DNA from: Candidatus Uhrbacteria bacterium
GTDB taxonomy: Bacteria; Patescibacteriota; Patescibacteriia; UBA9934; GWF2-40-263
Assembly (NCBI GenBank): GCA_016188495.1
Contig: JACPHU010000029.1
Span: 11,136-75,135 of the forward strand
Direction of reading: 5' to 3'
Length of the DNA: 64,000 nucleotides
Of the stretch, positions 1 to 64,000 are shown piece by piece. The first letter of the stretch is position 1; each line of letters begins with the position of its first letter. The translations under genes and the position numbers were made by a program. Below the pieces are notes generated by a model. It made no database searches, was not told where the DNA came from, and saw only the letters and a program-made list of their open reading frames with translations.

Positions 1-140
1 GCATGAATCAAACCTGTCGTGATGCCGGGATTACAGGCTATCCTACGTGGGAGTTTAAAGACGGATCGCGTTTAGGCGGAGAACAATCGTTTGAGACATT
101 GGCTGAAAAATCGGACTGCGACCTTCCTGTTTTACCATAA
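1..140 (+). CDS. thioredoxin-fold protein, C-terminal fragment (5' end cut by window)
   Basis: Frame 3 reads ...CRDAGITGYPTWEFKDGSRLGGEQSFETLAEKSDCDLPVLP with stop at 138-140. The GxPTW loop is typical of Trx/DsbA folds. It lies directly upstream of a VKOR-like gene. Confidence 0.45.
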   Translation, partial: MNQTCRDAGITGYPTWEFKDGSRLGGEQSFETLAEKSDCDLPVLP

Positions 141-143
141 CGT

Positions 144-590
144 ATGGATCATAAGTCATCCTCATACCCTCGTTGGATCATCTTTCTATCTATCGTAGGT
201 GTTCTTCTTTCTTTCTATTCTTTTCTCCACAAACAAGGATTTACCTCTGGGGCGTTTTGTAACCTGAATGCAACTTTTAATTGCGATGTGGTCAATCAAG
301 GGCCTTATTCTCAAATGTTTGGTATTCCTGTGGCATTGATTGGAATAATTGGATATCTGCTTCTTGCTTTCGGTGCAGGATTAAAAATAAAAAATCCCGA
401 AGATAACAGTCTTTCATTTTTCTTGTTTTTCGCATCATTTGGAGGATTTCTTTTTGCTCTGTATCTTTCAGGATTAGAAGCGTTTGTCTTACATGCTTGG
501 TGTATTGTTTGCCTGACGTCTCAAGGATTGATTACGGCTCTTCTGGTTCTTACTTTTTTAAATATGCTTGGAGAAAAAAGAAAAAACTGA
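144..590 (+). CDS. vitamin K epoxide reductase (VKOR)-family membrane protein
   Basis: 148 aa with multiple TM helices and paired Cys motifs (CNLNATFNCD; CIVC) as in VKOR/DsbB-like oxidoreductases. It abuts the thioredoxin-like fragment. Confidence 0.55.
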   Translation: MDHKSSSYPRWIIFLSIVGVLLSFYSFLHKQGFTSGAFCNLNATFNCDVVNQGPYSQMFGIPVALIGIIGYLLLAFGAGLKIKNPEDNSLSFFLFFASFGGFLFALYLSGLEAFVLHAWCIVCLTSQGLITALLVLTFLNMLGEKRKN

Positions 591-635
591 CAGGGACTTC
601 TGGAACATCTATTTAAAAATCTTTACATTCATCGT

Positions 636-2003
636 ATGAATATTTCTTTTCATGGGGCTGCACGGGAAGTAACGGGGTCTTGTCATCGTTTACAGGTCAC
701 TGACGCACGGGGAGTGCAACGTCAAGTGATGTTTGATTGCGGAATGTTTCAAGGTGAGTATATGTGCGGATCTAAAAACCAAGACGAGTTCGGATTTGAT
801 CCTTCAACGATTGATGCGGTTTTTATTTCCCATCCTCATGCCGATCATACAGGCCGGCTTCCAAAGCTGATTAAGGAAGGGTATCGCGGGGCTATTTATA
901 TGACGGAACCTTGTGCGAGTCTTGCTAAGCTGGTTCTTGAAGACGCTTACCACGTGATGAAGGAAGACGCTGAAAGATGCGGAAGTTCGGTTTTGTATGA
1001 GTTGGAAGATCTGACTCTGACTTTTAAACAAGTACAGAAGGTGAGTTATCACCAACAGATTGAAATCGTTCCTGGAGTTGTAGCGATGTTTCATGAAGCC
1101 GGACATGTCTTGGGATCAGCCTATATTTCTGTGGATGCGGAAGGAAAGAGAGTTGTTTTTTCTGGAGATATTGGAAACGATGATGTTCCTATTTTGCCAA
1201 ATACCGAAGCCATTTCACACGCGGATGTCGTTATTTGTGAATCCACTTACGGACATCGCGAACATGAACCTATGGAAACGCGCGGCAAGCTCCTCAAAGA
1301 TGCTATTGAAGGAATCATTCGCACACGCGGGGTTTTGATGATTCCAGCGTTTTCCATCGAGCGAACACAGGAATTATTGTTTGAGATTGATCGCCTACTT
1401 CTTCATGAATTGCAAACAAAAATTCCTATTTATCTTGATAGTCCTATGGCGATCAAGGCAACGGCTCTGTATCGGCAGTTTAAACAGTATTTGCGTTTTG
1501 ACGTTCCTATTACCAGTGAGCCGGATCAGGATTTTTTTAGTTTTCCAAATTTGCGAGAAACGCTTACCGTCCCTGAGTCAAAAAGCATTGCAGATGTTGC
1601 TGCCCCTAAAATTGTGATTGCCGGGTCTGGCATGATGTCAGGAGGACGGATCATGCATCATTTAATTCGTTATTTGCCTGATGCGAAAAACCAACTTCTT
1701 ATTATCGGTTATCAAGCTCACGGAACCATTGGTCGTCAATTGTTCGAGGGAGCAAAAAAGGTTCGTATTTTCAGACAAGAGATTGAGGTTCACGCCAAAG
1801 TTGAAGCCATCGGTGCCTTTTCGGCTCATGGAGACATGAATAAGCTGACCCGCTGGCTTAAACCGGAAGAGGGCCCAGTTCCTACAAAAATTTTTCTTGT
1901 TCACGGAGATCCGGAATCCAAAGAAGTATTTGCCACTCATTTGCGCCATGCCTTACGAACAGAAGTGATTATTCCTGAATATAAAAAGAGTTACGAAGTT
2001 TAG
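636..2003 (+). CDS. MBL-fold beta-CASP RNA-processing metallo-hydrolase (RNase J/CPSF-like)
   Basis: HPHADHTG (HxHxDH) metallo-beta-lactamase motif, 455 aa, with C-terminal beta-CASP-like region. Confidence 0.7.
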   Translation: MNISFHGAAREVTGSCHRLQVTDARGVQRQVMFDCGMFQGEYMCGSKNQDEFGFDPSTIDAVFISHPHADHTGRLPKLIKEGYRGAIYMTEPCASLAKLVLEDAYHVMKEDAERCGSSVLYELEDLTLTFKQVQKVSYHQQIEIVPGVVAMFHEAGHVLGSAYISVDAEGKRVVFSGDIGNDDVPILPNTEAISHADVVICESTYGHREHEPMETRGKLLKDAIEGIIRTRGVLMIPAFSIERTQELLFEIDRLLLHELQTKIPIYLDSPMAIKATALYRQFKQYLRFDVPITSEPDQDFFSFPNLRETLTVPESKSIADVAAPKIVIAGSGMMSGGRIMHHLIRYLPDAKNQLLIIGYQAHGTIGRQLFEGAKKVRIFRQEIEVHAKVEAIGAFSAHGDMNKLTRWLKPEEGPVPTKIFLVHGDPESKEVFATHLRHALRTEVIIPEYKKSYEV

Positions 2004-2079
2004 ATCATCAAACACTCATCACAAGATTCAATTTTCATAGGAAGCGTTTCCTTTTGCATTTTTGTGTTAATTTTTATTT

Positions 2080-2727
2080 TTGTTTATTTTTTTTAAAAAA
2101 GAAATTTCTATGCGTTATCGTATTATTCCTGTTGTTGATAACGATTTCTTTTTAAAGAAAGTAAATCAAGATCTTTTGAATATTTTTTTGAAGCGTAAAC
2201 CGGATACGATGCCCGAAAGTCTTTTAGGTCGATTGTTGATTGCCAACATGACACGTATACCTTCCCATCGACTCGATCAGTTTCTCATAGGGAGTCTCGA
2301 TAGTTACTATGACGAAAAAAATCATTTTTTTTGGTCCTTGTCCCACAAAGAGGGGACGTTAGCGGTTGCTGTGAATGATAGACCTGTCGGTATTGATATG
2401 GAAAAAATTTTTCCAAGAGACTCTAGTCTATTCCATCTTTTTACTCAGAGTGAGTGGTTAGTTCTTGGTCAGAAAGATTGGCTTAAATTTTATTCTGGTT
2501 GGACAGCAAAAGAAGCTGTTCTTAAAGTGTTGTCACTTGATTTGGCGTGCCAGAGCGGTGTTCGTATTGTTGAAAAAACTGATCGTGGGTTTGTGTTGAC
2601 ATACGGAACTCAGCACATAACCGTTGATGTTTTTCAAAAAAAGGATTTCATGGTCGCTCTGGCGCAAGTGGAAGTTTCATATTCTTTAGAATCTGATCCA
2701 GGTAACGCTCAAGAAGTGTCAGATTAG
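2080..2727 (+). CDS. 4'-phosphopantetheinyl transferase (Sfp-type); real start may be Met at 2110
   Basis: GIDMEKI and WTAKEAVLK motifs (GxD..E / WxxKEA) of PPTases. Its 3' end overlaps the NRPS-like gene convergently. Confidence 0.65.
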   Translation: MFIFFKKEISMRYRIIPVVDNDFFLKKVNQDLLNIFLKRKPDTMPESLLGRLLIANMTRIPSHRLDQFLIGSLDSYYDEKNHFFWSLSHKEGTLAVAVNDRPVGIDMEKIFPRDSSLFHLFTQSEWLVLGQKDWLKFYSGWTAKEAVLKVLSLDLACQSGVRIVEKTDRGFVLTYGTQHITVDVFQKKDFMVALAQVEVSYSLESDPGNAQEVSD

Positions 2728-5572
2728 GAGGAGGGATAACAATACCTGTGCCGCTTAAGGCGGTGTCTGTGTGTGTTGTATCGAAGAAAATATTCGTTGC
2801 TTGAAAGAGATCCATGTCTCGTAGTCGTTCAAATGACGTCTGATCAGGTAATAATCGACATAGCGCAGCAAAAGATGATGAAGCTTCACTATCTAGTGTT
2901 CGATCCTTCATTTTTTGAAGCCACGTATGTGAAGGTTCTTTCTTTATCACGAATCCACGTTTTTCAAGAACTTCAAGGATCATTTTTAATGTAAAACCAC
3001 CATGATTTGCGATGTGATAACAACCAGAAAGACTTGTTTGGCCTATAAAAGCCATTGCTCGTGCGGCAAAATCCACGGGTGTGACATCTAATCGTAAGGA
3101 TTCGTGGTTTCCCTCAGGTACGCAACCAAGAGTGATCAGTCCTCTAATAAAGAGTTCTAGATAGTCATGTGTTGAATGAACACCGGTTACGGAATCTCCT
3201 GTAATTAATCCAAAACGAAAAATATTGCATGATAAGGAGTCTGTTGAAAATTGACGCAGAAAACGTTCGGCAACCCATTTGCTTTGGGCGTATCCTCCAT
3301 AGATCTTATGAGTTTTCGATAAGTCATCATCTTCCATGGCAACGCCGGTATTTCGATCTGTTGCCACAAAAACCGATAGTGTCGACGCATAATTAAGTTT
3401 TTTCCGCACACCCGTCATGGCGAAAGAAACGATTTCCATGACCCCATTTACATTTGATTTTTTGAGATCTTCATAGGACATCACCATGTTGACTGTTGCG
3501 GCGCAATGATAGATTTCTGAAACAGTTAAGGTTAGTTTTTGCCAGGCACTCGCTGTTAAACCTAAATGCGGGGATGTTATGTCGCCTGTGAGGACTTCAA
3601 TCCGTTTGATGTCTTCTGCTGATAAATTAAATCCGTACAAGACACAGGTTCGCAGTATTTTTTCCAGTCCTTCTTTGGCTGAGGCAGCGCGAACAAGAAC
3701 GATGATAGGACGTTTAGTTTGAGAGAGTAATTCAGACAGTAATCGAGAACCCAAGAAACCCGTAGCTCCCGTGATAAAAAGACTTTCCCGTGTCTGAAGA
3801 GGAAGAGAGACGGCTGTTGAAGCCAGTTTTTTCCATGCAGACGTTAATTTAATATCAGAGGTAAAATCTGAAGCTAAACGTCCATTTGATTTTGTCTTAT
3901 CTGTGTGTGCACGAAGAATGGAAGCAAGGCTCCTGATCGTTACGTTTGGAGTCATCAGAGCGATAGGAATCGCCAATCCATTTTTTTCCGCCATGGCAAC
4001 TGTTTGGACAACTCCCAGCGAGTCGCCTCCTGAGGCGAAAAAGTTGTCATCAAGACCTACCTGACGGTTAAGAGTCACGTTCCATATTTCTAAAAGTTGA
4101 CGTTCAAGATCATCTGTTGTCTCTAGTGTCGTTTGATTGGTCGTTGATTCAACGATGAGTTTACGTAATTTCCCAAAATCTTTTTTCCCGCTTGTGTTGC
4201 GAGGCAAGATGTCAAGAAAGATAAACTGATAAGGGATCATCCACTCAGGAAGATGTTTCTTTAAATAGGAACGCAGATGTTCTTCTTGCAAGGGTTTTGA
4301 TGTCACTATAAATGCAATCAGTCTCGTTTTAGAATCAATGGCATTTTGTATCGAAATAACAGCGGCATCAATAATGGATTCATGCGCTTGAAGCTGTGCC
4401 TCGATTTCTTCCGGCGCGACGAGCTGGCCGCTTACTTTTACTTGACGGTCTATTCGGCCGATAAAATAAATCTTGCCCTTTTTTTCTCGCACGAGATCGC
4501 CTGTCCGATAGTAGCGTGTTCCTTCCTGAAAGATAAAACGTTCGCGGTTCAGCGTATCGTTATGAAGATAGCCTAAGGCTAAACCGGGCCCAGAAATCCA
4601 AAGCTCGCCCATGGAAGCGTTCTCACCATGTTCATCAACGACACGATAGCGCATGTTGTTGAGGGGCTTGCCTATATCCGTTTCATTTTCTGCAGCATCA
4701 CAAACGACAGCGCTCGTGCAAATGGTGGCTTCTGTGGGGCCGTAGACATTAATAAGGCGTACGCGTGAAGCAAACTTTTTTATCACCTCTTCACTGACGG
4801 CTTCGCCTCCAATCGTGATTGTGTGAAGGCAGGGCGGTAGATGATCCGGATCCAGAAGAACCAGAAGCGAAGGGGGAAGATCAACGTAAGTAATGGCGCG
4901 TTGCGTCATAATGTCTTGAATTCGCGCAGCGGTTTCAAGGCGGCTTCCTGTTTCAATGTAGAGAGTGGCACCGCAGAGCAATGCGGTTCCTATGTCCGAA
5001 AGAGAAGCATCAAAGGCAATGGATAATAAAAACAACGATCGGCTTTCCGGACCAAGATTAAATAAAGCAATCTGTTCTTTCAGAACCCCTAGAAGTCCTG
5101 CATGGGACACCATGACGCCTTTTGGACGACCGGTGCTTCCAGAGGTGTAAATAATGTAAGCAAGATCATCGGGATTTGGCCTAGACGGTAAAAATTCAAT
5201 ATTATCGGTTTTGTGTATGAACGTGCTTATGTCATCGATAATAATGTTTGGTTTGGCATCCGAGAGCTGGAACGCTCTGCGTTCTGGGGGAAGCCCTGGG
5301 GGAAGCGGCATGAAGGCCCCGCCAGCTGCCCAAGTTCCTAGAAGAGCCGCGATATACTCCCAGGATTTTTCCAGACTAATAGCCACAAGCGTTCCTGGGC
5401 CTATCCCTTTTGTTTTTAACGCAGCAGCGATGTTCATGACCAGGGCATCCAGTTGACGGTAGGTCATGTCCACACGACCATCCGTTACGATAGCGGGGTG
5501 ATTTGGATATTGCTGAACTATGTTTCTGAACGCGTGAATCACATCATTCTCCCTTTCAGATCGGTTGCTCAT
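2648..5572 (-). CDS. NRPS-like adenylation / peptidyl-carrier / thioester-reductase (A-T-R) enzyme
   Basis: AMP-binding motifs YTSGSTGRPKGV, YRTGDL and GRIDRQVKVSG. Carrier-protein motif GGDSLG. C-terminal NAD(P)-binding reductase motifs ITGATGFLGSRLL and YGGYAQSKW. Confidence 0.85.
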   Translation of the reverse strand: MSNRSERENDVIHAFRNIVQQYPNHPAIVTDGRVDMTYRQLDALVMNIAAALKTKGIGPGTLVAISLEKSWEYIAALLGTWAAGGAFMPLPPGLPPERRAFQLSDAKPNIIIDDISTFIHKTDNIEFLPSRPNPDDLAYIIYTSGSTGRPKGVMVSHAGLLGVLKEQIALFNLGPESRSLFLLSIAFDASLSDIGTALLCGATLYIETGSRLETAARIQDIMTQRAITYVDLPPSLLVLLDPDHLPPCLHTITIGGEAVSEEVIKKFASRVRLINVYGPTEATICTSAVVCDAAENETDIGKPLNNMRYRVVDEHGENASMGELWISGPGLALGYLHNDTLNRERFIFQEGTRYYRTGDLVREKKGKIYFIGRIDRQVKVSGQLVAPEEIEAQLQAHESIIDAAVISIQNAIDSKTRLIAFIVTSKPLQEEHLRSYLKKHLPEWMIPYQFIFLDILPRNTSGKKDFGKLRKLIVESTTNQTTLETTDDLERQLLEIWNVTLNRQVGLDDNFFASGGDSLGVVQTVAMAEKNGLAIPIALMTPNVTIRSLASILRAHTDKTKSNGRLASDFTSDIKLTSAWKKLASTAVSLPLQTRESLFITGATGFLGSRLLSELLSQTKRPIIVLVRAASAKEGLEKILRTCVLYGFNLSAEDIKRIEVLTGDITSPHLGLTASAWQKLTLTVSEIYHCAATVNMVMSYEDLKKSNVNGVMEIVSFAMTGVRKKLNYASTLSVFVATDRNTGVAMEDDDLSKTHKIYGGYAQSKWVAERFLRQFSTDSLSCNIFRFGLITGDSVTGVHSTHDYLELFIRGLITLGCVPEGNHESLRLDVTPVDFAARAMAFIGQTSLSGCYHIANHGGFTLKMILEVLEKRGFVIKKEPSHTWLQKMKDRTLDSEASSSFAALCRLLPDQTSFERLRDMDLFQATNIFFDTTHTDTALSGTGIVIPPPNLTLLERYLDQILKNMKLPLAPERP

Positions 5573-6330
5573 AATGGTTTGCGCCCAACAATAATGCAGC
5601 GCGGACTCTTTAGAGAAAGGGGCTGTTCATCCGTACCCCCAAAAAAACGAAGATCACGAAACCCTGCTTGGAGAAACATCTGTTTAAGTTCCGCAGGCAT
5701 GTATAAGCGTGTTGTTCCTGCACGTACGCGATCAGGTTCTCCTGGAAACGAATACGTCCATTCAGACGTGAGCGTTCCATGTTCCAAATTTACCCATGAA
5801 TGGCGTTTCACGCGAATCGTTTGTTTATTTATTTTTTTGATGTACGTGCGCACCGGCAGGCGGCCACGCAAAAGATAGAATGAATTATGAAAATCCAGTG
5901 CGAACCATTTTCCTTTTTTTAGAGATGCAAACGCCTGTTTCAGCATTTGCAGATTTTGTTCATCATCTAAATAATATCCAAAACTTGTATACCAATTGAA
6001 CGCGCCGTCCGCAGTTTCGCTTGGGAGAAAGCGTAAAGCATCTCCAGATATGAAAAGACAGTTTTTTAATTGTTCTTTTTTAGCTGTTTCTTGCGCTTCT
6101 TGAACATACCGACGACTTTGTTCGATCCCGATGGTTCTATATCCTTGTTCGGCTAAAGCATGTGAAATAGTTCCGATGCCGCTGCATTGATCAAATAAGA
6201 GATCATCTTTTTTGAGGTGAAGGTGCTTCATAAGAAAGCGGACGGTTTGTGTCACTTCACGAGGGTGACGCACAAGGAATAGACGAGCGAAGTCTTCCTC
6301 AAAGAATGTTTTCCACCAATGTTTTGGCAT
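5569..6330 (-). CDS. class I SAM-dependent methyltransferase
   Basis: Motif I LFDQCSGIGTISHALAEQG. 4-nt overlap with the downstream NRPS-like gene. Confidence 0.7.
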   Translation of the reverse strand: MPKHWWKTFFEEDFARLFLVRHPREVTQTVRFLMKHLHLKKDDLLFDQCSGIGTISHALAEQGYRTIGIEQSRRYVQEAQETAKKEQLKNCLFISGDALRFLPSETADGAFNWYTSFGYYLDDEQNLQMLKQAFASLKKGKWFALDFHNSFYLLRGRLPVRTYIKKINKQTIRVKRHSWVNLEHGTLTSEWTYSFPGEPDRVRAGTTRLYMPAELKQMFLQAGFRDLRFFGGTDEQPLSLKSPRCIIVGRKPL

Positions 6331-6332
6331 AG

Positions 6333-8237
6333 TTAAGGTCTGGCTAAATGAAAACGGTTTTGAATCAAATACGTGGAAAGCATCAGCATGATAATAGGTT
6401 CAATCGCAATTTGGTGTTCAATATCTATGTCACCAGTTGTTTCTAGAAGACGGACAGCTTTGGTTTGATCAAAGATATTCATATCAGCAAAGGATTGGCT
6501 ATGAAAAACATCATTGATAAATTCAAATCCAACCCGATTTTCAACCAAGCTTAAAGGGGGAGCCATAAAGGGCTGTTTAGGTTTCAGACAGACTTCCTCT
6601 GGCAAATAGTTACGAGCGACAACGCGCAGGATATGTTTTTGTATCCCATCCTTCATTTTGAGATTTGTTGGAATGCGTTTGGCCACGTCGAAAAAAAGAT
6701 GATCTAAAAACGGAACGCGGCCTTCAACGCTATGGGCCATCTCACAACCGTCGCCAAGCGTTTTGAGAATATAATTGGCCATGGCAAATTTTATCCAAAG
6801 ATAACTGGATTGGTTTACGTGGTCGCGTCCGGTGAGCTGATTCTCTACATCAATAGATTGGATAAAGTCCGTTATCATCTGTTCTGGAGAAAAATGGTGA
6901 ACCCACTCTTTAGAAAGCAAACCATTCATGACAAAACCAATAGAGGCTTTCGCTTTGAGAAATGTTGGAAGATACCCGAGCCGATGCATCACGGGATTCA
7001 GATCAAGGCCTGGGCCAATAGGGAAGTGAACACCCGAAGCCACTAAGTCCGCGTTACCCTGCCCAAGAACAGTATTTCCAAGCAGATCTTGTTTCAAATG
7101 AACGTAGCCTGCCAAGGCTTCGTCAGCACCTTCTCCTGTCAGAACAATGGTATAACCTGCTTCTCTAATTTTTTGATGCAAAATATATTTCGCAGCCAAA
7201 TGGCTATTGATCGCGAGTCCTTCGCTATAGTAAACGGCATCGGAAAGGGTATTCACCACATCTACTGCCCCAACAGGCACTGAGGTGAAATCCGCTCCAA
7301 TATGTTGAGCGACACGCGCGGCTGCTTGAGTTTCATCATAAGCGTTATGGGGAAAGGAAACAGTAAAACAATGAGTTTTTACATTCAAAGCTTCTGCCCC
7401 CATTGCTGCGACTATCGAAGAATCAATACCGCCGCTTACTTGAAAACACACTTTTGGTCCATCTGTTTGTAAACGCAAAGTTACTGCTTCTTTCAGCGCG
7501 CTTTCCAATGTTTTGGCCGCTAGATTTTCATCCGTAAGATTTGTTTTTTCGTCGTCTTTGGGAAAATCTACATCCCAATATTTTGTCACAACGACGTTCC
7601 TGCTGTCGTGCACCAGCATGTGACCAGGTTTCAATTGGTAAATATTTTTAAAGAGAGAATGATCTTGCGGAATGTATTGCAAACAAGAGGCGTGAAAGAG
7701 AGCGTACGTATCCCAAGCGGCTGGGACACCCAGTGCAAGCAAGGCCTTTGCTTCTGAAGCCACGGAAAATATTCCGTTACGACCTATAAAATAATGAAGC
7801 GGTTTGATTCCGAAACGATCGCGTACAGCAATCAGTCGTTTGAGTTTAAGATCATACAGAACAAAAGCAAATTCTCCCCGTAAATACTTTGTAAAATCAA
7901 GGCCGTATTCCTGATAAAGACCTATAACGATTTCACTATCTGACTCTGTTTTAAAATGATGTCCTTTTTGACGAAGCTCTTCACGAATTTTTTTATAACC
8001 ATAAAGCTCGCCATTCACGCTCGCGACGATGGTACCGTCTGCACTGACAAGGGGCTGATCACCACCGTTGATATCGGTGATCGCAAGACGCCGATGCGCT
8101 AAGCCAACCGTCTGATCTTGTGAGAGCCAAATTCCCGCATGATCTGGTCCGCGATGGCTCATCGATTTAGCGGCATTCAAAATAGTTTGGGCATGAAGCC
8201 GGCCGTTGGGATCGTACGTGGCAAGAATACCGCACAT
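6333..8237 (-). CDS. asnB: asparagine synthetase (glutamine-hydrolysing) family amidotransferase
   Basis: N-terminal MCGI (Cys2 nucleophile of class II glutamine amidotransferases) and SGGIDSS PP-loop. 634 aa. Confidence 0.85.
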   Translation of the reverse strand: MCGILATYDPNGRLHAQTILNAAKSMSHRGPDHAGIWLSQDQTVGLAHRRLAITDINGGDQPLVSADGTIVASVNGELYGYKKIREELRQKGHHFKTESDSEIVIGLYQEYGLDFTKYLRGEFAFVLYDLKLKRLIAVRDRFGIKPLHYFIGRNGIFSVASEAKALLALGVPAAWDTYALFHASCLQYIPQDHSLFKNIYQLKPGHMLVHDSRNVVVTKYWDVDFPKDDEKTNLTDENLAAKTLESALKEAVTLRLQTDGPKVCFQVSGGIDSSIVAAMGAEALNVKTHCFTVSFPHNAYDETQAAARVAQHIGADFTSVPVGAVDVVNTLSDAVYYSEGLAINSHLAAKYILHQKIREAGYTIVLTGEGADEALAGYVHLKQDLLGNTVLGQGNADLVASGVHFPIGPGLDLNPVMHRLGYLPTFLKAKASIGFVMNGLLSKEWVHHFSPEQMITDFIQSIDVENQLTGRDHVNQSSYLWIKFAMANYILKTLGDGCEMAHSVEGRVPFLDHLFFDVAKRIPTNLKMKDGIQKHILRVVARNYLPEEVCLKPKQPFMAPPLSLVENRVGFEFINDVFHSQSFADMNIFDQTKAVRLLETTGDIDIEHQIAIEPIIMLMLSTYLIQNRFHLARP

Positions 8238-8240
8238 AGA

Positions 8241-9134
8241 TTACGTCGCGCTAAAAAAAATTTTTCGGTTTCCATGTTCCCATTCAGTTCCTTTTAGAAG
8301 AGCGACACCCTCTTCAAGACTAAAGGTTTTGCCCAGAATATCGTCTACCTTGAGTTTCTTATTGGTTAACAAGGCAAGTGATTCTTTGAACGAACCATAG
8401 TTTGTGCCGCACAGAGTGAGATCTTTTTTCACCACAGTCGCCACAACCAATGGAGCGGGAGTATATTGGCGACTCTTGAGCACGATTGTTCCTTTTGGTT
8501 TAACAATGCGCACCATTTCATTGAGAATCTCATTGTTTATAAAAGTTTCAATGGCAAAATCACAAGAATCGTTTTTAATGGTTTGAAGACGTTCTGGCGT
8601 GATCATCCTGACAGACGTGAAACCGTAAAGACGCATAATTCGAAGTGTGAGAGTGGCGATGCGGCTTGTTCCAATAATGATGCCTCTTTGTTTCTTTTGA
8701 ATCGGTGCCTGTAATACTGCGAGGGAGGCAGCAACAGGTTCGGCATATGCAGCTTTTCGAAAATCCATTTTTTTAGGAATTTTAAAAACGAGTTGTGCCG
8801 GGACGCAGACAAATTCCGCAAAAGCCCCGTGAACGTTTATTCCTAACATGTCTCCAATGTAGTTTCCGTCTTTGTCTGGCATGATGGGCATGACGGCTAC
8901 ACGGTCACCAAGCTTAAATTGAAGAACGTTGCGACCGAGTTTTTCGATCGTGCCGGAAAATTCGTGACCAAGAATGGTTCCATCTTTTACTTTGATTTTT
9001 CCTGTTGCCGCGTAAATGTCTGTTCGACACAATCCCGTCAGTTGTATCTTAATGAGAACTTCATTTGCTTTTGGTTGTGGAATAGCTATCTCTGCGAGGG
9101 TGATTCCTTCAGGTGTTTTGATAATGGCTTTCAT
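8241..9134 (-). CDS. zinc-binding alcohol dehydrogenase (MDR superfamily)
   Basis: GLCRTD...GHEFSGTI catalytic-Zn signature and Rossmann GxGxxG-like segment. First gene of the 4-gene minus-strand operon. Confidence 0.75.
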   Translation of the reverse strand: MKAIIKTPEGITLAEIAIPQPKANEVLIKIQLTGLCRTDIYAATGKIKVKDGTILGHEFSGTIEKLGRNVLQFKLGDRVAVMPIMPDKDGNYIGDMLGINVHGAFAEFVCVPAQLVFKIPKKMDFRKAAYAEPVAASLAVLQAPIQKKQRGIIIGTSRIATLTLRIMRLYGFTSVRMITPERLQTIKNDSCDFAIETFINNEILNEMVRIVKPKGTIVLKSRQYTPAPLVVATVVKKDLTLCGTNYGSFKESLALLTNKKLKVDDILGKTFSLEEGVALLKGTEWEHGNRKIFFSAT

Positions 9135-9226
9135 AAAATAGTCTCATCATTATACTGTTTGTGTTTGTATAAAAAAAGTAAGCGACAGATCCGTCAGGGG
9201 ACAGATCGAACGCTTACTGTGAGATA

Positions 9227-10303
9227 TCAGATGTTGGGATGCAATATCCCCAACGACTTTACGGCCTCAATGGCCGTTTCAAGACGTTTCCTCCAATCGT
9301 TACCTTCGATGATAACGTAGGGTTCGTGATTTTTCTCCATCTCTTTCACGAACCAATCAAAGCACCTCTTTCGTTCCTCTAGATCCGGCATAGGACGCAG
9401 GTCATCCTTGATCCAGGGTACATCGGGAGACAGCAGAAGCGTAAGGGCATAACGACGATTCTTTGCTTCTTCTGCAATCCAGCCAGGACATCGGCCGAAA
9501 TAATAACAGGACCAGAAGACCGTTGTGCGCAGATCGGTATCGCAGAACAGAACCCGATTTGCCAGACGTGCCATGGTGTCTTCTGTGACCATCTGACCGC
9601 GAGCGATGTCTGGAATATCCGTGTAACGGACTTCACCTGCAGCGTAACGCTTGTGCTTAACGTACTCTTCCAGGAGTCGTCGAGCGTACTCGTCGACATG
9701 CACGGTATCGAAGTGCTCCGCTAACATCGTTGTTAGCGTGGATTTCCCAGCGGACTCTGGTCCGATGATCCGTACACGCTTGGCAAAGTAAGGGCGAGCA
9801 ACCTCGGGAATGTAGCGCCATTCCTTCATCGGATTCTCACGTACGGCTGTACCAGAGATCGGCACCAACGAACGCGAACGATTGACAGGAATATAGGAGA
9901 TACCCAGTTCCTCTGCCATACGCCATCCGTAATCTTCGGAACCGAAGAGAGCATCAAAATCCTTCTCTTCACAATGTTCCTGAATACTCTCCCGCCAGAT
10001 GTTCCAGAAGTTGGCATGTTCCTCTGGCTGCTGTGGCAGGATATCATCGTGGTGAATAACGATGGCATCAGGGAAGCAATCCTTCACCCACTGGTATCGA
10101 ATAGCCCCGGGAATGGGTTCATCCGGCAGAGTACAGACGATAATCGTCAAACGGTTACACGAGGCGCGTGCAAACCGGAGCAGATGCAAATGACCATTAT
10201 GCAATCCCAGAAACTTTCCAAACACGAGTCCGTGTTCGAAACTACGACCGGTGTTATGACCAGTCTTGCGTTGGCTCATCTGGTTCATCATTTCCAACCT
10301 CAT
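9227..10303 (-). CDS. nadR: NadR-like bifunctional NMN adenylyltransferase / ribosylnicotinamide kinase
   Basis: HNGH (HxGH) nucleotidyltransferase motif near the N-terminus and GPESAGKST Walker A in the C-terminal kinase-like half. Confidence 0.6.
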   Translation of the reverse strand: MRLEMMNQMSQRKTGHNTGRSFEHGLVFGKFLGLHNGHLHLLRFARASCNRLTIIVCTLPDEPIPGAIRYQWVKDCFPDAIVIHHDDILPQQPEEHANFWNIWRESIQEHCEEKDFDALFGSEDYGWRMAEELGISYIPVNRSRSLVPISGTAVRENPMKEWRYIPEVARPYFAKRVRIIGPESAGKSTLTTMLAEHFDTVHVDEYARRLLEEYVKHKRYAAGEVRYTDIPDIARGQMVTEDTMARLANRVLFCDTDLRTTVFWSCYYFGRCPGWIAEEAKNRRYALTLLLSPDVPWIKDDLRPMPDLEERKRCFDWFVKEMEKNHEPYVIIEGNDWRKRLETAIEAVKSLGILHPNI

Positions 10304-10539
10304 GAGGATCGTTGTACAACCCTCGTTATAGATTTCTGATTTTGTGTGCTTACTTAGTAACTAAAAAAATTTTGAGCACCAGACTTTTTACCAGAAAATT
10401 TCAATTTTGTCAATATTTAGAGACAAAATCCACATTTAAATTGCTAGATAAAATAAAACTTTCTACTTTTCAGATCATAATAGTTAAGTAGAAACAACGA
10501 ATTTTGTTATTTAGCTCTTTTAATGTTTCTGAGTATGTA

Positions 10540-10600
10540 TAGAATGGGGAACCATTATGACAACCATTATGAAACCATTATGAAACCATTGACAAAACCC
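10540..10600. repeat. short tandem repeat (aaccattatga x3) in AT-rich intergenic region
   Basis: gaaccattatgacaaccattatgaaaccattatgaaaccattgacaaaa read directly. Confidence 0.5.
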
Positions 10601-10639
10601 ATTTATTCTGATAGATTTATTTGTTCTTTTTAAGGATCA

Positions 10640-11155
10640 ATGGGTTTGGGCCGAATTTTTTCGATTAACGCTTTCGTTTATAGAGAGGGAAAAAGGATGC
10701 TTGGAAGACTGTTCCGTTTTGTGGCGGGTCTCTTCGTTGCTCTCTTGAATATTGGTACTCAGAAGAATGTCCGTGCCCGTCGCGTTCGTGCACTAACCCT
10801 CAAGTTGGAAGGGTTGGATAGTCTATCCAGGGAGTGGGCTGCCAGACGGTGGACAACAAGTATAGATGGTTCGACGTTTGTTCGGGCCTGCTATCTCCAA
10901 GAGGAATTGCCCACTGAACGCATTGCTCTGCAGAAGGCGGCTCGAGGATTCAATAGGATTAAGGGCCGTGGTCGTAAACTTCGATACAATGTAACCTTGG
11001 CGGATCCATTGGAGACCAGGTGTCTTGCAGATGATTCTGTATATTGCTATCCGCCACAGGTGTTGATCGTAAAAAATAATTTCGTAAGACCTCTGGAGGA
11101 TCACGAGGTTCAAATGGACCCTGATCATGTTCATGGGACATTAATGTCAGCATAG
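10640..11155 (+). CDS. hypothetical protein (GC-richer than surroundings)
   Basis: 171-aa ORF followed by an intrinsic terminator. No recognisable motifs. Confidence 0.4.
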   Translation: MGLGRIFSINAFVYREGKRMLGRLFRFVAGLFVALLNIGTQKNVRARRVRALTLKLEGLDSLSREWAARRWTTSIDGSTFVRACYLQEELPTERIALQKAARGFNRIKGRGRKLRYNVTLADPLETRCLADDSVYCYPPQVLIVKNNFVRPLEDHEVQMDPDHVHGTLMSA

Positions 11156-11174
11156 AGAAACTCGAACCCGTAGT

Positions 11175-11208
11175 TACGACAGCTGCGGGTTTTTATTTGT
11201 ATCCTTGA
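11175..11208 (+). terminator. rho-independent terminator
   Basis: aacccg...cgggtt stem followed by ttttatttg, 20 nt after the stop of 10640..11155. Confidence 0.6.
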
Positions 11209-11226
11209 CATCTAGTTATTTACAAT

Positions 11227-11266
11227 AAAAAAATCTCCGACCGTGTGTCGGAGATTTATTTTTTTC
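11227..11266. terminator. bidirectional intrinsic terminator
   Basis: aaaaaaa-tctccgac-cgtgtg-tcggaga-tttattttttt; A-tract and T-tract flank a perfect hairpin between convergent genes. Confidence 0.65.
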
Positions 11267-11276
11267 TCGTGGTCTC

Positions 11277-12123
11277 TTACCAACTATCCTTATTTGACGT
11301 GAGTCGACATGTCCGACCCATAGGACTGGTGATTTCTACAAAAAAACTTTTTTTCGATCCAAAAAAGGATGTCTGTTCGAACATGTAGATGTTATCGAAC
11401 GGGTAATTGAGCTCGGTGAGAATGCGTACCCGCACCTCTGCCTCATCCTTGGCGGAATTAGCGATCTCAACAAGTTTGCTTTCCACTTCCTTATGGTCAA
11501 GCTCTGTCCATTGCCAGTACTCATCGTAGATGGCGACGAACATCTGTTCGCCGGGACCGTAAGACTCTGAGAAATCGAGCTGATCGAACAACCGTTCAAA
11601 AATACGCACCCAGTCTTTGAAATCCTGAGAACGCTTGTTGGCACGCGCCCGCCACCAAGCCATCACCTTCAGGTTATTTACGTTTATGTCTGCCACTCCC
11701 AGGCCCGGCATATACCGTCGGTATTTCTGCACGTCTTCTTGGGTTGCCAAAGGCATCCGTTGTTCGATCGCTTTGTCGCACTGTTGAGTATCTTCTGGAT
11801 AGGCAACCGTGTAAACGAACCCGCCGTACCAGTTTTCTTCGCTGTCGAATGGGTACCTCTGATCACGAATGTAAGCAAAGACCATTCCGCTGGTATTTGT
11901 GAGTCTGAACCCTGTGAATTCCTGTTTCTGCCAGCCATTTTTTACCAGGATTTCTTGGACCCGTGTATTGAAATCATTAGAAGACTCCGTAACCGCATCG
12001 AGGATTTCTTTTTCCGGAAATTCGACACCGAAGAGTTCATGTGCCAAACGTAGAAAATCTACGAGGGTTAGACCCTTCATCTGTGTTTTCTGAAACTCGT
12101 GTACGATCGCGTTGGGATTCATC
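11277..12123 (-). CDS. hypothetical protein
   Basis: ORF with GGGAGG RBS 7 nt upstream of the ATG at 12123 (MNPNAIVHEF...). The longer ORF to 12188 is less likely. Confidence 0.45.
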
Positions 12124-12536
12124 CAACCTCCCTTATTAAGTAACCTTTTTGTCAGAATGTTCTTACTTTTCTGAAAACTGACCGTCAATAATCACAAAAT
12201 AGGCCTATTTTGTCAAATGATTCATCTTTGTGTCATCTTTGCTGGTCGACACGAGACCGTTGAAAAACTCGAATATCATGCCAAATTTTATTCCCTGAAC
12301 TGTTCGTCGTGAGCTAGTCGAACGATCGAAGGGGCAAAATTTGGCTAAATCATCTGCGGCCTTCGACGGATTCGACAAGCTCACGACAGACAGGCTCAGG
12401 CAATATGAGGAGTATTTCAACGGTCTGGACACATAGGTTGACAAATGAGTTTTTTTCTGATAAATAAAAAATGTTTCTATTGTAAACACGATCCGCACAC
12501 GTTTAAGACAAGTTGCGGAGATACCAGGAGAATTCC

Positions 12537-13247
12537 ATGAAACGATTCGGATTTTTTGTTTTTTTCTCAGCAATCTTTTTTCAAATCCTTGGAGTACAGC
12601 AATGTAGTGATGAGGACGCCGATGGGGACGGATGGACGGTGGAGGATGGGGATTGCGACGATACCAACTCATTCGTTCATCCTGGGGCACAGGAGGTTTG
12701 CGATTTGGCGGACAATGACTGTGACGGCACGGTCGATGAAGATATTCCTGATTGTGAGTTGACGGGTATTTGCACAGACCCGTCGGCAACAATCGACGAA
12801 TTTTCGTTTGATTGTGTCGATAACGACATTGTTTCGAGTCAGGAGAATATATTACCTCAAAATGTGTTTTTCTGTTTTTATAATGAGTCTGTACTCATCG
12901 CAAATCAGGATGTTCAGGTCCAGGGATATAACCTCTGGACTGAAGAGGTGACTGCAGGTAACGAAGACGAGGTTTCGTTATTTGTCTGGAAGGGATATTC
13001 TGCCTCTGTTGAGTTAAGTGAAGGATGGTACGGAACCAGTGTTGAGACAACGACTGACCTTTTTAGACTGGACATCGTGACTCCTCAAGAACCAGAGAAA
13101 TTTGATCAGCTATTCGCTACCGGTTTTGTTGAGTTTAGGGATACGGGAGAGGAGGTAGAACTGATAGCTGTTGCCGCCGCTTTCGATGTTCAGTGGGGGC
13201 AAGGAGAATCTGAAGAAGGGTGCATTGAGCACCTCCAGGATTTTTGA
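12537..13247 (+). CDS. secreted protein with MopE-like putative metal-binding motif
   Basis: Signal peptide MKRFGFFVFFSAIFFQILG with AGGAG RBS. DADGDGW..GDCDD.N..VHPGA.EVCD..DNDCDG..DE matches the Asp/Cys-rich 'putative metal-binding motif' repeat. Confidence 0.5.
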   Translation: MKRFGFFVFFSAIFFQILGVQQCSDEDADGDGWTVEDGDCDDTNSFVHPGAQEVCDLADNDCDGTVDEDIPDCELTGICTDPSATIDEFSFDCVDNDIVSSQENILPQNVFFCFYNESVLIANQDVQVQGYNLWTEEVTAGNEDEVSLFVWKGYSASVELSEGWYGTSVETTTDLFRLDIVTPQEPEKFDQLFATGFVEFRDTGEEVELIAVAAAFDVQWGQGESEEGCIEHLQDF

Positions 13248-13358
13248 TCTTTTTATCGCCTGTAGTTAATTCATCGTTTGACGATTCCCGGAGCCTTTGC
13301 AGGTTTTGGGAATTTTTTGTTTTCGTATTCCTTGATACGGAAATATGACAGTTCTACT

Positions 13359-14714
13359 TTAAATCGCTTTATTATTCTCCATATACTCAAAAAGATGACC
13401 TAACATTCCTTGTGGGGAAACCAAGAAAAAGAGGGTTGTTCCGTCATATGTTAAAAAAAGTTGTGTCGCAAGGAGTTGTCTTTCTCGTTCTCTTTCTTTT
13501 GCTTTTTTGAAAGCTTCGATAATGTCTGGTCGTTTTTCCGCAAGCGTTGCCATAAATGCTCGTTCCGCTTTCAGTCTCTTGATGAACGGCTTATCTTCAG
13601 ACGTATCTTGTTGTATATGGTGTTGGAGTTCTTCCAGTATGTTACGTATGGCATCTGCTCGTTTTTCGTCTGGGTAATAAGACGCAAAGGCATCTATATA
13701 CACGCCAAATTCTCGTACAAGATTTGCTTGTCTGTCTATTGCCAATGAAATGGCTTCATCTTCTTCTTTTAAGAGCCGTTCAAGAGCTTCCGAAAACTTC
13801 TTTTTTCGTTCAGCTTCTTTCTCTTTTTGGTCTGAGGAGGTCTCTGTTTTTGTATCTGACCGATCCTTTTTCACAGGTTCGATACGCGTCTTATCCATTT
13901 TTTGTTTTAGTTGATCAACTAAAAGCATCACACGATAGAGAGCCTCATTAGCAAACACAAGATCTTTTTTAAAAGTCTGCAGAGCGTTTGTTTCTATGTT
14001 TCCATTTAATCTAGCTTCCTCTGTGATCCATCCGTCATTTTGAAGTATGGTGCCATACTCGGACAATGTGCTGTTTAGTAGCAACATCAATTTATAGGGA
14101 TCCGTCTCTTTAAGAGTTGAAGCACCGCCTTGTTCTTGAATAAGTTCCATATGAACCTTGATCGTTTCACGAATCGTTCCAAGAACGGGACTTTCTGTAC
14201 GTTTCAATTTGTTTGTAATTATTTGAAGTTCTGTAGAAATTCTATCTAATGACACACGAACGTTGTCATAGATTTTTTCGCAACTTTGACGGAAAACTGT
14301 TTCTGCTTTTTTCGCGACCCTGTCTCTTTCCATTTGTTCTTTTTTGCTTTCTGTTTCTAGATGATCTGTATATTCTGATCCAAGAGTTACCATAACACCC
14401 AGCGTCTCCGTCATTGCTTCAGAAACTCTTGCTAATGAAATGGATTGAAGGGTTTCTGTATCTGCCAAAAGTGTTAATTCATTTCGCAGACGTCTATAAC
14501 GATTAGCCGTCATTTCTCCTTTCTCTCCATCTTGTTTCGCATGGTTCATTCTTGGATCAAAAAAATCATGCACTTCATCCTCAAACATCATGTCATGTTG
14601 AGTCAATTCAATAATTTCTTTAACGACGTGTGTTTTTGTTGGGCAATCCGGAGCATGTACATTTGTATGCTTTGGATATCCGCAATGTGAACAAATTGGT
14701 TTTTCGCCTTTCAT
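13359..14714 (-). CDS. hypothetical coiled-coil protein with N-terminal Cys/His cluster
   Basis: 451 aa. N-terminal CSHCGYPKHTNVHAPDCP and a long charged helical region. Confidence 0.45.
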   Translation of the reverse strand: MKGEKPICSHCGYPKHTNVHAPDCPTKTHVVKEIIELTQHDMMFEDEVHDFFDPRMNHAKQDGEKGEMTANRYRRLRNELTLLADTETLQSISLARVSEAMTETLGVMVTLGSEYTDHLETESKKEQMERDRVAKKAETVFRQSCEKIYDNVRVSLDRISTELQIITNKLKRTESPVLGTIRETIKVHMELIQEQGGASTLKETDPYKLMLLLNSTLSEYGTILQNDGWITEEARLNGNIETNALQTFKKDLVFANEALYRVMLLVDQLKQKMDKTRIEPVKKDRSDTKTETSSDQKEKEAERKKKFSEALERLLKEEDEAISLAIDRQANLVREFGVYIDAFASYYPDEKRADAIRNILEELQHHIQQDTSEDKPFIKRLKAERAFMATLAEKRPDIIEAFKKAKERERERQLLATQLFLTYDGTTLFFLVSPQGMLGHLFEYMENNKAI

Positions 14715-14929
14715 AAAAATGTCGATGTTTTTTTGAGCGAGAGCTACTCTTTAAGGTGTGAATGACGAAACTCGATGAGGCATTGTTCAATTTCCTGCCT
14801 GAGAATCAATGATGGATTTCAATTCTTCAAGACGTGATTGTTTGATTTATTTCAGCGGAGGTTTTTTGACTCGAATAGGGGACAGCTTTGGAACTGTTGA
14901 TTGGAAACAAGTGTTGAAGGGAAGGTTAT

Positions 14930-15577
14930 TTAATCTTTATGTTCACTAATTTTTAAAAGAGATTTTATTCGGATGATTCCATATCCAATAAGCAAAATAC
15001 CAACAATGAAATTGAGTATTTGGATGATAACCAACGGGACCACTTCTTTAACAAGCGAAAACACAATAACAGAAGTACCCATGAATAAGAATGTTGCCAG
15101 TCCAGTAGACAATCCAAAAATGACTAACTCAGGCTTTGTATAGCGGTATTCGATCGCTTTTGCAGAAAATAAACCAGTAAAGAAGACGATCGTCATCGGG
15201 CTAGAAATGGTAAGAAGAAAAACAGAGGTAAAGCTTGAAACAAAACTCGATGAGTTTACCGTTGCTAGATGAGAAAGATCTTTTCCTACAATTCCATTTA
15301 TCATGATTGTGCCAAACACGATCAAAATCAGAGAACTAAACAAGCCAAATATTTTTTTGAATTTCTTTTTTTCAAGAAGTTTCCCAACACCCAGTATGGC
15401 AAGAGCGATATAAAAATAATCCACGGTCGTTACAGCCAACACGCCTGCCAATCCATTCAAAAAAGATTTTTGCAGGGTGAGATTGACGATAAAGAAAAAA
15501 ACAGGCCCCACAGCCAATTGGAGAATTAATCCTGTGAATAATCCTTTTAAAAAAATTCCTACATTCATCATATTCAT
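14930..15577 (-). CDS. LysE/RhtB-type small membrane exporter (putative)
   Basis: About 210 aa with six predicted TM helices. The N-terminal LQLAVGPVFFF resembles the LysE family. Confidence 0.45.
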   Translation of the reverse strand: MNMMNVGIFLKGLFTGLILQLAVGPVFFFIVNLTLQKSFLNGLAGVLAVTTVDYFYIALAILGVGKLLEKKKFKKIFGLFSSLILIVFGTIMINGIVGKDLSHLATVNSSSFVSSFTSVFLLTISSPMTIVFFTGLFSAKAIEYRYTKPELVIFGLSTGLATFLFMGTSVIVFSLVKEVVPLVIIQILNFIVGILLIGYGIIRIKSLLKISEHKD

Positions 15578-16266
15578 TTTTTGGGAACGGCTACCCCACG
15601 ATAAGTATGCCCAATAATTTTGAGAGTTCCTGACACATCAAACTCCTCACATTCAACGATATCGAAACCATTTTGTTCTAAAAGTTCTCGTATATTTCTT
15701 TCCAGATGACACCCAAGACTTATCTTTTGCCAAAAAGGAGAAAGAAACGTTTGCCATTGTTTGATTTTTAGATTTTTTGATAACCCATGCTCAATAAAAA
15801 TAAGTTTTCCGTTTTGTTTGAGAACACGTTTTATTTCTATTAGAGCTTGTTTAACATCTTCAATACTACAAAGCGTCCAAGTGCTCACAACCGTATCGAA
15901 GCTGTTATCATCAAACGGCATGTCTTCAACAGAACCAACGTGATGATTTACTCTTATGGTTGATCTTTGCATTTGCTTCTGTGCCAAAGGATTCATTCCT
16001 GCATGAATATCAATCGTGGTAATCATCTCAATATTTTTTGGATAGGCAGAAAGATTTAATCCTGTTCCAAATCCAATTTCCAAAATATTTCCTTGTGCTA
16101 ATGCAAGTGTTTTACGTCGTTGTTCTGTCAAAAAAGGTTTTGACATGATTTTGTTCAAAAGAAAAGGAAAGATTTTTTGAGAGTAAAAGTTCATAGTAAA
16201 TGTGTATGCATATATATACGGATTCAACCTTGGGATTGGATGCATTATGGTTAGGGTTGAAGTCAA
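15574..16266 (-). CDS. class I SAM-dependent methyltransferase (start uncertain, possibly 16146)
   Basis: Motif I ILEIGFGTGLNL. Methyltransf_11-like. Confidence 0.6.
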   Translation of the reverse strand: MTSTLTIMHPIPRLNPYIYAYTFTMNFYSQKIFPFLLNKIMSKPFLTEQRRKTLALAQGNILEIGFGTGLNLSAYPKNIEMITTIDIHAGMNPLAQKQMQRSTIRVNHHVGSVEDMPFDDNSFDTVVSTWTLCSIEDVKQALIEIKRVLKQNGKLIFIEHGLSKNLKIKQWQTFLSPFWQKISLGCHLERNIRELLEQNGFDIVECEEFDVSGTLKIIGHTYRGVAVPKK

Positions 16267-16381
16267 TGATGATTCAGGGGTCGTTTCTCACCGTCTGTGT
16301 AGTCATACGGTTGTCGTGGTTCCAATTCCACGATGCACCAGATGAAATGATGAGTTTATTGGCTCGGCATCGTGGAGGATA

Positions 16382-17056
16382 TTAGAACTGCGATTCAAAA
16401 TCATGATGGGTTTCTTTTGATTCCGGTTTTGAATCGATAATCAATATCTCGTTAAGCAATTCAGGCAGTTCCTTGATCAGAAAGCTGAAATGCCCTCGAT
16501 TTTCAAGACTGATCACCGTGGCGTCCAGCTTCCGCTTGTAGTACTCAACGGCCCGGAGAATGAAATCCCAGTCGTTCGAGACAAAAACGGTCACCCCTTC
16601 GCTAATCTGCACCGTGAGTGCGGGCGGGATGTCATACGTGTAGAATTCTTCCTCGTACGGAAGTAACGGGCTGTCGTCGCGCTCCATTCCCGGTGCGCCC
16701 GGAGCAATGAGGATGACCTTTCGAACCTTCTTTCCAGTCTCCCCCAAGTATCGCAAAACCGCATAGCCACCCGCACTATGTCCGACGAAGATTGTCTCCT
16801 CGTTGATCTCCACACGATCCAGAGCCTCCTTCCATTCGTCCCATCGCGCCTTCCAGGCTTCCTTGACGATCGGACATACGACAACATACCCACGCATCTC
16901 CAGCTGATTCTTCGTCCACCCCATCCAATTTCCAGGATTGTTCGAATCGCACAGCGAGATGTCCGCGATCAACTTACCATCTATCTTCTCAGGCCATCTG
17001 CCGTGCAATAAAATAACGTTTTTCATACACGGGTAGTTTATCAGTTCGAACCCCAC
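16382..17056 (-). CDS. alpha/beta serine hydrolase (YdeN/RBBP9-like)
   Basis: ILLHGRW...GHSAGG nucleophile elbow. 224 aa. Confidence 0.6.
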   Translation of the reverse strand: MGFELINYPCMKNVILLHGRWPEKIDGKLIADISLCDSNNPGNWMGWTKNQLEMRGYVVVCPIVKEAWKARWDEWKEALDRVEINEETIFVGHSAGGYAVLRYLGETGKKVRKVILIAPGAPGMERDDSPLLPYEEEFYTYDIPPALTVQISEGVTVFVSNDWDFILRAVEYYKRKLDATVISLENRGHFSFLIKELPELLNEILIIDSKPESKETHHDFESQF

Positions 17057-17077
17057 CCTGTCTCGCTCAAAAACTAA

Positions 17078-17117
17078 AACAAAATCCCAGCATTTCTGCT
17101 GAGATTTTGTTGGCTCC
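17078..17117 (-). terminator. palindromic terminator-like element, copy 1 of a 40-bp repeat
   Basis: On minus strand caaaatctcagca-gaaa-tgctgggattttg followed by ttttagttttt. Identical 40 bp at 18127..18166. Confidence 0.55.
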
Positions 17118-17188
17118 GTATACTGAACGGATTCAGAACTACAAATTGGAGCCAGAGCTTTGAATTAGTATCTCGTTTATCGAGAACA

Positions 17189-18073
17189 TTAACGACCTCG
17201 AACATCTAAATACTCGCCAGTCTGATTATCTATAGCTATTGATTTTATCTCGTTCAGTACATCCCATTCATCAACGCCAATGTTCATTTTTTCGAGAATA
17301 TCTTTTAACTGAATGAGTGTATTTAAAGACGACATATCACCGCCAAATACCCTAACAGACTTAGCTCGAACTCCACCAATCAACTTCCGAACAACGTCTT
17401 CCATCGATGTAAAGGCATCAATATGGGTTAGTCCGCTAGCATGATTTTTAGGATTGTGTGCTCCTACAATCAAACATGGACCAGCACCTACAGTGACCAC
17501 ATATCTTTCGGGATAATTTTGATGAATTGTAGTAACGGCTCCCATGTGAACATCCAAAGCTTCTGCTTCAATATCGTCAAGATTTACCATTCTTCTTGGA
17601 TAATGTGGTTGTTCCAAAAACCATTTTTTTTGTTCCATTTTTTCTTGCACCTCTGCGTTAGATTTTGCTTTTAAATCCATTAAACGATCGTCATCTTCAC
17701 TAGTAGTTTTTGTTTTGATATTAAATACGTTTACTACTTGATGAAAAACTGGGTCTGCATCTGCTAATTGTCCAAAGGTATCTGGGGCCAATATGTCGTT
17801 ATCAATTTTGATACCAACTATCTTTCCATCGCTCAGCAAAAGTCTGGCGACTTGTTCAAAAATTGGGTAATAAGTTGAACGATCAGCATCAAAAACATCT
17901 CTTCTTGAAATGTAGATAGCATTTTTACCAATGCTTAGTTTGCAATCTTGTACAGGTGACGGAATCTCGTCCACGGAAGATTCATATTCCAAGTTTGATA
18001 ATTTTTCAGCCCAGACAGGGTTTAATGCAATGGGTTTAAAGACTTCCTGTTCTGATCTAAACTGCTCCTTCAT
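17189..18073 (-). CDS. hypothetical protein
   Basis: 294-aa ORF flanked on both sides by the 40-bp repeat element. Confidence 0.45.
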   Translation of the reverse strand: MKEQFRSEQEVFKPIALNPVWAEKLSNLEYESSVDEIPSPVQDCKLSIGKNAIYISRRDVFDADRSTYYPIFEQVARLLLSDGKIVGIKIDNDILAPDTFGQLADADPVFHQVVNVFNIKTKTTSEDDDRLMDLKAKSNAEVQEKMEQKKWFLEQPHYPRRMVNLDDIEAEALDVHMGAVTTIHQNYPERYVVTVGAGPCLIVGAHNPKNHASGLTHIDAFTSMEDVVRKLIGGVRAKSVRVFGGDMSSLNTLIQLKDILEKMNIGVDEWDVLNEIKSIAIDNQTGEYLDVRGR

Positions 18074-18126
18074 AATAAGGACAGGATACCAAATCTATAA
18101 CTAGTTCTGAAGTCCTACTTGTGTAT

Positions 18127-18166
18127 AACAAAATCCCAGCATTTCTGCTGAGATTTTGTTGGCTCC
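18127..18166 (-). terminator. palindromic terminator-like element, copy 2
   Basis: Same 40-bp sequence as 17078..17117, followed on the minus strand by ttttgttat. Confidence 0.55.
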
Positions 18167-18242
18167 CAGAGTTACGTGCTTTCCGAACTGGTGAACATCT
18201 ACCGTCCAGTGCAGTTGAGCATGGGAAGGGCACAGAGGTGGG

Positions 18243-18905
18243 CTATTGCTGGTTCCTTATGAGGTGTTTGTTGTAACCAGAATCAATGAGTCGTTGATAT
18301 GCTTCCATAATCTCAATCGGAATTTCTTGAGGAATTTGGAAGCCTTTGTTTGGATATTCAATGATCCGCTGGAGATCACCCACCATGATATTGATGAGAG
18401 CTTCCTGATTGATGGAACCATCTAAATAGGCCTCAAAATCTAGTTGGGGAGAGGCCAGAAAAAGCTCCTTATCGAGCCACTTCACCTTTGCTGTGGCATA
18501 GGCTCTTCGTTCCATGTACGGCTTGGTCACGACGATTACAGTAGAAAAATCGAAACCATTCCTATCCAGCAACTGCTTGCTGAGTGCAAAGTTATCACCT
18601 GTGTTTTGTGCCTCGGTTTCAAGTATGATGTTGTCAGCAGGTACACCTGCTTTTTTCATGACATCTGCAAATTCTTCTGCCTCGGTTTTTTTCCATCCCG
18701 TCTCAAGCAAATCACCGATGTGGGCCATACCACCTGAAATGATCACAAGTGGAGCGAGTCCACTATTGAAAAGTTCAGCCGCATATTCTGCAACACGTAA
18801 GTCGTGACTGCCTAATACTAAGATGAGATCAGCTTCATGAAGCGACTGATGCAGACGATGATATTCGTACAAGATTTTTGCGTCTTCTGAAAGACTCATG
18901 TGCAT
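18243..18905 (-). CDS. DUF218 / YdcF-SanA-ElyC family protein
   Basis: DLILVLGSHD...VIISGG pattern characteristic of DUF218. Confidence 0.6.
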   Translation of the reverse strand: MHMSLSEDAKILYEYHRLHQSLHEADLILVLGSHDLRVAEYAAELFNSGLAPLVIISGGMAHIGDLLETGWKKTEAEEFADVMKKAGVPADNIILETEAQNTGDNFALSKQLLDRNGFDFSTVIVVTKPYMERRAYATAKVKWLDKELFLASPQLDFEAYLDGSINQEALINIMVGDLQRIIEYPNKGFQIPQEIPIEIMEAYQRLIDSGYNKHLIRNQQ

Positions 18906-19060
18906 TGTCTAAAAATACCCGTAAAAAATGGTTGAAGGATTTCCGTCTTGATCCCGTAATCAATCTCCAGCTGTTCGCTAAACAGGCGAGATGACCTGAG
19001 CACGACACCCTCGGCGTCCCAAAAGATTGCTTTAATATTCGCTTTTACATCAGCGTTCAT
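18896..19060 (-). pseudogene. truncated duplicate of the N-terminus of the HAD hydrolase gene at 50001..50618
   Basis: Minus strand encodes MNADVKANIKAIFWDAEGVVLRSSRLFSEQLEIDYGIKTEILQPFFTGIFRQCT* (54 aa). About 85% nt identity to 50495..50630. Ends in a stop overlapping the DUF218 start. Confidence 0.5.
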
Positions 19061-19317
19061 ATTGAGGGGGATCATTTCATTTTTTCTTTGTCCTTTGGGT
19101 TGCTTTCGGCAATCAAAAGCGTAAGAACGGTGAGTGCTTCGGGGGACATGCGGTTTGTATTGAGTTTATTTACTCGACGTAAAAACCAAATGAACGAAAA
19201 GGTGCCTGAACGCTTGTTCCCATCTACGAGTGGGTGATTTTTTACCAGGAAATATAAAAAATGTGCGGATTTTTCTTCAATCAGAATCCTTTTTCACTTG
19301 CCGACTTATTGTTCTTT

Positions 19318-21513
<2,196 letters not shown>

Positions 21514-21537
21514 TCACCAGATGAACTGATGATTTTG

Positions 21538-21647
21538 TGCTGGCTCGGCGTACGGGTGTCGAACTCGGTTTTGATCAATGATTCAAGGGGTATTTCAGAC
21601 GGCTAGAATAGCACCCGGGTCTCATCGAAAATGAGACAAATGAGACA
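21538..21647 (-). repeat. modular conserved intergenic element, copy A (tRNA 3'-end-like motif + hairpin)
   Basis: Blocks tgctggctcggcgtacgggtgtcgaactc / tttgatcaatgatt / gggtctca..aaaatgagacaaatgagaca are shared with 26538..26645 and have a variable middle. Lies immediately upstream of the collagen-like gene. Confidence 0.6.
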
Positions 21648-21732
21648 ACGAGAATGGGGCCTGTGTCTCAAATCAGGAATACGATGGTTTCAAGGGCTTT
21701 TCACAATAATCCTATGTGCACCTTACGGCAAA

Positions 21733-22245
21733 TCATATCTTCCTGCTGTCATAAGCCCAGTGCAGAACAGCCTGTCTTTGTGCAGGACGACAGGTCAAAT
21801 CTTTCGCCCGACAATTCTTTCTGATTTGTGATGTGTGTCTGGCAATGGCTTTCCATCTCTTGATTTGTCGCTCGTCTTCGATGGGAAGTCGTCTGCCCAT
21901 GTAGTAGCGGCAATACCACTGGAACCAACCGCGAGGATCGTGCTCTTCGTTGATCCATCCTTTTTCCTGCCAAACCTTTAGTGATTGGCTGGCATGTTTG
22001 TGAAAAAAATTGATCGTATCATCGTGATGCTCCGGCGAAAGCTTGGCATGTGTGAACCAGTTTTTGGGAAACTCTTTTTGGCAGTCGGTCATGTACTTGC
22101 CGCCAAAGACGCCAAGTGCGAGCATTTCCTTTGGCGTAAGTTCCGGCTTGAAATCGGGATGGAAATTCCGTCCCACCGGTGCGGTGAGTTCGTATGTGTA
22201 ACCCTTCTGAAATGTATCGTTCACCTGGACAGACTTTTTTCTCAT
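21733..22245 (-). CDS. conserved hypothetical protein
   Basis: 170-aa ORF with no recognisable catalytic motif. Confidence 0.4.
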   Translation of the reverse strand: MRKKSVQVNDTFQKGYTYELTAPVGRNFHPDFKPELTPKEMLALGVFGGKYMTDCQKEFPKNWFTHAKLSPEHHDDTINFFHKHASQSLKVWQEKGWINEEHDPRGWFQWYCRYYMGRRLPIEDERQIKRWKAIARHTSQIRKNCRAKDLTCRPAQRQAVLHWAYDSRKI

Positions 22246-22439
22246 AGGTGTTTATCGGTCCACAAGATAGACGACCAGTAAAAATAATCCACCCCACCAG
22301 CCAATATCGGAGACAATGAGGCTTGCCATAATTTTTGGCGACTATCCCATAAAGTATAGTATAAAGTGAGGAGGGTGTCAAGGGAAAATGGTTATCAACA
22401 GTTTGACTATATCCTGAAATACAAAATCAGGATATACTT

Positions 22440-23375
22440 TTGTATATGAATGCAACCATGCTTCGAGATAAGGCTTGGGAAACCACAAACCGTATCCCTA
22501 GTTGGGTTCGTGGTCGTGAAATTTCTCTTGACCAATACAATACATTACCAAACATCGCTGAGTATTGTTGGGATTCTTTTCAAAAGTTTCTCAAGAGAGA
22601 AAAGGTAACTCTCGGCAACTATAAAATCATTGAACCAAGTGCTGGCACTGGTTCCTTTTATGATTTACTTCCAAAAAAACAGCGTATAGGTATCGACGTG
22701 GATAACATCCGTGATGATTATATTCAACATGATTTTTTAACATGGAATCCTGATATAGATGATCGACCATGTATTGCTGTTGGGAACCCACCTTTTGGGT
22801 ATCGCGGATGGCTCGCGCTCGCATTTATGAACAAGACTGCGGAGTTTTGTGATTATGTCGGATTCATTCTTCCGATGTCGTTTCAAAGTGATGGAAAAGG
22901 GAGTCCAAAAAATCGCGTTCAAGGTATGCGTTTGGTACACTCCGAAGAATTACCAAGCAATCTTTTTGCTCTCCCCGATGGGGAGATAAAACAAGTAAAC
23001 ACACTTTGGCAAATTTGGAAGAAAGGTGAAGCTCCACATTTACCTGATTTAAGCCTTTGCGATGAATACGTTGATCTATTTACTGTCGATCTCCGTAAGG
23101 AACGACTTTGTGGAATGAATAAAATAAATCAATGTGACTTTTTTTTGCAACGTACATATTTTGGCGATCATCCAACACCTGTGAAGTCGTTTAACGACGT
23201 GAAATACGGATGTGGATATGGCGTTCTTTTTAAGAATAAAAAGCGTGAAATCAAGAAGATACTAAATAACATTAACTGGAACAAATACAGCAACCTAGCC
23301 ACACATAATTGTCGGCATATTTCCATGTACCATATCAAGTTGGCAATTTTAGATAATCTATATGCCAAGTCCTGA
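22440..23375 (+). CDS. gamma-class N6-adenine DNA methyltransferase
   Basis: Motif I EPSAGTGSF precedes motif IV GNPPFG. Confidence 0.7.
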   Translation: MYMNATMLRDKAWETTNRIPSWVRGREISLDQYNTLPNIAEYCWDSFQKFLKREKVTLGNYKIIEPSAGTGSFYDLLPKKQRIGIDVDNIRDDYIQHDFLTWNPDIDDRPCIAVGNPPFGYRGWLALAFMNKTAEFCDYVGFILPMSFQSDGKGSPKNRVQGMRLVHSEELPSNLFALPDGEIKQVNTLWQIWKKGEAPHLPDLSLCDEYVDLFTVDLRKERLCGMNKINQCDFFLQRTYFGDHPTPVKSFNDVKYGCGYGVLFKNKKREIKKILNNINWNKYSNLATHNCRHISMYHIKLAILDNLYAKS

Positions 23376-23883
23376 TTTCAGAACACTGTTTCTTGAGGCA
23401 TTAGTGAAGAACGTGGATAATCCTAAATGGAAAGAGGGTGATTTTGTTGGAATTAAAACGGTATCAAATACTAAAGTTGGGAGCGTAGGACAAGATTTTA
23501 TTGAAGGGCTTTGTAGCGCGTTGTCTATTCAGTGTAACTTCCCATTGAGGGGTGACGGCACAAGAAAGACGCAAAACTCTTGGGATATTGAAATAAATGG
23601 TATCAAGTTTGAGTTAAAAACAGCCACTGAAGATGTAAGCGGAAGTTTTCAATTCAATCACTTGCGTTATCACAGACCCTATGACGCAGTGCTGTGCCTA
23701 GGTGTAACTCCAAACGAATTATACTTTGGGTTGTGGTCAAAAGCTGACGTAGCGACTGGAAAGGCTGGGAGCCTTGTCTCTATGGAAAAAGGAGCAAATG
23801 CTTCTTATAAACTGACCAAAAAATCACGCGATCTTTTCCCTATTGTAGAATTTGAGCAAAGAATAAAAGGGTTTACTGTATGA
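23362..23883 (+). CDS. putative cognate Type II restriction endonuclease (PD-(D/E)xK-like)
   Basis: 14-nt overlap with the methyltransferase gene. WDIEINGIKFELK resembles a D..E.K core. No database support available. Confidence 0.35.
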   Translation: MPSPDFRTLFLEALVKNVDNPKWKEGDFVGIKTVSNTKVGSVGQDFIEGLCSALSIQCNFPLRGDGTRKTQNSWDIEINGIKFELKTATEDVSGSFQFNHLRYHRPYDAVLCLGVTPNELYFGLWSKADVATGKAGSLVSMEKGANASYKLTKKSRDLFPIVEFEQRIKGFTV

Positions 23884-23889
23884 ATAAAG

Positions 23890-24830
23890 ACAACAAAAAA
23901 ACGACCGATAAAGTCGCTTTCTTCTCCCTTCTCAACAAGGCTATGCGGACACCACCTGCAAAAGCAAGTGGAAAAGATGTTCGTCCGCAGTCCGCAGATT
24001 CCATCTCCAAACGTGTTCATCGAGATACTTCTGCAAGTGTTTAGGAGAGATTGAGTGGTGCGTGCCGTCAATGGAACGCTTTAGCTGGCTCCAAAAGCCC
24101 TCGATTGTGTTTGTGTGTGCTTCTCCTTTCACATACTCCTTGCGTCCGTGATTGACTGTCTCGTGCTTGTAGCCCATTTTAGACGCTTTGCCGTAGCTTT
24201 GATATTCGTCCGTCATAAGCGTTGCGCCGACTTGCACGTTTTCACGCACGATTGCCATGACTGTTGACGCTTTCGTGTTTACTGTCGCTTTTGCGTAAAC
24301 TCCACCGCCTCGCTTGTGAAGTCCAACGACTGGTGTTTTACCTTCTGCTCCACGTCCTCGTTTTCCTTTACGCTTGCCTCCGATGTACGTTTCGTCGGCT
24401 TCCACGATACCACCGAATATGTCAGGCATTTGCTCCATGAGCTGACGAATCTGATATGCCATGCGCCATGCACACTTGTAGGTGACACCTAGCTGTCGCT
24501 CTAGCTCCTTAGCTGATACTCCATTCTTCGCTGTTGAAAACAAGTACATAGCAAAGAACCATTTATAAAGATCGGTGCTTGACTTTTCAAAGATTGTTCC
24601 TTGTTTAGGGCTGATCTGATGACCACCACAAGAACACACGAAATGGCTTGTAAACGCTTGAAGGTGGTATTTACCAGATTGCTTGCACGTTGGGCATACA
24701 GCGTCCTTGTGAAGTGATTCAAAGAGGTATTTCAAACACGCCTCGTTGTTAGGGAATTGCTTATTAAATGATTGGATTGTGTACTTCGCTTGCTTCATAT
24801 AGACACACCTTAGCAGGTATGCTACTATAT
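23890..24830 (-). mobile_element. IS1595-like insertion sequence (boundaries approximate; inverted repeats not resolved)
   Basis: Single transposase gene with short flanks. Confidence 0.4.
23941..24798 (-). CDS. IS1595-family (ISXO2-like) DDE transposase
   Basis: N-terminal Zn-finger CPTC...CSCGGHQ, DDE region with ADETYIGGK and TNTIEGFWSQLKR signatures. Confidence 0.8.
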   Translation of the reverse strand: MKQAKYTIQSFNKQFPNNEACLKYLFESLHKDAVCPTCKQSGKYHLQAFTSHFVCSCGGHQISPKQGTIFEKSSTDLYKWFFAMYLFSTAKNGVSAKELERQLGVTYKCAWRMAYQIRQLMEQMPDIFGGIVEADETYIGGKRKGKRGRGAEGKTPVVGLHKRGGGVYAKATVNTKASTVMAIVRENVQVGATLMTDEYQSYGKASKMGYKHETVNHGRKEYVKGEAHTNTIEGFWSQLKRSIDGTHHSISPKHLQKYLDEHVWRWNLRTADEHLFHLLLQVVSA

Positions 24831-25229
24831 GTCAAGGGATAGTCGCCTAATTTTTTTTTGCCAAGAAGCTGGCAAAAGTTCTCCGGAACGTCCCTCTTTC
24901 TCACGCCTGAGCAAGAAAGGGCTCACGCTGAAAGAGAGAAAGGAGCCGTTAACGATGAGGGTCAACGCGATGAGCGCATGCATGAGCGGAATGCCGGAAA
25001 AATCGTGTGTGCGGTAGAAAATTAAACCGCCGACAACGGCAAGAGTAACGCCAGCCCAGATCATGGGCTTTGTGACTTTGTGCGTTCGGGTGGTGGCTTC
25101 AGTCCAGTACGATGACGTTCGGCCGAGAAAGCCGTGGATGTCTATCACGGTCACTGCTCCCAGACCGATAACAAAACCGGCGAGAAGTAAAAATAATCCT
25201 ATAACGTCAAGCCACTCGACGAAGCTCAT
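24825..25229 (-). CDS. hypothetical membrane protein
   Basis: 134 aa with four predicted TM segments. Confidence 0.4.
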   Translation of the reverse strand: MSFVEWLDVIGLFLLLAGFVIGLGAVTVIDIHGFLGRTSSYWTEATTRTHKVTKPMIWAGVTLAVVGGLIFYRTHDFSGIPLMHALIALTLIVNGSFLSFSVSPFLLRREKEGRSGELLPASWQKKIRRLSLDI

Positions 25230-25238
25230 AGAAACAAA

Positions 25239-25724
25239 TTAGTTGAGAATCCAAATCGAATAGTTAAGATACGCGGCGAAACTGACCCAAAGAATGTACG
25301 GCGTAAGAATCCACGCGGCTGGTTTGGAGACTTTTGCAAAAGTGATGATGGTTGCCACAATCGCAAGCCAGAGGAACATGATCTCCACAAGCGCACCGCC
25401 TGGGCTATGCAGACCGAAGAAGATCATTGACCAAAGCGTGTTTAAAACCAATTGTCCAATAAAAATACTGAGTGCGATTTTTACATCCTTGCGTTCCAAC
25501 CCTTTCCTCCATACCAAAAATGCGGCAATGCCCATAAGGACGAAGAGCGTCGTCCAGACTGGTCCGAACACCCATGCCGGAGGATTGATGGCTGGCTTCG
25601 CAATTTCCGCGTACCACCCAACGATAGACCCTGTCGTGAATACCGATCCAATGATGCCCGCGAGCTCAGAGATGACGATGGTGATAACGAGTTTGGATCG
25701 GTTGTTTATTTTCATGTGATTCAT
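25239..25724 (-). CDS. tspO: TspO/MBR family tryptophan-rich sensory protein
   Basis: WYAEIAKPAINPPAWVFGPVWTTLFVLMGIAAFLVW matches the TspO signature. Confidence 0.8.
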   Translation of the reverse strand: MNHMKINNRSKLVITIVISELAGIIGSVFTTGSIVGWYAEIAKPAINPPAWVFGPVWTTLFVLMGIAAFLVWRKGLERKDVKIALSIFIGQLVLNTLWSMIFFGLHSPGGALVEIMFLWLAIVATIITFAKVSKPAAWILTPYILWVSFAAYLNYSIWILN

Positions 25725-25820
25725 TAAAGCCTTTTCATCTCGTGCTGATATTTTAGCAAATTTTGTGGTTTAGTTCGAGTAATTACTGAGAAATAATGAC
25801 TCGCTTTTCGTTCTGGCTTT

Positions 25821-25897
25821 AAACAAAAAATCACCATTTTTTAATGACGATTTTTTGACAAAGCATGTGGGTCTACTCACACGCCTTCTCATGGCTC
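25821..25897. repeat. ~80-bp direct repeat, distal copy of the tRNA-Asn 3' flank (includes terminator hairpin)
   Basis: aaacaaaaaatcaccattttttaatgacgattttttgacaaagcatgtgggtc.actcacacgc.ttctcatggctc is nearly identical to 51408..51496. Confidence 0.7.
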
Positions 25898-25989
25898 CGC
25901 GTCGTGGGCGATGTTAGGACTGCGATACAGGAATATGATGGGTACATTTCGATTCCGAAACTTACAGCGGTTGATTTGGTTTATTCAAA

Positions 25990-26451
25990 CTAGAATATCT
26001 TTGCAGAAAGTGAAAGGAGTGGTTTACATTCTTCTCTCATAAATTCAGGATACAATTCTAATTTTGGATCGCCAGCAGCTATAACATTTGCAGCAGGAAT
26101 CATGACTCTCCATTTGCTTTCATCTGTTCGATCTTCTCGACTTGCTCCGTAAACGATTCCTTCCAGACGTGCCCAGATACAGGAGGATGCGCACATGGGA
26201 CAGGGTTCATACGTTGTATATAAATAACATCCTTTGAGTTTTGTAGACTGTAATTTTTGTGCAGCAAGACGAATGACATTAATTTCTGCGTGTGCTGTCG
26301 GATCAAGGTCGCGACGAACGGATGTGAATGCTTCCGCGATCACTTCGCCGTCTTTTACGATCAAAGCTGCGACAGCATGTCCGCCTTCCTGATATTTCGC
26401 TCGAGCAAGATCAATGATTCGTTGCATGAGTTCTTTTGAAGGTTGAATCAT
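25990..26451 (-). CDS. CMP/dCMP-type zinc deaminase (TadA-like)
   Basis: HAEINVI...PCPMCASS zinc-binding signature. 153 aa. Confidence 0.7.
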   Translation of the reverse strand: MIQPSKELMQRIIDLARAKYQEGGHAVAALIVKDGEVIAEAFTSVRRDLDPTAHAEINVIRLAAQKLQSTKLKGCYLYTTYEPCPMCASSCIWARLEGIVYGASREDRTDESKWRVMIPAANVIAAGDPKLELYPEFMREECKPLLSLSAKIF

Positions 26452-26537
26452 AAAAGCAATTTAATTTTCAATTACATTCTACCAGTTCCCATTCCCACTT
26501 GGGTATAACAAAAAAACACCATATACATGATGTTTTT

Positions 26538-26645
26538 TGCTGGCTCGGCGTACGGGTGTCGAACTCAAATTTGATCAATGATTTAGGGGTTAATTCGCAG
26601 GACAAAACGAGCATGAGGGTCTCAGAAAATGAGACAAATGAGACA
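26538..26645 (-). repeat. modular conserved intergenic element, copy B
   Basis: Same conserved blocks as 21538..21647. Lies immediately upstream of the deaminase gene. Confidence 0.6.
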
Positions 26646-26686
26646 GTACAAGGGGTTTCTACGAGTAAGTAGAAATAACAGGATAT

Positions 26687-27751
26687 TCAAGCATTTTTCG
26701 AATTTTCTTGCTCAGAAAGTCGGCGAATCTCGTGATTGTCTACGTAGCCACGGAGTACTCCGATTAACGCTCCCAGCGTCGAATGAACGGATGATTTTAC
26801 GATTCTCCAGTTCGTTTCTTGAAGCGCTGTTTTGAGAACGGAATTTGCAACCTTTGTTGCAGTTATGTCGGATCGATCTTTGTTTGTGTCAAAAGCTGAC
26901 AACTGAATACGCAGACCGTTTGAAGTTGAAGGGTTCTTAATATGAACCTGTGTAAACCCAACGTCCTGTAGGGTTTTGACAAGTAGCTCTTGAAGTTCGA
27001 TAACGCGCAACTTTCGAATGTTTTGAATGTGTTCTGTGGTTTTTGATTCTTCTTCATTGGATTTCATTCGTTTCACGAATTCTCCCATCTGCTTCATGCT
27101 TTCTCTGGATTCAAGATACACTTTAAGCTCTTGATCATCGATACAATATTTCATCCGGTCCTCTGAAAAGTGCTCATCGATTGGTTTGATTTTGGGTGAA
27201 AAATCCATCTCTTCATGATCATTATTTCCACAGCTCTCGCATACTGAATCGAAAGTGACGATGTTGTCCGTACGAGTCGAGGTTTGTTTCACAACGGCAT
27301 TACATTTTGTGCATGTGTGTGGCTTGATTCGATACTCATTTCCATCATTAAAAAACGCACGTCGAGGAAGGCATCCGTTTGGACATTCATAAAACAAAAT
27401 GACTCTTTCTTGATCGCTTGAGGAATCAAAATGCTTATCCATGAAATTCATTTTTGAATAACAGCGTAAACAAGAAATATCATTTCGTGGCTCAGTGTCA
27501 TCAACCAACTTCTGATGTCTGAGATCGCGTTCTATCCATTCACGAATACGAGCATGCTTCATTGCTGCCCGTTCACCTTTTTTCATCCAAAGTAATAGTT
27601 TGTTTGCCGCAACCAGTAGCCTCACTTTTTCATCTCGATCAGGTTCATCCGACGGAATTTCATTCAACCGTTTTTTATGGGCTTCTTCATACCACCGACA
27701 CTCCTTCACAGTCAGACGATCATAAAAATCAGAGTACTCAAGTTCGTTCAT
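26687..27751 (-). CDS. hypothetical protein with Cys-rich zinc-ribbon-like segments
   Basis: 354 aa. CLRCYS...CPNGC and CTKCNA...CESCG. Confidence 0.4.
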   Translation of the reverse strand: MNELEYSDFYDRLTVKECRWYEEAHKKRLNEIPSDEPDRDEKVRLLVAANKLLLWMKKGERAAMKHARIREWIERDLRHQKLVDDTEPRNDISCLRCYSKMNFMDKHFDSSSDQERVILFYECPNGCLPRRAFFNDGNEYRIKPHTCTKCNAVVKQTSTRTDNIVTFDSVCESCGNNDHEEMDFSPKIKPIDEHFSEDRMKYCIDDQELKVYLESRESMKQMGEFVKRMKSNEEESKTTEHIQNIRKLRVIELQELLVKTLQDVGFTQVHIKNPSTSNGLRIQLSAFDTNKDRSDITATKVANSVLKTALQETNWRIVKSSVHSTLGALIGVLRGYVDNHEIRRLSEQENSKNA

Positions 27752-27849
27752 ATTTCAATCACGTATTCTCTTGACCGAGAATCAATAGACGATAAAATAA
27801 TCTATATAAAAACAAACCCATTTTTAAAGGTTTGTTTATTTTTACTAGT

Positions 27850-28689
27850 TTACTTTGCCAAATCCACGCTCATCTCCTGACCATCAGGAAGTTTGAGATG
27901 AACCGTACTTGGCGAATCCCAACCTGAGATAGAATTTCTGAAAGAAAAATCAGGAGAAGGATCGCTTGGTATCTTCATGGTAAGCGCCTTTTGTTCTTTC
28001 ACCGTCTGAGTTATCGGATCAATAGCGAATAAGGTTCCATGAAGATATTCTGGATCTTGAGCGCTTTGAGACTCGTCATAAGCAACAACCGCAATAACAC
28101 GACCATCCGGTGAATAAGCAAGATCGCTTACATAGACGGTTCCCGTGTGAGAGGCTTGCAGAGGCAGGGGAATGGTTACATCAGGATTAAGGATCGTTGG
28201 ATCCTCATAGCGTCCAATGTTGTAAAGATCAATGTTTACAGAAAGTTTTTGCGTTTCATTGTCTAAAGACAGATCAGAAAAAGCGAAGGAGACGTTGTCT
28301 GGGGAAGTTGCCCAAAAGGTTCCATCACGTTTCACATAACTGACTGCACCCGTTTCGCGAGAAATGCGATACATGGCCCCAGAATTTAATCGCAATGCAT
28401 GGATTCCAGTAATAATGTCTATATACTGGCTACTGATACGAGCAATTTTTACCGTGTCTTCGGTTAAAACTTCTCCAACAACGGCTAATACATGATCACT
28501 ATCTACAACATAAAATTCTTTTTCTCCTCCATAAAGAGAAATCTCTTGTTCTGTTTGGATCAGATTTCCATGGGGGAGTGTCTTTTGTGAAGACGTGTTT
28601 TTAGGAGAAATCATTGAAAAAATAAAAAATGTTGTAAGACAACCCAAAAGGAATACGGAAAGAATAAAGATATTTTTTTTAAAAATCAT
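27850..28689 (-). CDS. secreted hypothetical protein
   Basis: N-terminal hydrophobic signal/anchor (IFILSVFLLGCLTTFFIF). 279 aa. Confidence 0.4.
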   Translation of the reverse strand: MIFKKNIFILSVFLLGCLTTFFIFSMISPKNTSSQKTLPHGNLIQTEQEISLYGGEKEFYVVDSDHVLAVVGEVLTEDTVKIARISSQYIDIITGIHALRLNSGAMYRISRETGAVSYVKRDGTFWATSPDNVSFAFSDLSLDNETQKLSVNIDLYNIGRYEDPTILNPDVTIPLPLQASHTGTVYVSDLAYSPDGRVIAVVAYDESQSAQDPEYLHGTLFAIDPITQTVKEQKALTMKIPSDPSPDFSFRNSISGWDSPSTVHLKLPDGQEMSVDLAK

Positions 28690-28751
28690 ATGTAGAAAAA
28701 AGGGCAGTCTAGCTTGTAACTCGACTGCCCATGAGGTTGGTGTTCTTATGA

Positions 28752-30068
28752 TCAGCTACCCTGATAGCACTGGGCTGTCGTGCTGTAGATACAGTTCAGA
28801 TCGTAGTAATTTCCCAGATTTTTGATCCCATCTCCCGAGAAACTCATTGTATGGCTTCCGATATATTCATTCCCGTCTGCAACGATCCAGTTAGAATCGA
28901 CTACGCGATAGGTTGAACCGCTTACATAGACAACGATGGCAGAGTGTCCATACGTCTGACGCAAAACATCTCCGGCACTAATTGTACTGCTTGTAAGCAG
29001 AGAAATGGAATACTTCGTCCTGTAATCAGAAGAGTTGAGATTTGTATCACTTGGCAGGATACGCCATGATCCTGAACCAATTGAACTTGATCCTGAATGA
29101 AACACTCCGCTGCGATAAGCAAGGAGATTAGAGAACGCTTTGCATTGCGCGCCGCGTGGGCGAGTGGAAGTGGTGCAGGAAGAGGCCTGACAAGTATATT
29201 TAGTCGCCCCATTTGTTGCCCCATACGTCGGAACAGTACAAGGGGTGTAACCACCTGTGCGACAAGAAACGTAGTAAGCAGTTACGCTATCCGTACTATA
29301 TCCTCCGGTACTTGAGGTAAGGTATCCCCATGCCGTCGGATCATAATCGATATAGGAATAATACTTCGAACCGCTTGGGTTTGTCTTGCCGGCTGTGGCC
29401 TTGGCATAGTAACTCGTCGATCCGCTTGAAATCGCTGTGCCATACCAACACGATTGACCCGATGTACAGTTGGAAGAAGAAGAGTAATCTCCGCTCATGG
29501 CAAAGGACGCTTCCCAGATAAGACGAGAGCGTGCGGATGCTTCAGAAGCGAAGCTATGCATTTCAGGACTCACCTTGTAAGCGACGTTTTCGTTTTGTTG
29601 AATTTCTTCCATTCCCAATTGTTCAGCCCAGGGAAGTAAAGTTTTATCATCATTTCGAATTCGTTCGCTCAACCGCGCATTTCCCTCAAGAACGGGATCA
29701 ACAGCGACTTCCCAAAGATAGAGTCCGAGATCTTCTACATAGACACGATCAATCGGAGTGGCGCCTTCCGTCATGGGTGCAAAAGCCAGACGTCCGTCGT
29801 CCATGAAGGAGTGAAGGCTACTTTCATCCACGAAATCCATGAGGTAGTAACCATTTTCCAAGACTTCTTGAAAATCCACGGAATGATCGATCCTTTGAAG
29901 AAACTCTCCGGTCTCGTTGTAAACATCGACGTAACCCAGATTCACAAATGCGGCTCCAAAAGCCACATAGGATTGAGTCGTCTCGTTTTCCTCACCGGCA
30001 CAGCCGATCCAGAAACTCGAGGTGACGGCTACCAACAAGAAAAGAACCAAGCTCAGGTTATGTCGCAT
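28752..30068 (-). CDS. lipoprotein, possible CHAP/NlpC-like hydrolase C-terminal domain
   Basis: Signal plus lipobox (FWIGCAG). Ser/Thr/Tyr-rich middle. C-terminal GDV...GHSAIVV resembles CHAP. Confidence 0.4.
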   Translation of the reverse strand: MRHNLSLVLFLLVAVTSSFWIGCAGEENETTQSYVAFGAAFVNLGYVDVYNETGEFLQRIDHSVDFQEVLENGYYLMDFVDESSLHSFMDDGRLAFAPMTEGATPIDRVYVEDLGLYLWEVAVDPVLEGNARLSERIRNDDKTLLPWAEQLGMEEIQQNENVAYKVSPEMHSFASEASARSRLIWEASFAMSGDYSSSSNCTSGQSCWYGTAISSGSTSYYAKATAGKTNPSGSKYYSYIDYDPTAWGYLTSSTGGYSTDSVTAYYVSCRTGGYTPCTVPTYGATNGATKYTCQASSCTTSTRPRGAQCKAFSNLLAYRSGVFHSGSSSIGSGSWRILPSDTNLNSSDYRTKYSISLLTSSTISAGDVLRQTYGHSAIVVYVSGSTYRVVDSNWIVADGNEYIGSHTMSFSGDGIKNLGNYYDLNCIYSTTAQCYQGS

Positions 30069-30281
30069 CGTACTTCTCCTTGTGTTTCAATCGTCCTCAT
30101 TTCTGTTTTGAAGTAAAGATCAAAGAGAAAACAGAACGATCGGGGGCTATGTTAAGGGTTGTGGCAAATGATTGTCAAACCGTTAAAAATTCTGCTTTAT
30201 TCCAATATAAATCTGAACGTGAGAATTTTCGTTGATACTAGGTATTGTCGAAGGAGGAAAACGAAACACCTGCTCAAATGA

Positions 30282-30836
30282 CTAGGAAATGGGGGGAATT
30301 AAAAAATTCCATTGTACGATAAGAAAGTTTTTTGGCTTCAGTCCGGTCTGCAGAGCAGCTTGAAGCCAATTGTTTTGAGAGGAACGAACAGAATCTTTTT
30401 TGTTGCGTTTGGATTCAATGAAAAGTAACTCCTCGCCTTTCCACGCGAGAACATCCCAACAACCATCGTAGGTATTATGGTTCTGTTGAGCTATTACAGT
30501 AAGTTTTTCCAAAATCCACGGTTCATCAATGTCACAATTGGTCTGCTCTTTGTACGGTCTGTTTTGCCAATCCAAAAGAAACATCGGCGGTTTATTGCCT
30601 CTGGCATATGTTTCAACCCAATAAGCCGTATATCCAAGTTGTTGAAATGTTCTTGCGATCGCTAGCTCAGCAAATATGGGAACACCATCGAAATCAATAA
30701 AGGGTTTTCCTCCGAAACTGTTTGGCTTGGCTCCGTGCCATTCTTTAAATGAAATGATTGCTTTGGGTACTTCAACAGAACTATCTTGTAGGTGAAAAGT
30801 TTCGAGACTTGTTGGGTTTAGAAATTCAGAGTTCAT
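30282..30836 (-). CDS. PD-(D/E)xK nuclease-fold protein (putative)
   Basis: CWDVLAWKGEELLFIESK fits a D...E.K core. Confidence 0.35.
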   Translation of the reverse strand: MNSEFLNPTSLETFHLQDSSVEVPKAIISFKEWHGAKPNSFGGKPFIDFDGVPIFAELAIARTFQQLGYTAYWVETYARGNKPPMFLLDWQNRPYKEQTNCDIDEPWILEKLTVIAQQNHNTYDGCWDVLAWKGEELLFIESKRNKKDSVRSSQNNWLQAALQTGLKPKNFLIVQWNFLIPPIS

Positions 30837-31183
30837 ACGTTACTCTTGTCTAAATACTTGAACCATTTCATCTTTACAGCCTCTTCAACATTTATTCCAA
30901 CATGGTCAGCGAAAAGAAGAATGTAGCTAAACGTGTCCGCGATCTCTTCCGCGAGCGCGGCTCGTGCTTCTGCTTCTGAATCAGGTTTACGACGCGTCCG
31001 GTTCGTCATGATGAGGTACTTCTGCGTCATTTCCCCGAGTTCCTCTTGAAGCTTAAGCAGAAACCAATCGCCGTCGTACTTCACGTTGAAATTTTGTGCG
31101 TACCGATCAGCAACTTTTTTAACAGTTTCGGTCATTTGTTTTAACTCCATAAATTTTGTTTTACATTTTACAAAAATGATCAT
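30833..31183 (-). CDS. MazG-like nucleotide pyrophosphohydrolase domain protein
   Basis: LQEELGEM...ALAEEIADTFSYILLFADHVGINVEEAV matches the MazG helical-core pattern. Confidence 0.55.
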   Translation of the reverse strand: MIIFVKCKTKFMELKQMTETVKKVADRYAQNFNVKYDGDWFLLKLQEELGEMTQKYLIMTNRTRRKPDSEAEARAALAEEIADTFSYILLFADHVGINVEEAVKMKWFKYLDKSNV

Positions 31184-31562
31184 TCCAAAAATTCATTAAG
31201 TCCTGATCAAAATTAACTGATGCACCCTTTCTGTATTTTTCATGTGTATATCGTTTTTTTGCGGCGGAATCAAAGAGTTCGCGCACTTTTTCGTATTGTT
31301 CCTTTGTGGGAGGCGATTTAAAAAATTCATGTGCCACTTTGTTCCGTTCCTCTGGTTCTTCTTCTGAGCACACCTCTACCAATAACTGAGAAAATAAGAG
31401 TATGCCAGCAACGAAAAATTCCTGCTTTGCAGACATAACGGCTTCCTCTACGGCATCGTGTAACAATGGAAATTCAATTAATTTTTCCATCAAGCGAATG
31501 GACGAAGCGCAAAAGCACGAAGCCTGTGGTCCTCCAATGTTGATATAAGAAATCGTTGACAT
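31161..31562 (-). CDS. hypothetical protein
   Basis: 133-aa ORF within a minus-strand gene string. Confidence 0.35.
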   Translation of the reverse strand: MSTISYINIGGPQASCFCASSIRLMEKLIEFPLLHDAVEEAVMSAKQEFFVAGILLFSQLLVEVCSEEEPEERNKVAHEFFKSPPTKEQYEKVRELFDSAAKKRYTHEKYRKGASVNFDQDLMNFWNDHFCKM

Positions 31563-31568
31563 AAAACT

Positions 31569-31814
31569 TCAGTACTTCTTATCAACTGGTGGACACGGGT
31601 CTTTTCCAGGAAAGACGGTGTCTTTATCTCGAATTGGTCCGCCGTTTGGTTTATGAATTACAACTTCGCCTCCACCATTATTTCCTGAAAGTTCCTTAGC
31701 GATTTTTTCAGCTTGAGCTTGAGTCTTTGCAATAGCAGAAGCTCGGTTGGCCCCTTCCTTTACCACTCTCCAATCTTTGGAGGCTTTTTTGTTTGTTACG
31801 TGATAATTAGACAT
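31569..31814 (-). CDS. DUF2188 family small protein
   Basis: YHVTNKKASKDWRVVKEGANRASAIAKTQAQAEKIAKEL pattern. Confidence 0.5.
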   Translation of the reverse strand: MSNYHVTNKKASKDWRVVKEGANRASAIAKTQAQAEKIAKELSGNNGGGEVVIHKPNGGPIRDKDTVFPGKDPCPPVDKKY

Positions 31815-31826
31815 ATACCTAAATGA

Positions 31827-32465
31827 TTATGAATTTTTAACAACTTTAATGACCACACCGTTTACTAAATATCCTGACGTGTTCAGATCTTCCTCGTGCA
31901 ACACGATAGGAGGAATTGGTGAAGTAGATTCTGAAACAAGACGAATCTCGTGTTTAGCTTTGTCTTTATAGAAACGTTTAAAGTTTGCTGCTTCATCAAT
32001 GATGGAGATAACGTAGTTTCCATCCTGAGGCGCTTTCTTTGTATCAACGATGACGTAGTCACCATTTTCGATTGATTCTCCTTCTACGTCTGCCTTGTTC
32101 AGTGAATTACCAATGGCACGAACAGCAATGAGACCGTTTGGACGTGAGACCCCTAGAGATCGCTGAGAAATCTTGAGGAATCCTTCAATGTCCTCACGGG
32201 CAAATTCCAAAGCTGGACCACAGTTTGCAGATCCGACGATTGGGATGTTGAAAAGGTTATCCACAACGTACGCAAGTGGTTTGGCAATTCGATGTTGTTT
32301 CTTGGTGTCGACATAGAACAACCCCTTTTTCTTGAGTTGTTCCAAGTGGTAAATGACGGTTTGAGGATTTTCGATATCAAGTTCGCGTGCGATTTCACGA
32401 AAACTCATCTTCGATAGATCCTTATTCTCTGCCAATTCAAGCAGTTTTTGTTGATTCTCATGCAT
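31827..32465 (-). CDS. LexA/CI-like repressor (HTH + S24 peptidase domain)
   Basis: N-terminal HTH (FREIARELDIENPQTVIYHLEQLKKKGL). C-terminal AVRAIGNSLNKADVEGESIENGDYVIVD...KRF with S24 Ser/Lys dyad spacing. Confidence 0.6.
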   Translation of the reverse strand: MHENQQKLLELAENKDLSKMSFREIARELDIENPQTVIYHLEQLKKKGLFYVDTKKQHRIAKPLAYVVDNLFNIPIVGSANCGPALEFAREDIEGFLKISQRSLGVSRPNGLIAVRAIGNSLNKADVEGESIENGDYVIVDTKKAPQDGNYVISIIDEAANFKRFYKDKAKHEIRLVSESTSPIPPIVLHEEDLNTSGYLVNGVVIKVVKNS

Positions 32466-32631
32466 AAAAAGTTGGTGATTGAAAAGTGACTGATGGTATG
32501 AAGATGTACTTCGACACGCACTCATTGAAAATCATCTGAAGCTTATCAATCATTTATAATTTCGTCAATAATTTCCTTTACGGCATTGACACCATTGACA
32601 CAGAAAACAAGCCTGTATATACTTTTACTAT

Positions 32632-32880
32632 ATGCAAAGGAGTGCACATATCAACCATATCGAAAAATGTAATTGTGGTGAGCCAATAGTCAAACGATTA
32701 AATAGTAGGATATTTGAGTTTCGTAAGAAGCAAGGCGGAAACGTAATAAATATTATTACAGAATATTTAGGCGATAGCTGTAAAGTTACATGTAGTACAT
32801 GTGGAAAGACTATCTCTTTTTTGACCAATCAGGTTGAATTGGGTCTGTGTTATGAAGTAGCTAAACCGCCTGAAAAGTAA
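32632..32880 (+). CDS. small Cys-rich hypothetical protein (divergent from the repressor gene)
   Basis: CNCGEP...CSTCGK zinc-ribbon-like pairs. 82 aa. Confidence 0.3.
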   Translation: MQRSAHINHIEKCNCGEPIVKRLNSRIFEFRKKQGGNVINIITEYLGDSCKVTCSTCGKTISFLTNQVELGLCYEVAKPPEK

Positions 32881-33059
32881 CCATAGAGAACAATTAAATC
32901 GAGCATCGTTCGGAACGCCCGGACATTCGTTTGTACCAATCAGGTACAAGCGCGTGTCTGGGCGTTTTTATTTATATCACTATTTTTTATGTGCATTCAC
33001 ATCCATTCACCACCTTAAGAAATATTTAGCAATTTTATTTATTCTTAATTTTTATTTTT

Positions 33060-34379
33060 ATGAACGATCTCAACATTATTCATGTCCCCGTCGTGGATCT
33101 CAAACCCGCGGAGTACAATCCGCGTAAGCATTCGCAGGAGCAGATGACCCAACTACAGGAATCCATTAAACGTTTTGGGTTGGTAGATCCGATTATTTGT
33201 AACAACGCTTCCGAGCGCAGCAACATCGTCATTGGCGGCCACTTTCGTTTGGAGGCTGCTAAAGCTCTTGGCTATACAACAATTCCGGTCGTGTACGTTC
33301 ATATCCCCGAGATTGAAAAGGAAAAGGAACTCAATGTCCGGCTCAACAAAAACACAGGGGAGTTTGATCTGGACCTGCTCGCCCAGTTTGATGAGTCATT
33401 TCTGCAAGACATAGGTTTTGATTCAGAAGAACTTGATGACATCTTTCCAGCCGAGGAGAACCCGGAAGTCTTTGATCTAAAAAAAGAACTCGAGAAGCTC
33501 AACATTAGTGAAGTCACTGTGCAAAAAGGAGATGTCTATGAACTGGATGGATCCAGGCTTATGTGCGGCGACTCCACGATAGAAGAAGACATGCTCAAAC
33601 TGCTTGGTGAACACCAGGCTGATATGTGCCTCACGGATCCGCCATACATCCTCGATTACCTCAAAGGAAAAAAGAAGAACGGTGAACCTACTGAAGGATT
33701 TGGGTATAAAAGGGATCGTAAGTATCTGGAGACGGATGTTCTTCCACCAGATTTCACAGAGAAATGGATGGACAACGTCGCGAAAGTTGCTAAACCTGAC
33801 TTCTCTATTATCTGCTATGAAAATTGGAAAAATCTGCGGGTCATTTGGGGTGAAATGGAAAAACATTGGAAGGTAAAAAATATGATCGTCTGGCATCTCC
33901 CTAATCGTCATCAAGGATATTCGGCGAAAAATAAGTTTTTCAACAAGCATGATATTGCTGTGGTCGGTGCTTCGGGTGACATTCCCTACAACATCGATGA
34001 GGAAGAGCAACCGTTGCAAGAGGAGTACGAAACAGCACTCTTTGCCACAGAAGGTAAACCGCATTGGGAAACGTACGAGAAAGGGAAAAAAGATTGTCCG
34101 ACAGATTTCATTGAGTTTATGGCTTCAGACGAGAAACATTCCGGCCAAGGGGTGGTATTTGGCACCAAGCCAATCGACATCCTTATTCCGTACATCAAAG
34201 TCCTTACCAAACGCGACAGTCTGATCCTTGAACCCTTCGGCGGATCTGGATCAACACTCATCGCCGCTGTCCATATGAAACGCCGATGTTTCCTCATGGA
34301 AAAGTGTCCGACCTATGCTCAAGTTATTCTCCAAAGATGGGAAAAACAAACCGGGCAAAAGCCTTTTAAAATTACATGA
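33060..34379 (+). CDS. ParB-like nuclease domain fused to beta-class N6A/N4C DNA methyltransferase
   Basis: ParB N-terminal region (IICNN...GGHFRLEAAKALG). Motif IV CLTDPPYIL precedes motif I EPFGGSGSTLIAA. Confidence 0.8.
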   Translation: MNDLNIIHVPVVDLKPAEYNPRKHSQEQMTQLQESIKRFGLVDPIICNNASERSNIVIGGHFRLEAAKALGYTTIPVVYVHIPEIEKEKELNVRLNKNTGEFDLDLLAQFDESFLQDIGFDSEELDDIFPAEENPEVFDLKKELEKLNISEVTVQKGDVYELDGSRLMCGDSTIEEDMLKLLGEHQADMCLTDPPYILDYLKGKKKNGEPTEGFGYKRDRKYLETDVLPPDFTEKWMDNVAKVAKPDFSIICYENWKNLRVIWGEMEKHWKVKNMIVWHLPNRHQGYSAKNKFFNKHDIAVVGASGDIPYNIDEEEQPLQEEYETALFATEGKPHWETYEKGKKDCPTDFIEFMASDEKHSGQGVVFGTKPIDILIPYIKVLTKRDSLILEPFGGSGSTLIAAVHMKRRCFLMEKCPTYAQVILQRWEKQTGQKPFKIT

Positions 34380-34861
34380 TTGACCCTGAAGTCAAAATTA
34401 AGTTTCTTGAAGAAGTCGCGCAAACCGGCAACATCTGTGTATCTTGCCGGAAGGTTAACATTGTCAGATCGACCATCTATCGTTGGAAGAAAGGGGATAA
34501 GGAGTTTGCAAAGAAGTTAAGAGAGGCTGAAAAATTAGGAAGAGAAAACCTCTGCGATCTAGCCGAACACAGCCTCGCCCTTCTTGTTAAGGAAAAGAAT
34601 CTTCAGGCCATTAAGTACGTTCTCACTCATAACTCGAAACGTTATCGTCCAAGATATGATAGTAAGGTTATTTTGGAACACAGGAGCCCTGATCGGGATA
34701 AAGACAAAGGACCTGCCTTTACGCTTGAAGACATGATAGATCGAATGTACGGAAATTCTACAGAAAATTTCCAACCATACCCACAAAAGAATAGAGATAA
34801 CCAGAATGTGATGCCACCCGATCAGGTACAGACATCGAATGGGGAATCAGAGGAGCATTAA
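34376..34861 (+). CDS. HTH protein, phage terminase small-subunit-like
   Basis: KFLEEVAQTGNICVSCRKVNIVRSTIYRWKK HTH. 4-nt overlap with the upstream methyltransferase gene. Confidence 0.4.
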   Translation: MIDPEVKIKFLEEVAQTGNICVSCRKVNIVRSTIYRWKKGDKEFAKKLREAEKLGRENLCDLAEHSLALLVKEKNLQAIKYVLTHNSKRYRPRYDSKVILEHRSPDRDKDKGPAFTLEDMIDRMYGNSTENFQPYPQKNRDNQNVMPPDQVQTSNGESEEH

Positions 34862-35637
34862 ACTGTCGGTGCATCTTCGCTTTCGGTTGGGTGTTCCTTC
34901 AGTCCTTCCTCTTTTTTGTCTCTCACATCTTTCTTTATCCGTGAAAGGCTAACTGATCCTTTGGGCTTTTGCGACTCGATCTTGTTCACAATAATCTCGT
35001 GGATGGAGTCCAGAATATCTGATTCCGAAAAAGAAAGGTGAGCGTCACGCTTCAAAATTCTCCGCAAAAATCGAATGATGTCGGTAGAATAAAGATACTT
35101 GCACAGATTGTTCGGTTCCAAGGCTTGGAAACGTTTCCAGAAAGCATCAAGCTCTCCATGGGTCAGAAATTTCTTGTGAAGAAGCATGAGGCCTTCTGAG
35201 GCCTCATTGAGAATGGAGATGTCTCGCAGATCAAAGGCAAACAATCGTTTGTATGTGACGGGTTTCTTGAAGATCACCCGGTACACCTCAAAGGATCGGC
35301 CGTTGGTAAGCAGTACCCAGTCAATCCCTTCGTTTGCGGCATATCCTATAGCCTGACGAAGATGATTCTCGGAAAGATCAATCTGAATGGCTTTGACTTC
35401 AACGACCAGATGTTTTTTCCGATCAACCTGGATGACATAATCGGCATAGGCTCCGCTGATCATGTGTTCGGTACGAATTTCTTCCAGTTCCGCGTATCCC
35501 AGGAGATCCGTCAGAAACGTGTTAATCATGAGTCTCGTGGCAGATTCATCCAGGTCAGCATACTTGGCTTTAAGATATTTGTTGCGGTATTCCCGGAGTT
35601 TTGCAAGGAACGCTTTGTGTTGTATTTGGGTGGGCAT
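34858..35637 (-). CDS. HsdR_N/Mrr-like restriction endonuclease-fold protein
   Basis: ADYVIQVDRKKHLVVEVK matches the D-x-(D/E)VK PD-(D/E)xK core of the HsdR N-terminal family. Confidence 0.45.
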   Translation of the reverse strand: MPTQIQHKAFLAKLREYRNKYLKAKYADLDESATRLMINTFLTDLLGYAELEEIRTEHMISGAYADYVIQVDRKKHLVVEVKAIQIDLSENHLRQAIGYAANEGIDWVLLTNGRSFEVYRVIFKKPVTYKRLFAFDLRDISILNEASEGLMLLHKKFLTHGELDAFWKRFQALEPNNLCKYLYSTDIIRFLRRILKRDAHLSFSESDILDSIHEIIVNKIESQKPKGSVSLSRIKKDVRDKKEEGLKEHPTESEDAPTV

Positions 35638-35662
35638 AAAGATTTATAGATGGTCTATCTCT

Positions 35663-36664
35663 TTAAAATGTGTCTTTATTCCCATCGACGTAAACGATTG
35701 TCGAAACGTTCCATTTGTATTTCAAATTTTTCAATTCAGTATTTTTTAACTTCACGTCTTCATCCATGAACTGATTGTAATCGATTCCTGATTCCCAAAT
35801 TTTGCTCTCTTTTGCAGGAATTTCCTTATCGTAACTTATGCTCTTTGTAGAAATTTCGTTGTCAAAAATATCATAAAAAGTCAGAGTGCCCTCAACACCT
35901 CTTATTTCTTTATCTGTGTTGTTGGTAAATTTCAGGCTCATCGTAATTTGATCCTGATAACTGCCAGACATATAGTCAGCCTGATGGAATCCTTTGTCTG
36001 TAATTTCGAGAGTGACTTTTTGCAGTTCTATTTTTGCTTGTTCAGTATTGGCTGGAACCATCTGGTTTGCGCCACCTTGTTGGAGGCTGCTTTCCAATTG
36101 CTTCTTTTCCTGAGTTGGTTGTTGCGTATTTTGAGTATTGGACGTGGAACCAAGGACAAGAGCCAGGACAATCAAGGCAAAAATTGAGAGGATAACGCCA
36201 TGTTTTGCCGCAAGCGTTTCTGGTTGTTTGGCGTGTTCCGTATCTACCTTCTTTGCATAACTTCCACAAACAAGATGCATGATGATTCCCATCGTAAGAC
36301 CAACGACACACGCGATGACGACAACGAAGGTTCCTCCAATTGCTGTTCCGATGGCGGCTCCGGCCTGCTCGCCCGCGCTGGTTGTGGAACTCACAGCTTG
36401 GGCTCCCAGAACAAACGTCATGATAATGGCAGAAATAGGCATGAAGAAAAAGGCTACTTCCATCAAACGAAAGTATCGTTCAAAAACAGCATTCTTGCTT
36501 TCAAAGGACCAGGAGGTCCAGACAACGAACACAAATAAAAGAATGAATGCAAGCCCCATGGATTTATTGGCGGTCATCCATGAATAATTGATGAAAAAAA
36601 TGAAGGTTGGTAAAAGAGCGACCAAAAGTTTGAGAAGCAGATGCTTCTTTGGTGTTTTCTCCAT
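35663..36664 (-). CDS. hypothetical membrane protein with extracytoplasmic C-terminal domain
   Basis: Multiple TM helices in the first 170 aa, then a soluble C-terminal half. Confidence 0.45.
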   Translation of the reverse strand: MEKTPKKHLLLKLLVALLPTFIFFINYSWMTANKSMGLAFILLFVFVVWTSWSFESKNAVFERYFRLMEVAFFFMPISAIIMTFVLGAQAVSSTTSAGEQAGAAIGTAIGGTFVVVIACVVGLTMGIIMHLVCGSYAKKVDTEHAKQPETLAAKHGVILSIFALIVLALVLGSTSNTQNTQQPTQEKKQLESSLQQGGANQMVPANTEQAKIELQKVTLEITDKGFHQADYMSGSYQDQITMSLKFTNNTDKEIRGVEGTLTFYDIFDNEISTKSISYDKEIPAKESKIWESGIDYNQFMDEDVKLKNTELKNLKYKWNVSTIVYVDGNKDTF

Positions 36665-36712
36665 AGGATGAAAAAGAGATAAGAATAATAGATGATTTAA
36701 ACCTCATTTATA

Positions 36713-36868
36713 AAAACAAAAAGGACACCCCTGAGGTGTCTAGACCCAAGTAACAGGACCGGAGTCGCTGCTGCTTGTTTTATCAGGAGTGCCCGTTATG
36801 ACGCATCAACGGACTCCTGAATAGCAAAGCAAAGCCCTGCTGCGGGTCTCTGTTACTTGAATCTAGAC
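36713..36868 (-). ncRNA. candidate structured RNA / riboswitch-like leader with intrinsic terminator (class not identified)
   Basis: On the minus strand a 19-23 bp closing stem (gtctagattcaagtaacag / ctgttacttgggtctagac) encloses the hairpin caggagtccgtt...aacgggcactcctg. A gacacc-tcagg-ggtgtc hairpin followed by ctttttgttttt lies 40 nt upstream of the 36664 start codon. Confidence 0.35.
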
Positions 36869-36950
36869 GTTTAAAGTTTAACATAAAACCCCTTGAAGTA
36901 AAGGGGTTTAATGAAAGTTACTCACTTCGAGATTTGAGGGCTTTAAAGCA

Positions 36951-38420
36951 TTATTCGCTCAAATTGTTGTGTAACCAATTACGTAAAAACTCTGTCGCGC
37001 GCACATCGTCTTCATTATAATTAACAATGTCGTTCAAAATACTTCTGTCATTTTTTTCCAACCATTCTTCATACCAAAAGATTGACTGTGCCCCTCCTGC
37101 TTTTACATGACGCCATTTGAAGTTGAGGAACTTGGATTTGGCGATATCTTTGATGGAGTAAAAATACAAAGGAAAAATAACCGAGTCTCTGACAACGATT
37201 TCCAAATCTACAAAATGAGACATGAACCTTCGCAGAGGATCTGAATCTCCATAGAGCTTGGCTAATTTTTCGCATTGTACCCGCTCGTATTTATTGTAAT
37301 GCCAAACGGTAAACTTCTCTTGAGGTAAAATCTCCAACCATTGCAAAAAAAGTTTCCACATTTCTCGTTCGTCCTCTGGCTGCTCGGCCAGAAAATAAAC
37401 GAAGTAACGCCCATCCTCCTGTTTTCGCACGTGACCTATTTGCGCATATACACCATCAGGATCACCTGAAACCCAAAAACCCCAAAGATACTGCACATCG
37501 ATGAGAGGATCGCCCTCGATGTCAAAATAAATATTGAGTGCCGTTTCGGGGAGTACTGGATGTCCGACCCATTTCAATTCACCGCTCAAAAGCGATTGTG
37601 CCTGGAGTCTCACACGACGAAGGGTATCAATTCCTGCATAAGGAACTTTTGGAAGTGTATCAACATCCATCTCTGCCGCATCTGTTACGGTATTGATACC
37701 GCACTCACGCAAGACTTCATGAGATCGAGAATCCAGACGATATAACAAGGCAATATCATGTGCCTTCTCCGCTTCGGCGACACATTGCGAATACCAAGGA
37801 CTGTATTTACATGAAGAAGAAAGCTTGAGTGGCGGTTTTTTTCCTTTCATTACAGAAAGAATCACATCGATACGATCAAACGTTTTGATTCGATGTTTTT
37901 CTTCAATTGAAAAAGCAATACGCCCATGATCTCGATTGATAATACTAACGTCCTGCGGAAACACTTTTTGAAGTTCCTCAAGAATTTTTGCGTACAGTGT
38001 CAACTGCATCCATTGCTCGGGTTTGATATCAGTCGAGCTTTTGATGTCGCAGGGAGCGTAGTAATAATCACCGAATTCAGACTCTTTATCGTACCTCTTC
38101 TCAAGAAGATCGGGTCGACCGCGATAAAGGACTCCGTTCATTTCAGATTCAATTTCTCCTTGGTAGATAAGCTCAACTCCTTCGCGCATAAGCATCATAG
38201 TGTGAGCAAAGGCATCCGCAGGTTTTCTTTCTTCGACCTCAACAAACGAAAGACCTTTCACATATTTTTCCTCATGCAAAATACCTTTCTCAAGAAGTTT
38301 CTCCATGAGCGCCGGTGTTTCTCCCTTCTTGGATAAATCAGAAAAACGATCATGCCACAACCAATGTGGGCATGTTGCGTATTGAAAAAAGAGGGATGGG
38401 GTGAAAACGAGACGAGGCAT
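36951..38420 (-). CDS. TM0106-family RecB-like nuclease (Cas4-like N-terminal domain + RNase H-like C-terminal domain)
   Basis: N-terminal CPHWLW Cys motif. YFDIEGDP in the C-terminal half. Confidence 0.55.
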   Translation of the reverse strand: MPRLVFTPSLFFQYATCPHWLWHDRFSDLSKKGETPALMEKLLEKGILHEEKYVKGLSFVEVEERKPADAFAHTMMLMREGVELIYQGEIESEMNGVLYRGRPDLLEKRYDKESEFGDYYYAPCDIKSSTDIKPEQWMQLTLYAKILEELQKVFPQDVSIINRDHGRIAFSIEEKHRIKTFDRIDVILSVMKGKKPPLKLSSSCKYSPWYSQCVAEAEKAHDIALLYRLDSRSHEVLRECGINTVTDAAEMDVDTLPKVPYAGIDTLRRVRLQAQSLLSGELKWVGHPVLPETALNIYFDIEGDPLIDVQYLWGFWVSGDPDGVYAQIGHVRKQEDGRYFVYFLAEQPEDEREMWKLFLQWLEILPQEKFTVWHYNKYERVQCEKLAKLYGDSDPLRRFMSHFVDLEIVVRDSVIFPLYFYSIKDIAKSKFLNFKWRHVKAGGAQSIFWYEEWLEKNDRSILNDIVNYNEDDVRATEFLRNWLHNNLSE

Positions 38421-38434
38421 AATTTACCGATTCT

Positions 38435-39391
38435 TTGACAGAATTACATAACAAAGGTAGCATGTCTAATGTAAATAAGTCAAGATTTTATTACATTGTG
38501 AAGTGGACAATAGAAAACCAAACCGAGTTACAATCCGCATTCCTTGCGGGGTCTTTGGGTGCCTGGCGAGAAGCTTTTGAAGATTTTCAGGCTCCGACAA
38601 ATCTCCTACTTACTCATGAAGCACTTCTAGCCTTCACTGCCGAGACCATCGCAGACGATGATGATCCTACGGTTGTGTGTGCTAAGCGATACGCGAGTTT
38701 TCTTACGTCTATGCGAGCTCCGAATGACATTACTATTCAAGTATTGATCGAATGGCATAAGACACTTTTCGACAATCCCAGTGGATATCGCTTCAAACCA
38801 GGCGAGCTTAAGTCCAAGGAAGTTTCCATTCAACTTATTGAATTATTAGGTGAACTGAACCAGGAGTGGGTAGACCCGTTCACGAACATGCATCTGATTT
38901 ATACGGCGTTTATTAAGCTCTCACCGTTTCACGCTGGCAACGAAATAATGGCAAACGCTCTTCTTCACCTCATGCTCATGCATTTCAAGCTAACCACAAC
39001 GCCATCACTCCTACTTTCAAAGTTCGTCCCCGTGCAGGAGGACCTGACTTACGACAATTTTCTGCAGGGACTTCTAGAAGCACAGGAACACCTTCAGTCC
39101 ATTTATCAATCCGTAAGGATATTACAAAAACAATATCGAGATCGTGTAATGACTCTTGAGACCAGGCCAAAAAAGTTAGCTAATGACCTACTGTCATTCT
39201 TTCTTGAGCGGAAATCGTTCACTGTTCGCGAGATCGAATCCGCCTACGGCAAAAAGTATAAAATCACCTACCACACGCTTAACAAGCTTATGACGCAACT
39301 GGCCGAAGACCTCCATCTACTTGAAATCATCAGCTGGGGCGAGCGAAACCGCATGTTCTCACTCAAAGGATATCGAAAATTTTTTACCTAA
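38435..39391 (+). CDS. Fic/DOC-family protein (degenerate Fic motif)
   Basis: LSPFHAGNEIMANALL resembles HPFx(D/E)GNGR. First gene of the Type I R-M operon (3-nt gap to hsdM). Confidence 0.45.
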   Translation: MTELHNKGSMSNVNKSRFYYIVKWTIENQTELQSAFLAGSLGAWREAFEDFQAPTNLLLTHEALLAFTAETIADDDDPTVVCAKRYASFLTSMRAPNDITIQVLIEWHKTLFDNPSGYRFKPGELKSKEVSIQLIELLGELNQEWVDPFTNMHLIYTAFIKLSPFHAGNEIMANALLHLMLMHFKLTTTPSLLLSKFVPVQEDLTYDNFLQGLLEAQEHLQSIYQSVRILQKQYRDRVMTLETRPKKLANDLLSFFLERKSFTVREIESAYGKKYKITYHTLNKLMTQLAEDLHLLEIISWGERNRMFSLKGYRKFFT

Positions 39392-39393
39392 AT

Positions 39394-41433
39394 ATGACAA
39401 ACAACTTTCGAGAAAAAGCACAGCTCATCTGGAACATTGCCGACGTCCTACGTGGAAGTTGGAAACAACACGAGTATCAAGACGTTATTCTCCCGCTTGT
39501 GGTTGTGAAGCGACTGGATTCTATTTTGGCACCAACGAAACCCAAGGTGCTTCAGCAGTACAACGAACTGAAATCTAAGATCGATATTGATCCTGTGTTG
39601 AAATCAACATCGAAAGTCGGATTTTATAACGTATCCGAGTACGACTTTGAAAAGCTCCTCGAAGACCCGGATCATATTTCAGGAAACTTCAAGCATTATC
39701 TAAATGGGTTCAGTGAGAACATTCAGGACATTGTCGAAAAGTTTGAATTTGACCGCCAGCTCTCGAGACTTGAAGGAGGTAACCTTCTCTATCTCATCAT
39801 TAAAGAGCTTAATAAAGTGGATCTGCACCCAGATGTTGTCGATAACCATGAGATGGGATCGATCTTCGAAGAGCTGATTCGCCGATTCTCTGAGCAGTCC
39901 AACGAAACAGCTGGTGAGCATTATTCTCCGCGTGATGTTGTAAGACTTGCGGTAGAGATCCTGCTTGCACCGGACAAGGCACGTTTGGAAAAAGAACACA
40001 TCATTAAAACAGTTTACGATTGCGCGTGTGGTACAGGTGGAATGTTGTCTATTGCGAAAGAATATATTCAAAAAGAAGTGAATGATAAGGCAAACATCTA
40101 TTTGTATGGCCAGGAGCTCAACCCGGTCACATACGCCATGTGCAAGTCTGACATGCTAATTAAGGGCGAGAACCCAGACAACATTAAGGGCGGAGAAAAA
40201 GACCATTCACTTGCCAGCACGCTTTCCAACGATCAATTTTTTGGCACGCACTTCGACTACATGTTGACGAACCCACCTTTTGGAGTGGACTGGAAGAAGG
40301 ATATGGACGTGGTAGAGCGCGAAGCTGAACGCGGATACGCAGGGCGTTTTGGTGCAGGACTTCCACGGTCTTCTGATGGTCAGCTTCTCTTCCTACAGCA
40401 TCTTCTTTCAAAAATGCGACCCGAGAGCGAAGGCGGATCCCGTATTGGAATTGTCTTTAACGGGTCTCCTCTCTTTACAGGAAATGCTGGACAAGGTGAA
40501 AGCGAAATCCGTCGCTGGATTCTGGAACATGATTGGCTTGAAGCTATTGTCGCGCTTCCTGATCAACTCTTTTTCAACACTGGAATTCCAACTTACCTTT
40601 GGTTTATAACCAATCGAAAGTCAGATGAACGCAAAGACAAAGTCCAAATCATCGACGCGCGTGCATTCTCTGAGAAGATGCGAAAGAGTCTTGGCAACAA
40701 ACGCAACTTCATCACGGAAGAATTTAGAAAAAAGGTTTTAGAGGTTTACGCAGATTTCAGTGAAAACGAATACTCGAAGATCTTTAGCAATGAAGAGTTT
40801 GGGTACCGACAAATAACCGTTGAGCGTCCACTAAAGCTCAATTTTCAGGTATCACCGGAGCGGATCGCGGCACTTAAAGAGGAGTCAACATTCCAGAAAT
40901 TAGCAACATCCAAAAAGAAAGGAGAGAAAGGAAAAGAAGAGATTGAAGCCGGGCTGAAGCTTCAACAGCAGGTCATCACAACATTCAATGAAATGCCGAG
41001 TGAATTGTTTAAGAATGGAAATGAATTCGTGAAACTCCTTGAGGGGGTTTGGAAGAATAACGATCTCAAGCTACCTGCTCCACTGAAAAAAGTAGTGATA
41101 GATGCCTTATCTGAACAGGATGAATCCGCCAACGTATTTTTAGACAGCAAAGGTAAACAGCAAGCAGACACGAATTTGCGCGACACAGAAAACGTGCCGT
41201 TGAATCAGGATGTTTACGACTACTTTGCAAAAGAGGTAAAGCCCTATGTTCCTGATGCATGGATTGATGAAAGTAAGACAGACCACAAAGATAACAAGGT
41301 TGGAAAAGTTGGCTATGAAATTCTCGTCACTCGATTCTTCTACAAGTACGAGGCACCACGGTCACTGGATCAGATTCAGAAGGATATTGAGCAGGTTGAG
41401 AGTGAGTTAGATTCACTGATTAAGCAGATGTAG
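39394..41433 (+). CDS. hsdM: Type I restriction-modification N6-adenine methyltransferase subunit
   Basis: N-terminal HsdM domain (LWNIADVLRG). Motif IV LTNPPFGVDW. 679 aa. Confidence 0.9.
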   Translation: MTNNFREKAQLIWNIADVLRGSWKQHEYQDVILPLVVVKRLDSILAPTKPKVLQQYNELKSKIDIDPVLKSTSKVGFYNVSEYDFEKLLEDPDHISGNFKHYLNGFSENIQDIVEKFEFDRQLSRLEGGNLLYLIIKELNKVDLHPDVVDNHEMGSIFEELIRRFSEQSNETAGEHYSPRDVVRLAVEILLAPDKARLEKEHIIKTVYDCACGTGGMLSIAKEYIQKEVNDKANIYLYGQELNPVTYAMCKSDMLIKGENPDNIKGGEKDHSLASTLSNDQFFGTHFDYMLTNPPFGVDWKKDMDVVEREAERGYAGRFGAGLPRSSDGQLLFLQHLLSKMRPESEGGSRIGIVFNGSPLFTGNAGQGESEIRRWILEHDWLEAIVALPDQLFFNTGIPTYLWFITNRKSDERKDKVQIIDARAFSEKMRKSLGNKRNFITEEFRKKVLEVYADFSENEYSKIFSNEEFGYRQITVERPLKLNFQVSPERIAALKEESTFQKLATSKKKGEKGKEEIEAGLKLQQQVITTFNEMPSELFKNGNEFVKLLEGVWKNNDLKLPAPLKKVVIDALSEQDESANVFLDSKGKQQADTNLRDTENVPLNQDVYDYFAKEVKPYVPDAWIDESKTDHKDNKVGKVGYEILVTRFFYKYEAPRSLDQIQKDIEQVESELDSLIKQM

Positions 41434-41435
41434 AT

Positions 41436-42272
41436 ATGAATCGTGAACAAGAACAAAAGGCTAAAGAAGTCATGGGGCACGAAGACGTGTTTAGTGCTCT
41501 TGTTGAGATTTGTAAAAATCGTGAAACAGAATCGGTCGGAAATTATGGATATGAAATCTACATTCCACGAGTTATAGATAAATGGTGTCTAGCAAACATG
41601 GAGCAACTGGGAATCACAAGATGTGATTCAAATGAAACTGAGAAATGGAAAGAGCCTTTGTCTCCATACTTCTACAACGCTGCTTGGGAGCTTTGTCGAT
41701 TGGGTGTCCTTCGACCAGGTGTAACACATCACCATGCACAAGCTACCGATGACGGAAACGCAGGTAATGGATATTCTGTTACGCCATTTGGCGAACAATG
41801 GCTTCAGGAGTCAGGACCAGAATACGTTCCGACAGAACCGGGTCGTTTCGCTACACTTCTTGAACCGTTTGCAAAAGCATTTGGTCCTGGATTTCACGAA
41901 CGAGCCCAACAAGCTATTCGTTGTTACAACGCCCATGCGTATCTTGCCGCCTGTGTTATGTGCGGAGCGGCTGCAGAGTCTATTCTGCTTCAACTCGCCA
42001 TTACGAAGAATGGTGACGAGGGTGCAACACTCAACCTTTATCGTCGATCTGATGGAAGAAAGAAGATCGAGGATTTGATCATTGGCCAGCAGAAGGGTGG
42101 TGTAAAAGCTGACTTCGAAGTGTGCTTCGCTCTTCTGAAGTATTGGCGTGACGAAAGTGCGCATGGTCGAAGGTCTGAAATTGGTGAGGCGGAAGCATTC
42201 ACGTCGCTTGCATTGTTATTGAGAGCCGCACAGTTCGCTCACGATAATTTTCAGATGTTAACGGCTAAATGA
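41436..42272 (+). CDS. HEPN-like (DUF4145-type) protein inserted between hsdM and hsdS
   Basis: C-terminal helical domain ending in KYWRDESAHG (Rx4H HEPN motif). 3-nt gap upstream and 4-nt overlap downstream. Confidence 0.4.
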   Translation: MNREQEQKAKEVMGHEDVFSALVEICKNRETESVGNYGYEIYIPRVIDKWCLANMEQLGITRCDSNETEKWKEPLSPYFYNAAWELCRLGVLRPGVTHHHAQATDDGNAGNGYSVTPFGEQWLQESGPEYVPTEPGRFATLLEPFAKAFGPGFHERAQQAIRCYNAHAYLAACVMCGAAAESILLQLAITKNGDEGATLNLYRRSDGRKKIEDLIIGQQKGGVKADFEVCFALLKYWRDESAHGRRSEIGEAEAFTSLALLLRAAQFAHDNFQMLTAK

Positions 42273-43603
42273 ATATGAAATACGCATTACGAGACAAAAA
42301 AGAGATGAAAGATACAGACCTCACGGGCATCAATTGGATCCCGCGTGGCTGGTCGGTCTTGAAACTAAAACAGTTGACCGATCGACCCTTCCAATATGGT
42401 CTAAACGAATCGGCTATTGATAATGTAGACGGGGATCCCCGCTACATCAGAATTACAGACATCACAACCAGCGGATCGCTTAGAAAAGATACTGTTAAAA
42501 CAATGTCTTCTGAAAAAGCTCGTGGATATATTTTGCAGGATGGCGATTTATTGTTCGCCCGCTCAGGAGCCACGGCAGGAAAACCTTTCATGTATCGTGA
42601 ATTCGACGGTGTAAGTTGTTTTGCGGGATACTTGATTCGCTTCGTCCCGAATAAAGACAAACTATTTCCCCGTTTCCTAGATTTTGTGTCACAGTCTGCT
42701 TATTACGAGAGCTGGAAAAATAGCATTTTTATTCAGGCGACCATTCAAAACATTAGTGCGGACAAGTATAAAGAATTTCTAATTCCCATTCCTTCAACCG
42801 ACGACCAAAAACGTATTGCTGACTTCCTCGATGAAAAAACGGTGGTGATTGATGAGGTGGTGAAGAAGAAAAAGAAGCAGATTGAACTACTAAAAGAAAA
42901 ACGCGATGCACTTATTACTCAGGCTGTGACGAAGGGTCTTAATTCGAATGTGAAGATGAAAGATTCGGGTGTTGAGTGGATTGGCGAGATTCCAGAGGGG
43001 TGGAATTTAGTTAGACTTCGTAGAGTTGTTTCACTAAATCCTTCAAAGCAAGAGTCTAAACATATTTCAGAAGATAGTGACGTTACATTTCTGCCGATGA
43101 CAAAGGTATCTTCTAAAGGCACATTCGATAAAGAAGTTGTTTCAAAAAAGAATGATGTTGCGACTGGTTTCACCTATTTTCGTAACGGTGATGTTATTAC
43201 TGCCAAGATCACGCCTTGTTTTGAAAACGGAAAAGGAGCGTTGGTAAATGATTTAGTAAATGGCATTGGTTTTGGATCGACTGAATTCACTGTTATTCGG
43301 CCAAGCTCTTCAATTAATGGTACGTATCTGTACTACCTAGTGCATTCAGAGATGTTTAGAAAATCTGGTGGGCCGTGGATGTATGGTTCCGCTGGACAAC
43401 AACGCGTGCCCGACAGGTTCATTAAAGAGTTTCAAGCACCGCTACCATCGATTGAGGAACAGGAGAAAATTGTAATGCAACTGGATAGAGGGCTGAACTT
43501 ACTAGACAGATCAATAAAAACGATTCAAAAATCAATAAAACTAATTCAAGAATACCGTTCGTCGCTCATCTCACATGTGGTGACTGGGAAGATTGTTGTA
43601 TGA
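42269..43603 (+). CDS. hsdS: Type I restriction-modification specificity subunit
   Basis: Two target-recognition domains separated by the conserved central coiled-coil EFLIPIPSTDDQKRIADFLDEKT and a C-terminal repeat of it. Confidence 0.85.
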   Translation: MNMKYALRDKKEMKDTDLTGINWIPRGWSVLKLKQLTDRPFQYGLNESAIDNVDGDPRYIRITDITTSGSLRKDTVKTMSSEKARGYILQDGDLLFARSGATAGKPFMYREFDGVSCFAGYLIRFVPNKDKLFPRFLDFVSQSAYYESWKNSIFIQATIQNISADKYKEFLIPIPSTDDQKRIADFLDEKTVVIDEVVKKKKKQIELLKEKRDALITQAVTKGLNSNVKMKDSGVEWIGEIPEGWNLVRLRRVVSLNPSKQESKHISEDSDVTFLPMTKVSSKGTFDKEVVSKKNDVATGFTYFRNGDVITAKITPCFENGKGALVNDLVNGIGFGSTEFTVIRPSSSINGTYLYYLVHSEMFRKSGGPWMYGSAGQQRVPDRFIKEFQAPLPSIEEQEKIVMQLDRGLNLLDRSIKTIQKSIKLIQEYRSSLISHVVTGKIVV

Positions 43604-44427
43604 AGAACTTTCTTGAAACATATCCTTTGTACAAATGGATTGAATTCCAAGCAACCGAGGATCACGAAAAGTATAAAGATGTAAAAGTCCATCCCCCTGC
43701 AGTCAATTTAGATTGTTCTATATGTGAATCAAAGCAAACATATCGAGTTTATGAAGATGGATCGCTAGCTAATTTTGGTGGACATCACGATAACAACATT
43801 TATCGTCTTGAATATGTTTGCGCAGGATGCAAATCTGCAAATATAGAGTTTTTACTTTTCGTCCATCGGAGTAACGGCCACGATGCAAAGAGCAAGAAAT
43901 ATCTCTACAAAATGAAAATTCAAAAAATTGGTCAGTTTCCTGCTTGGTCCATTAATCCAGACCCGGGGATATCCAAATTGTTAGGTGAGCATGTAGATAC
44001 GTATAAAAAGGGGTTGGTTTGCGAATCTCAAGGTTACGGTATAGGGGCATTTGCGTATTACCGAAGGATCGTCGAAGATAACGTCGAGTCGTTACTGAAT
44101 CAAATCAAAGAATTAGTCGAGGATGAAACTGATGTAGTAAAAGGCATTGAAGAAGTGAAGGCTGAACATAATACAGAGCAAAGAATCAGGATTGCATCGA
44201 CCGTACTTCCAGAGTCGCTACAAGTGGCCGGGAACAATCCTCTTTCGGTAATTTATAGTGCTTTGAGTGAAGGGTTACACGTACAAGATGATGAGACCTG
44301 TCTAAATTTGGCGCACAATATCCGTGAAGCGCTGACATATTTAGTGCATCAAATTAATCTACAAACACAAGGTAAAAGACAATTTACGGAGAGTTTAAAA
44401 CAGATTGTAATCGCTAAAACTAAATAG
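43600..44427 (+). CDS. hypothetical Zn-ribbon protein embedded in the Type I R-M operon
   Basis: CSIC...CAGC Zn-ribbon then about 170-aa helical domain. Translationally coupled (4-nt overlap with hsdS). Confidence 0.45.
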   Translation: MKNFLETYPLYKWIEFQATEDHEKYKDVKVHPPAVNLDCSICESKQTYRVYEDGSLANFGGHHDNNIYRLEYVCAGCKSANIEFLLFVHRSNGHDAKSKKYLYKMKIQKIGQFPAWSINPDPGISKLLGEHVDTYKKGLVCESQGYGIGAFAYYRRIVEDNVESLLNQIKELVEDETDVVKGIEEVKAEHNTEQRIRIASTVLPESLQVAGNNPLSVIYSALSEGLHVQDDETCLNLAHNIREALTYLVHQINLQTQGKRQFTESLKQIVIAKTK

Positions 44428-44428
44428 T

Positions 44429-44689
44429 ATGCCATTGCCAGATAATTATAAAGATCTAATTCTTGAGAAACTCAAGGAAAAAGGTGCGATACCTCTGTGT
44501 GAGATTTGTCAGCACAATGACTGGGCAGTTGTGGATCAGGCTATTAGTGCACCAATTTCAGATTTGACTGGAGGAATGAGGATCCCGCAACCGCAGATCC
44601 CTTGTGCTGGTCTCATTTGCAACAACTGCGGAAATTTAAGACTTTTCGCTCTTGGTGCGTTGGGTATTGATGTTAATCCGAAAAAGTAG
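44429..44689 (+). CDS. small Zn-ribbon protein (86 aa)
   Basis: CEIC...CNNCG. Starts 2 nt after the previous stop. Confidence 0.4.
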   Translation: MPLPDNYKDLILEKLKEKGAIPLCEICQHNDWAVVDQAISAPISDLTGGMRIPQPQIPCAGLICNNCGNLRLFALGALGIDVNPKK

Positions 44690-44692
44690 GAT

Positions 44693-45106
44693 ATGCCTGA
44701 CTATATTCATCATGATCCTGATCGCATTCTCTATTCGTTATCTGAAGATGAACTGGAGAATCTTTCAAATCAAGCACAATCACTTTGGAAGGACGTATGT
44801 CTCGTATCATTTTCGGTTGGGATCCCAACTGTAATTAATGCCATTGCAGAATTAAGTAATCAAGAAACATTTCAAATAACGATAACCATTTTCTTAAATA
44901 TATTGATTGGCATCATGGGGATTGCACTTGGAATAGTTTTTGCTATTGCTTGGCACCGATCACATAAGTCAATTAAAAATGTTATGGATAATATAAAAGC
45001 GAGACCAAAGATTGAATTGAATCCTACTACCTCCAATGTTGGAGCTCTGGAGGATCTCCGAGGAGAACTCAAAAAGATTGCGAATCAGCCTGCAAGATGG
45101 GGGTAA
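44693..45106 (+). CDS. small 2-TM membrane protein (137 aa)
   Basis: Two strong hydrophobic helices (VCLVSFSVGIPTVINAIAEL; ITIFLNILIGIMGIALGIVFAIAW). Starts 4 nt after the previous stop. 10 nt before hsdR. Confidence 0.4.
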   Translation: MPDYIHHDPDRILYSLSEDELENLSNQAQSLWKDVCLVSFSVGIPTVINAIAELSNQETFQITITIFLNILIGIMGIALGIVFAIAWHRSHKSIKNVMDNIKARPKIELNPTTSNVGALEDLRGELKKIANQPARWG

Positions 45107-45115
45107 ATAATATAT

Positions 45116-48070
45116 ATGAAAATCACGAATACGAAAGAAATCGGCTTTGAGGAATATATCGAGAAACAGCTCGTCGAAGTTAATGGATACAAGAAACAGT
45201 CCAATACTGCCTATCAACGGAATCTTTGTTTAGATCCGGAGATGGTCTTGGAGTTTATTAATGTCACTCAGGCTGATGCGTGGGGTGAACTTCTCAAGAT
45301 GCATGGTGAAGATATTAACGAGAAGTTCTTTAAGCGGTTATCGGATGAGGTTCGTGACCGCGGGGTGCTTGATGTTCTTCGGAATGGTTTTGCGGATCAT
45401 GGCGTAAATTTCAAGATGGCATATTATCCTCCCAACTCGGGGATGAATGAGGAGACGATTCGTTTGTTCGAGTCGAACGTACTTAGTGCCATGCGACAGG
45501 TTCACTACAGTGAAAAAGATGTTGATTTGTCTTTGGACACGGTTATTTTCCTCAACGGTCTTCCTATCTTTACTATTGAATTGAAAAACCAGCTCACTGG
45601 TCAAAGTGTTCAAAATGCCATTCGCCAATATCGAACAGATAGAGACCCTAAGGAACCTTTGTTTGTGTTTAAGCGATGTTTGGCGCATTTTGCCGTAGAT
45701 ACTAAGCAGGTCTACATGACGACAAAGCTGGCGGGGCTCAAAACGTATTTCTTGCCATTTAATAAGGGATACAATAGCGGCGCGGGAAATCCTCCAAATG
45801 CAGATGGATACATGACCTCTTATCTTTGGGAAGATATTTGGACAAAGAAAAGCGTGCTCGAGCTCGTAGGGAAATTTATCACGCTGCAAAAAGAAAAAGA
45901 TGTTGACAGTAAAGGGCGTGAGATTATTAAAGAGAAACTCATCTTTCCCCGTTACCATCAACGCGACACGGTTCAGCGTTTGATAGCTGACGCACGTGAT
46001 AATAGTGCCGGACAGAACAATTATCTGATTCAACATAGCGCAGGGAGTGGAAAGAGCAATACGATCGGATGGACGGCACATCGATTGTCTGAACTTTATA
46101 ATGCAGATGACAAAAAGGTGTTTGACACGGTTTTGGTTATTACAGACCGGCGTGTTCTCGATCGGCAATTGCGAGACACTGTTACGCAGTTTGAACAGCG
46201 TGCGGGTGTTGTAAAAGCGATCACGGAAGGATCAAAGGAATTGCAAGAAGCATTGGAGGGCGGTGAGAAAATCATCATCACAACTTTGCAGAAGTTTCCA
46301 TTCATCGTTGACTCCATCGGAAATCTTCCCGGTAAGAACTTTGCGGTCATTATTGACGAAGCGCATTCTTCACAATCCGGAGAAGGTGCCGCAAACTTGC
46401 GGGAAGCTTTGACAACGAATGATTTGAGCGATGCAGAGAAACAGGAGTCAGATGAACCTGAGACGACGGAAGACATGGTGTTGCGCAAGCTTCGCAGTCG
46501 AAAGATTAAGACAGACAACATCAGCTTCTTTGCGTTTACAGCCACACCCAAGCAAAAGACGTTGGAGTTGTTTGGGACAAAAAGCCCAATTGATGGCAAG
46601 TATTATCCATTTAGCCTTTACTCGATGAAGCAGGCTATCGAAGAGCGTTTTATTCTTGATGTGCTGAAGAATTACACAACGTATCAGGCGTATTTTGCTT
46701 TGTTGAAAAAAGTTGAAGACGACCCGGAGTTTGATAAGAAAAAGGCACAAAGACTGCTTATTGGATATGTTGAGAAACATGAGCATGCGATAGCGAAAAA
46801 AGTGGAGATCATGGCCGAGCACTTCAGAGCTCGTATTGCTAAAGAGATACATGGCAAAGCAAAGGCGATGATCGTCACAAAATCTCGGCTGCACGCTGTT
46901 CGTTACAAGCAAGCGATGGATGTCTATCTACGCGAACATAACTATCCGTTCAAGGCATTGGTCGCATTCTCCGGAGTCGTAAAGGATGGTGTGAGTGAAT
47001 ATTCTGAGGGGGGAATGAATGGTGTTTCAGAAAAGCAAACGGCGGAGACATTTAAGCAAGATGATTATCGGTTCTTGATTGTTGCTGAGAAGTTTCAAAC
47101 GGGATTTGATCAGCCGTTGCTAGGTGCTATGTACGTTGATAAAAAGCTCGGAGGAGTGAACGCCGTACAAACATTGAGTCGTTTGAACCGTACGACATCC
47201 GATAAGGAAGAAGTGCTCGTGTTGGATTTTGTGAATGACATGGATGATATCAAGGAAGCGTTCCAGCCATATTACACAACGACTGTTTTGTCGGAGGGTA
47301 CTGACCCAAATATTCTTCATGACTTGGAGCGAGATCTCTATGCCTTTAAGTTATTTACACAGCATGAGGTTGATGGATTTGTACATGAGTTATTTCACAA
47401 TGCATCTCCAGCAACCATTAATGCAATCCTAGATAAGGTTATTGAGCAATACCATGAAGGTCTTCCACAAGAACAGGAGGACTTTCGTAAAAAGTGCACA
47501 GATTTTGTGCGTCGATATGCGTTTGCAGCTCAAATTATTCCATACGAAAGTTCTGAACTTGAAAAGCTATACACATTCACACGTCTTCTCTTGAAAAAGA
47601 TTCCACGTGTAAAAGAAGCTTTGCCAACAGATGTATTGGATAGCGTCGACATGGAATCATATAAGCTCGTACATCGTGGACAGGATGCTATTCGCTTGGA
47701 GGATGAGCTTGGAAAGCTTGATCCAATGCAGAGTGGACAAAAGGGTGAAGATATAAAAGAGCATGACCGTCTCTCAAAAATTATCAATGATATAAACGAC
47801 CGGTTCGGCACAGAGTTTTCTGTTGAAGATGTTGTGATCACAAATCAGCTTGGAGAACGTTTGGTGAATAACCCAATGCTTCAGGGATCAATCAAAAACA
47901 ACACCCGCGATGCCGCGAAGATCAAGTTTGACGAAGTTCTCGGACAAGAGTTGGTTGAAATGTTAAACCGTCATTTCGACTTTTATAAAAAACTCGATAA
48001 AAATCCTGACTTGAAGACCTACTTCGGTGAAAAAATGTTCGATCATGTTGTAAATGCGGTAAAAAAATAA
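45116..48070 (+). CDS. hsdR: Type I restriction enzyme endonuclease/translocase subunit
   Basis: N-terminal PD-(D/E)xK (DTVIFLNGLPIFTIELKNQ). SF2 helicase motifs (AGSGKSNT; DEAH in VIIDEAHSSQ). 984 aa. Confidence 0.9.
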   Translation: MKITNTKEIGFEEYIEKQLVEVNGYKKQSNTAYQRNLCLDPEMVLEFINVTQADAWGELLKMHGEDINEKFFKRLSDEVRDRGVLDVLRNGFADHGVNFKMAYYPPNSGMNEETIRLFESNVLSAMRQVHYSEKDVDLSLDTVIFLNGLPIFTIELKNQLTGQSVQNAIRQYRTDRDPKEPLFVFKRCLAHFAVDTKQVYMTTKLAGLKTYFLPFNKGYNSGAGNPPNADGYMTSYLWEDIWTKKSVLELVGKFITLQKEKDVDSKGREIIKEKLIFPRYHQRDTVQRLIADARDNSAGQNNYLIQHSAGSGKSNTIGWTAHRLSELYNADDKKVFDTVLVITDRRVLDRQLRDTVTQFEQRAGVVKAITEGSKELQEALEGGEKIIITTLQKFPFIVDSIGNLPGKNFAVIIDEAHSSQSGEGAANLREALTTNDLSDAEKQESDEPETTEDMVLRKLRSRKIKTDNISFFAFTATPKQKTLELFGTKSPIDGKYYPFSLYSMKQAIEERFILDVLKNYTTYQAYFALLKKVEDDPEFDKKKAQRLLIGYVEKHEHAIAKKVEIMAEHFRARIAKEIHGKAKAMIVTKSRLHAVRYKQAMDVYLREHNYPFKALVAFSGVVKDGVSEYSEGGMNGVSEKQTAETFKQDDYRFLIVAEKFQTGFDQPLLGAMYVDKKLGGVNAVQTLSRLNRTTSDKEEVLVLDFVNDMDDIKEAFQPYYTTTVLSEGTDPNILHDLERDLYAFKLFTQHEVDGFVHELFHNASPATINAILDKVIEQYHEGLPQEQEDFRKKCTDFVRRYAFAAQIIPYESSELEKLYTFTRLLLKKIPRVKEALPTDVLDSVDMESYKLVHRGQDAIRLEDELGKLDPMQSGQKGEDIKEHDRLSKIINDINDRFGTEFSVEDVVITNQLGERLVNNPMLQGSIKNNTRDAAKIKFDEVLGQELVEMLNRHFDFYKKLDKNPDLKTYFGEKMFDHVVNAVKK

Positions 48071-48082
48071 TAATCAAATATA

Positions 48083-48112
48083 AAAAAACTGTCGTACCCA
48101 CGACGGTTTTTT
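48083..48112. terminator. bidirectional intrinsic terminator
   Basis: aaaaaaa-ctgtcgt-accc-acgacgg-tttttt, 13 nt after the hsdR stop. Confidence 0.65.
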
Positions 48113-48207
48113 ATGTCCACAATGTTACCTACAAGTTACCTACTCCTCCTACTAGGCACCCGGGACAGACGCGGTAATGTGTGGGTCATAAGGAGTAAAC
48201 AATTCTT

Positions 48208-49542
48208 ATGTACGCACAAAACACGAACAACGATCCCGGCAAAGCCATACCAATCCGCTACTGCCTTTACGCGAGAAAATCGTCCGAGGATGACGAACGC
48301 CAGGCATTATCAATCGAGAGTCAGGTTAAGGAGGCACTTGAACTTGCTACGAGAGATGGCTTGAATGTTGTCGAAGTTCGCCGTGAAAGTCATTCTGCGA
48401 AAAGCTCCGGGTCACGCCCGGAGTTTAATCGTTTAATTGGGGACATTCGGGAAAAGAAATTCGACGGAATCCTAACATGGGCGGCGGATCGCATAAGTCG
48501 TAACGCCGGTGATCTTGGAACCGTTATCGATCTCATGGATCAAGGACTGCTTCGAGAAATTCTTACGCATGGCACAAAGTTCACCAACTCACCGAGCGAC
48601 AAGTTCATGCTCATGATGATGTGTGGTCAGGCAAAGCTGGAGAACGATAACAAGGGTGTGAACGTGAAGCGTGGGTTTCGGGCAAAGATCGAGATGGGTT
48701 TTCGACCAAACATGTCACCACTCGGATACCTCCACGATAAATATGCAGAAAAAGGAACATGTAAAATCTTTATGGATCCTGTTCGTGGACCAATTATCAA
48801 AGAAGTATTTCATAAAGTTGCCTACGAAGGTTGGACTGGGCGCAGCGTAAAACGCTGGCTCGATGATGAAATGAAGCTCACGACGCGCAAAGGTAAACAG
48901 GTATCGCTCAGCATGATCTACCGCATGATGGATAATTCGTTCTACACGGGTCGCTACGAGTTCCCGCAAGGAAGTGGAAAATGGTACGACGGTAAGCACG
49001 AGGCACTCATCACGAAGGATATATTTGATCGTGTGCAAGAAGTCATGAAATGCGCTCCGAAGGCGTTACCGGGAACTCACGAATTCGCCTTCACAAGAGT
49101 CTTCAAGTGCGGTGAGTGTGGATCCGGTATCAGCGCAGACCAAAAAGTGAAACGACTGAAAGACGGAACGACAAAACGATACGTCTACTATGGATGTATG
49201 AAGCGTTGGATGACAGGATGCAAACAGCCGTACATTCGCGAGGAGGAGTTGCTCGACCAGCTCTACAAAATCATCGATAAGGTAAACATCAATGAACTTG
49301 CAGCTATCGAGCGAATCAAACAAGAAATTGAGCGACTGACGAAGATGATCTCAAGCCTCGGCGGTCACATCGCGACCGCAAAAGTCGCCGAAATCATGCC
49401 GGACATCGATGTCTACGCTTGCGCGAAATACATCTTGAAAGAAGGCACCAAAGACGAGAAACGTGATCTGCTTAATCACATCAATACTGAATTGTTGATC
49501 TCTGACGGAAAGATAAGCTTCAAGGGTAAGGCTAAACGCTAA
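48208..49542 (+). CDS. large serine recombinase (resolvase/invertase catalytic domain + recombinase domain + zinc ribbon)
   Basis: YARKSSEDDERQALSIESQ with catalytic Ser, resolvase fold. CGECGSGISADQ zinc ribbon. AGGAG RBS. Confidence 0.85.
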   Translation: MYAQNTNNDPGKAIPIRYCLYARKSSEDDERQALSIESQVKEALELATRDGLNVVEVRRESHSAKSSGSRPEFNRLIGDIREKKFDGILTWAADRISRNAGDLGTVIDLMDQGLLREILTHGTKFTNSPSDKFMLMMMCGQAKLENDNKGVNVKRGFRAKIEMGFRPNMSPLGYLHDKYAEKGTCKIFMDPVRGPIIKEVFHKVAYEGWTGRSVKRWLDDEMKLTTRKGKQVSLSMIYRMMDNSFYTGRYEFPQGSGKWYDGKHEALITKDIFDRVQEVMKCAPKALPGTHEFAFTRVFKCGECGSGISADQKVKRLKDGTTKRYVYYGCMKRWMTGCKQPYIREEELLDQLYKIIDKVNINELAAIERIKQEIERLTKMISSLGGHIATAKVAEIMPDIDVYACAKYILKEGTKDEKRDLLNHINTELLISDGKISFKGKAKR

Positions 49543-49999
49543 GTTCGCTTCTCAGTACCGACGCATAATCAACCCTATCCTCAGGATTAGATTTCTGCGC
49601 CTTCCACAGCTCTTCTGAGAAACGATCTCCTACAAAGCGTGGCACAAGATGGAGATGATAGTGGAATGCGTGTTGGTCGCCAGCGGGTTCGTTGTTTTGA
49701 AGAACAGTTACTCCATCGCATTGTCTGATCGCCTTCATCGTCAGCGTCACCTTTTTTGAAACTTCAAATATCCGATGACCATAATCATCGGGCAACTCAT
49801 AGAGATTTTCGAAATGTTTGATTGGAACAATGAGAGGATGGCCTTCATTCCCTTTAATAGCCTTTGAGCTTATAAATCCCATCACGAGTTCGTCTTTGTA
49901 AAAAATATCCGCCTGTTTAATCCATGTACTCTCATTCTCAACCCCTTCAATCGCAAGGCAGATGGGACATTGGTAATTTTCAGGGGCATGATTATACAT
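49532..49999 (-). CDS. HIT-family (histidine triad) hydrolase
   Basis: HAFHYHLHLVPR histidine-triad motif. Start taken at the Met that abuts the HAD gene stop. Confidence 0.7.
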   Translation of the reverse strand: MYNHAPENYQCPICLAIEGVENESTWIKQADIFYKDELVMGFISSKAIKGNEGHPLIVPIKHFENLYELPDDYGHRIFEVSKKVTLTMKAIRQCDGVTVLQNNEPAGDQHAFHYHLHLVPRFVGDRFSEELWKAQKSNPEDRVDYASVLRSELSV

Positions 50000-50000
50000 A

Positions 50001-50618
50001 TTATTCGGCAAGAAATCGCTTAAAACTTTCGAGGTTGGTGTAAAAATACGTTTCAAAACCTAGCTCTCTCGCCGTTTCAATGTTCTTTTCACCATCGTCG
50101 ACAACGAGGATGTCTTTCTTCGCGATAAGTTCACTAAACGGTGCGTGTGATGCCTGATTTAGGGCATCATAAACGTGCTCGTAATACATCGGATCTTTCT
50201 TAACCGCTCCAATTTGTCCCGAATAAAAAACACGTTCAAAAGGTTTACGATTGCCAAGAAGATTTTGTAAGTATCCTCCACGATACTTTTCTTGATCCGT
50301 CGTCATAAAACAACGAACACCCATATCACAAAACGTCTGTACGCAATCGAGAACCGTCTGATCAATCTGGGTGCCTTTCGTAAACCAGTATTCCATCAAC
50401 TCCTCAACCGTCCCTTTCCAGCCCCATCCAGCGATAACCTTGGAAAGCTCCTCTTTGAGGTCGGCTTTACCGATGGAACACTGCCTAAAAATACCCGTAA
50501 AGAAGGGTTGAAGGATTTCCGTCTTGATTCCGTGATCAATCTCTAGCTGTTCGCTAAACAGGCGAGATGACTTGAGTACTACGCCATCGGCATCCCAAAA
50601 AATTGCTTTATAGCCCAT
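50001..50618 (-). CDS. HAD-superfamily hydrolase (subfamily IA-like)
   Basis: Motif I IFWDADGVV. 205 aa. Confidence 0.7.
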   Translation of the reverse strand: MGYKAIFWDADGVVLKSSRLFSEQLEIDHGIKTEILQPFFTGIFRQCSIGKADLKEELSKVIAGWGWKGTVEELMEYWFTKGTQIDQTVLDCVQTFCDMGVRCFMTTDQEKYRGGYLQNLLGNRKPFERVFYSGQIGAVKKDPMYYEHVYDALNQASHAPFSELIAKKDILVVDDGEKNIETARELGFETYFYTNLESFKRFLAE

Positions 50619-51228
50619 AGATATTTTCTGTTCGGTATTCCTTGTCGGTTAATCTCACGAACGTCAATTGTTCGCCGTACTGTTTAATAATCTTGTCATG
50701 CTCCGCCGAAAACTGTTCAACCTGGTCATGAGGCAACACGACATAATCAACAAGACGAAGACACGACGGATTCGTTAGGACGAAATCCTTCGGCAACTCT
50801 GCAAGATCTTCGGTCACAAAAGGCTCAACTGTCGGACCAGCAAGAATCGATCCCGCACTTGAACCAATGTACATTTTTTCATTTCCAAGAAGTCTCCTGA
50901 CTACGGATGAAAAACCGGAGACATGGGCTTGTTCGACAAGATAAGTTGTGTTGCCACCGGCGACGAAAATAATATCGTGGTTGGATAGCTCTTTTTCAAG
51001 CGATTCCGCTGACCCACCCTTTAAATCGATATCCGTTACGTTGTATCCAAGTTCGACGAGAGCTTTTCGATCCGCGTCGATCCATGGCCGTTCTGGATAC
51101 GGATTACCAGCCGTTGGGATAAAGGCAACCGATGCCGCTTTTGGTAGCAGGGATTTTTCTCGAAGCTCTCCAGCGACGGTATTGAAGCTGGAAGTGAGAA
51201 TGAGATTGTATTTCGGACTATCGCTCAT
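50608..51228 (-). CDS. pepE: peptidase E / S51-family (class I glutamine-amidotransferase-like) dipeptidase
   Basis: FVAGGNT and GSSAGS motifs at S51 positions. Confidence 0.7.
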   Translation of the reverse strand: MSDSPKYNLILTSSFNTVAGELREKSLLPKAASVAFIPTAGNPYPERPWIDADRKALVELGYNVTDIDLKGGSAESLEKELSNHDIIFVAGGNTTYLVEQAHVSGFSSVVRRLLGNEKMYIGSSAGSILAGPTVEPFVTEDLAELPKDFVLTNPSCLRLVDYVVLPHDQVEQFSAEHDKIIKQYGEQLTFVRLTDKEYRTENIYGL

Positions 51229-51407
51229 AGTGCCTGAATGATAGCAACTTTTGATAAATTCCCACAGTCTGGCGGAATCGAACCTTGTCTGGGGATCGAA
51301 CCGAAAAAATAAGGCAAATTTCTTCTTTTGGGCATTTGAGAAAAATTCGATCAGTTTGCGTCCCAGATACTTCGGCTTTTTGGTCGGGCTACAAGAGTCG
51401 CTATTTG

Positions 51408-51496
51408 CTCAAAGACTAAACAAAAAATCGCCATTTTTTAATGACGATTTTTTGACAAAGCATGTGGGTCACTTCACACGCTTTCTCATGGCTCGG
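51408..51496. repeat. ~85-bp direct repeat, tRNA-proximal copy (tRNA 3' end + terminator hairpin + flank)
   Basis: Near-identical to 25821..25897. Overlaps the last 8 nt (GAGCCA...) of tRNA-Asn. Confidence 0.7.
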
Positions 51497-51563
51497 GGGG
51501 CGGGATTCGAACCCGCGACCAATTGGTTAACAGCCAACTGCTCTGCCACTGAGCTACCCCCGA
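51489..51563 (-). tRNA. tRNA-Asn (anticodon GTT), CCA encoded
   Basis: Minus-strand cloverleaf folds by hand. Acceptor TCGGGGG/CCCCCGA. D-arm GCTCAGTGGCAGAGC. Anticodon loop CTGTTAA. T-arm GCGGGTTCGAATCCCGC. Discriminator G then CCA. Confidence 0.85.
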
Positions 51564-51800
51564 ATACGTTTCTTTTTAGAAAAAGAACGAGTGGATCATA
51601 ACAACTCTATTGGGAGTTTGCAACCGTTTGTTATCCAGATGGGGTACTGTTCCCTAATGAGATGAGATTGTCACGTTCGGGCTGGCATCGCTGAAGACGT
51701 ACTTAAATGTACGTTGAAGTGATGTCTGGGTGCCTGAACGTGGCAAGATTGCTCATTTGGGAACAGTCCAGATATAGAAAAACCCTGGTTGAACCCAGGG

Positions 51801-52484
51801 TTAAGAAGAGCGTTTAGCTTTATAGGCCAACCAACCGTTGTGAGCGTGTGCCGCAAAGGATGCGACAGCGAGAATGAGGGCTCCTGTCAGCGAAAGAAGG
51901 GTGATCCCGTTTATGAAGGGGATCAGATGAAGGGTGTTTTCCCCTCCAAACAAAGGTCGGGTTGTTAAAACCAGCAGGGCCATGGAGATGACTTCCAAAT
52001 GCATTTTTCGTTTCCCAAAACTGTTAGCAGCCCCATCGCCCAGCTCAAGCATTCTCAGAATAGGACGCACAAGGGTCAGTAGGCCGGCCATCACCGTAAG
52101 ACTGATCGTCATCCATGAGGGTGAATGACCGACAACCCACAGCAAACCGATGAAGCGAATCTTGTCTATGAGAGGATCCAACCAGCGACCCAAGTGAGTG
52201 ATACCCAGGTGATTGAACCGTTCCCACCAGCTAAGATTTGATTCCTCCTTGAGCGTAAGAGGGGAGAGGTCCGCTGCTCGACGCAGCGATTCGTGATATC
52301 TGCTTACCAACCCGTCAAATGAGTCGCTTAGAAAACTGATAGTCAGCACCAGGATGGCGAGCCAATCATGATCGACGGTAAAAAGGTAGATCCCTAACAG
52401 CGCCAGCAGTCCTCCAAAGAGCGTGATCCAATTTGCGGCAACAACCCCCAAGGTTCTGCTAATGTTTCTGGATAGGTTTTCCAT
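51801..52484 (-). CDS. CDP-alcohol phosphatidyltransferase family protein
   Basis: DSFDGLVSR...GRWLDPLID matches D-x2-DG-x2-AR...G-x3-D-x3-D. Start chosen at the Met with a perfect GGAGG RBS. Confidence 0.6.
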   Translation of the reverse strand: MENLSRNISRTLGVVAANWITLFGGLLALLGIYLFTVDHDWLAILVLTISFLSDSFDGLVSRYHESLRRAADLSPLTLKEESNLSWWERFNHLGITHLGRWLDPLIDKIRFIGLLWVVGHSPSWMTISLTVMAGLLTLVRPILRMLELGDGAANSFGKRKMHLEVISMALLVLTTRPLFGGENTLHLIPFINGITLLSLTGALILAVASFAAHAHNGWLAYKAKRSS

Positions 52485-52570
52485 GTTTCCTCCTTGTCCG
52501 GGCTTTTTATAACATAAGCCTTTTGAATTTAAAAGACGACCATCGTTTTGGCCGTCCGTTTGATATTCCT

Positions 52571-53650
52571 CTACTGAACTTCTCGGGTATTGAGTCCCCA
52601 ATGTTCCCGACGAATGATCTTGGCTTGATCTGGTGCCCAGGGAAGGACTTCCATTAAACCAGCATCAACCAGTTGTTGAACTTCTGGTCTTGTGTCGATC
52701 GGAACTGTATCGGCGACGACAAATCGATCAATCAATTGCTGACCGAAGGCCGTCCTCTGATCCAAAAACCGTTCAGGAGCTCCGCCGCACATGATGCAGT
52801 GTGGTGCTTCTGCCCATACGGTTTGAGCATTGTATTCTTTTCTTAAGAGTAAAGACATATTGCACATGGATGTTCCTCGTGCAATTTCGTCATCTACCAT
52901 GACAGCGATCGAATCTGGTAACAGATGGGTATCCCCATAAACACCCACAAGCTCCGTTTTAAAGGAATCTGTTCGTCTCTTGATTCCTACCACGTTAGGA
53001 AAATGGATGCCAATCTTTTTTTCTACCTGGATGACAGCATCTTTATATGCATCTGCCGCACTTGCGTCAGGGTACACAAGGAGAATGGGTTTTTTTGTTC
53101 CAGACCGTTCAATAAGATCAAGAGTGTGATTCAGTAAACGTCGTTTGAAGGAGATGGAGAAAATGACCCCGTCCCCCACGTCACTGATATTCGCATGTGG
53201 ATCAACGCAGATAATCCGCGTGACACCGCAACGTCCAGCGGCAGCCTGCATGAGCTTAACTAAGAATCCAGGTTTTGGAAGGGCTAAGTCTTTTTCTGGT
53301 TTCTCGCTACGAGACCAGGGAAAATATCCAAAAACAACAGTGATCCTAGATGCTCTTCTTCCGGCAATCATGTTGAGTGTGTCATACAACATTCCTAGAG
53401 ATTTATAAGTCGCTGGACCGCTTGCAATGACAAACACATCATGATCGCCAATATGGTCTTTCTTGAGGTATGAATACGGTTCTCCATTATCATGGTTCCC
53501 GTATGTGACCGTGGCGATATCAACCGGGGTCTTATAATCCTTATCCCCGTTTTTTTCCTCGATTAATACCTTGAGTTTTTCTGCAACCCTCTCTAATCCT
53601 GGTAGAGGAACGAGAGTAAGTCCACCGTGTTTATTGTAAGGTGCATCCAT
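52571..53650 (-). CDS. ribose-phosphate pyrophosphokinase-like (PRTase-fold) protein
   Basis: C-terminal PRT motif VMVDDEIARGTSM. N-terminal Pribosyltran_N-like half. Confidence 0.5.
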   Translation of the reverse strand: MDAPYNKHGGLTLVPLPGLERVAEKLKVLIEEKNGDKDYKTPVDIATVTYGNHDNGEPYSYLKKDHIGDHDVFVIASGPATYKSLGMLYDTLNMIAGRRASRITVVFGYFPWSRSEKPEKDLALPKPGFLVKLMQAAAGRCGVTRIICVDPHANISDVGDGVIFSISFKRRLLNHTLDLIERSGTKKPILLVYPDASAADAYKDAVIQVEKKIGIHFPNVVGIKRRTDSFKTELVGVYGDTHLLPDSIAVMVDDEIARGTSMCNMSLLLRKEYNAQTVWAEAPHCIMCGGAPERFLDQRTAFGQQLIDRFVVADTVPIDTRPEVQQLVDAGLMEVLPWAPDQAKIIRREHWGLNTREVQ

Positions 53651-53760
53651 CTTTTATCTCCTTTTCGATACATTTACACACTAAGAAGACCGCTAAAGAT
53701 AAACAAAAACAGCTTTTTTGTCAAGAAATGAACCTAACTTGAAATGAACCTAACTTGAAC

Positions 53761-54129
53761 CTAACTTTCCTCTTCTTCTGGTTCGCCAGAGAGGGGATCC
53801 CAAGCGTCTCTTGGCTGGCGCATTTGGTGCCTCCAAGCATCTCGCAACTGTTCTTGCTTTTTTGTTTTGTTCCTTTGGACTAACGCTTCTGCAAGATCCC
53901 TTTGCTCTTTTTTCCTTTTCTGCTCCCGCTTATTCAGTTCTTTGCGAATTTCTCCGAAGATCAGGTCCCGTTCTCTTCCTTCAGGGATTCCTTGCAGGGC
54001 TTTGGTAATGTGAAGAGAAGGAGATATCCTTAAATCAAGTTGTTTGGCATATGCCTCAGCTGCATCTGCTAGTTTTTTGATTCTTTGCATGTGCTCGCCC
54101 TCGTTTGTAGAAAAGGATTCAGATTTCAT
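53761..54129 (-). CDS. hypothetical highly charged protein
   Basis: 122 aa, Lys/Glu/Arg-rich. Confidence 0.35.
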   Translation of the reverse strand: MKSESFSTNEGEHMQRIKKLADAAEAYAKQLDLRISPSLHITKALQGIPEGRERDLIFGEIRKELNKREQKRKKEQRDLAEALVQRNKTKKQEQLRDAWRHQMRQPRDAWDPLSGEPEEEES

Positions 54130-54150
54130 ATCTGATATAATAACGTATAT

Positions 54151-54792
54151 ATGTGTTTCTCTGCCACGGCAAGTTTTACCGCCAGTGCGGTGTTAGTCGC
54201 AACAGGAGCTGCTTCCCTTACGCAGGTAAAGAAAAAACAGGATTATTTTCTTGCCAGTATCCCATTTTTGTTCGGGATTCAACAATTTTTAGAAGGGTTG
54301 ATCTGGATTTTTCCAGATAGGGGACTGTTAACGCTTATTTTAGGATACGGATTTTTATTTTTCGCTTTTCTTTTATGGCCTGCGTATGTTCCATTGGCGA
54401 CCTGGGCTCACGAACCTAATCTAAAACGTCGACGTATCCTTCGTTCCGTAGCTGTATTGGGAGCCTTTGGGATGTTCTATTTGTTGGTTACGCTTCTTAC
54501 TCAACCCCTTGTTGTAGATATTATTGGTCGTCATGTGTGTTATCTCGTCGACGTGTCTTATGAACTTCCCGGCGTTATTTTATACGTTGCCGTAACAACC
54601 AGTTCGTTCTTCTTTTCCTCAAAAAAATTTTTACAGCTTTTCGGACTGTTGATTTTGTTTTCTGCTGGAATCTCTTGGATATTTTATGAGCGGGCCTTCA
54701 CATCCGTTTGGTGTTTTTTTGCCGCAGGTTTGAGTGTTCTTCTTTTCTTTTATCTTCGTTTTTTGAAAAAGAGAATGTCATTCTTGAAATAA
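54151..54792 (+). CDS. hypothetical polytopic membrane protein
   Basis: 213 aa with about six hydrophobic helices. Confidence 0.4.
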   Translation: MCFSATASFTASAVLVATGAASLTQVKKKQDYFLASIPFLFGIQQFLEGLIWIFPDRGLLTLILGYGFLFFAFLLWPAYVPLATWAHEPNLKRRRILRSVAVLGAFGMFYLLVTLLTQPLVVDIIGRHVCYLVDVSYELPGVILYVAVTTSSFFFSSKKFLQLFGLLILFSAGISWIFYERAFTSVWCFFAAGLSVLLFFYLRFLKKRMSFLK

Positions 54793-54816
54793 AAAAGATC
54801 GTTGAGAATAACGACC

Positions 54817-55389
54817 TTATTTCGTCAGAGTGAGTGCTTCTTTTTTCTTTTTGAACGTTGCCAGAGCGTCGTCTCCGTGTTCACGTTTGATTTTTTTCTC
54901 GATGGCCTCTTGCGTCCAAGAGTCAAAACTTACCATCCCGCACTCATAGGGTTGGGTGAGTCTATAGAGCATTCCTCTCCAAAGGCTGCAAGGGATCACT
55001 CCTCCGAGTCGCATCATTTTTTCAAGCCCGTCACTAAATGGACAGGCTGAACAGATCATTTTTTCGTAGTCGGCTTTGTATGCCAACTCCTTCATTTTCT
55101 GATACCAGTTCCAGTAGTAGATTTTTCCTTCCGGTGCTGGAGGCGGTTTCTGACCCATTTCAACAGGAGGGACATCGCTTGGGTGAATGACCCCAAATTT
55201 TTCATCCAGTTCTCTGACCAAACTATCAGAGATTTTTTGAGCGGATACCACCTCTTTGGAAAGTTCTCCTGTTGGGTCATCGATACGTCCATGACCCAAC
55301 TCGTGATTGATGCGCCAGATGAAGCCACCGAGACTTTCGATCGTCTCCCAATACTCCATTTCCGTTTCCGGTTGTTTTTTCAGTTCCAT
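54817..55389 (-). CDS. hypothetical protein
   Basis: 190-aa ORF with a Cys-containing C-terminal half. Confidence 0.4.
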   Translation of the reverse strand: MELKKQPETEMEYWETIESLGGFIWRINHELGHGRIDDPTGELSKEVVSAQKISDSLVRELDEKFGVIHPSDVPPVEMGQKPPPAPEGKIYYWNWYQKMKELAYKADYEKMICSACPFSDGLEKMMRLGGVIPCSLWRGMLYRLTQPYECGMVSFDSWTQEAIEKKIKREHGDDALATFKKKKEALTLTK

Positions 55390-55550
55390 TCTTTTCTTTC
55401 TCCTTTTTTAAACATTTACGTATCACTATCGAGTACTCCAGGACTGACTAAACTTTCATAAATTAAGAAGTTTGTCAATACTTATTACATTTTTCTCTTG
55501 ACAAACACCATAAAAAATAATGTAGGTGTGAATCACATTTGGTACCATAG

Positions 55551-56816
55551 ATGTCTATGGATCTTTTTGAGCATCAGCGACAACAACATAAAAGCCTAAC
55601 GGCGCCTTTGGCAGATCGTCTGCGGCCAAAGACGTTTGATGATTATGTGGGACAGGAACATCTCATTGGGGAAGGAAAGATGCTGCGACGGTTGATCGTC
55701 CAAGACCAGATTCCTTCGATGATTTTTTGGGGACCTCCGGGAACAGGAAAGACGACGCTTGCGCATATCATTGCCCAGATGACTGGCTGCTACTTTGTAA
55801 AATTTAGCGCGGTGGAACAGGGAGTGAAAGATGTCCGTCAAATGGTGCTACAGGCGGCAGAACGCGAAAAATTCCAAAAGAAGCGCACGATTCTTTTTAT
55901 TGATGAAATCCATCGCTTCAATAAGCTTCAGCAGGATGCTTTTTTGCCGCATGTGGAAAATGGAACGATTATTCTCATCGGGGCTACGACCGAAAATCCA
56001 AGTTTTGAAGTCAATTCGGCGTTGCTCTCCCGTTGCCGTGTTTTTGTGCTCAATGCGCTTGAGGCTTCAGACATTCAAAAGCTTATTGAGCGGGCATTGA
56101 TCGATCCTATTTATGGATTAGGGACAAAAGAAATTCACATAGATCAAGAAACCATTTCTTATTTGTCGCAAATAGCCAATGGGGATGCACGCACAGCGTT
56201 AAATGCCCTTGAAGCAGCGGTTCAGGCATTTCAAGAAAACGAAAGGATTATATTGAATAACGAAGTTATTCAAGAGGCTCTACAACGTTCTTCTCTGTTG
56301 TACGATCAAACAGGAGAGCAGCATTACAATATTATTTCTGCCTTGCATAAATCGATGCGAGGGCATGACGCCAACGCGGCGTTGTATTGGATGGCACGTA
56401 TGTTAGAGGCAGGGGAGGATCCTCTTTATATTGCCAGACGCCTTGTTCGCTTCGCTTCGGAGGATATTGGATTAGCGGATCCTCGCGCTTTGGAACAAGC
56501 GGTTGCTGTTTACCAAGCCTGTCATATGATCGGCGTTCCAGAATGCAATGTGATTCTTGCTCAGGCGGTTGTTTACTTAGCCAAAGCTCCTAAGTCTAAT
56601 ACCCTTTACACTGCCTACAGCAAAGTCGCTCAAGATATCCGTGAATGTCCAAATGAACCCGTTCCGCTGCATCTTCGCAACGCCCCGACAGCGCTCATGA
56701 AAAAATTGAACTACGGAAAAGGGTATAAATACACTCCTGCTTTTGAAGATCCTGAGGCTGCCCAACAAACGTTTCTCCCTCCTTCTCTTGAAGGAAAGAA
56801 GTATCTTTCTTTCTGA
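55551..56816 (+). CDS. rarA: replication-associated recombination protein A (AAA+ ATPase)
   Basis: [11 protein letters not shown] Walker A, DEIHRFN Walker B/sensor. MgsA/RarA C-terminal lid. Confidence 0.85.
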
Positions 56817-56835
56817 TTTGATAGAATAAGAGTCT

Positions 56836-57231
56836 ATGGATAAAGAAAAATCAGAAGAAGAATGGAAAAAAGAATTAACTCCAGAGCAATATAGGATTCT
56901 GCGAGAAAAAGGGACGGAAGCTCCTTTTAGCGGAGCTTTTTATCAAGAGACACAGAATGGTCTGTATTATTGCGGAGCCTGTCATGCTCCTTTGTTTGCA
57001 TCCCAAGATAAATTCGATTCCGGATCCGGATGGCCAAGTTTTGATCGTGTTGTTAATTCGGATTCCGTAAAACTGATTGAAGATTATTCTCATGGAATGA
57101 GTCGTACAGAAGTTCAGTGTGCCGCCTGTGGAGGACACCTCGGACATCTTTTTGATGACGGGCCTACGCCAACCGGTCAACGGTTTTGTATCAATTCAGC
57201 CTCGCTTGATTTTAAAAAGAAAGACGTATGA
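56836..57231 (+). CDS. msrB: peptide-methionine (R)-S-oxide reductase
   Basis: CGACHAPLF...[21 protein letters not shown] with the SelR Zn-Cys pairs. Confidence 0.85.
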
Positions 57232-58226
57232 TCGAGTCGGTATCCATTATCTTTATCGCGTTTAGCGGATTTTTTCTTGCCGCCTATCTCTTCCACAAAA
57301 AACGTCGAAAGCACGAACCCTTTATTTGTCCGTTGCGTGCGAACTGTTCTGAGGTGATGCAAAGCAATTACTCGAAATTTTTAGGAATCCCTGTTGAGGT
57401 TTTGGGGTTGTGTTATTACGCCGTGCTGGCTTTGGTTCACGGGCTTGTGTTGATGCAGGAATCACTGCGCTGGCTTGATGTCTATTTGTTGATCGTTTCC
57501 TCTATCGCTTTACTGTTTTCTCTGTATCTGACAGCTATCCAAATTGTGGCCTTGCGAAAGTTTTGTACTTGGTGCTTGCTTTCGGCGAGCTTTTGTCTGG
57601 CGATCTTTGCTCTTTCTATTGTGGGATCTCTTGAAATCGTTCTCCCGTTTCTTGCTGGCTACCAGATGAGTATTTTAGGTCTTCACCTTCTTGTCACAGG
57701 GATTGGAACAGGTACGGCGACAATCACTACGCTCTTTTTTTATAAATTTCTTAAAGATGGACGTCTTTCCGAAGACGAGACTGGTGTTCTTTCGACGCTT
57801 TTTGAATTTGGATGGTTGTCTTTGTGTCTTCTGTTGATTTCGGGTTCAGCTTTTTATTTGTCGTTTTCCGAAGGGCTTTTTTCTTCTTCGTTGTGGATGT
57901 TGGAATTGATCGCTGTGTCGGTTGTCATTATCATCAGCGGCTTTTTGACGTTGCGCGTGATGCCGCGTTTGGTCAAAATTTCCAGCGGACAAGAGCACGA
58001 ACATCTGGCAGGGGAGCTCTTACGGGCTCGTAAGATTGTGTTTACATTGGGACCTATGGCTCTTCTTTCTTGGTACGTTGCCTTTGTGTTCGGGTCCCTT
58101 TCAGATAGGCTTCCTTTTTCATTTCAACAATTATTGAGCACCTATGTTCTGCTCCTGCTGGTGGCTTTTCTGATCGGCCGTATGGCGTATCATCGTGTTG
58201 TGAGCAGACCAGAGAAAATAATTTAA
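57228..58226 (+). CDS. VKOR-domain integral membrane protein
   Basis: [10 protein letters not shown] and KFCTWC motifs in the N-terminal VKOR-like core. Extra C-terminal TM helices. Confidence 0.55.
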
Positions 58227-58231
58227 GGATT

Positions 58232-59002
58232 ATGACAGCATCTCTTATCATCCCGGCTTTTATCGCGGGGATTCTGACGTTTTTAGCCCCCTGTACCTTG
58301 CCTCTGGTACCAGCTTATTTGGGATTTATTAGCGGGGCGTCTGCTAAAGACTTACAAAACGCTGCTCATCACCCAAACATTCGACGCAAGGTCATGTTAA
58401 ATGGTCTTTTTTATGTTTTTGGATTTAGTACGGTGTTTGTTCTTTTAGGAACTCTTTTTGGGATCGGTGGAGTAGTTTTGGCAAAGTATCAATTTATTTT
58501 CACTAAGATAGGAGGGGTTTTTATTTTTTTCTTCGCATTGTATCTGATGGGGGTTTTTGAAAAAATTCCCCAATTACGTTCTCTTCTTTATTCTGATCAC
58601 CGTTTTAAACTTCCTGCGTCTTTGAAACCAGGACACGTTTGGAGTTCTTTTATTTTCGGCGCCACGTTTGCCTTTAGTTGGACTCCTTGTGTAGGACCGA
58701 TTTTAGGTTCTGTATTGTTATTAGCTTCCTCCAGTGCCACAGTGGGACAGGGAGCGTTTCTCTTAGTTATTTTTGCCTTGGGTCTTGCTCTTCCTTTCTT
58801 GCTTATTGCTGCTGGTGTGGCTCATGCCTCCGAAACGATCAAAACACTTTCTCGTCTATTGCCCTATATTTCTTTTGTCGGAGGCCTGTTTTTATTGTTT
58901 CTTTCCGTCCTTCTTTTAACGGATTCCCTTTCTCTTTGGCTTGGATGGTTTTATAGGATTTTTTCATTTATCAATGAAGATAAAATATTGGATTATCTTT
59001 GA
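58232..59002 (+). CDS. ccdA: cytochrome c-type biogenesis / thiol-disulfide transporter CcdA (DsbD membrane domain)
   Basis: FLAPCTLPLVPAYLGFI and WTPCVGP motifs. Confidence 0.75.
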   Translation: MTASLIIPAFIAGILTFLAPCTLPLVPAYLGFISGASAKDLQNAAHHPNIRRKVMLNGLFYVFGFSTVFVLLGTLFGIGGVVLAKYQFIFTKIGGVFIFFFALYLMGVFEKIPQLRSLLYSDHRFKLPASLKPGHVWSSFIFGATFAFSWTPCVGPILGSVLLLASSSATVGQGAFLLVIFALGLALPFLLIAAGVAHASETIKTLSRLLPYISFVGGLFLLFLSVLLLTDSLSLWLGWFYRIFSFINEDKILDYL

Positions 59003-59053
59003 TTTTTTCTCCTCTCGCTTCGGAAATATTCCTATGTTATACTGCCGATCATT

Positions 59054-59641
59054 ATGAAAAGAATCGTCATTTTTCCTTTGATTACGCTTTTATTGGTAGG
59101 AGGTGGTTGTCTAAAGGGTAAGGAAACGTTATCCACAGAGACTGTTTCTGATACGATTGATCGCGGTTCTATTCTTATTGAGGCGAAAGAAAACGGTCTC
59201 ATCATGAAGGATGAGGAAATAGCCAAAATGAAAGCACAACCGCTTGAATCAGATGCAGGAACGATTTTTACGGACGTTTCAAGTTATGAGGATGTTGCCG
59301 TCAAAGGATGGATTTCTGCTGCACTTGCGGATGTAACCGGAGGCGACAGCTTTGGACTCGCCTATGCTCATTTTGAAGATGGAACCTACACGATTATTAG
59401 CAAAATGGGGAATCTTCCTGAGCCCGCCCAAGGCTATTTTTATGAAGGATGGCTCGTCCGACGAGGAGATGATTTTTCTGTGTTGAGCATCGGCCATGCG
59501 GTGAAAACAGAAAAAGGATATATGAACGTCTATCAATCACCGACAGATTTGTCTGATCATGCCTTTTACGTTTTGACGCTTGAACCCGAAGACGGAAATA
59601 CTGCTCCTGAAGAACATATCTTGGAAGGATCATTCCGATAA
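59054..59641 (+). CDS. hypothetical lipoprotein
   Basis: Signal plus lipobox LLVGGGC. Confidence 0.4.
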   Translation: MKRIVIFPLITLLLVGGGCLKGKETLSTETVSDTIDRGSILIEAKENGLIMKDEEIAKMKAQPLESDAGTIFTDVSSYEDVAVKGWISAALADVTGGDSFGLAYAHFEDGTYTIISKMGNLPEPAQGYFYEGWLVRRGDDFSVLSIGHAVKTEKGYMNVYQSPTDLSDHAFYVLTLEPEDGNTAPEEHILEGSFR

Positions 59642-59755
59642 AAACACCCAATCGGGTGTTTTTTGTTTCTTCAAATATTTTCCACAGATCTTTTATTTTT
59701 ATTTGTTAGAATAGAAGAGTAGTTCTATTTTGTTCTAAACCCATTTTTTATTCGT

Positions 59756-61321
59756 ATGCGGCGTTTGTGGATTTTTTTTGTTCTTTTTTGTTTATTTCCA
59801 GTTACTCTTCAGGCCGAAACGGGTGTTTTTTTGCAACCAAAGATTTTGGACGTTAAAAAATCTGTTGTGTGTTCAAATTCAGAAGGTCGTTGTCATAGCC
59901 TTTTTCTTATTTCAGGGAAAAATTTTCTTAATAGTAATGGAACGTTGGGTGTGCGGGTTGGAAACGAATGGGCACAGGTGATTCGTCGCACCAATACATC
60001 CCTTGTTGCCGCGGCTTCTGAAGAAGCTTATGAAAAGACTCCTATTGTTTCGGTTGATACCACGATTACGCGTCCGCAGCTTTTTTCTTCGGATCCCGTT
60101 CTGGTTTCCTTATTTGAAGAATCCGTGGATGTTGCCATCGATTCCATCGGCATAACCTCCAATGGGACAAGATACCTTAGAGCCGGACCTAAATATGATT
60201 CGCCTGAACGTGTCTATTATCGCGACAGCTACTGGGCCTCTGGGATGGTTCTGATGATTGAACCTTATGTGATTCGCGACCAGATTGAGCTGCTTGCTTC
60301 AGGAGTAGAGCCAAATGGAAGCACTCCCAGTGCTATTCCCGTGAATCCGAAAGATACCAAGATTCCCTTGTGGGTTGATCATTTTGATTCCGGCCCTTAT
60401 TTTGTCATGCTGGTTTATGATTACGTTCGATGGACAGGAGATCTTTCAATTTTGGATGAACGCGTGAACGGTCGGACGATTTTTGCGATCATGGAAGACA
60501 TCGTTTCTTATTTGTCTAGCAAGGATTCCAATGGAAATCAGCTTCCTGAAAAACCCAAAGACTCCTTACAGGACTGGTTGGATAATATTCCCAGAAGCGG
60601 GGAAGTATTTTCAAACGAAGTGCTTTACTACAGGGCTCTACGTAATCTGATGGATTTAGCAAACGCGTTTGGAGAACCTCAGCACGCGCAATCTTTTCGA
60701 CGCCAGTCTTTATTGGTCCGCTATCAGATCAATAAACTTTTTTGGAATCAAAAAGGCGGATATTATTATGAAAGCTGCTACAAAGGCGTGTGTGAGGACC
60801 GTATCACCAATGAATCAGCTCTTGCTATTCTTTACGATGTCGCTACGCCACAGCAACGAGACTCTTTGTTCAAACAACTTAAAACGTTGGAGAGTGTAAA
60901 TAATCCAGATATCGCTTATGGAGATTGGGGAGTGTTAAACGCTTGGCCGTTGTATAAAGGGTTTCCTGCCTATCACTATCAAAATGGAACAGATTGGGCT
61001 TTTTTGGATGGAATCAATGCTGGTGCTCGATTAAAATATACCAATACAGATTGGTATTATCCGCTTACTCGCTGGTGGACTTATCACAAAGAAACCGACA
61101 GTGAAACATTTTTGCCTGAATATGTTTCGCCTGTTGATAAGCAGGCCGGCAATCAGCAAGCTTGGTCGGTAAATCCTATGGTGAGTTTCGTCCGATACGG
61201 CATGGGCATTGATCCTGATCTGGGCGGTTCTTACACTATTACTGATTTTCCCAATGTTGACGCTCGTATTGAAGGAATGGTTTTAAGAGGGAAACGAGTA
61301 GAGATCGATACGAATCGATAG
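59756..61321 (+). CDS. secreted (alpha/alpha)6-barrel glycoside hydrolase-like protein (GDE_C/GH63-like)
   Basis: Signal peptide. Central region rich in W/Y with Asp/Glu acid-pair context typical of six-hairpin glycosidases. Low-confidence family call. Confidence 0.4.
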   Translation: MRRLWIFFVLFCLFPVTLQAETGVFLQPKILDVKKSVVCSNSEGRCHSLFLISGKNFLNSNGTLGVRVGNEWAQVIRRTNTSLVAAASEEAYEKTPIVSVDTTITRPQLFSSDPVLVSLFEESVDVAIDSIGITSNGTRYLRAGPKYDSPERVYYRDSYWASGMVLMIEPYVIRDQIELLASGVEPNGSTPSAIPVNPKDTKIPLWVDHFDSGPYFVMLVYDYVRWTGDLSILDERVNGRTIFAIMEDIVSYLSSKDSNGNQLPEKPKDSLQDWLDNIPRSGEVFSNEVLYYRALRNLMDLANAFGEPQHAQSFRRQSLLVRYQINKLFWNQKGGYYYESCYKGVCEDRITNESALAILYDVATPQQRDSLFKQLKTLESVNNPDIAYGDWGVLNAWPLYKGFPAYHYQNGTDWAFLDGINAGARLKYTNTDWYYPLTRWWTYHKETDSETFLPEYVSPVDKQAGNQQAWSVNPMVSFVRYGMGIDPDLGGSYTITDFPNVDARIEGMVLRGKRVEIDTNR

Positions 61322-61365
61322 GAATAAAAATAAAACCCCAGCGAGCTAAACTGACAGAATATAAG

Positions 61366-61472
61366 AGTGTATATTCCCTGAGCGGAGGTTCATTCGATGA
61401 ACCGGAGTCGAAGGGGGTATTTACTGATTTTGACCCTTCGACTCCGCTCCCTTGGGTCGCTTCGCTCAGGGG
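61366..61472. other. nested inverted-repeat structured region (candidate small RNA or regulatory hairpin cluster)
   Basis: ccctgagcg/cgctcaggg closing pair encloses ggttcat-tcg-atgaacc and ggagtcgaaggg...cccttcgactcc hairpins. Lies in a 400-nt intergenic gap. Confidence 0.3.
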
Positions 61473-61505
61473 ATATAAGAATGAAACAAAGAAAAACCAC
61501 AGCTG

Positions 61506-61625
61506 TTATGCTGCGGTTTTTTTACTCTTTACGATACGGATGGCTTTGGCTTTTCGGCTGTTCGCAAGTTGAACTTTACGTTGTGCTTTCCAAGCTGTAC
61601 GGACTTGTTTTCGCTTACCAGGCAT
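61506..61625 (-). CDS. possible small basic protein (39 aa), not in the ORF track
   Basis: MPGKRKQVRTAWKAQRKVQLANSRKAKAIRIVKSKKTAA. Lys/Arg-rich like small ribosome-associated proteins. No clear RBS. Confidence 0.2.
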   Translation of the reverse strand: MPGKRKQVRTAWKAQRKVQLANSRKAKAIRIVKSKKTAA

Positions 61626-61720
61626 AGAAGTAATATAATTTCAGAGAAATCATAGTGTATTTAACGACAATCCGTCAAGTTATCCAATATGTAAATATAA
61701 ATAGGGTACAATAAGAGTAT

Positions 61721-62155
61721 ATGGATACAGCGTTCTTTCTTCAGGTTATTCACCCAGGGCAATTATTGTTCGCATTGGTGGTATTGCTTTTCGGTTCAGC
61801 GTTTACATTGAGCTTTCTGATCGCTTCTAAAGCTCAGGTCATAAAGCCTTTGATCGCTGTTCTTTTTGTTATTCTTTTTTTACTTCTGGGAACCGTAGCG
61901 ATTGAATTTAGTGCTGCACAAACTCCTTCTTATACGTACGGAGTGTTTGCTTCGTTATCAGAAGCCCTCTCAACCCATCGTTGGCTGTTGTTCCAGCTTC
62001 CTCTTGTGCTGACCATGAGTTCGCTTTTTATTCTTATGGTGTATCAGGAACGGATAAAAGAAAAACACGCGTTTATTTATCGAGGAACGATCCTGATTTC
62101 TATAGGGATCAGTTTTGCCAGCGTTGCCGTCATTATTTTTGAATCCATGCTTTAA
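61721..62155 (+). CDS. hypothetical membrane protein
   Basis: 144 aa, four hydrophobic helices. Confidence 0.4.
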   Translation: MDTAFFLQVIHPGQLLFALVVLLFGSAFTLSFLIASKAQVIKPLIAVLFVILFLLLGTVAIEFSAAQTPSYTYGVFASLSEALSTHRWLLFQLPLVLTMSSLFILMVYQERIKEKHAFIYRGTILISIGISFASVAVIIFESML

Positions 62156-62157
62156 CT

Positions 62158-62499
62158 ATGTTTACGTTTTTTAAAGAAAGAATCCATGAGTCTTTTGCCC
62201 TTGCTAGCGTTTTGGCTGCGTCCGTTGCTCTACACGTGGCTTGGATCGATAATTTGTTGATTACACGCTCGTCGGTCATTGGCGACTGGGTTACGCTTAA
62301 TCCCGCAATTGGTCCTATCTCAGGCTTGTATGTGGATACCTTAGGAGCTTTTTTTATGACGCTTCTTCTTGCCACGGCGTTTTGGAGAGGAAAAGATGTG
62401 AGTCATTGGCGAGATCGTGTGTTTTGGTTTTTTATTTTTTCGATCGTCATGTTCTTGTTGATGACATTGCCGTTTGTTTATGGGTTTGTTATTAGTTAG
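62158..62499 (+). CDS. hypothetical membrane protein
   Basis: 113 aa, three hydrophobic helices. Starts 2 nt after the previous ORF. Confidence 0.4.
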   Translation: MFTFFKERIHESFALASVLAASVALHVAWIDNLLITRSSVIGDWVTLNPAIGPISGLYVDTLGAFFMTLLLATAFWRGKDVSHWRDRVFWFFIFSIVMFLLMTLPFVYGFVIS

Positions 62500-62553
62500 T
62501 GCGTACGGTAAACTTTGATTCTTATTGTTTTTAGAATTAAGTTTTTTATTGCT

Positions 62554-64000
62554 ATGGATATTTCTGTACGAAAGGAAGATTTGACTAAGTATGCGTGCGA
62601 TCTTCTTGTCTTAGGAGCTTTTTTAAAAGAGAAAGAATCGAGCCTTGAATTTGCCCAGGTTAACGAAGCGCTTGAAGGGAAACTTGCGACCTTCATGAAG
62701 GAAGATAAATTTAAAGCAAAAGAGGGGAGCACTTTTCTCATGCGTACTCACGGGAAGATCGCAGCCAAAAGAATTTTGGTTGTGGGATTGGGTGAAAAAG
62801 AATCGTGCACACTCGAATCTGTCCGACAGGCAACGGCAACCTCATTGGGGATTGCCAAGGGTTTGGGATTGAAATCTATCGCCTCTGTTTTGCACGCAAC
62901 AGGAATAGAGGGTCTGACTGCTGCAGATTGCGCCCAAGCCATGGTAGAAGGATCTGAGCTGGCTATGTATTCCTTTGATGTTTATAAAAAACCGAAAAAA
63001 ATATCGCCTGTTCGTTTTGATTTGATTTCTGTGCCTGCGGCACAATTGCGCCAGATCCAAAAAGGTATTCAGATAGGAGAACTGATGGCTCGCGGGACGC
63101 TTCTTGCGCGAGATCTTGTGAATACCCCTGCTCAAGATATGTACCCTGGAAAATTGGTTGAGCATGCTCGTGCGATTGCGAAGGGAAAGGGAACGATTCG
63201 AGTAAAAGTGTACGATACTCAGGCTCTTGTTCGTATGGGTGCAGGAGGAATTTTGGGTGTCGCCCGCGGATCTGATCACCCTCCTTTTTTGGTTCATATG
63301 GTGTATAAGCCCAAAAAAGCTACAAAAAAACGTGTCGCATTGGTTGGAAAAGCCGTCACGTTTGATTCAGGCGGATTGTCATTGAAACCTGCCGATTACA
63401 TGACAACCATGAAAGTAGACATGGCAGGAGCGGCGGCTGTATTAGGAGTCTTTGATGTGATTGATGAATTAGCTCCTGAGTGCGAAGTGCATGGAATTTT
63501 CGGCGCCGTTGAAAACATGCCTTCAGGCAAAGCCATGCGGCCGGGAGATGTGCTCATCGCGATGAATAAGAAAAGTATCGAAGTGCTTAATACCGATGCA
63601 GAAGGACGTTTGACTCTTGCTGATACCTTGAACTTTGCTGTGAAACAAAAACCTCAAGCGATTATTGATCTGGCAACCCTTACGGGTGCTTGTATGGTGG
63701 CACTGGGTGAGGAAATTACAGGACTGATGTCTAATAACGATGATCTTGCCGGTCAGGTTTCAAGTGCTGCAGAAACGGCTGGAGAAAAAGTATGGCGTCT
63801 TCCACTTGAAAAGAATTATAAAAAATTAGTGAAATCCCATGTAGCTGACTTGCAAAACGTAGGAAGTCGATGGGGCGGGGCATTGACGGCCGGACTGTTT
63901 TTAGAAGAGTTTGTCGAAAAAACACCTTGGGTTCATCTTGATATTGCAGGTCCTGCCTATGCGGAACGCGATATCGATCCTTATACCAAAAAAGGCGCAA
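62554..64000 (+). CDS. pepA: leucyl aminopeptidase (M17), 3' end beyond window
   Basis: Hand translation from ATG 62554 gives MDISVRKEDL...NTDAEGRLTLADTL (M17 signature) and the KPADYMTTMKVDMAGAA metal site. Open to the window end. Confidence 0.85.
   Translation, partial: MDISVRKEDLTKYACDLLVLGAFLKEKESSLEFAQVNEALEGKLATFMKEDKFKAKEGSTFLMRTHGKIAAKRILVVGLGEKESCTLESVRQATATSLGIAKGLGLKSIASVLHATGIEGLTAADCAQAMVEGSELAMYSFDVYKKPKKISPVRFDLISVPAAQLRQIQKGIQIGELMARGTLLARDLVNTPAQDMYPGKLVEHARAIAKGKGTIRVKVYDTQALVRMGAGGILGVARGSDHPPFLVHMVYKPKKATKKRVALVGKAVTFDSGGLSLKPADYMTTMKVDMAGAAAVLGVFDVIDELAPECEVHGIFGAVENMPSGKAMRPGDVLIAMNKKSIEVLNTDAEGRLTLADTLNFAVKQKPQAIIDLATLTGACMVALGEEITGLMSNNDDLAGQVSSAAETAGEKVWRLPLEKNYKKLVKSHVADLQNVGSRWGGALTAGLFLEEFVEKTPWVHLDIAGPAYAERDIDPYTKKGA

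Follow-up and report, generated by a model that had tools for sequence, protein, structure and literature searches.

Repeated tRNA-Asn-like modules as probable island-end junctions linked to a serine recombinase in a Patescibacteria (CPR) genome

Results

The window, that is, the whole stretch of DNA analysed here, covers 64,000 nucleotides of a Candidatus Uhrbacteria genome (GCA_016188495.1, JACPHU010000029.1:11136-75135). It contains two copies of a repeated module, A (21505-21716) and B (26503-26700), which are co-oriented on the minus strand and have three nucleotide-identical blocks in common. A collagen-like gene with PG_binding_1 occupies positions 19318-21495. Between the copies, our gene calls agree with the content listed in the initial annotation: a type II methyltransferase (22440-23375; PADLOC, 7.8e-60) and restriction endonuclease (23362-23883; 1e-7), an IS1595 transposase (23941-24798), TspO (25239-25724) and a TadA-like deaminase (25990-26451). 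The restriction-modification (R-M) pair and the transposase form a single IS1595-family transposon of 2511 bp (22337-24847), which has inverted repeats of its own and is flanked by an 8-bp target duplication, TAATTTTT (22329-22336 and 24848-24855). This transposon has a separate origin and is unrelated to the A and B repeats.

Both copies were found where the initial annotation had placed them, and its picture of identical blocks around a variable core holds. The first block is a 30-nt identity (21537-21566 and 26537-26566) with GAGTTCGACACCCGTACGCCGAGCCAGCA on its minus strand; in A it reads GAGTTCGACACCCGTACGCCGAGCCA followed by GCA and constitutes the tRNA-Asn 3'-end-like core, our proposed recombination core. 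The second is a 14-nt block, TTTGATCAATGATT (21570-21583 and 26570-26583; AATCATTGATCAAA in the features of A), with a TGATCA palindrome inside. After a core of ~35 nt in which identity is merely ~50-60% come the GTCTCA blocks, comprising GGGTCTCA (21617-21624 in A, 26617-26624 in B) and TGAGACAAATGAGACA (21632-21647 and 26630-26645). In A these belong to a repeat cluster (21617-21670) made of a TGAGAC hairpin arm, two direct copies of TGTCTCATT and an extra inverted copy (21665-21670); B has the GTCTCA hairpin and the two direct TGTCTCATT repeats (26617-26645). The start-to-start distance from A to B is exactly 5000 nt. A 28-mer and a 21-mer of the repeat each occur exactly twice in the window, against means of 0.00 and 0.01 matches, respectively, in shuffled controls, none of which contained two.

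The conserved module runs ~70 nt farther upstream than the limits initially set, to about 21716 in A and about 26700 in B. At its other end, each copy is closed by a minus-strand rho-independent terminator (21510-21536 in A, about 26508-26536 in B), the stem of A including a G.U pair compatible with the minus strand only. From these predicted terminators, A and B would also terminate transcription today of the genes upstream of them (170-aa and 354-aa genes). The upstream region of A, ~95% identical to those of two related copies (L007a and L013a), contains the remnant start of a lost divergent gene, with its ATG at 21714-21716 on the plus strand.

The likeness to a tRNA-Asn 3' end, proposed initially for a 29-nt block, stands. 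The 3' block of A and B aligns without gaps to the 3'-terminal 26 nt of tRNA-Asn in the window (51489-51563, minus strand) with 20/26 matches. Both A72 and G73 of the resident gene are kept, as is its CCA end, and the longest run in common is CCGAGCCA (8 nt). The second-best 26-mer in the window scores below 17/26, and simulated windows gave 0 matches scoring at least 20. The 5' half is missing, as had been noticed: there is no 5' acceptor strand in the sequence. Because 6 of the 26 positions differ from the resident tRNA-Asn, the core is no recent duplicate of that gene; the displaced fragment is homologous yet diverged, rather than identical or nearly so to the tRNA 3' end. The intact tRNA with acceptor TCGGCGT that the initial annotation had suggested looking for is absent from the window. 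Parts of the block of 20 and 22 nt had zero matches in 185,579 species genomes, and in JGI metagenome contigs they matched just two copies of the element and no tRNA gene; since these scans find no tRNA gene, we regard the block as a diverged tRNA-Asn-like core and not as a fresh copy of a living tRNA. ARAGORN at default and relaxed settings reports no tRNA at A or B, and the sole window match of the Rfam tRNA model is at 51492-51563. With the 5' acceptor strand missing and an A.C mismatch at the T-stem equivalent in all copies, A and B were rejected as a tRNA or tRNA-like structured RNA.

Beyond A and B, the window contains four further short modules (C-F) of the form GTTC...GAGCCA plus terminator, all oriented like the tRNA. 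Sites combining GAGCCA and a terminator number seven in the window, every one on the tRNA's strand, and the co-oriented series runs D, E, F, A, C, B and then tRNA-Asn. Module D (16335-16400, minus) is decayed, with a C-type left half and an A-like terminator minus the T tract. Modules E (17075-17150, minus; GTTCTGAATCCGTTCAGTATACGGAGCCA plus terminator) and F (18124-18200, minus; GTTC...GGGAGCCA plus terminator) lie 3' of a 294-aa gene and of a DUF218 gene, respectively. Module C (25798-25985, minus), at which three Logan contigs end, joins a short left half (CATCAT..TCCTGTATCGCAGTCC..ACGACGCGGAGCCA) to a native tRNA-Asn-type tail, namely a TGAG hairpin and terminator. The anchor of the series (51395-51563, minus) is an intact tRNA-Asn(GTT) gene with its native type-2 tail (51395-51488); it stands at the proximal end in the same orientation as A, B and C-F, 25-35 kb away, with further junctions intervening.

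Within this family, the halves of the modules have been reassorted: each of three left-half families is found with either type of tail, the switch coming exactly after GAGCCA. The crossover point could be GAGCCA or GTTCGA. The core of L013a/b and L016 is followed by the TGAG hairpin and terminator tail, which is also found 3' of the genuine tRNA-Asn genes of the window, L016, L018 and L020. Co-oriented series occur outside the window as well (four sites in L007, three in L009 and three in L016), and L020 has a textbook example: there the 3' end of tRNA-Asn houses a 2.8-kb islet that has an 18-nt direct repeat. For A and B, neither an empty site nor a circular junction nor an excision product was found, and Logan contigs simply stop at the repeat.

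The module is also present beyond the window, where the initial annotation had pointed. A metagenome scan and nhmmer give 10 full-length copies, in L006, L007, L009/L010, L013, L016 and the window, all metagenome or MAG contigs. This is a small sample that comes from about six contig families, and the GTDB representatives do not include the lineage. The 19-nt GTCTCA block is invariant in 9/9 copies that carry it, and block 2 and the spacer are swapped for unrelated sequence in L009/L010. At every site with intact neighbour genes, the module is arranged head-to-head with a gene for a 170-aa zinc-ribbon protein: it is directly upstream of this gene in L006 and in 7/7 fetched loci, which were themselves retrieved through a homologue of the 170-aa protein. 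Only remnants of the start of this gene remain in L007a, L013a and A, and neither window copy still has the gene. For the downstream genes, the initial annotation's second explanation, a promoter or 5'-UTR module, was rejected: these genes vary from copy to copy, and a terminator stands ahead of them. It holds in one respect, in that the GTCTCA half is the upstream region of the divergent gene. As a separate observation, the core is nucleotide-perfect in five copies with different flanks, a constancy for which an RNA-level function could also account.

In the AlphaFold model of the 170-aa protein (pLDDT 89), the C-terminal domain is similar to BldC, a phage P2 DNA-binding protein (4lhf), Pukovnik Xis and RacA, which suggests a winged helix of the Xis/BldC/Cox type with a predicted DNA-binding role. 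Proteins of this type bind head-to-tail on direct repeats. The GTCTCA repeats are most plausibly candidate binding sites of the Xis/BldC-like protein. As in the lambda attR P-arm with Xis, the P2 Cox boxes and BldC, direct repeats of ~9 bp are located 70-90 bp from the core, beside a gene of the Xis/Cox/BldC fold. The 170-aa protein departs from those systems by its extra helical N-domain and its CxxC...CxxC zinc ribbon; it is not accompanied by a tyrosine integrase, and binding is a prediction.

The module lies at the far end of a defence-gene island, at the opposite end of which is a large serine recombinase (48208-49542, plus strand; Resolvase, Recombinase and Zn_ribbon_recom), the candidate recombinase of the island. 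The order is B, cargo, recombinase in the window, and element, Xis-like gene, defence cargo, serine recombinase in L016 and L021. In 4/5 genomes the recombinase is within 4 kb of a tRNA-Asn gene: in the window, L016, L018 and L020, a convergent tRNA-Asn is found 1-4 kb away from homologues with 72-81% identity, and the genes on the 5' side of this tRNA vary among the four. The exception is L021, with no tRNA-Asn within 10 kb of the recombinase. It speaks against the island reading proposed below that Xis/Cox-like DNA binders are classic partners of tyrosine integrases and that large serine recombinases normally need only ~50-bp sites, without Xis-type arm sites. No tyrosine integrase was found among window ORFs of at least 150 aa or among genes called on the fetched loci, and such an enzyme was rejected as the recombinase of the module, the one associated with it being the large serine recombinase.

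Discussion

Our preferred reading, which we hold to be probable, takes A and B as attR-like island-end junctions of the same type, in each of which a tRNA-Asn-like core is joined to GTCTCA sites, a terminator and what was the promoter region of an Xis-like gene now lost. Most likely, they are scars of mobile islands inserted successively beside tRNA-Asn in this Patescibacteria (CPR) genome. Of the two explanations initially offered, that of att-like scars has the better support, with the correction that the 5-kb segment does not have A and B as its attL/attR pair. The arm is the same in each and flanks the tRNA-like core on the same side, so they represent two junctions of one type in a longer co-oriented series, and their pairing as attL and attR was rejected. 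Scars of this type are already known; what is unusual here is their serine-recombinase-linked form.

The module would be the conserved end of a family of integrative accessory/defence-gene islands that accumulate downstream of tRNA-Asn in related Patescibacteria (CPR). Read on the minus strand, it consists of (i) the upstream region of the divergent 170-aa zinc-ribbon gene, (ii) the GTCTCA hexamer cluster, with two direct TGTCTCATT and one or two inverted copies, (iii) the variable spacer and the 14-nt TGATCA-containing block, (iv) a 26-nt core with its origin in a tRNA-Asn gene (T-loop, acceptor strand and CCA), and (v) a transcription terminator. Such a succession of element arm, tRNA-like core and sequence normally 3' of the tRNA corresponds to an attR-type layout. 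Islands with the serine recombinase at one end and the module at the other may have entered at or next to the tRNA-Asn 3' end, the recombinase being the candidate enzyme acting on the tRNA-like cores. Newer islands would displace older ones outwards, and the older ones would lose the recombinase and the Xis-like gene while junction modules such as A stay. Of this picture, the repeat anatomy, the tRNA homology, membership of the family, the linked genes, the orientation and the exchange of halves at GAGCCA are observed, whereas recombinase action on the cores, binding of the Xis-like protein to the GTCTCA repeats and the sequence of events are inferred. B would then mark where the recombinase-bearing island of today (about 26.5-49.5 kb) ends distally, and A would close a decayed unit of greater age, the A-B segment being a remnant unit with a further junction, C, and the independent IS1595/R-M transposon. 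The succession of tail types in the window (type 1 in B, type 2 in C, type 1 in A) is a poor fit to simple one-at-a-time accretion.

Several known systems bear comparison. In Dehalococcoides, serine-recombinase islands occur in tandem at the ssrA 3' end, as units bounded by a 3'-end repeat with extra conserved nucleotides beside it; some units are integrase-free and have been read as accretion or as cis-mobilisable remnants (McMurdie et al. 2011, PMC3146451). The present series likewise has a recombinase of the CcrB/large-serine type by its architecture (Resolvase, Recombinase and Zn_ribbon_recom) and multiple tandem units downstream of a t(m)RNA target, bounded by 3'-end repeats that again have extra conserved nucleotides beside them, some without integrase, with seven co-oriented 3'-end-like sites. 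Here, however, the target is tRNA-Asn instead of ssrA, the exact 20-bp repeat is replaced by a diverged 26-nt tRNA-like core (20/26), one recombinase of ~440 aa stands in place of the DsiB/DsiA pair, a distal conserved arm carries GTCTCA repeats and the Xis-like gene, and the host belongs to Patescibacteria. The tycheposons of Prochlorococcus are tandem tRNA-flanked elements with partial-tRNA remnants, in which newer elements push older ones into the island and a minority have large serine recombinases (bioRxiv 10.1101/2020.12.28.424599). They share with our locus cargo/defence elements at tRNA genes, degenerate remnants and scattered partial tRNAs from older events. Most, in contrast, have tyrosine recombinases and replication modules, whereas no replication module was recognised here, and our junction module is longer and more structured. 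Islander defines islands by an intact tRNA at one end, a displaced co-oriented 3' fragment at the other and an integrase gene inside (PMC4383910), three features that recur here. That model involves a tyrosine integrase, a fragment nearly identical to the tRNA and the two ends of one island, as opposed to a serine enzyme, a diverged fragment and two same-side junctions.

Exact half-swapping at GAGCCA also invites another explanation, an integron-like cassette platform in which a resident serine recombinase shuffles cassettes of 1-3 genes, the modules, including A and B, are live sites, and tRNA-Asn is the primary site. Small co-oriented gene units are each closed by a module (D, E, F, A, C and B in the window, four sites in L007), the same cassette start can follow different modules (GGGTGGGGTTCGAA comes after both window E and the L009 element), and the recombinase gene is 72-81% identical while the flanking DNA varies on both sides, from the stop codon onward. 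We nevertheless think such a platform unlikely: the modules examined give no sign of ongoing activity, the missing T tract of module D and the very different cores of the module families look like decay, the terminators in the modules would require a promoter of its own for each cassette, and the sample is only about 25 modules. The locus resembles integron arrays in that co-oriented small gene units end in a partly conserved site and a recombinase gene heads the array; it differs in its tRNA-derived, terminator-bearing sites. An integron attC site was itself rejected: window ORFs of at least 150 aa and the genes of the loci include no IntI-type tyrosine recombinase, the ends are GTTC...GAGCCA, and no RYYYAAC...GTTRRRY core was seen by eye.

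A selfish or exapted REP- or MITE-like repeat, made of a tRNA-Asn 3' end and a terminator and spread to gene 3' ends by transposition or gene conversion without island integration, is improbable in our judgement. The modules do sit exactly at gene 3' ends, each has a working-looking terminator with compensatory stem changes, and the tails of E and F are 98% identical. Yet they have a single orientation and occur only at 16-27 kb and at the tRNA, no module accompanies the roughly 15 other minus-strand genes of the window, the full-length form is bound to one partner gene and a recombinase island, and the window repeat search gave no inverted repeat at the module ends. A MITE or IS-derived repeat was rejected, as no terminal inverted repeats or target duplications are visible by eye in the alignments; both do occur, by contrast, in the IS1595 transposon that lies between the two copies.

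A functional RNA, whether a minus-strand sRNA, a t-element-like signal for 3'-end processing or stability, or a leader or attenuator of the downstream gene, would agree with the minus-strand terminator, the CCA-ending tRNA-like sequence immediately 5' of it, the block conservation at the nucleotide level and the start of the collagen-like gene ~20 nt past the terminator of A, which leaves no space for a promoter of its own, but it is very improbable given the absence of any Rfam family even at E = 10, the negative ARAGORN search at relaxed thresholds, the lack of a 5' acceptor strand, the mismatched T-stem equivalent, the unrelated block 2 and spacer of L009/L010 and the diversity of downstream genes (collagen-like, deaminase, APH kinase, a 162-aa unknown, a 50-aa ORF in L016 and a 151-aa ORF in L009). 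When four copies are folded with RNAalifold, several pairs are broken and the body has none that is compensatory; together with the Rfam result and the unrelated downstream genes, this led us to reject a riboswitch or cis-regulatory leader. Independently, B, L006 and L007a share a conserved stretch of ~35 nt between the terminator and the downstream gene, in which putative extended -10-like hexamers can be seen by eye.

Two related modules on the minus strand

The initial annotation reported two copies of a modular repeat, and both are real, with shared identical blocks where it had placed them. In plus-strand coordinates, 21537-21566 is identical to 26537-26566 (30 nt), and 21570-21583 to 26570-26583 (14 nt); GGGTCTCA and TGAGACAAATGAGACA are likewise identical between the copies, and the ~35 nt separating the shared blocks are only about half identical. 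The two modules, A (21505-21716) and B (26503-26700), lie at a distance of exactly 5000 nt. A 28-mer and a 21-mer drawn from them each occur twice in the window, with a chance expectation of essentially none. Read on the minus strand, an upstream gene (170 aa at A, 354 aa at B) is followed by a conserved upstream stretch, TGTCTCATT twice, a TGAGAC hairpin arm, a variable spacer, AATCATTGATCAAA, a tRNA-like core ending in CCA, a terminator and the next gene. The terminators are formed by a hairpin and T tract (21510-21536 after A, about 26508-26536 after B). Their stems hold G.U pairs whose plus-strand equivalents are C.A mismatches, and vary in sequence across copies while pairing is kept, which marks the minus strand as the transcribed sense for the terminator. 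The surrounding gene content proved to be as first described: collagen-like/peptidoglycan-binding, TadA-like deaminase, TspO, IS1595 transposase, and type II methyltransferase and restriction endonuclease. Base composition reveals no contrast between the array and its flanks.

The proposed likeness of the core to a tRNA 3' end holds up statistically: GAGTTCGACACCCGTACGCCGAGCCA, a minus-strand block, agrees without gaps at 20 of 26 positions with the final 26 nt of the window's tRNA-Asn (51489-51563, minus strand). Besides the tRNA itself, only A and B contain 26-mers reaching even 17 of 26, and windows simulated from a first-order Markov model yielded no 26-mer with 20 or more matches. The core is diverged from the resident tRNA-Asn 3' end, not identical to it.

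Related copies and an Xis-like partner gene

GTDB scans with a 22-nt part of the element core and with the 26-nt tRNA-Asn 3' end returned no match among 185,579 species genomes, implying that no representative belongs to the lineage. The element had no BLASTN match in PLSDB plasmids or INPHARED phages, and IMG/VR scans with three patterns were equally empty; the source sequence itself was matched by three Logan assemblies only. One JGI metagenome scan retrieved two more full copies, on contigs L006 and L007, with the three blocks identical and the flanking genes different. In L006, a 170-aa gene lies on the opposite strand and starts ~60 nt from the GTCTCA repeats. Homologues of its product, fetched with their contigs, are 57-73% identical and belong to no Pfam family; with an nhmmer profile, each homologue proved to have the module immediately upstream, and extra copies emerged in L007 and contig L013. 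The gene is reduced to its first codons at A and at one copy each in L007 and L013 (L007a, L013a), and the window contains no intact copy. In an alignment of ten module copies, TGTCTCATTTGTCTCATTT is invariant in the nine that have it, and none of the ten varies in GAGCCA or AGTTC; block 2 (the 14-nt TGATCA-containing block) and the spacer are replaced in L009/L010.

The AlphaFold model of the 170-aa protein is confident (pLDDT 89). With Foldseek, its C-terminal ~55 residues superpose on BldC, a phage P2 DNA-binding protein (4lhf), mycobacteriophage Pukovnik Xis and RacA (probability 0.6-0.94, target TM 0.5-0.69). We take this domain to be a winged helix of the Xis/MerR-like kind, a fold that occupies direct repeats in head-to-tail fashion, and refer to the protein as Xis-like.

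For six homologues (P0003, P0004, P0005, P0007, P0008 and P0012), database gene calls run upstream through the module, and we considered whether the Xis-like ORF extends through it. The resulting, seemingly conserved 'NETNET' peptide is a translation of the GTCTCA repeats. This coding hypothesis was rejected, and the extension assigned to annotation artefact, because there are in-frame stops in A and L013, no conserved start codon, and nucleotide-level conservation without synonymous variation.

Linkage to tRNA-Asn and a serine recombinase

On L016, an 81-kb MAG contig (GCA_041643055.1) collinear with the window, the element is followed by the Xis-like gene, defence cargo, a large serine recombinase, one variable gene, ~230 nt of conserved flank plus tail, tRNA-Asn and a CDP-alcohol phosphatidyltransferase. 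The window has the order B, cargo, recombinase (48208-49542), HIT/HAD/S51, flank plus tail, tRNA-Asn and CDP-alcohol phosphatidyltransferase, as in L016. In the window, L016, L018 and L020, a tail made of a TGAG hairpin and terminator stands behind the genuine tRNA-Asn gene; in the modules of L013 (a and b) and L016, CCA is likewise followed by TGAG, hairpin and terminator. The window carries this tail type also at 25798-25897 (module C), where three Logan contigs break. Contigs L018 and L020 have recombinase homologues (72-81% identity) 3.5-4 kb from a convergent tRNA-Asn, and the genes on the tRNA 5' side differ despite this conserved linkage. L021 has a complete element-to-recombinase island, with no tRNA-Asn within 10 kb. 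The source names of the recombinase homologues are Candidatus Uhrbacteria and Patescibacteria group, which suggests that the window belongs to the CPR. No tyrosine integrase was detected by Pfam, PHROG, NCBIfam and PADLOC in the genes around the finding, or by Pfam in 46 window ORFs of at least 150 aa. For a serine recombinase, an Xis-fold DNA binder would be an unusual partner.

Within L016 (JBGGHI010000082.1 of GCA_041643055.1, 17817-18450), the anticodon loop of tRNA-Asn(GTT) is split by a ~590-nt group I intron (RF00028, 63.6 bits), which is why ARAGORN misses this tRNA. The intron carries a 137-aa ORF with an HNH-like CxxC...HH...CxxCH motif, seen by eye in the translation, and no Pfam match on record. 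A T-arm-like motif, GGTTCGATCCCCAG, is found 190-230 nt downstream of tRNA-Asn (window 51271-51302, L016 about 17610, L018 about 14650, L020 about 15040); in the window it is accompanied by a second T-arm-like motif, GGTTCGATTCCGCC. These motifs are conserved in the four genomes exactly at the end of synteny, and may represent another att core.

A series of proposed junctions with reassorting halves

GAGCCA with a terminator-type hairpin within ~10 nt occurs at seven sites in the window, all on the minus strand: D (16365, T tract lost), E (17116), F (18165), A (21546), C (25897), B (26546) and tRNA-Asn itself (51494). Co-oriented series exist elsewhere, with four sites in L007 and three each in L009 and L016. 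The short modules C, D, L016-8960 and L009-4215 align with the upstream CCATCGTATTCCTGA stretch and the core of the full element, and are devoid of GTCTCA block, spacer and block 2.

Sorting 23 sites by the sequence to the left and right of GAGCCA produced three left-half families and two tails: type 1, a simple A-rich terminator, and type 2, the tRNA-type TGAG hairpin tail. The element-type left half is joined to type 1 in A, B, L006, L007a, L007b, L009 and L010, and to type 2 in L013a, L013b and L016; the C/D-type left half to type 2 in C and type 1 in D, L016-8960 and L009-4215; and the E-type left half to type 1 in E and type 2 in L007-2804. All three true tRNA-Asn genes that encode CCA have a type-2 tail, as does the displaced tRNA fragment of L020. 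Homology breaks off immediately after GAGCCA, and a shared stretch of six bases is too short for homologous recombination. Site-specific exchange at or beside the CCA end would leave such a pattern. In the window, tail types follow one another in an order at odds with simple accretion.

L020 contains a 2.8-kb islet in the tRNA-Asn 3' end (12441-15334), delimited by the direct repeat GATCCCCACCC(T/C)CGGAG and encoding a radical SAM/SPASM protein and a 169-aa protein, with no recombinase. In the regenerated tRNA no CCA is encoded; CCA and the native tail remain with the displaced fragment. This arrangement shows a clean insertion event.

Two 43-nt terminators in the window (17075-17117 and 18124-18166; ACAAAATCTCAGCAGAAATGCTGGGATTTTGTT) are 98% identical, and the recurrence of the same terminator in L007, L009, L010 and L016 indicates a tail reused lineage-wide. 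Logan contig SRR12113419_12593 (25,617 bp) reaches exactly between the two copies of the tRNA-tail repeat, at window positions 25844 and ~51460, and two further contigs, from SRR12113418 and SRR12113422, also stop at 25844. The breaks come from a 38-nt identical stretch and do not point to a circle.

Probable island ends and alternative readings

The feature is real and non-random. It most likely belongs to the known class of tRNA-anchored island junctions, in a form with a serine-recombinase link, a CPR host, a structured arm and reassorting halves. The evidence best supports A and B as end-modules, attR-like and both of one type, of integrative islands associated with tRNA-Asn. Each end-module would comprise a diverged tRNA-Asn 3' core, presumptive sites for the Xis-like protein (candidate binding region TGTCTCATTTGTCTCATT), the promoter region of that protein's gene and a terminator; at both window copies the gene has been lost. 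B would be the end of the current recombinase-bearing island and A that of an older unit; crossover could take place at GAGCCA or at GTTCGA. Neither empty sites nor circles were seen. The initial suggestion of att-like scars left by tRNA-targeted integration agrees in part with this reading; A and B are not the attL and attR of a single island.

Close precedents are the Dehalococcoides ssrA islands, which also have a serine recombinase, tandem 3'-end repeats and integrase-less units (PMC3146451), and the Prochlorococcus tycheposon islands (bioRxiv 10.1101/2020.12.28.424599). We found no described Patescibacteria tRNA-Asn/serine-recombinase system in the literature. Genes for type I and II R-M, CBASS, SNF2/NucS-like, Fic, caspase-like and LexA-methylase fusions are among the cargo of the window and related loci. 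If the modules are island ends, they would mark a hotspot for storage and exchange of defence and accessory genes in small-genome Patescibacteria, tied to a conserved large serine recombinase whose target is tRNA-linked, and to a DNA-binding protein that is a candidate directionality factor. As a short tag (GTCTCATTTGTCTCA ... GAGCCA), the module could locate island ends in fragmentary metagenome assemblies, and recombinase, sites and Xis-like protein would be candidates for a new site-specific integration tool. For the window itself the value is mostly explanatory: why the repeats exist, and why assemblies break there.

A bolder alternative, for Patescibacteria akin to this genome, is a serine-recombinase-driven, integron-like cassette platform at the tRNA-Asn 3' end, in which every 'GTTC...GAGCCA + terminator' module is a live recombination site. 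Module halves would swap exactly after the CCA end, where homology does break, and directionality would be determined by the Xis-like zinc-ribbon protein through putative binding to the GTCTCA repeats. We regard this as unlikely. Were it true, these small-genome bacteria would possess a dedicated means of collecting and shuffling defence and accessory genes; the importance of the modules would grow substantially if they were active recombination sites.

Every GAGCCA-hairpin site of the window comes after a minus-strand gene or small gene group, and ~15 other minus-strand genes have none; that these are REP/MITE-like terminator repeats is improbable.

RNA-level analysis of the modules

Least probable of all is a functional RNA: single-sequence folds gave minus-strand z-scores of -2.8 and -2.1, mostly from the terminator and GTCTCA hairpin, and nothing significant on the plus strand; RNAalifold on four copies detected no covariation in the module body, and folding of 14 short modules no shared structure beyond weak GUUC/GAGC pairing. 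Rfam at gathering thresholds (whole window) and at E = 10 (21300-27000) yielded tRNA-Asn plus two chance matches and nothing else; relaxed ARAGORN runs that allowed introns and tmRNA gave noise throughout and no call at A or B. The T-stem equivalent has an A.C mismatch in every copy and the 5' acceptor strand is absent. On these grounds (no Rfam or ARAGORN match, no covariation, the mismatch and the missing acceptor strand), we rejected a folded tRNA-like RNA. By eye, a sigma70-type promoter for a minus-strand module transcript was not seen in any copy, the conserved TTGAAA having no acceptable -10 at 16-18 nt.

The interval between A and B and other repeats

The 5-kb R-M/IS islet that A and B were thought to bracket does not hold as a unit. 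The R-M pair and IS1595 transposase are accounted for by one independent 2511-bp IS1595-family transposon (22337-24847), with inverted repeats GGCGACTATCCC/GGGATAGTCGCC and an 8-bp target duplication, TAATTTTT (22329-24855 with duplications). Removing it in silico converts a 134-aa ORF (24825-25229) into a 155-aa membrane protein, whose gene the transposon therefore interrupted. The interval also holds junction C and TspO; the latter recurs in the downstream flank of the L016 locus (70% nucleotide identity).

The collagen-like gene (19318-21495) encodes a 725-aa protein in which a peptidoglycan-binding domain precedes a collagen G-X-Y repeat region of ~300 residues, and its DNA contains 17 overlapping repeat copies. 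It starts only ~20 nt past the terminator of A, which leaves no room for a promoter of its own. A 132-nt direct repeat (18903-19034 and 50479-50610, 89% identity) encloses ~31.5 kb, in which the whole recombinase island and A, B and C all lie. The left copy of the repeat consists of a truncated 5' piece of the HAD hydrolase gene (~55 codons, with a stop at the end), the intact gene lying at 50001-50618.

Follow-up and report, generated by a model that had tools for sequence, protein, structure and literature searches.

Downstream of a tRNA-Asn gene, 35 kb of sequence at 16.4-51.5 kb of the window (the whole 64-kb stretch of DNA that was analysed), read on the tRNA strand, probably form a tandem integration hotspot, a stack of units driven by a large serine recombinase (LSR). 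Successive insertions at the very 3' terminus of the tRNA would have built this region, each new unit shifting the older ones away from the tRNA, and each boundary would consist of a degenerate tRNA-Asn 3' part ending in (C/G)GAGCCA with a hairpin/T-run terminator right behind it. The unit nearest the tRNA, S1, is an intact 24.9-kb defence-gene island (26541-51488), autonomous and probably the newest of the stack. An earlier note had proposed an island integrated at this tRNA, as well as repeated integrations there; both proposals are supported.

Limits of the tRNA-proximal island S1

The integration target is the 3' end of tRNA-Asn(GTT) (51489-51563, minus strand, CCA encoded), the single tRNA located by ARAGORN and Rfam (74 bits). 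Its final 8 nt, CCGAGCCA (51489-51496, minus strand), are the attL core in our junction table, and the repeats flanking S1 consist of these 8 bp only. The second copy, at 26541-26548 (minus strand), is the attR core and forms the last 8 nt of the far (P) arm of S1, which we call frag (~110 nt, about 26541-26653, minus strand; TGTCTCATTTGTCTCATTT followed by a pseudo-tRNA-Asn 3' part, GAGTTCGACACCCGTACGCCGAGCCA). When frag was aligned with the tRNA 3' part, the exact repeat was restricted to the final 6-8 nt of the tRNA, and 20/26 positions matched beyond it. Frag is kept at 21.5 kb in the window and in the related loci L096 and L014; a pseudo-tRNA far arm was found only in the tRNA-Asn subfamily and in none of the distant loci of the family.

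A related genome with an empty site had been called for as a check, and L009 provides one. There, an intact tRNA-Asn ending in CCGAGCCA is followed directly by a T1 terminator hairpin and promoter-like P1, with no S1; this stretch (L009 1334-1412) is 80% identical to window 26469-26540 (minus strand), which lay next to the tRNA until S1 came in, and this sets the ends of the island at 51488 and 26541. The empty site rests on one 4.9-kb metagenome contig from an organism that is related, not identical (flanking CDP-alcohol transferase gene, 72% nucleotide and 74% amino acid identity; tRNA, 97%). Downstream of T1 and P1, L009 carries a one-gene unit, then a C-block:GAGCCA boundary and a T2 sequence (see below). 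An attP-type junction is seen in L096, where a frag 90% identical to that of the window is joined at GAGCCA straight to T2-type sequence; this could be a tandem junction instead of a free attP. For the source population, neither an excised circle nor an empty site was seen: three Logan assemblies contain these genes, in all of them the deaminase of the neighbouring unit is linked to S1, and the contigs end inside the 40-nt core of T2, which leaves them without information on this point. The GC-skew profile suggested for 25.8-51.5 kb gave no contrast, the interval being indistinguishable from its flanks in both GC content and skew.

The T2 repeat and the tRNA-distal units

The earlier note had read 25.8-51.5 kb as a single candidate island, with its direct repeat of about 85 bp (85-100 bp as measured here) as the attL/attR pair. 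The repeat itself is real and highly nonrandom: a repeat search of the 64-kb window paired 25798-25897 with 51395-51494 (85% over 100 nt), BLAST trimmed the pair to 25820-25897 and 51417-51494 (93.6% over 78 nt), and a 40-nt exact core (25834-25873 and 51431-51470) had 2 matches versus 0 expected from 100 shuffles. It does take in the end of the acceptor stem and a terminator hairpin, as described, but the tRNA contributes only its last 6 nt (GA of the acceptor stem, the discriminator G, and CCA), the remainder being a terminator module of two hairpins and a T-run. We named this repeat T2 (layout: GAGCCA, two conserved hairpins, T-run). Across seven homologous copies from 5 genomes, compensatory changes kept 10 of the 24 stem pairs of the hairpins. 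T2 also lies directly after tRNA-Asn in L010 and L097. Copy A (51417-51488, minus strand) is the P' (tRNA-proximal) arm of S1 and reads TGAG..., hairpin 1, GTCAAAA, hairpin 2, and the T-run at which the tRNA transcript is terminated; copy B (25820-25891, minus strand) is the tRNA-proximal arm of an older unit, S3. With GAGCCA, copy A corresponds to the right-hand repeat of the earlier note and copy B to the left-hand one, the 85-bp repeat being T2 met twice, since S1 and S3 (21541-25891) each have a copy as their right arm.

That the repeat begins inside the tRNA 3' end and that a recombinase lies near the tRNA would suit a single island, yet this account is largely refuted and very improbable. 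The interval is a composite of S1 and S2, because L009 has a T1/P1...C-block:GAGCCA-T2 unit beside its tRNA without S1. In addition, 650 bp into the interval there is a conserved frag that has a GAGCCA core of its own and is found in other elements, T2 copy B is preceded by an L009-conserved C-block and not by S1 sequence, and serine integrases give short repeats (PMC4701971). The concern that a mostly extra-tRNA, 85-bp repeat is atypical for a serine integrase is resolved by the true S1 repeats being only 8 bp. The two T2 copies are instead counterparts, each forming the tRNA-proximal arm of one unit of a tandem pair, S1 in one case and the LSR-less S3 in the other.

Between these two lies S2 (25898-26540, minus strand), a one-gene unit comprising T1/P1, a TadA-like deaminase (25990-26451, minus strand), and a pseudo-tRNA arm, the C-block (25898-25966, minus strand), which ends in the core GAGCCA at 25892-25897. 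C-block plus T2 is 86% identical to L009 2003-2148; the cargo gene there is unrelated, a hydrolase-like ORF. S3, a remnant or miniature unit (21541-25819, minus strand; Pfam), carries TspO (25239-25724), a 134-aa ORF, an IS1595 transposase (23941-24798), and ORFs of 173, 311, and 170 aa. Its own frag arm (about 21541-21653, minus strand; core 21541-21548) is 92% identical to that of S1 over 21533-21583/26533-26583 and 90% identical to the L096 frag; S3 is probably an older unit of S1's att type that has kept both arms and has no recombinase. Farther out, the probably older units S4 to S6 (16360-21540, minus strand; Pfam and terminator scan) have junctions of pseudo-tRNA:(G/C)GAGCCA with a T1-type terminator at 18160-18166, 17111-17117, and 16360-16366, and their cargo comprises a collagen-like/peptidoglycan (PG)-binding protein (19318-21495), a DUF218 protein (18243-18905), a 294-aa ORF, and a serine hydrolase (16382-17056). 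The LSR-less units are probably deletion derivatives.

Altogether, at least seven junctions of pseudo-tRNA...GAGCCA with a terminator are present in the 16.4-51.5 kb region. Left parts (tRNA, frag, C-block, and others) and right parts (T1-type and T2-type) combine freely, and in 17 junctions from 8 genomes the switch from left to right always falls immediately after GAGCCA. The earlier note had also considered a duplicated terminator-promoter cassette. On that account T1 and T2 would be ordinary cassettes that homologous recombination or gene conversion had duplicated or dispersed, the GAGCCA boundary would be incidental, and site-specific recombination would have had no part in the region except for an LSR element inserted elsewhere. 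Both modules do have intrinsic-terminator hairpins, promoter motifs of the P1 kind recur in both the window and L009, and RecA-mediated exchange is possible over the 40-nt exact core. Nevertheless, T2 occurs only twice in 64 kb, each time right after GAGCCA; all seven junctions (7/7) lie on the tRNA strand with a pseudo-tRNA 3' half ahead of each; T2 accompanies the LSR in four other genomes, beside tRNA-Asn or a pseudo-tRNA junction; and the tRNAs of the LSR family are always convergent with it, 21 downstream versus 0 upstream. We regard the cassette account as very improbable: it is right insofar as T2 provides a terminator, but this module belongs to the element.

Two T-arm-like fragments, GGTTCGATCCCCAGAC and GGTTCGATTCCGCCAGAC (51266-51303, minus strand), lie between T2 and the first cargo gene. 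The earlier note had described these as degenerate, and they are real: the motif GGTTCGAWYCC has 3 matches in 64 kb (at 51274-51284 and 51292-51302, minus strand, and in the tRNA's own T-arm) versus 0.24 expected. Similar pieces occur in L010, L013, L022, L063, L071, and L069, 45-250 nt past the tRNA or junction.

Gene content and recombinase of S1

Pfam, PHROGs, and NCBIfam confirmed the phage- or plasmid-type genes listed previously (LexA-like repressor, ParB-methyltransferase, TerS-like protein, nucleases, type I restriction-modification [R-M] locus, and LSR). S1 is a member of an element family that has in common the LSR, a ParB-N6/N4 methyltransferase (33060-34379, plus strand), a TerS-like HTH protein (34376-34861, plus strand), and a LexA/S24-like repressor (31827-32525, minus strand); by tblastn, 59 LSR loci have the methyltransferase (up to 70% identity), 61 have the TerS-like protein, and 6 have the repressor. 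Next to this core, on the minus strand, are an HSDR_N_2 nuclease-like protein (34858-35637), an ORF (35663-36664), and a Cas4/PD-(D/E)XK plus RNaseH-like nuclease (36951-38420), matched in position by a Cas4/DUF2779 protein in L010. The defence cargo (38435-48070, plus strand; Pfam, PADLOC) consists of a Fic/SoFic-like gene (38435-39391, plus strand) and the type I R-M locus (39394-48070, plus strand; hsdM 39394-41433, a DUF4145 protein, hsdS 42269-43603, two ORFs, and hsdR 45116-48070), and related elements hold other defence genes at this position (GmrSD, MmeI-like, CBASS). The left-side operon (26687-31562, minus strand) encodes proteins of 133, 116 (MazG-like), 184, 438, 279, and 354 aa; 4 related elements have a homologue of the 354-aa protein near their left side, and 1 has a homologue of the 184-aa protein. 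The right-end slot is variable, with unrelated genes in other elements. In S1 it holds, on the minus strand, an S51/PepE-like peptidase (50608-51228), a HAD hydrolase (50001-50618), and a HIT protein (49532-50056; all Pfam, NCBIfam), whose homologues are absent from 90 related loci; no boundary relic separates this cargo (49532-51228) from the LSR, and it may have entered with S1 or later.

The LSR (48208-49542, plus strand; 444 aa) is convergent with the tRNA and, as previously proposed, is most likely the S1 integrase. It has Resolvase, Recombinase, and Zn_ribbon_recom domains (Pfam), R23, S25, D94, R95, and R98 are invariant across 25 homologues, its closest solved relatives are SPbeta YokA and the TP901-1 integrase, and 7,965 homologues were found at E ≤ 1e-20. 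LSRs 72-81% identical to it adjoin tRNA-Asn at 0.6-4 kb in L010, L097, and L013, convergently and with T2 after the core; the LSR of L096 is 81% identical. In L013 a later insertion has moved the pseudo-tRNA:GAGCCA+T2 junction away from the tRNA, to a distance of 2.8 kb. Among 74 LSR family copies, 21 have a downstream tRNA within 6 kb, all 21 on the opposite strand (229 kb examined), and none has an upstream tRNA within 6 kb (384 kb examined). These tRNAs are Asn here and Ser, Gln, Glu, Asp, Arg, and Trp in relatives.

Insertion at tRNA 3' ends is the hallmark of tyrosine integrases (PMC4701971), which serve 910 of the 937 tRNA-associated elements of Prochlorococcus (bioRxiv 10.1101/2020.12.28.424599), and a 7-8-bp identical core is compatible with a tyrosine-recombinase overlap region. 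A tyrosine integrase acting in trans, or since lost, might thus have carried out the integration, leaving the LSR as a passenger or with a resolution/inversion role. However, no tyrosine recombinase was found by Pfam scan in about 70 window ORFs or among the Pfam-annotated genes tabulated for L010, L013, L014, L096, and L097, and the LSR alone is consistently at the tRNA-proximal end in a fixed orientation; we consider this explanation improbable. The 8-bp flanking repeat of S1 fits a serine integrase, since flanking repeats of 2-21 bp are reported for serine-integrase elements (PMC4701971).

The junction anatomy, the empty site in the relative, the preservation of the two arms, and the proximity of LSR family members to tRNAs were observed directly; the catalyst, the exact crossover position, and the order of events are inferred. 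The S1 LSR would recombine attP (frag-CCGAGCCA-T2) with attB (tRNA-Asn...CCGAGCCA-T1), strand exchange falling inside the 6-8-bp core or at its edge, and would yield attL (tRNA plus T2) and attR (frag plus T1). The tRNA would be left intact and receive a new terminator from the element (T2 hairpin 2). No recombination directionality factor was identified. On its right side the target can be T1-type or T2-type, and a sequence-specific LSR would need tolerance for both.

Relation to known integrative elements

Known LSR elements insert mostly within protein-coding genes. We compared S1 with the systems of phiC31, Bxb1, TP901-1, SPbeta SprA/YokA, SCCmec Ccr, and Streptococcus rumA-type ICEs. Like such elements and prophages, it has a Resolvase-Recombinase-zinc ribbon protein with a catalytic Ser, the recombinase gene at one element end, and very short flanking identity (8 bp) without long att repeats. 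Unlike them, its family sits at tRNA 3' ends, where it spares the tRNA and provides a terminator of its own, and a diverged version of the 3' part of the target tRNA serves as its far arm. Classical tyrosine-integrase tRNA islands (P4-like, HPI at asn tRNAs) share with S1 the tRNA 3'-end site, the regenerated tRNA, a partial tRNA copy at the far end, and defence plus accessory cargo. S1, in contrast, is without a tyrosine integrase, its exact repeat is the tRNA's last 6-8 nt and not a 15-50-nt block, and the remainder of its far-end tRNA copy has diverged.

The stack resembles integron cassette arrays in that it runs in one direction, that most of its units have a single gene and all end in related, imperfectly conserved sequences similar to recombination sites, and that the same unit ends enclose different cargo across genomes (S2 versus L009 unit 1). 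The stack differs in having no IntI tyrosine recombinase and no attI/attC sites, and in that every unit has its own promoter-like and terminator sequences; the mobility of the small units is putative. Prochlorococcus tycheposons likewise show successive integrations at one tRNA, partial tRNAs between elements or remnants, newcomers displacing older units, and cargo-only remnants, and a minority of them carry an LSR (bioRxiv 10.1101/2020.12.28.424599). The core here differs (LexA-like repressor, ParB-methyltransferase, TerS/TerL-like proteins, and Cas4-like nuclease), and the tyrosine recombinase and primase/helicase of tycheposons are not seen. The host lineage differs too, being probably Patescibacteria/CPR here, and the LSR is the rule, whereas in tycheposons it is the exception. 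The LSR family is widespread, lies next to tRNA 3' ends, and is best known from bacteria of the candidate phyla radiation.

The repeat at tRNA-Asn and an empty site in a relative

The sole tRNA gene in the window is an intact tRNA-Asn(GTT) with encoded CCA (51489-51563, minus strand; 74 bits), and element sequence starts directly after it. An earlier note on this DNA had flagged a repeat of about 85 bp beside this gene and again 25.6 kb away. Alignment bore this out: positions 25798-25897 and 51395-51494 match over 100 nt at 85% identity (93.6% for the BLAST-trimmed pair, 25820-25897 and 51417-51494), and a 40-nt exact core occurs twice in the window against zero occurrences expected. The tRNA's share of the repeat is GAGCCA only: two bases from the end of the acceptor stem, the discriminator base and CCA. 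The rest, which we call T2 (copy A, 51417-51488; copy B, 25820-25891), runs from TGAG through a first hairpin, GTCAAAA and a second hairpin to a T-run, with both hairpins kept via compensatory changes (10 of 24 pairs, seven copies).

The note had taken the two copies as the limits of one integrated island. A related locus with the T2 core, L009 (JGI metagenome contig Ga0209417_1017643), places the limits elsewhere. It comes from a relative, in which the CDP-alcohol phosphatidyltransferase gene adjoining the tRNA is 72% identical in nucleotides and 74% in protein, and the tRNA 97%. There, a terminator hairpin and a promoter-like stretch (T1 and P1) directly follow the intact tRNA-Asn...CCGAGCCA. 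Their homologue in the window, at 26469-26540, lies 650 bp inside the proposed interval and about 25 kb from the tRNA, and directly upstream of it is GAGTTCGACACCCGTACGCCGAGCCA, a diverged tRNA-Asn 3' end that matches at 20 of 26 positions, the last 8 being identical. Given this tRNA-like sequence and the tRNA-T1+P1 junction of L009, the inserted material relative to that single short contig from a relative is 26541-51488, a 24.9-kb unit that we call S1. S1 is flanked by CCGAGCCA at 51489-51496 and 26541-26548, and the other flanking sequences are unrelated save for a diverged pseudo-tRNA likeness. Integration of a large serine recombinase (LSR) element at the tRNA-Asn 3' end, as the note had proposed, is supported; the repeat pair as the limits of one island is not.

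The material next to S1, comprising T1 and P1, a deaminase gene (25990-26451) and a pseudo-tRNA arm called the C-block, would be a separate unit, S2, that was already adjacent to the tRNA before S1 arrived. In L009, T1 and P1 are followed by one unrelated gene with a weak alpha/beta-hydrolase match, a C-block of about 75 nt ending in GAGCCA, and then T2; we considered kinship of this cargo with the serine hydrolase of the window, and the two are not homologous. The flagged repeat is the tRNA-side arm of one element type, present in two stacked units: S1 and a unit further out, S3, share the same pair of arms (T2 and the far arm described below), which is why two copies of T2 stand 25.6 kb from each other. 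RecA-dependent exchange between these 78-nt copies might also delete S1 and S2 together, as a secondary consequence and not as the origin of the repeat.

The gene content that the note had listed for the interval was confirmed. A GC and skew profile, which it had suggested as a check, gave no contrast between island and flanks. An empty-site variant was not found in Logan assemblies by exact-protein look-ups. Logan contigs stop within the 40-nt T2 core, at a length (25617 = spacing 25597 - 40 + 60) expected for k=31, and are thus silent on circles. The T-arm-like pieces reported near the tRNA are genuine and non-random, at 51274-51302. Such copies of the cognate tRNA lie 45-250 nt past the tRNA or junction, inside the right end of several elements with differing target tRNAs (window 51266-51303; L010 ~14650; L013 ~15035; L022 ~5040; L063 ~12800; L071 ~13410; L069 ~5325). 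L009 also carries, upstream of its intact tRNA-Asn (916-1340), a second copy of the tRNA promoter region and the first ~21 nt of the tRNA, and after it an ORF for a GIY-YIG nuclease of 78 aa (Pfam 8.3e-15). The arrangement resembles an insertion of homing-endonuclease type in which the tRNA 5' end became duplicated.

Junctions between stacked units

Self-comparison and a motif scan revealed a recurrent junction on the tRNA strand, in which a pseudo-tRNA 3' half ending in (C/G)GAGCCA is followed immediately by a hairpin/T-run terminator. Between 16.4 and 51.5 kb there are seven such junctions, all on one strand and all preceded by a pseudo-tRNA 3' half, except that the real tRNA takes this place at 51489. 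The core at 51489 leads into T2 copy A; that at 26541 joins a far arm of about 110 nt (frag, 26541-26653) to T1; that at 25892 joins the C-block to T2 copy B; and that at 21541 joins a second frag (~21541-21653) to a T1-like terminator, with a 29-nt block over the core and the first three downstream bases equal to that of the first frag. Further cores lie at 18160, 17111 and 16360, and L009 adds three more junctions of the same form. The left parts (tRNA, frag, C-block and two other types) occur with the right parts (T1-type, ACAAAA-hairpin-TTTTGTT, and T2-type) in all combinations, and the switch from left to right invariably falls directly after GAGCCA. Such a pattern is what reciprocal exchange by site-specific recombination, within the core or at its edge, would leave behind. 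A crossover in the T-loop can be dismissed, as homology always switches after GAGCCA and the 3' part of frag is element-specific, unlike the tRNA.

Outward from the tRNA, the junctions divide the region into S1 (26541-51488), autonomous and carrying the LSR; the deaminase unit S2; S3 (21541-25891), with T2 copy B, TspO, an IS1595 transposase, unknown ORFs and frag; S4, with a collagen-like/peptidoglycan-binding protein and a DUF218 protein; S5, with a 294-aa ORF; and S6, with a serine hydrolase. The transposase gene in S3, which has no LSR, occupies 23941-24798 (DDE_Tnp_IS1595, 9e-46). The 725-aa product of the collagen-like gene (19318-21495) combines long collagen triple-helix repeats with a peptidoglycan-binding domain, and the gene contains many internal direct repeats (19.8-20.9 kb). 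Between it and the DUF218 gene, a 165-nt fragment at 18899-19063 is homologous to 50475-50639, the HAD 5' end and S51 3' end of the S1 cargo (126 nt at 90% identity; 76% over 55 aa), and may have been left by a previous copy of these genes. Cargo genes of several units are preceded by a recurrent promoter-like motif, GTGGGAAT(GGGAAC)TGGTAnAAT (window 26480-26510 and 51240-51262; L009 1385-1410 and 4740-4760). Elsewhere in the window, 2080-5572 encodes an NRPS-like carboxylate reductase (AMP-binding, PP-binding, NAD_binding_4; 974 aa) adjoining a phosphopantetheinyl transferase, a surprising find should the host be a CPR bacterium with a reduced genome.

The recombinase and its relatives

The LSR of S1 (48208-49542, 444 aa) has the full domain set of its class: an N-terminal resolvase catalytic domain (PF00239, 8.8e-21), and PF07508 (1.4e-12) and a zinc ribbon (PF13408, 9.6e-09) toward the C terminus. 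Across an alignment of 25 sequences, the catalytic residues R23, S25 (the Ser nucleophile), D94, R95 and R98 do not vary, and the sequence matches the structures of SPbeta YokA and TP901-1 integrase. Homologues number 7965 at E<=1e-20, and where the source supplies a name it is Uhrbacteria, Peregrinibacteria or Patescibacteria. By Pfam, no tyrosine recombinase of the Phage_integrase fold was found in about 70 window ORFs, a set that takes in every ORF of 90 aa or more within 25.9-51.3 kb, nor in the related loci with annotation. A 354-aa ORF beside frag was considered as a divergent tyrosine integrase and set aside, having no family match and being Cys-rich and zinc-ribbon-like. The 3' end of the LSR gene was likewise rejected as the att site, the arrangement of rumA-type ICEs, since no conserved sequence is present there.

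Relatives of the LSR occur in comparable settings. In L010 (LSR 81% identical), tRNA-Asn...GGAGCCA and T2 are followed by three unrelated genes and a convergent LSR, and in L097 (75%) dnaG, rpoD and tRNA-Asn precede T2, one gene and the LSR. In L013 (72%), a junction of pseudo-tRNA:GAGCCA with T2 is separated from the LSR by 1.1 kb, and the real tRNA-Asn comes another 2.8 kb on, the element evidently having been displaced from the tRNA by a later insertion. The far end of the 11-kb L014 element (74%) is a frag-like arm with GAGCCA and a T1-type terminator. In L096 (81%), a frag 90% identical to that of the window is fused at GAGCCA straight to T2-type sequence; this is the predicted attP configuration, in this case probably formed where two tandem elements meet. 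The second element in L096 directly abuts the first, and a tRNA-Arg(TCT) gene (2582-2657) between T2 and the LSR, among right-end cargo such as an FtsZ/tubulin-like protein, is either cargo or a second target. The L097 tRNA-Asn is split in its anticodon loop by a group I intron (11967-12600, minus strand; Rfam RF00028, 66.8 bits) with a 107-aa Cys-rich ORF without a Pfam match, and was missed by ARAGORN. Within the conserved stretch of frag, about 110 nt long, TGTCTCATTT occurs in tandem. Strict conservation of the tandem motif TGTCTCATTTGTCTCATTT was seen ~85-105 nt into the far arm, or ~45-65 nt in the shorter L069 arm (window 26625-26645 and 21627-21647; L014 492-509; L096 4511-4528; L069 5452-5469), and a regulator or directionality factor may bind there.

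Common to the elements are a LexA/S24-like repressor, a ParB-methyltransferase and a TerS-like protein, often with a TerL-like protein and a Cas4-like nuclease, and the defence cargo beside the LSR varies among type I, IIG and III restriction-modification, GmrSD and CBASS. By tblastn, 59 family loci have homologues of the window's ParB-methyltransferase and 61 of its TerS-like protein. In a context survey of 74 LSR copies from IMG/VR and other loci, 21 had a tRNA in the 6 kb that follow the LSR stop codon (229 kb available), in every case on the strand opposite the LSR; these tRNAs were for Ser, Gln, Glu, Asp, Asn, Arg and Trp, and five were just 100-200 nt off. None of the 74 had a tRNA within 6 kb upstream, though more sequence was available there (384 kb vs 229 kb). 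Two LSR-family copies each are found on six IMG/VR contigs (L016/L017, L036/L046, L040/L049, L035/L058, L043/L062, L082/L083), consistent with tandem elements.

The LSR-family loci in IMG/VR come from an alignment-based scan; a single-protein LSR scan and DNA-pattern scans for T2 and frag gave no match in that catalogue. Far-end pseudo-tRNA relics in distant family loci were limited to chance-level matches, with none in L033. A genome-collection scan with the tRNA-neighbour protein gave only 24-30% matches, in Peregrinibacteria/Peribacteria MAGs, with no tRNA close by. These weak matches, and the names borne by LSR homologues, make Patescibacteria the probable host lineage.

A proposed exchange and its setting among known systems

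We propose that the LSR would catalyse exchange between attP (frag-CCGAGCCA-T2, of the type seen in L096) and attB (tRNA-Asn...CCGAGCCA-T1, reconstructed from L009), yielding attL (tRNA with T2) and attR (frag with T1). The tRNA sequence would be unaltered, and its displaced terminator would be replaced by hairpin 2 of T2. A far arm that resembles the 3' part of the target is expected if one protein reads both partner sites. By eye, the reconstructed attP has TTCGACAC and GTGTGAAG 9 nt either side of GAGCCA, which may form an imperfect dyad.

The LSR-less units that keep both arms (clearly S3, possibly S2, S5 and S6) would most simply be deletion derivatives. A bolder and rather unlikely reading is that S2, S3, S5, S6 and their L009 counterparts are miniature non-autonomous elements moved in trans by the LSR, the tRNA-Asn 3' end being an integron-like, serine-recombinase-driven gene-capture platform in CPR bacteria with reduced genomes. 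Under this reading, the recurrent T-arm-like pieces and hairpin 1 of T2, which is conserved, would serve as accessory sites. With an integron, the window shares only a one-directional array of mostly single-gene units: no integron component is present, the IntI tyrosine recombinase included, the unit ends are pseudo-tRNA halves and not attC, and an Rfam scan returned nothing besides the tRNA.

Set beside other known systems, S1 has the domains, catalytic residues and short att core expected of an LSR element, but members of that family do not usually target this class of site. Its attL and attR share just the short core CCGAGCCA, with no long direct repeat, and this 8-bp flanking identity fits the 2-21 bp of serine-integrase elements (PMC4701971) better than an 85-bp repeat would. 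Like a classical tRNA island, S1 inserts at a tRNA 3' end and leaves the tRNA intact, as the L009 empty site indicates, but it lacks the tyrosine integrase that defines that class. The stacked elements and remnants separated by partial tRNAs recall the tycheposon islands of Prochlorococcus, in which 27 of 937 elements have an LSR (bioRxiv 10.1101/2020.12.28.424599); searches of S1 with Pfam, PHROGs and NCBIfam found none of the tycheposon hallmark genes (deep-branching tyrosine recombinase; primase/helicase replication module). Of prophage or satellite genes, S1 has only the TerS-like HTH (PHROG 4044, 1.2e-08), with no TerL, capsid or tail matches. A TerL-like gene (Terminase_6C) is present in relatives, and IMG/VR contains 69 loci of the family.

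On sequence evidence, then, the tRNA-Asn 3' end is a hotspot for tandem integration, and the newest member of the stack is an intact 24.9-kb defence island with the LSR as its presumed driver. This fixes the real boundaries of the island; the long repeat misled since one element arm occurs twice in the stack. The tRNA 3'-end niche is normally credited to tyrosine integrases. The LSR family that would use it here is large and well conserved, with thousands of homologues, many annotated from Patescibacteria, and its elements transport defence genes, among them those for restriction-modification, CBASS and GmrSD. In a literature search, neither this family nor any LSR element at a patescibacterial tRNA gene was found described, which weakly hints that an LSR family at tRNA 3' ends is previously undescribed. 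If this picture is true, serine integrases with conserved tRNA ends as natural targets would be of interest for genome engineering, and elements of this family would be a main route of gene flux in the small, host-dependent genomes of CPR bacteria.

Follow-up and report, generated by a model that had tools for sequence, protein, structure and literature searches.

The minus strand of the window (the whole 64-kb stretch of DNA that was analysed) carries a compact unit made up of a putative promoter, a structured RNA and an intrinsic terminator, located between a nuclease gene and a pair of cargo genes. A large serine recombinase gene is found on the opposite strand. The features and their parts are listed in Table 1. 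CPR bacteria (Patescibacteria) are uncultivated and have reduced genomes, and almost nothing is known about their mobile elements or regulatory RNAs.

Table 1. Features of the RNA locus, in window coordinates; promoter boxes and RNA ends are predictions
Feature	Position	Strand	Description
Large serine recombinase gene	48208..49542	+	Pfam Resolvase, Recombinase and Zn_ribbon_recom domains; divergent from the RNA
TM0106-family RecB-like nuclease gene	36951..38420	-	upstream of the RNA
Terminator of the upstream gene	36889..36905	-	ends the TM0106-family RecB-like nuclease gene and separates it from the RNA unit
-35-like box	36897..36902	-	TTTACT; inside the loop of the hairpin that terminates the upstream gene
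Extended -10 box	36875..36883	-	TGtTAAACT; G36868 lies 6 nt further on
Small RNA	36713..36868	-	about 155-156 nt, P1 foot to end of the U-tract
P1, 5' strand (closing helix)	36850..36868	-	GUCUAGAUUCAAGUAACAG
P2 hairpin	36823..36841	-	AGCAGGGC-UUU-GCUUUGCU in the window; GGCCA-U5-UGGCC and similar in other members
P3, long irregular hairpin	36784..36819	-	CAGGAGUCCGUU...AACGGGCACUCCUG
Single-stranded linker, P3 to 3' part	36775..36782	-	UAAAACAA; invariant in 5/5 members
P1, 3' strand	36738..36756	-	CUGUUACUUGGGUCUAGAC; the final GAC (36740..36738) is also the first 3 nt of the terminator stem
Intrinsic terminator	36712..36740	-	GACACC-UCAG(G)-GGUGUC (36740..36724), C, then UUUUUGUUUUU (36722..36712); terminator scan
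Cargo gene 1	35663..36664	-	333-aa multi-TM protein with an extracytoplasmic C-terminal domain
Cargo gene 2	34858..35637	-	259-aa protein, HsdR_N_2 (PD-(D/E)XK-type), PF13588

In the window copy, the closing helix P1 comprises 19 bp, two adjacent U.G pairs included, and is extended past a bulged A36849 by 4 bp between GACC (36848..36845) and GGUC (36760..36757). P1 encloses two hairpins, and the GACACC/GGUGUC terminator comes after it. The initial annotation had described a 19-bp closing helix reaching about 23 bp with one bulge, a strong internal hairpin, single-stranded segments with GCAGCAG and a helix whose 3' strand continues into the gacacc/ggtgtc terminator. All of these were recovered on the minus strand: the helix as 19+4 bp, the hairpin as P3, GCAGCAG in two segments, and the terminator in agreement with the terminator scan. 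The base of P3 (C[CA]GGA / UCC[GU]G) is the most conserved portion of the family, and its outer stem shows two compensatory pairs, A-U to C-G and G-C to U-A. The P2 of the window copy can be aligned to that of the other members only partly. The RNA is nearly all paired, with a scant seed region besides the linker UAAAACAA.

The minimum free energy of the fold is -67.1 kcal/mol, compared with -43.1 +/- 4.1 kcal/mol in 200 dinucleotide shuffles (z = -5.8), none of which equalled it. The plus strand folds about equally strongly, but the U.G pairs of P1 become A.C mismatches there, and covariance-model scores are 141-171 bits in the forward against 22-24 bits in the reverse orientation. Since the U.G pairs, the promoter, the terminator and the covariance-model scores all agree, the minus strand was taken to be the RNA strand. 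TRF revealed no tandem repeats in the RNA. No ORF is common to the window copy and the other members, and start codons are lacking; the four similar members have a 46-codon open frame, which was rejected, as it has no start codon and is absent from the window copy. The features by which bacterial sRNA genes are generally recognised (own promoter, Rho-independent terminator, no ORF, conserved structure) are all seen in the sequence.

Four full-length homologues were found beyond the window (L080, L081, L144/L145 and L149), as well as 3' fragments in L029 and L150, a copy in L025 identical to that of the window and another copy in L152. A covariance model, R1, built from L080 and L081 only, detected the window copy, which was excluded from the model, at 40.5 bits (E about 6e-7 in 434 kb, the E-values being rough because of short calibration). 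It also matched L144/L145 (141 bits), L149 (158 bits) and the two 3' fragments. With the model R2, the window copy scores 61.6 bits. The search for further relatives by nhmmer and blastn in about 420 kb of homologous loci returned only near-identical copies and the L029 fragment. Neither a second copy of the RNA nor a MITE-like repeat was present in the 64-kb window, and each related locus likewise holds a single copy.

The covariation analysis that the initial annotation had proposed gave a positive outcome. In the five distinct full-length sequences, four of which are alike (90% column identity between L080 and L081), aligned by fitting to the model, every one of the 174 pair cells is canonical, and compensatory double changes are seen at 14 of the 37 pairs. 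For P1, 100% of the cells of the modelled pairs are paired and 9 of the 15 pairs have changed on both sides. The internal hairpins P2-P4 are also retained with compensatory changes. None of 500 shuffles reached the observed level, and sliding the partners lowered pairing to 31-40%. The region of L025 is 96.3% identical to the window over 4.2 kb and its RNA 100% identical; the lack of mismatches in the RNA is weak evidence of selection, because the mismatches in this region are clumped. Judged by its homologues with compensatory changes, the flagged stretch is a genuine conserved structured RNA gene.

The promoter boxes are conserved along with the RNA. The -10 box, TA[AT][AC]CT (TAAACT, TATACT or TATCCT), is located 6 nt ahead of the first G of P1 in 5/5 members, and a -35 box, TT[TC]ACT, precedes it by 16-17 nt in the window, L081, L144 and L149, with a weaker TTCTCT in L080. 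These boxes probably constitute a sigma-70-type promoter with a start at the foot of P1. The GACACC/GGUGUC hairpin and the U-tract are kept in every member; the hairpin by itself amounts to only about -8 kcal/mol. P1 shares 3 nt with the terminator, and the full P1 and the full terminator differ by 0.1-0.5 kcal/mol in 4/5 members, where the two pairings are isoenergetic according to the folding model. No anti-terminator pairing separate from P1 was seen. The 5' end, the 3' end and the termination efficiency assumed below are those suggested by these elements.

In all members, the RNA and the next gene are co-oriented and separated by 36-55 nt from the RNA to the ATG, whatever that gene is. In the window, the spacer from the last U to the ATG at 36664 is 47 nt; the initial annotation gave it as 40 nt. 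The spacers are AT-rich in several members, with a weak TTTATA-18-TATTAT in the window and, by eye, TTGCCC-18-GATAAT in L080. Inspection by eye of the 37-nt spacer of L081 revealed no convincing promoter.

The comparison with Rfam 15 (4227 models, including SRP, 6S, tmRNA, RNase P, Y RNA, riboswitches, C4, abiF and LOOT) gave no gathering-score match to the RNA, and the sole gathering-level match in the 64-kb window was tRNA-Asn. At E<=10, the window copy and two other members yielded only sub-threshold chance matches that were different for each member. This agrees with the initial annotation, which could not match the RNA to SRP, 6S or a known riboswitch. A blastn search of plasmid and phage collections found no match.

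The gene following the RNA differs between members and encodes a multi-TM protein, a 2-TM protein, an Ltp-type lipoprotein, a TM2 protein or a PD-(D/E)XK HsdR_N-like protein. These five proteins are mutually unrelated, and none of them is a metabolic protein, a transporter or an enzyme; Pfam, NCBIfam and PADLOC comparisons found no ToxN, Abi_2 or AbiE among them. The product of cargo gene 1 has no match in Pfam or PADLOC. It has more than 100 homologues, and all full-length ones with a named source or host belong to CPR lineages, while MAGs of Clostridia give matches confined to the C-terminal domain. Some of the homologues possess C-terminal domains of the Ltp, DUF4352 or DUF5780 type. A homologue of cargo gene 2 is located directly after the RNA or one small gene later in L080, L144, L149 and L150. 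No record of the exact products of two neighbouring genes was found, and no relatives of the membrane protein or the HsdR_N-like protein were found in IMG/VR.

The RNA sits in a phage-like integrative element of CPR bacteria. The genes of such elements encode the serine recombinase, repressors of the Cro/CI or LexA type, a ParB-methylase and a TerS-like HTH protein, and L081 carries a large terminase. In the window, the recombinase is 12 kb away from the RNA, the distance being due to intervening genes for Fic, type I RM and a nuclease function. The distance from the RNA to a recombinase homologue is 135 nt in L149, where the promoter stands back-to-back with that gene, and 1.5 kb in L144, where the recombinase gene directly adjoins a tRNA and the RNA is 1.5 kb inside the element. 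Across homologous elements, the same slot holds a 68-aa HTH_3 (Cro/CI-type) gene, the LOOT RNA, the RNA described here or one of two other structured RNAs; in most related elements the occupant is the Cro/CI-type HTH gene. The adjoining of the recombinase is repeated by LOOT in L019 and by another of these RNAs (L016-type) in L016. As the model R2 does not detect the LOOT, L016-type and Peribacteria-type RNAs, there is no evidence of their distant kinship to this family. The RNA is a family new to Rfam 15, found in phage-like integrative elements of CPR bacteria, and an RNA family supported by covariation has now been placed at a defined position of such an element.

LOOT (Rfam RF03000) is an orphan sRNA motif (Weinberg et al. 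2017, NAR 45:10811, PMC5737381). It resembles the RNA of the window in its size of about 120 nt, its high degree of structure and its own terminator, and occupies the same slot and strand in CPR elements whose large serine recombinase is divergently oriented. The gene that begins tens of nucleotides further on is a homologue of the window's membrane gene in 15 loci and of its HsdR_N-like gene in L151. The two are, however, not homologous in sequence or structure: the window RNA has no LOOT match at E<=10, and R1 and R2 miss the LOOT loci. LOOT consists of a short P1 around one hairpin with three more hairpins, whereas the RNA described here has a long closing helix around a multi-helix junction. 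The LOOT hallmark, a GCCUAAAC...GCAUGG 5' domain with three hairpins (cmscan, at least 46.4 bits), is absent from the window, L080, L081, L144 and L149, while genuine copies of LOOT in neighbouring loci reach 62-93 bits. The sharing of the slot is a positional analogy and not family membership.

We give an even chance to the reading that the RNA is an independently transcribed, terminated leader sRNA of about 155 nt, which heads a variable cargo operon. Transcription would begin exactly at the foot of P1 from the sigma-70-type promoter, and the weak intrinsic terminator would stop most transcripts, making a short stable RNA the main product. Limited read-through would then supply the cargo operon, which encodes membrane proteins and lipoproteins of the superinfection-exclusion type and a PD-(D/E)XK protein and would be of the kind that prophages express during lysogeny. 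An additional action in trans, with a protein or another RNA as partner, is probable. From the riboswitch, the attenuator and the stand-alone sRNA envisaged in the initial annotation, the sRNA and an attenuator-like terminated leader stay viable in the light of the conserved promoter, the terminator and the compensatory changes; a metabolite riboswitch fares poorly, given the variable genes, the lack of an Rfam class and the mobile context.

An organisation of this kind has been described for RCd22-abiF of the C. difficile prophage phi027, where a promoter and an RNA of about 100-130 nt are followed by a terminator; most transcripts terminate, so that the sRNA is abundant, while the gene is expressed by read-through (bioRxiv 10.1101/2025.04.15.648962). 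Like RCd22 and ToxI, the RNA of the window is prophage-borne, and its locus combines a sigma-70-type promoter, a structured RNA of about 100-150 nt, a Rho-independent terminator, a short spacer and a defence-type gene. It differs from them in having no repeated motif units, and its downstream proteins vary and include no Abi_2 or ToxN endoribonucleases.

It is possible, though not probable, that the RNA is a purely trans-acting, stand-alone prophage sRNA, which pairs with host or element genes or binds a protein, with the downstream genes using a promoter in the spacer. If a spacer promoter is real, the RNA would have no cis role, and the RNA's own promoter and terminator, the variable downstream gene and the promoter-like hexamers in some spacers are consistent with this. 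The slot-mate LOOT is filed as an sRNA gene in Rfam, and in L055 and L057 a stretch of 0.65-1 kb separates it from the membrane gene. Against this stand the constant co-orientation and the 36-55 nt to the next ATG, the L081 spacer with no convincing promoter by eye, and the weakness of the terminator and its competition with P1. Moreover, no convincing complementary target was found, and there is little seed besides UAAAACAA. With the linker and the entire RNA as queries, the +/-800-nt flanks of the five members gave nothing reproducible beyond chance, and a duplex scan of the island revealed no conserved target. In every member, the linker UAAAACAA and the terminator tail UUUGUUUU have complementary sequences; a linker-tail pairing in cis was set aside, since it is geometrically unlikely given the length of P1 and the same TTTTTGTTT tail also follows LOOT and a tRNA in L080.

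A broader interpretation concerns the slot itself, which lies between the serine integrase and the lysogeny-type cargo operon. The unrelated RNAs found there (this family, LOOT and at least two unclassified ones) might be interchangeable with the Cro/CI-type repressor gene, acting as RNA-based regulators of immunity or integration or as integrase partners in hosts without Hfq-type machinery. We consider this interpretation rather doubtful; if it holds, the orphan LOOT motif gains its first functional context. The shared position of LOOT, the other unclassified RNAs and the repressor gene reduces several RNAs of unknown function to one question, namely what the first gene of the operon does for the element, with throttling of cargo expression, immunity and integration control as candidate roles. 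Should the RNAs replace the protein repressor, this would be a remarkable example of lysogeny control by RNA outside Proteobacteria; should they not, the RNA would be one more prophage sRNA or terminated leader.

Taken for the RNA of the window, a role as regulator of the lysogeny or integration switch, either as a stand-in for the Cro/CI-type HTH gene or as a partner or regulator of the large serine recombinase, seems unlikely. The alternation in the slot and the proximity of the RNA to the recombinase in L149 and L144, repeated by LOOT and the L016-type RNA, speak for it; this support is positional alone. The P4 CI RNA and the P1/P7 C4 RNA (Rfam C4, RF01695) are phage immunity RNAs derived from operon leaders and provide a precedent. 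Like them, the RNA described here is small, structured and located at the 5' end of a prophage operon near lysogeny and integration genes, where it could replace a protein repressor. Unlike them, it has no Rfam C4 match, loop-target complementarity was sought in the +/-800-nt flanks and not found, and processing by RNase P is not indicated. Complementarity to the flanks, the recombinase side included, was at chance level, and protein repressors accompany the RNA (LexA/S24-type, 31827..32525, in the window; ImmA and HTH in L080). We know of no RNA requirement of large serine recombinases. The comparison with the bridge or seek RNAs of IS110-type elements is also unfavourable: the neighbour here is a large serine recombinase and no DEDD/IS110 protein, and flank complementarity is lacking.

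The order of promoter, RNA, terminator and gene, as in ToxIN and RCd22-AbiF, would also suit an RNA antitoxin or protein-sequestering partner, which neutralises, for example, the HsdR_N-like PD-(D/E)XK cargo protein. The gene of this protein is found one or two genes past the RNA in the window, L025, L080, L144, L149 and L150. It is, however, absent in L081, and close HsdR_N-like homologues (about 81% identical) exist in housekeeping contexts without the RNA (L146, L147) or behind LOOT (L151). With no tandem repeats and no Abi_2, ToxN or PADLOC match, we regard an antitoxin as distinctly improbable.

It is very improbable that the RNA controls the membrane-protein gene as a riboswitch for a metabolite or ion, or as a ligand-dependent attenuator. 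It does share with riboswitches the position of a structured 5' element upstream of a membrane-protein gene and a closing P1 beside the intrinsic terminator, and the isoenergetic pairings of P1 and terminator as well as the conserved junction nucleotides (AUU, UAAAACAA) speak for this reading. Nevertheless, the five unrelated downstream genes, with no transporter or enzyme among them, argue against it. P1, with 13-19 bp in the family, is far longer than a switching P1, and therefore a ligand at the distant junction could not govern its last 3 bp; the overlap with the terminator, at just 3 nt, also counts against a riboswitch. No alternative antiterminator pairing and no Rfam riboswitch match were found, and in related elements of this mobile, phage-like context the slot is filled by an HTH gene or LOOT.

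The probability that the locus is a DNA-level inverted repeat with no RNA (a MITE, an att or ori site or a chance palindrome) is negligible: a long inverted repeat with a TCTAGA core, assembly breaks within the RNA region in L026, L027, L029 and L150 and the equally good folding of the plus strand are outweighed by the single copy in the 64-kb window and at each locus (with none of the dispersed copies of a MITE), the strand-specific U.G pairs, the compensatory changes in P2-P4 and a promoter and terminator conserved on one strand.

Viral sequences were also searched by pattern. The pattern TAAAACAA...CTTGGGT occurs in 50 IMG/VR loci, L081 among them, and a second core pattern in L081 only. 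L081 is an IMG/VR viral contig; in 13 IMG/VR loci with relatives of its large terminase, the RNA is absent. At the pattern loci L083 and L098, which have an RNA-like span, and on two huge-phage contigs taken as a sample, the match turned out to be a terminator or coding sequence. The remaining huge-phage matches have the same 41-nt span and often a spacing of 327 nt.

The RNA upstream of the membrane-protein gene is very probably a real, conserved RNA gene. Its family is new and absent from Rfam 15; the general type, an sRNA or terminated leader carried by prophages, is a known one. The structure proposed by the initial annotation was found again in the minus-strand fold, including the 19-bp closing helix P1 (containing two adjacent U.G pairs), its extension past one bulge, the internal hairpin, two GCAGCAG segments and the terminator, which was also detected by a terminator scan. 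The gap between the RNA end and the ATG at 36664 is short, as was claimed, but measures 47 nt rather than about 40 nt. The minimum free energy of a 171-nt stretch is -67.1 kcal/mol versus -43.1 +/- 4.1 kcal/mol in 200 dinucleotide shuffles (z = -5.8), not one of which folded as well. The plus strand folds about as strongly; the minus strand is favoured because on the plus strand the U.G pairs become A.C mismatches and the promoter and terminator are absent.

Features of the RNA, its surroundings in the window and the occupants of the slot (the position directly upstream of the cargo gene) in the loci collected for comparison (L numbers)
Feature	Position	Strand	Remarks
-35 box	36902..36897	minus	window
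-10 box	36880..36875	minus	window; TG at 36883..36882
P1, closing helix	36868..36850 / 36756..36738	minus	13-19 bp across family; conserved U.G pairs
P1 extension	36848..36845 / 36760..36757	minus	bulged A, then 4 bp, GACC/GGUC
P2			short hairpin, U-rich loop
P3, internal hairpin	36819..36784	minus	CAGGAGUCCGUU...AACGGGCACUCCUG; long irregular hairpin; base is the best-conserved part of the family
Single-stranded linker	36775-36782		UAAAACAA, invariant in family
P4			small hairpin; window copy has the 4-bp P1 extension instead
Terminator	36740..36724	minus	GACACC/GGUGUC, then CUUUUUGUUUUU; 3' end of family architecture
Terminator tail	36712-36722		UUUGUUUU
HsdR_N_2 PD-(D/E)XK (HsdR_N-like) protein	34858..35637	minus	follows RNA and membrane protein
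TM0106-family RecB-like nuclease	36951..38420		own terminator 36905..36889
SoFic-like Fic protein			within defence cluster 38435-48070
Type I R-M system	39394..48070		mobile-element block; DUF4145-like protein and 275-aa ORF within cluster
hsdM	39394..41433		type I R-M
hsdS	42269..43603		type I R-M
hsdR	45116..48070		type I R-M
Large serine recombinase	48208..49542		mobile-element block
TerS-like HTH and ParB-methylase genes			convergent; mobile-element block
LexA/CI-type S24 repressor			mobile-element block
725-aa protein	19318-21495	minus	collagen triple-helix repeats, peptidoglycan-binding domain
IS1595-family transposase	23941-24798	minus	near collagen-repeat gene
Direct repeats, 85% identical	25798-25897 / 51395-51494
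Direct repeats, 89% identical	18903-19034 / 50479-50610
tRNA-Asn	51489..51563	minus	adjoins one repeat pair
HTH_3 slot loci	L001, L006, L007, L030-L049, L054, L056		~230 nt before membrane gene
LOOT copies	L003:3815-3935, L004:342-462, L010:3815-3935, L015:3680-3798, L019:3798-3917, L044:2777-2897, L050:2814-2935, L052:1288-1406, L055:1901-2016, L057:1246-1362, L058:2815-2935, L059:470-592, L060:2819-2941, L065:2645-2760, L067:2680-2798, L151:124-253
Peribacteria rod-like RNA	L008, L009, L012, L014 ~3820-3950; L063		~125 nt
Third slot RNA	L016:3795-3945; L069:1-55
tRNA/HTH_3 fusions	L028:411-577, L066:430-502

The homologues were reached in several ways. The copy in L080 lies on a groundwater contig ahead of a membrane gene 65% identical to that of the window, and the copy in L081, located by a DNA pattern, belongs to a 55.9-kb viral contig, the only IMG/VR contig carrying the RNA. 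Further copies (L144/L145 and L149) are upstream of or near HsdR_N-like genes, and L029 and L150 hold 3' fragments at contig ends. A covariance model built from L080 and L081 only (R1) recovered the window copy with 40.5 bits (E ~6e-7 in 434 kb), which is an independent test of homology. Locus L025 is 96.3% identical to the window over 4.2 kb with the RNA unchanged; the mismatches are clumped, so this identity is only weak evidence of selection.

The covariation analysis suggested in the initial annotation bore the fold out. In a model-based alignment of five distinct sequences all 174 pair cells are canonical, and 14 of 37 pairs changed on both sides (nine of 15 in P1, two in P2, two in the outer stem of P3 and one in P4), with the caveats that the sequences number only five, that four of these are rather similar and that the alignment was made to fit the model. 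No column shuffle out of 500 matched this result, and pairing falls to 31-40% when partners are slid by 1-3 columns. The family is rare and confined so far to CPR elements. Four independent short-read contigs (L026:1, L027:1, L029:1, L150:1) terminate within the long inverted repeat of the RNA; assemblers break at P1, so that metagenome assemblies probably under-represent or truncate the family.

The window, L081, L144 and L149 share a TT[TC]ACT box, a spacer of 16-17 nt and a TA[AT][AC]CT box, which lies 6 nt ahead of P1, counted to its first G; in L080 the -10 box is retained and the -35 is weaker (TTCTCT). Homology between loci starts at about the -35 box. Given these conserved promoter-like boxes, the foot of P1 is very likely the 5' end of the RNA. 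The terminator stem is conserved yet weak (about -8 kcal/mol) and is separated by 1-2 nt from an interrupted U-tract. Its first three nucleotides, GAC, are also the last three of P1, and the full P1 with a truncated hairpin differs from P1 minus 3 bp with the full terminator by only 0.1-0.5 kcal/mol in all but one of the five members. The weak hairpin, the interrupted U-tract and the near-equal energy of the two states suggest that the terminator is leaky.

The linker UAAAACAA(G/A) is complementary over 6-9 bp to the G-interrupted tail in every member (window, L080, L081, L144 and L149). Pairing of the two in cis looks unlikely on geometric grounds. In L080 the same tail also follows LOOT and a tRNA.

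The gene after the RNA is always on the same strand, 36-55 nt past the U-tract, and varies in kind: the window and L080 encode a multi-TM protein there, L081 a 2-TM protein unrelated to it, L144 directly an HsdR_N-like protein and then an AAA_15/AAA_21 ATPase, L149 an Ltp-domain lipoprotein (Pfam PF07553) and L150 a TM2 protein. In phage TP-J34, Ltp serves as the superinfection-exclusion lipoprotein. Homologues of the window's 333-aa membrane protein number more than 100; the full-length ones with a named source or host all come from Patescibacteria/CPR (Parcubacteria, Paceibacterota, Peribacteria and others), and Clostridia MAGs match its C-terminal domain alone. A gene identical to the one after the membrane-protein gene in the window is attributed in NCBI to a Candidatus Uhrbacteria bacterium.

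The best-supported picture is a unit of promoter, RNA and weak terminator, which would head a cargo operon of the kind expressed by prophages in lysogeny. Such a unit would mainly yield a stable, ~150-nt RNA whose ends are paired, and read-through would provide low-level expression of the cargo genes; the chances of such a terminated-leader mechanism are about even. The promoter-RNA-terminator-gene geometry was shown experimentally for RCd22-abiF of a C. difficile prophage (bioRxiv 10.1101/2025.04.15.648962). ToxIN is likewise known for this geometry. The RNA could additionally act in trans by binding host RNAs, a repressor target or a protein, be it a cargo protein or the recombinase; no reproducible match came from searches for sites complementary to it, and no ORF common to the family members was found.

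An antitoxin role of the RNA towards the HsdR_N-like protein is weakened by the existence of close homologues of this protein without the RNA. The riboswitch considered in the initial annotation is disfavoured by the varying downstream genes, the very long P1, the mobile-element context and the lack of a matching known class. In the Rfam 15 search of the whole window tRNA-Asn was the sole match, a permissive search of the RNA region of the window, L149 and L081 yielded inconsistent sub-threshold matches only, and the plasmid and phage nucleotide collections contained no match to the RNA. A DNA-level repeat is disfavoured by the single copy in the 64-kb window, the strand-specific G.U pairs, the covarying inner helices and the transcription signals on one strand only; no tandem repeats were found in the RNA.

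The promoter-headed unit belongs to a mobile element. A tblastn search showed that many CPR loci contain the recombinase, membrane gene, HTH gene and ParB-methylase together. In L149 the RNA promoter and the serine recombinase gene stand back-to-back, 135 nt apart, and in L144 the RNA is 1.5 kb from a recombinase gene abutting a tRNA. This tRNA junction marks the end of the element and places the RNA inside it. Compared with these loci, the R-M, Fic and nuclease block of the window appears to have been inserted between recombinase and RNA. In L081 the RNA unit converges on TerL-TerS-methylase genes.

More interesting than the family itself is its context: one and the same slot adjoining a serine integrase holds either a Cro/CI-type gene or one of several structured RNAs unrelated to each other, among them the orphan LOOT. 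Collection via the membrane protein gave 24 slot loci in GTDB genomes and 52 in metagenomes. Most often the occupant is a 68-aa gene of HTH_3 Cro/CI type, which shares its transcript with the membrane gene. LOOT (RF03000) occupies the slot in 15 loci (64-93 bits) and in L151 precedes an HsdR_N-like gene (62 bits). In CPR mobile elements it is located just upstream of homologues of the window's membrane gene or HsdR_N-like gene, on the same strand, often adjoined by a divergent large serine recombinase. In the accessible literature no function was found for LOOT, which gains here a defined genomic context. With R1 and a later model of the family (R2), no other slot RNA was matched in the loci carrying them; by this comparison they are positional analogues without detectable homology to the family.

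The Peribacteria slot RNA is highly conserved (GGGUCUGUCGCCCA...UGGGCGACCUGCC, about -70 to -79 kcal/mol) and had no Rfam match; its four copies differ too little to be analysed for covariation. The third, unclassified slot RNA is closed by a 12-bp stem (AAACCACAAUUG / CAAUUGUGGUUU) and carries the terminator tail GGGUGU(A/C)CGUUUUUGUUUU; in L016 it is flanked by the serine recombinase and the membrane gene. Two loci show fusions of tRNA genes with the 3' part of the HTH_3 gene, at two different ...ACCA junctions, which could be integration junctions or replacement events.

The large 9-nt-periodic repeat families of the window are explained by the collagen-repeat protein. Both pairs of long direct repeats flank the region holding the mobile-element genes and may be island boundaries or a local duplication.
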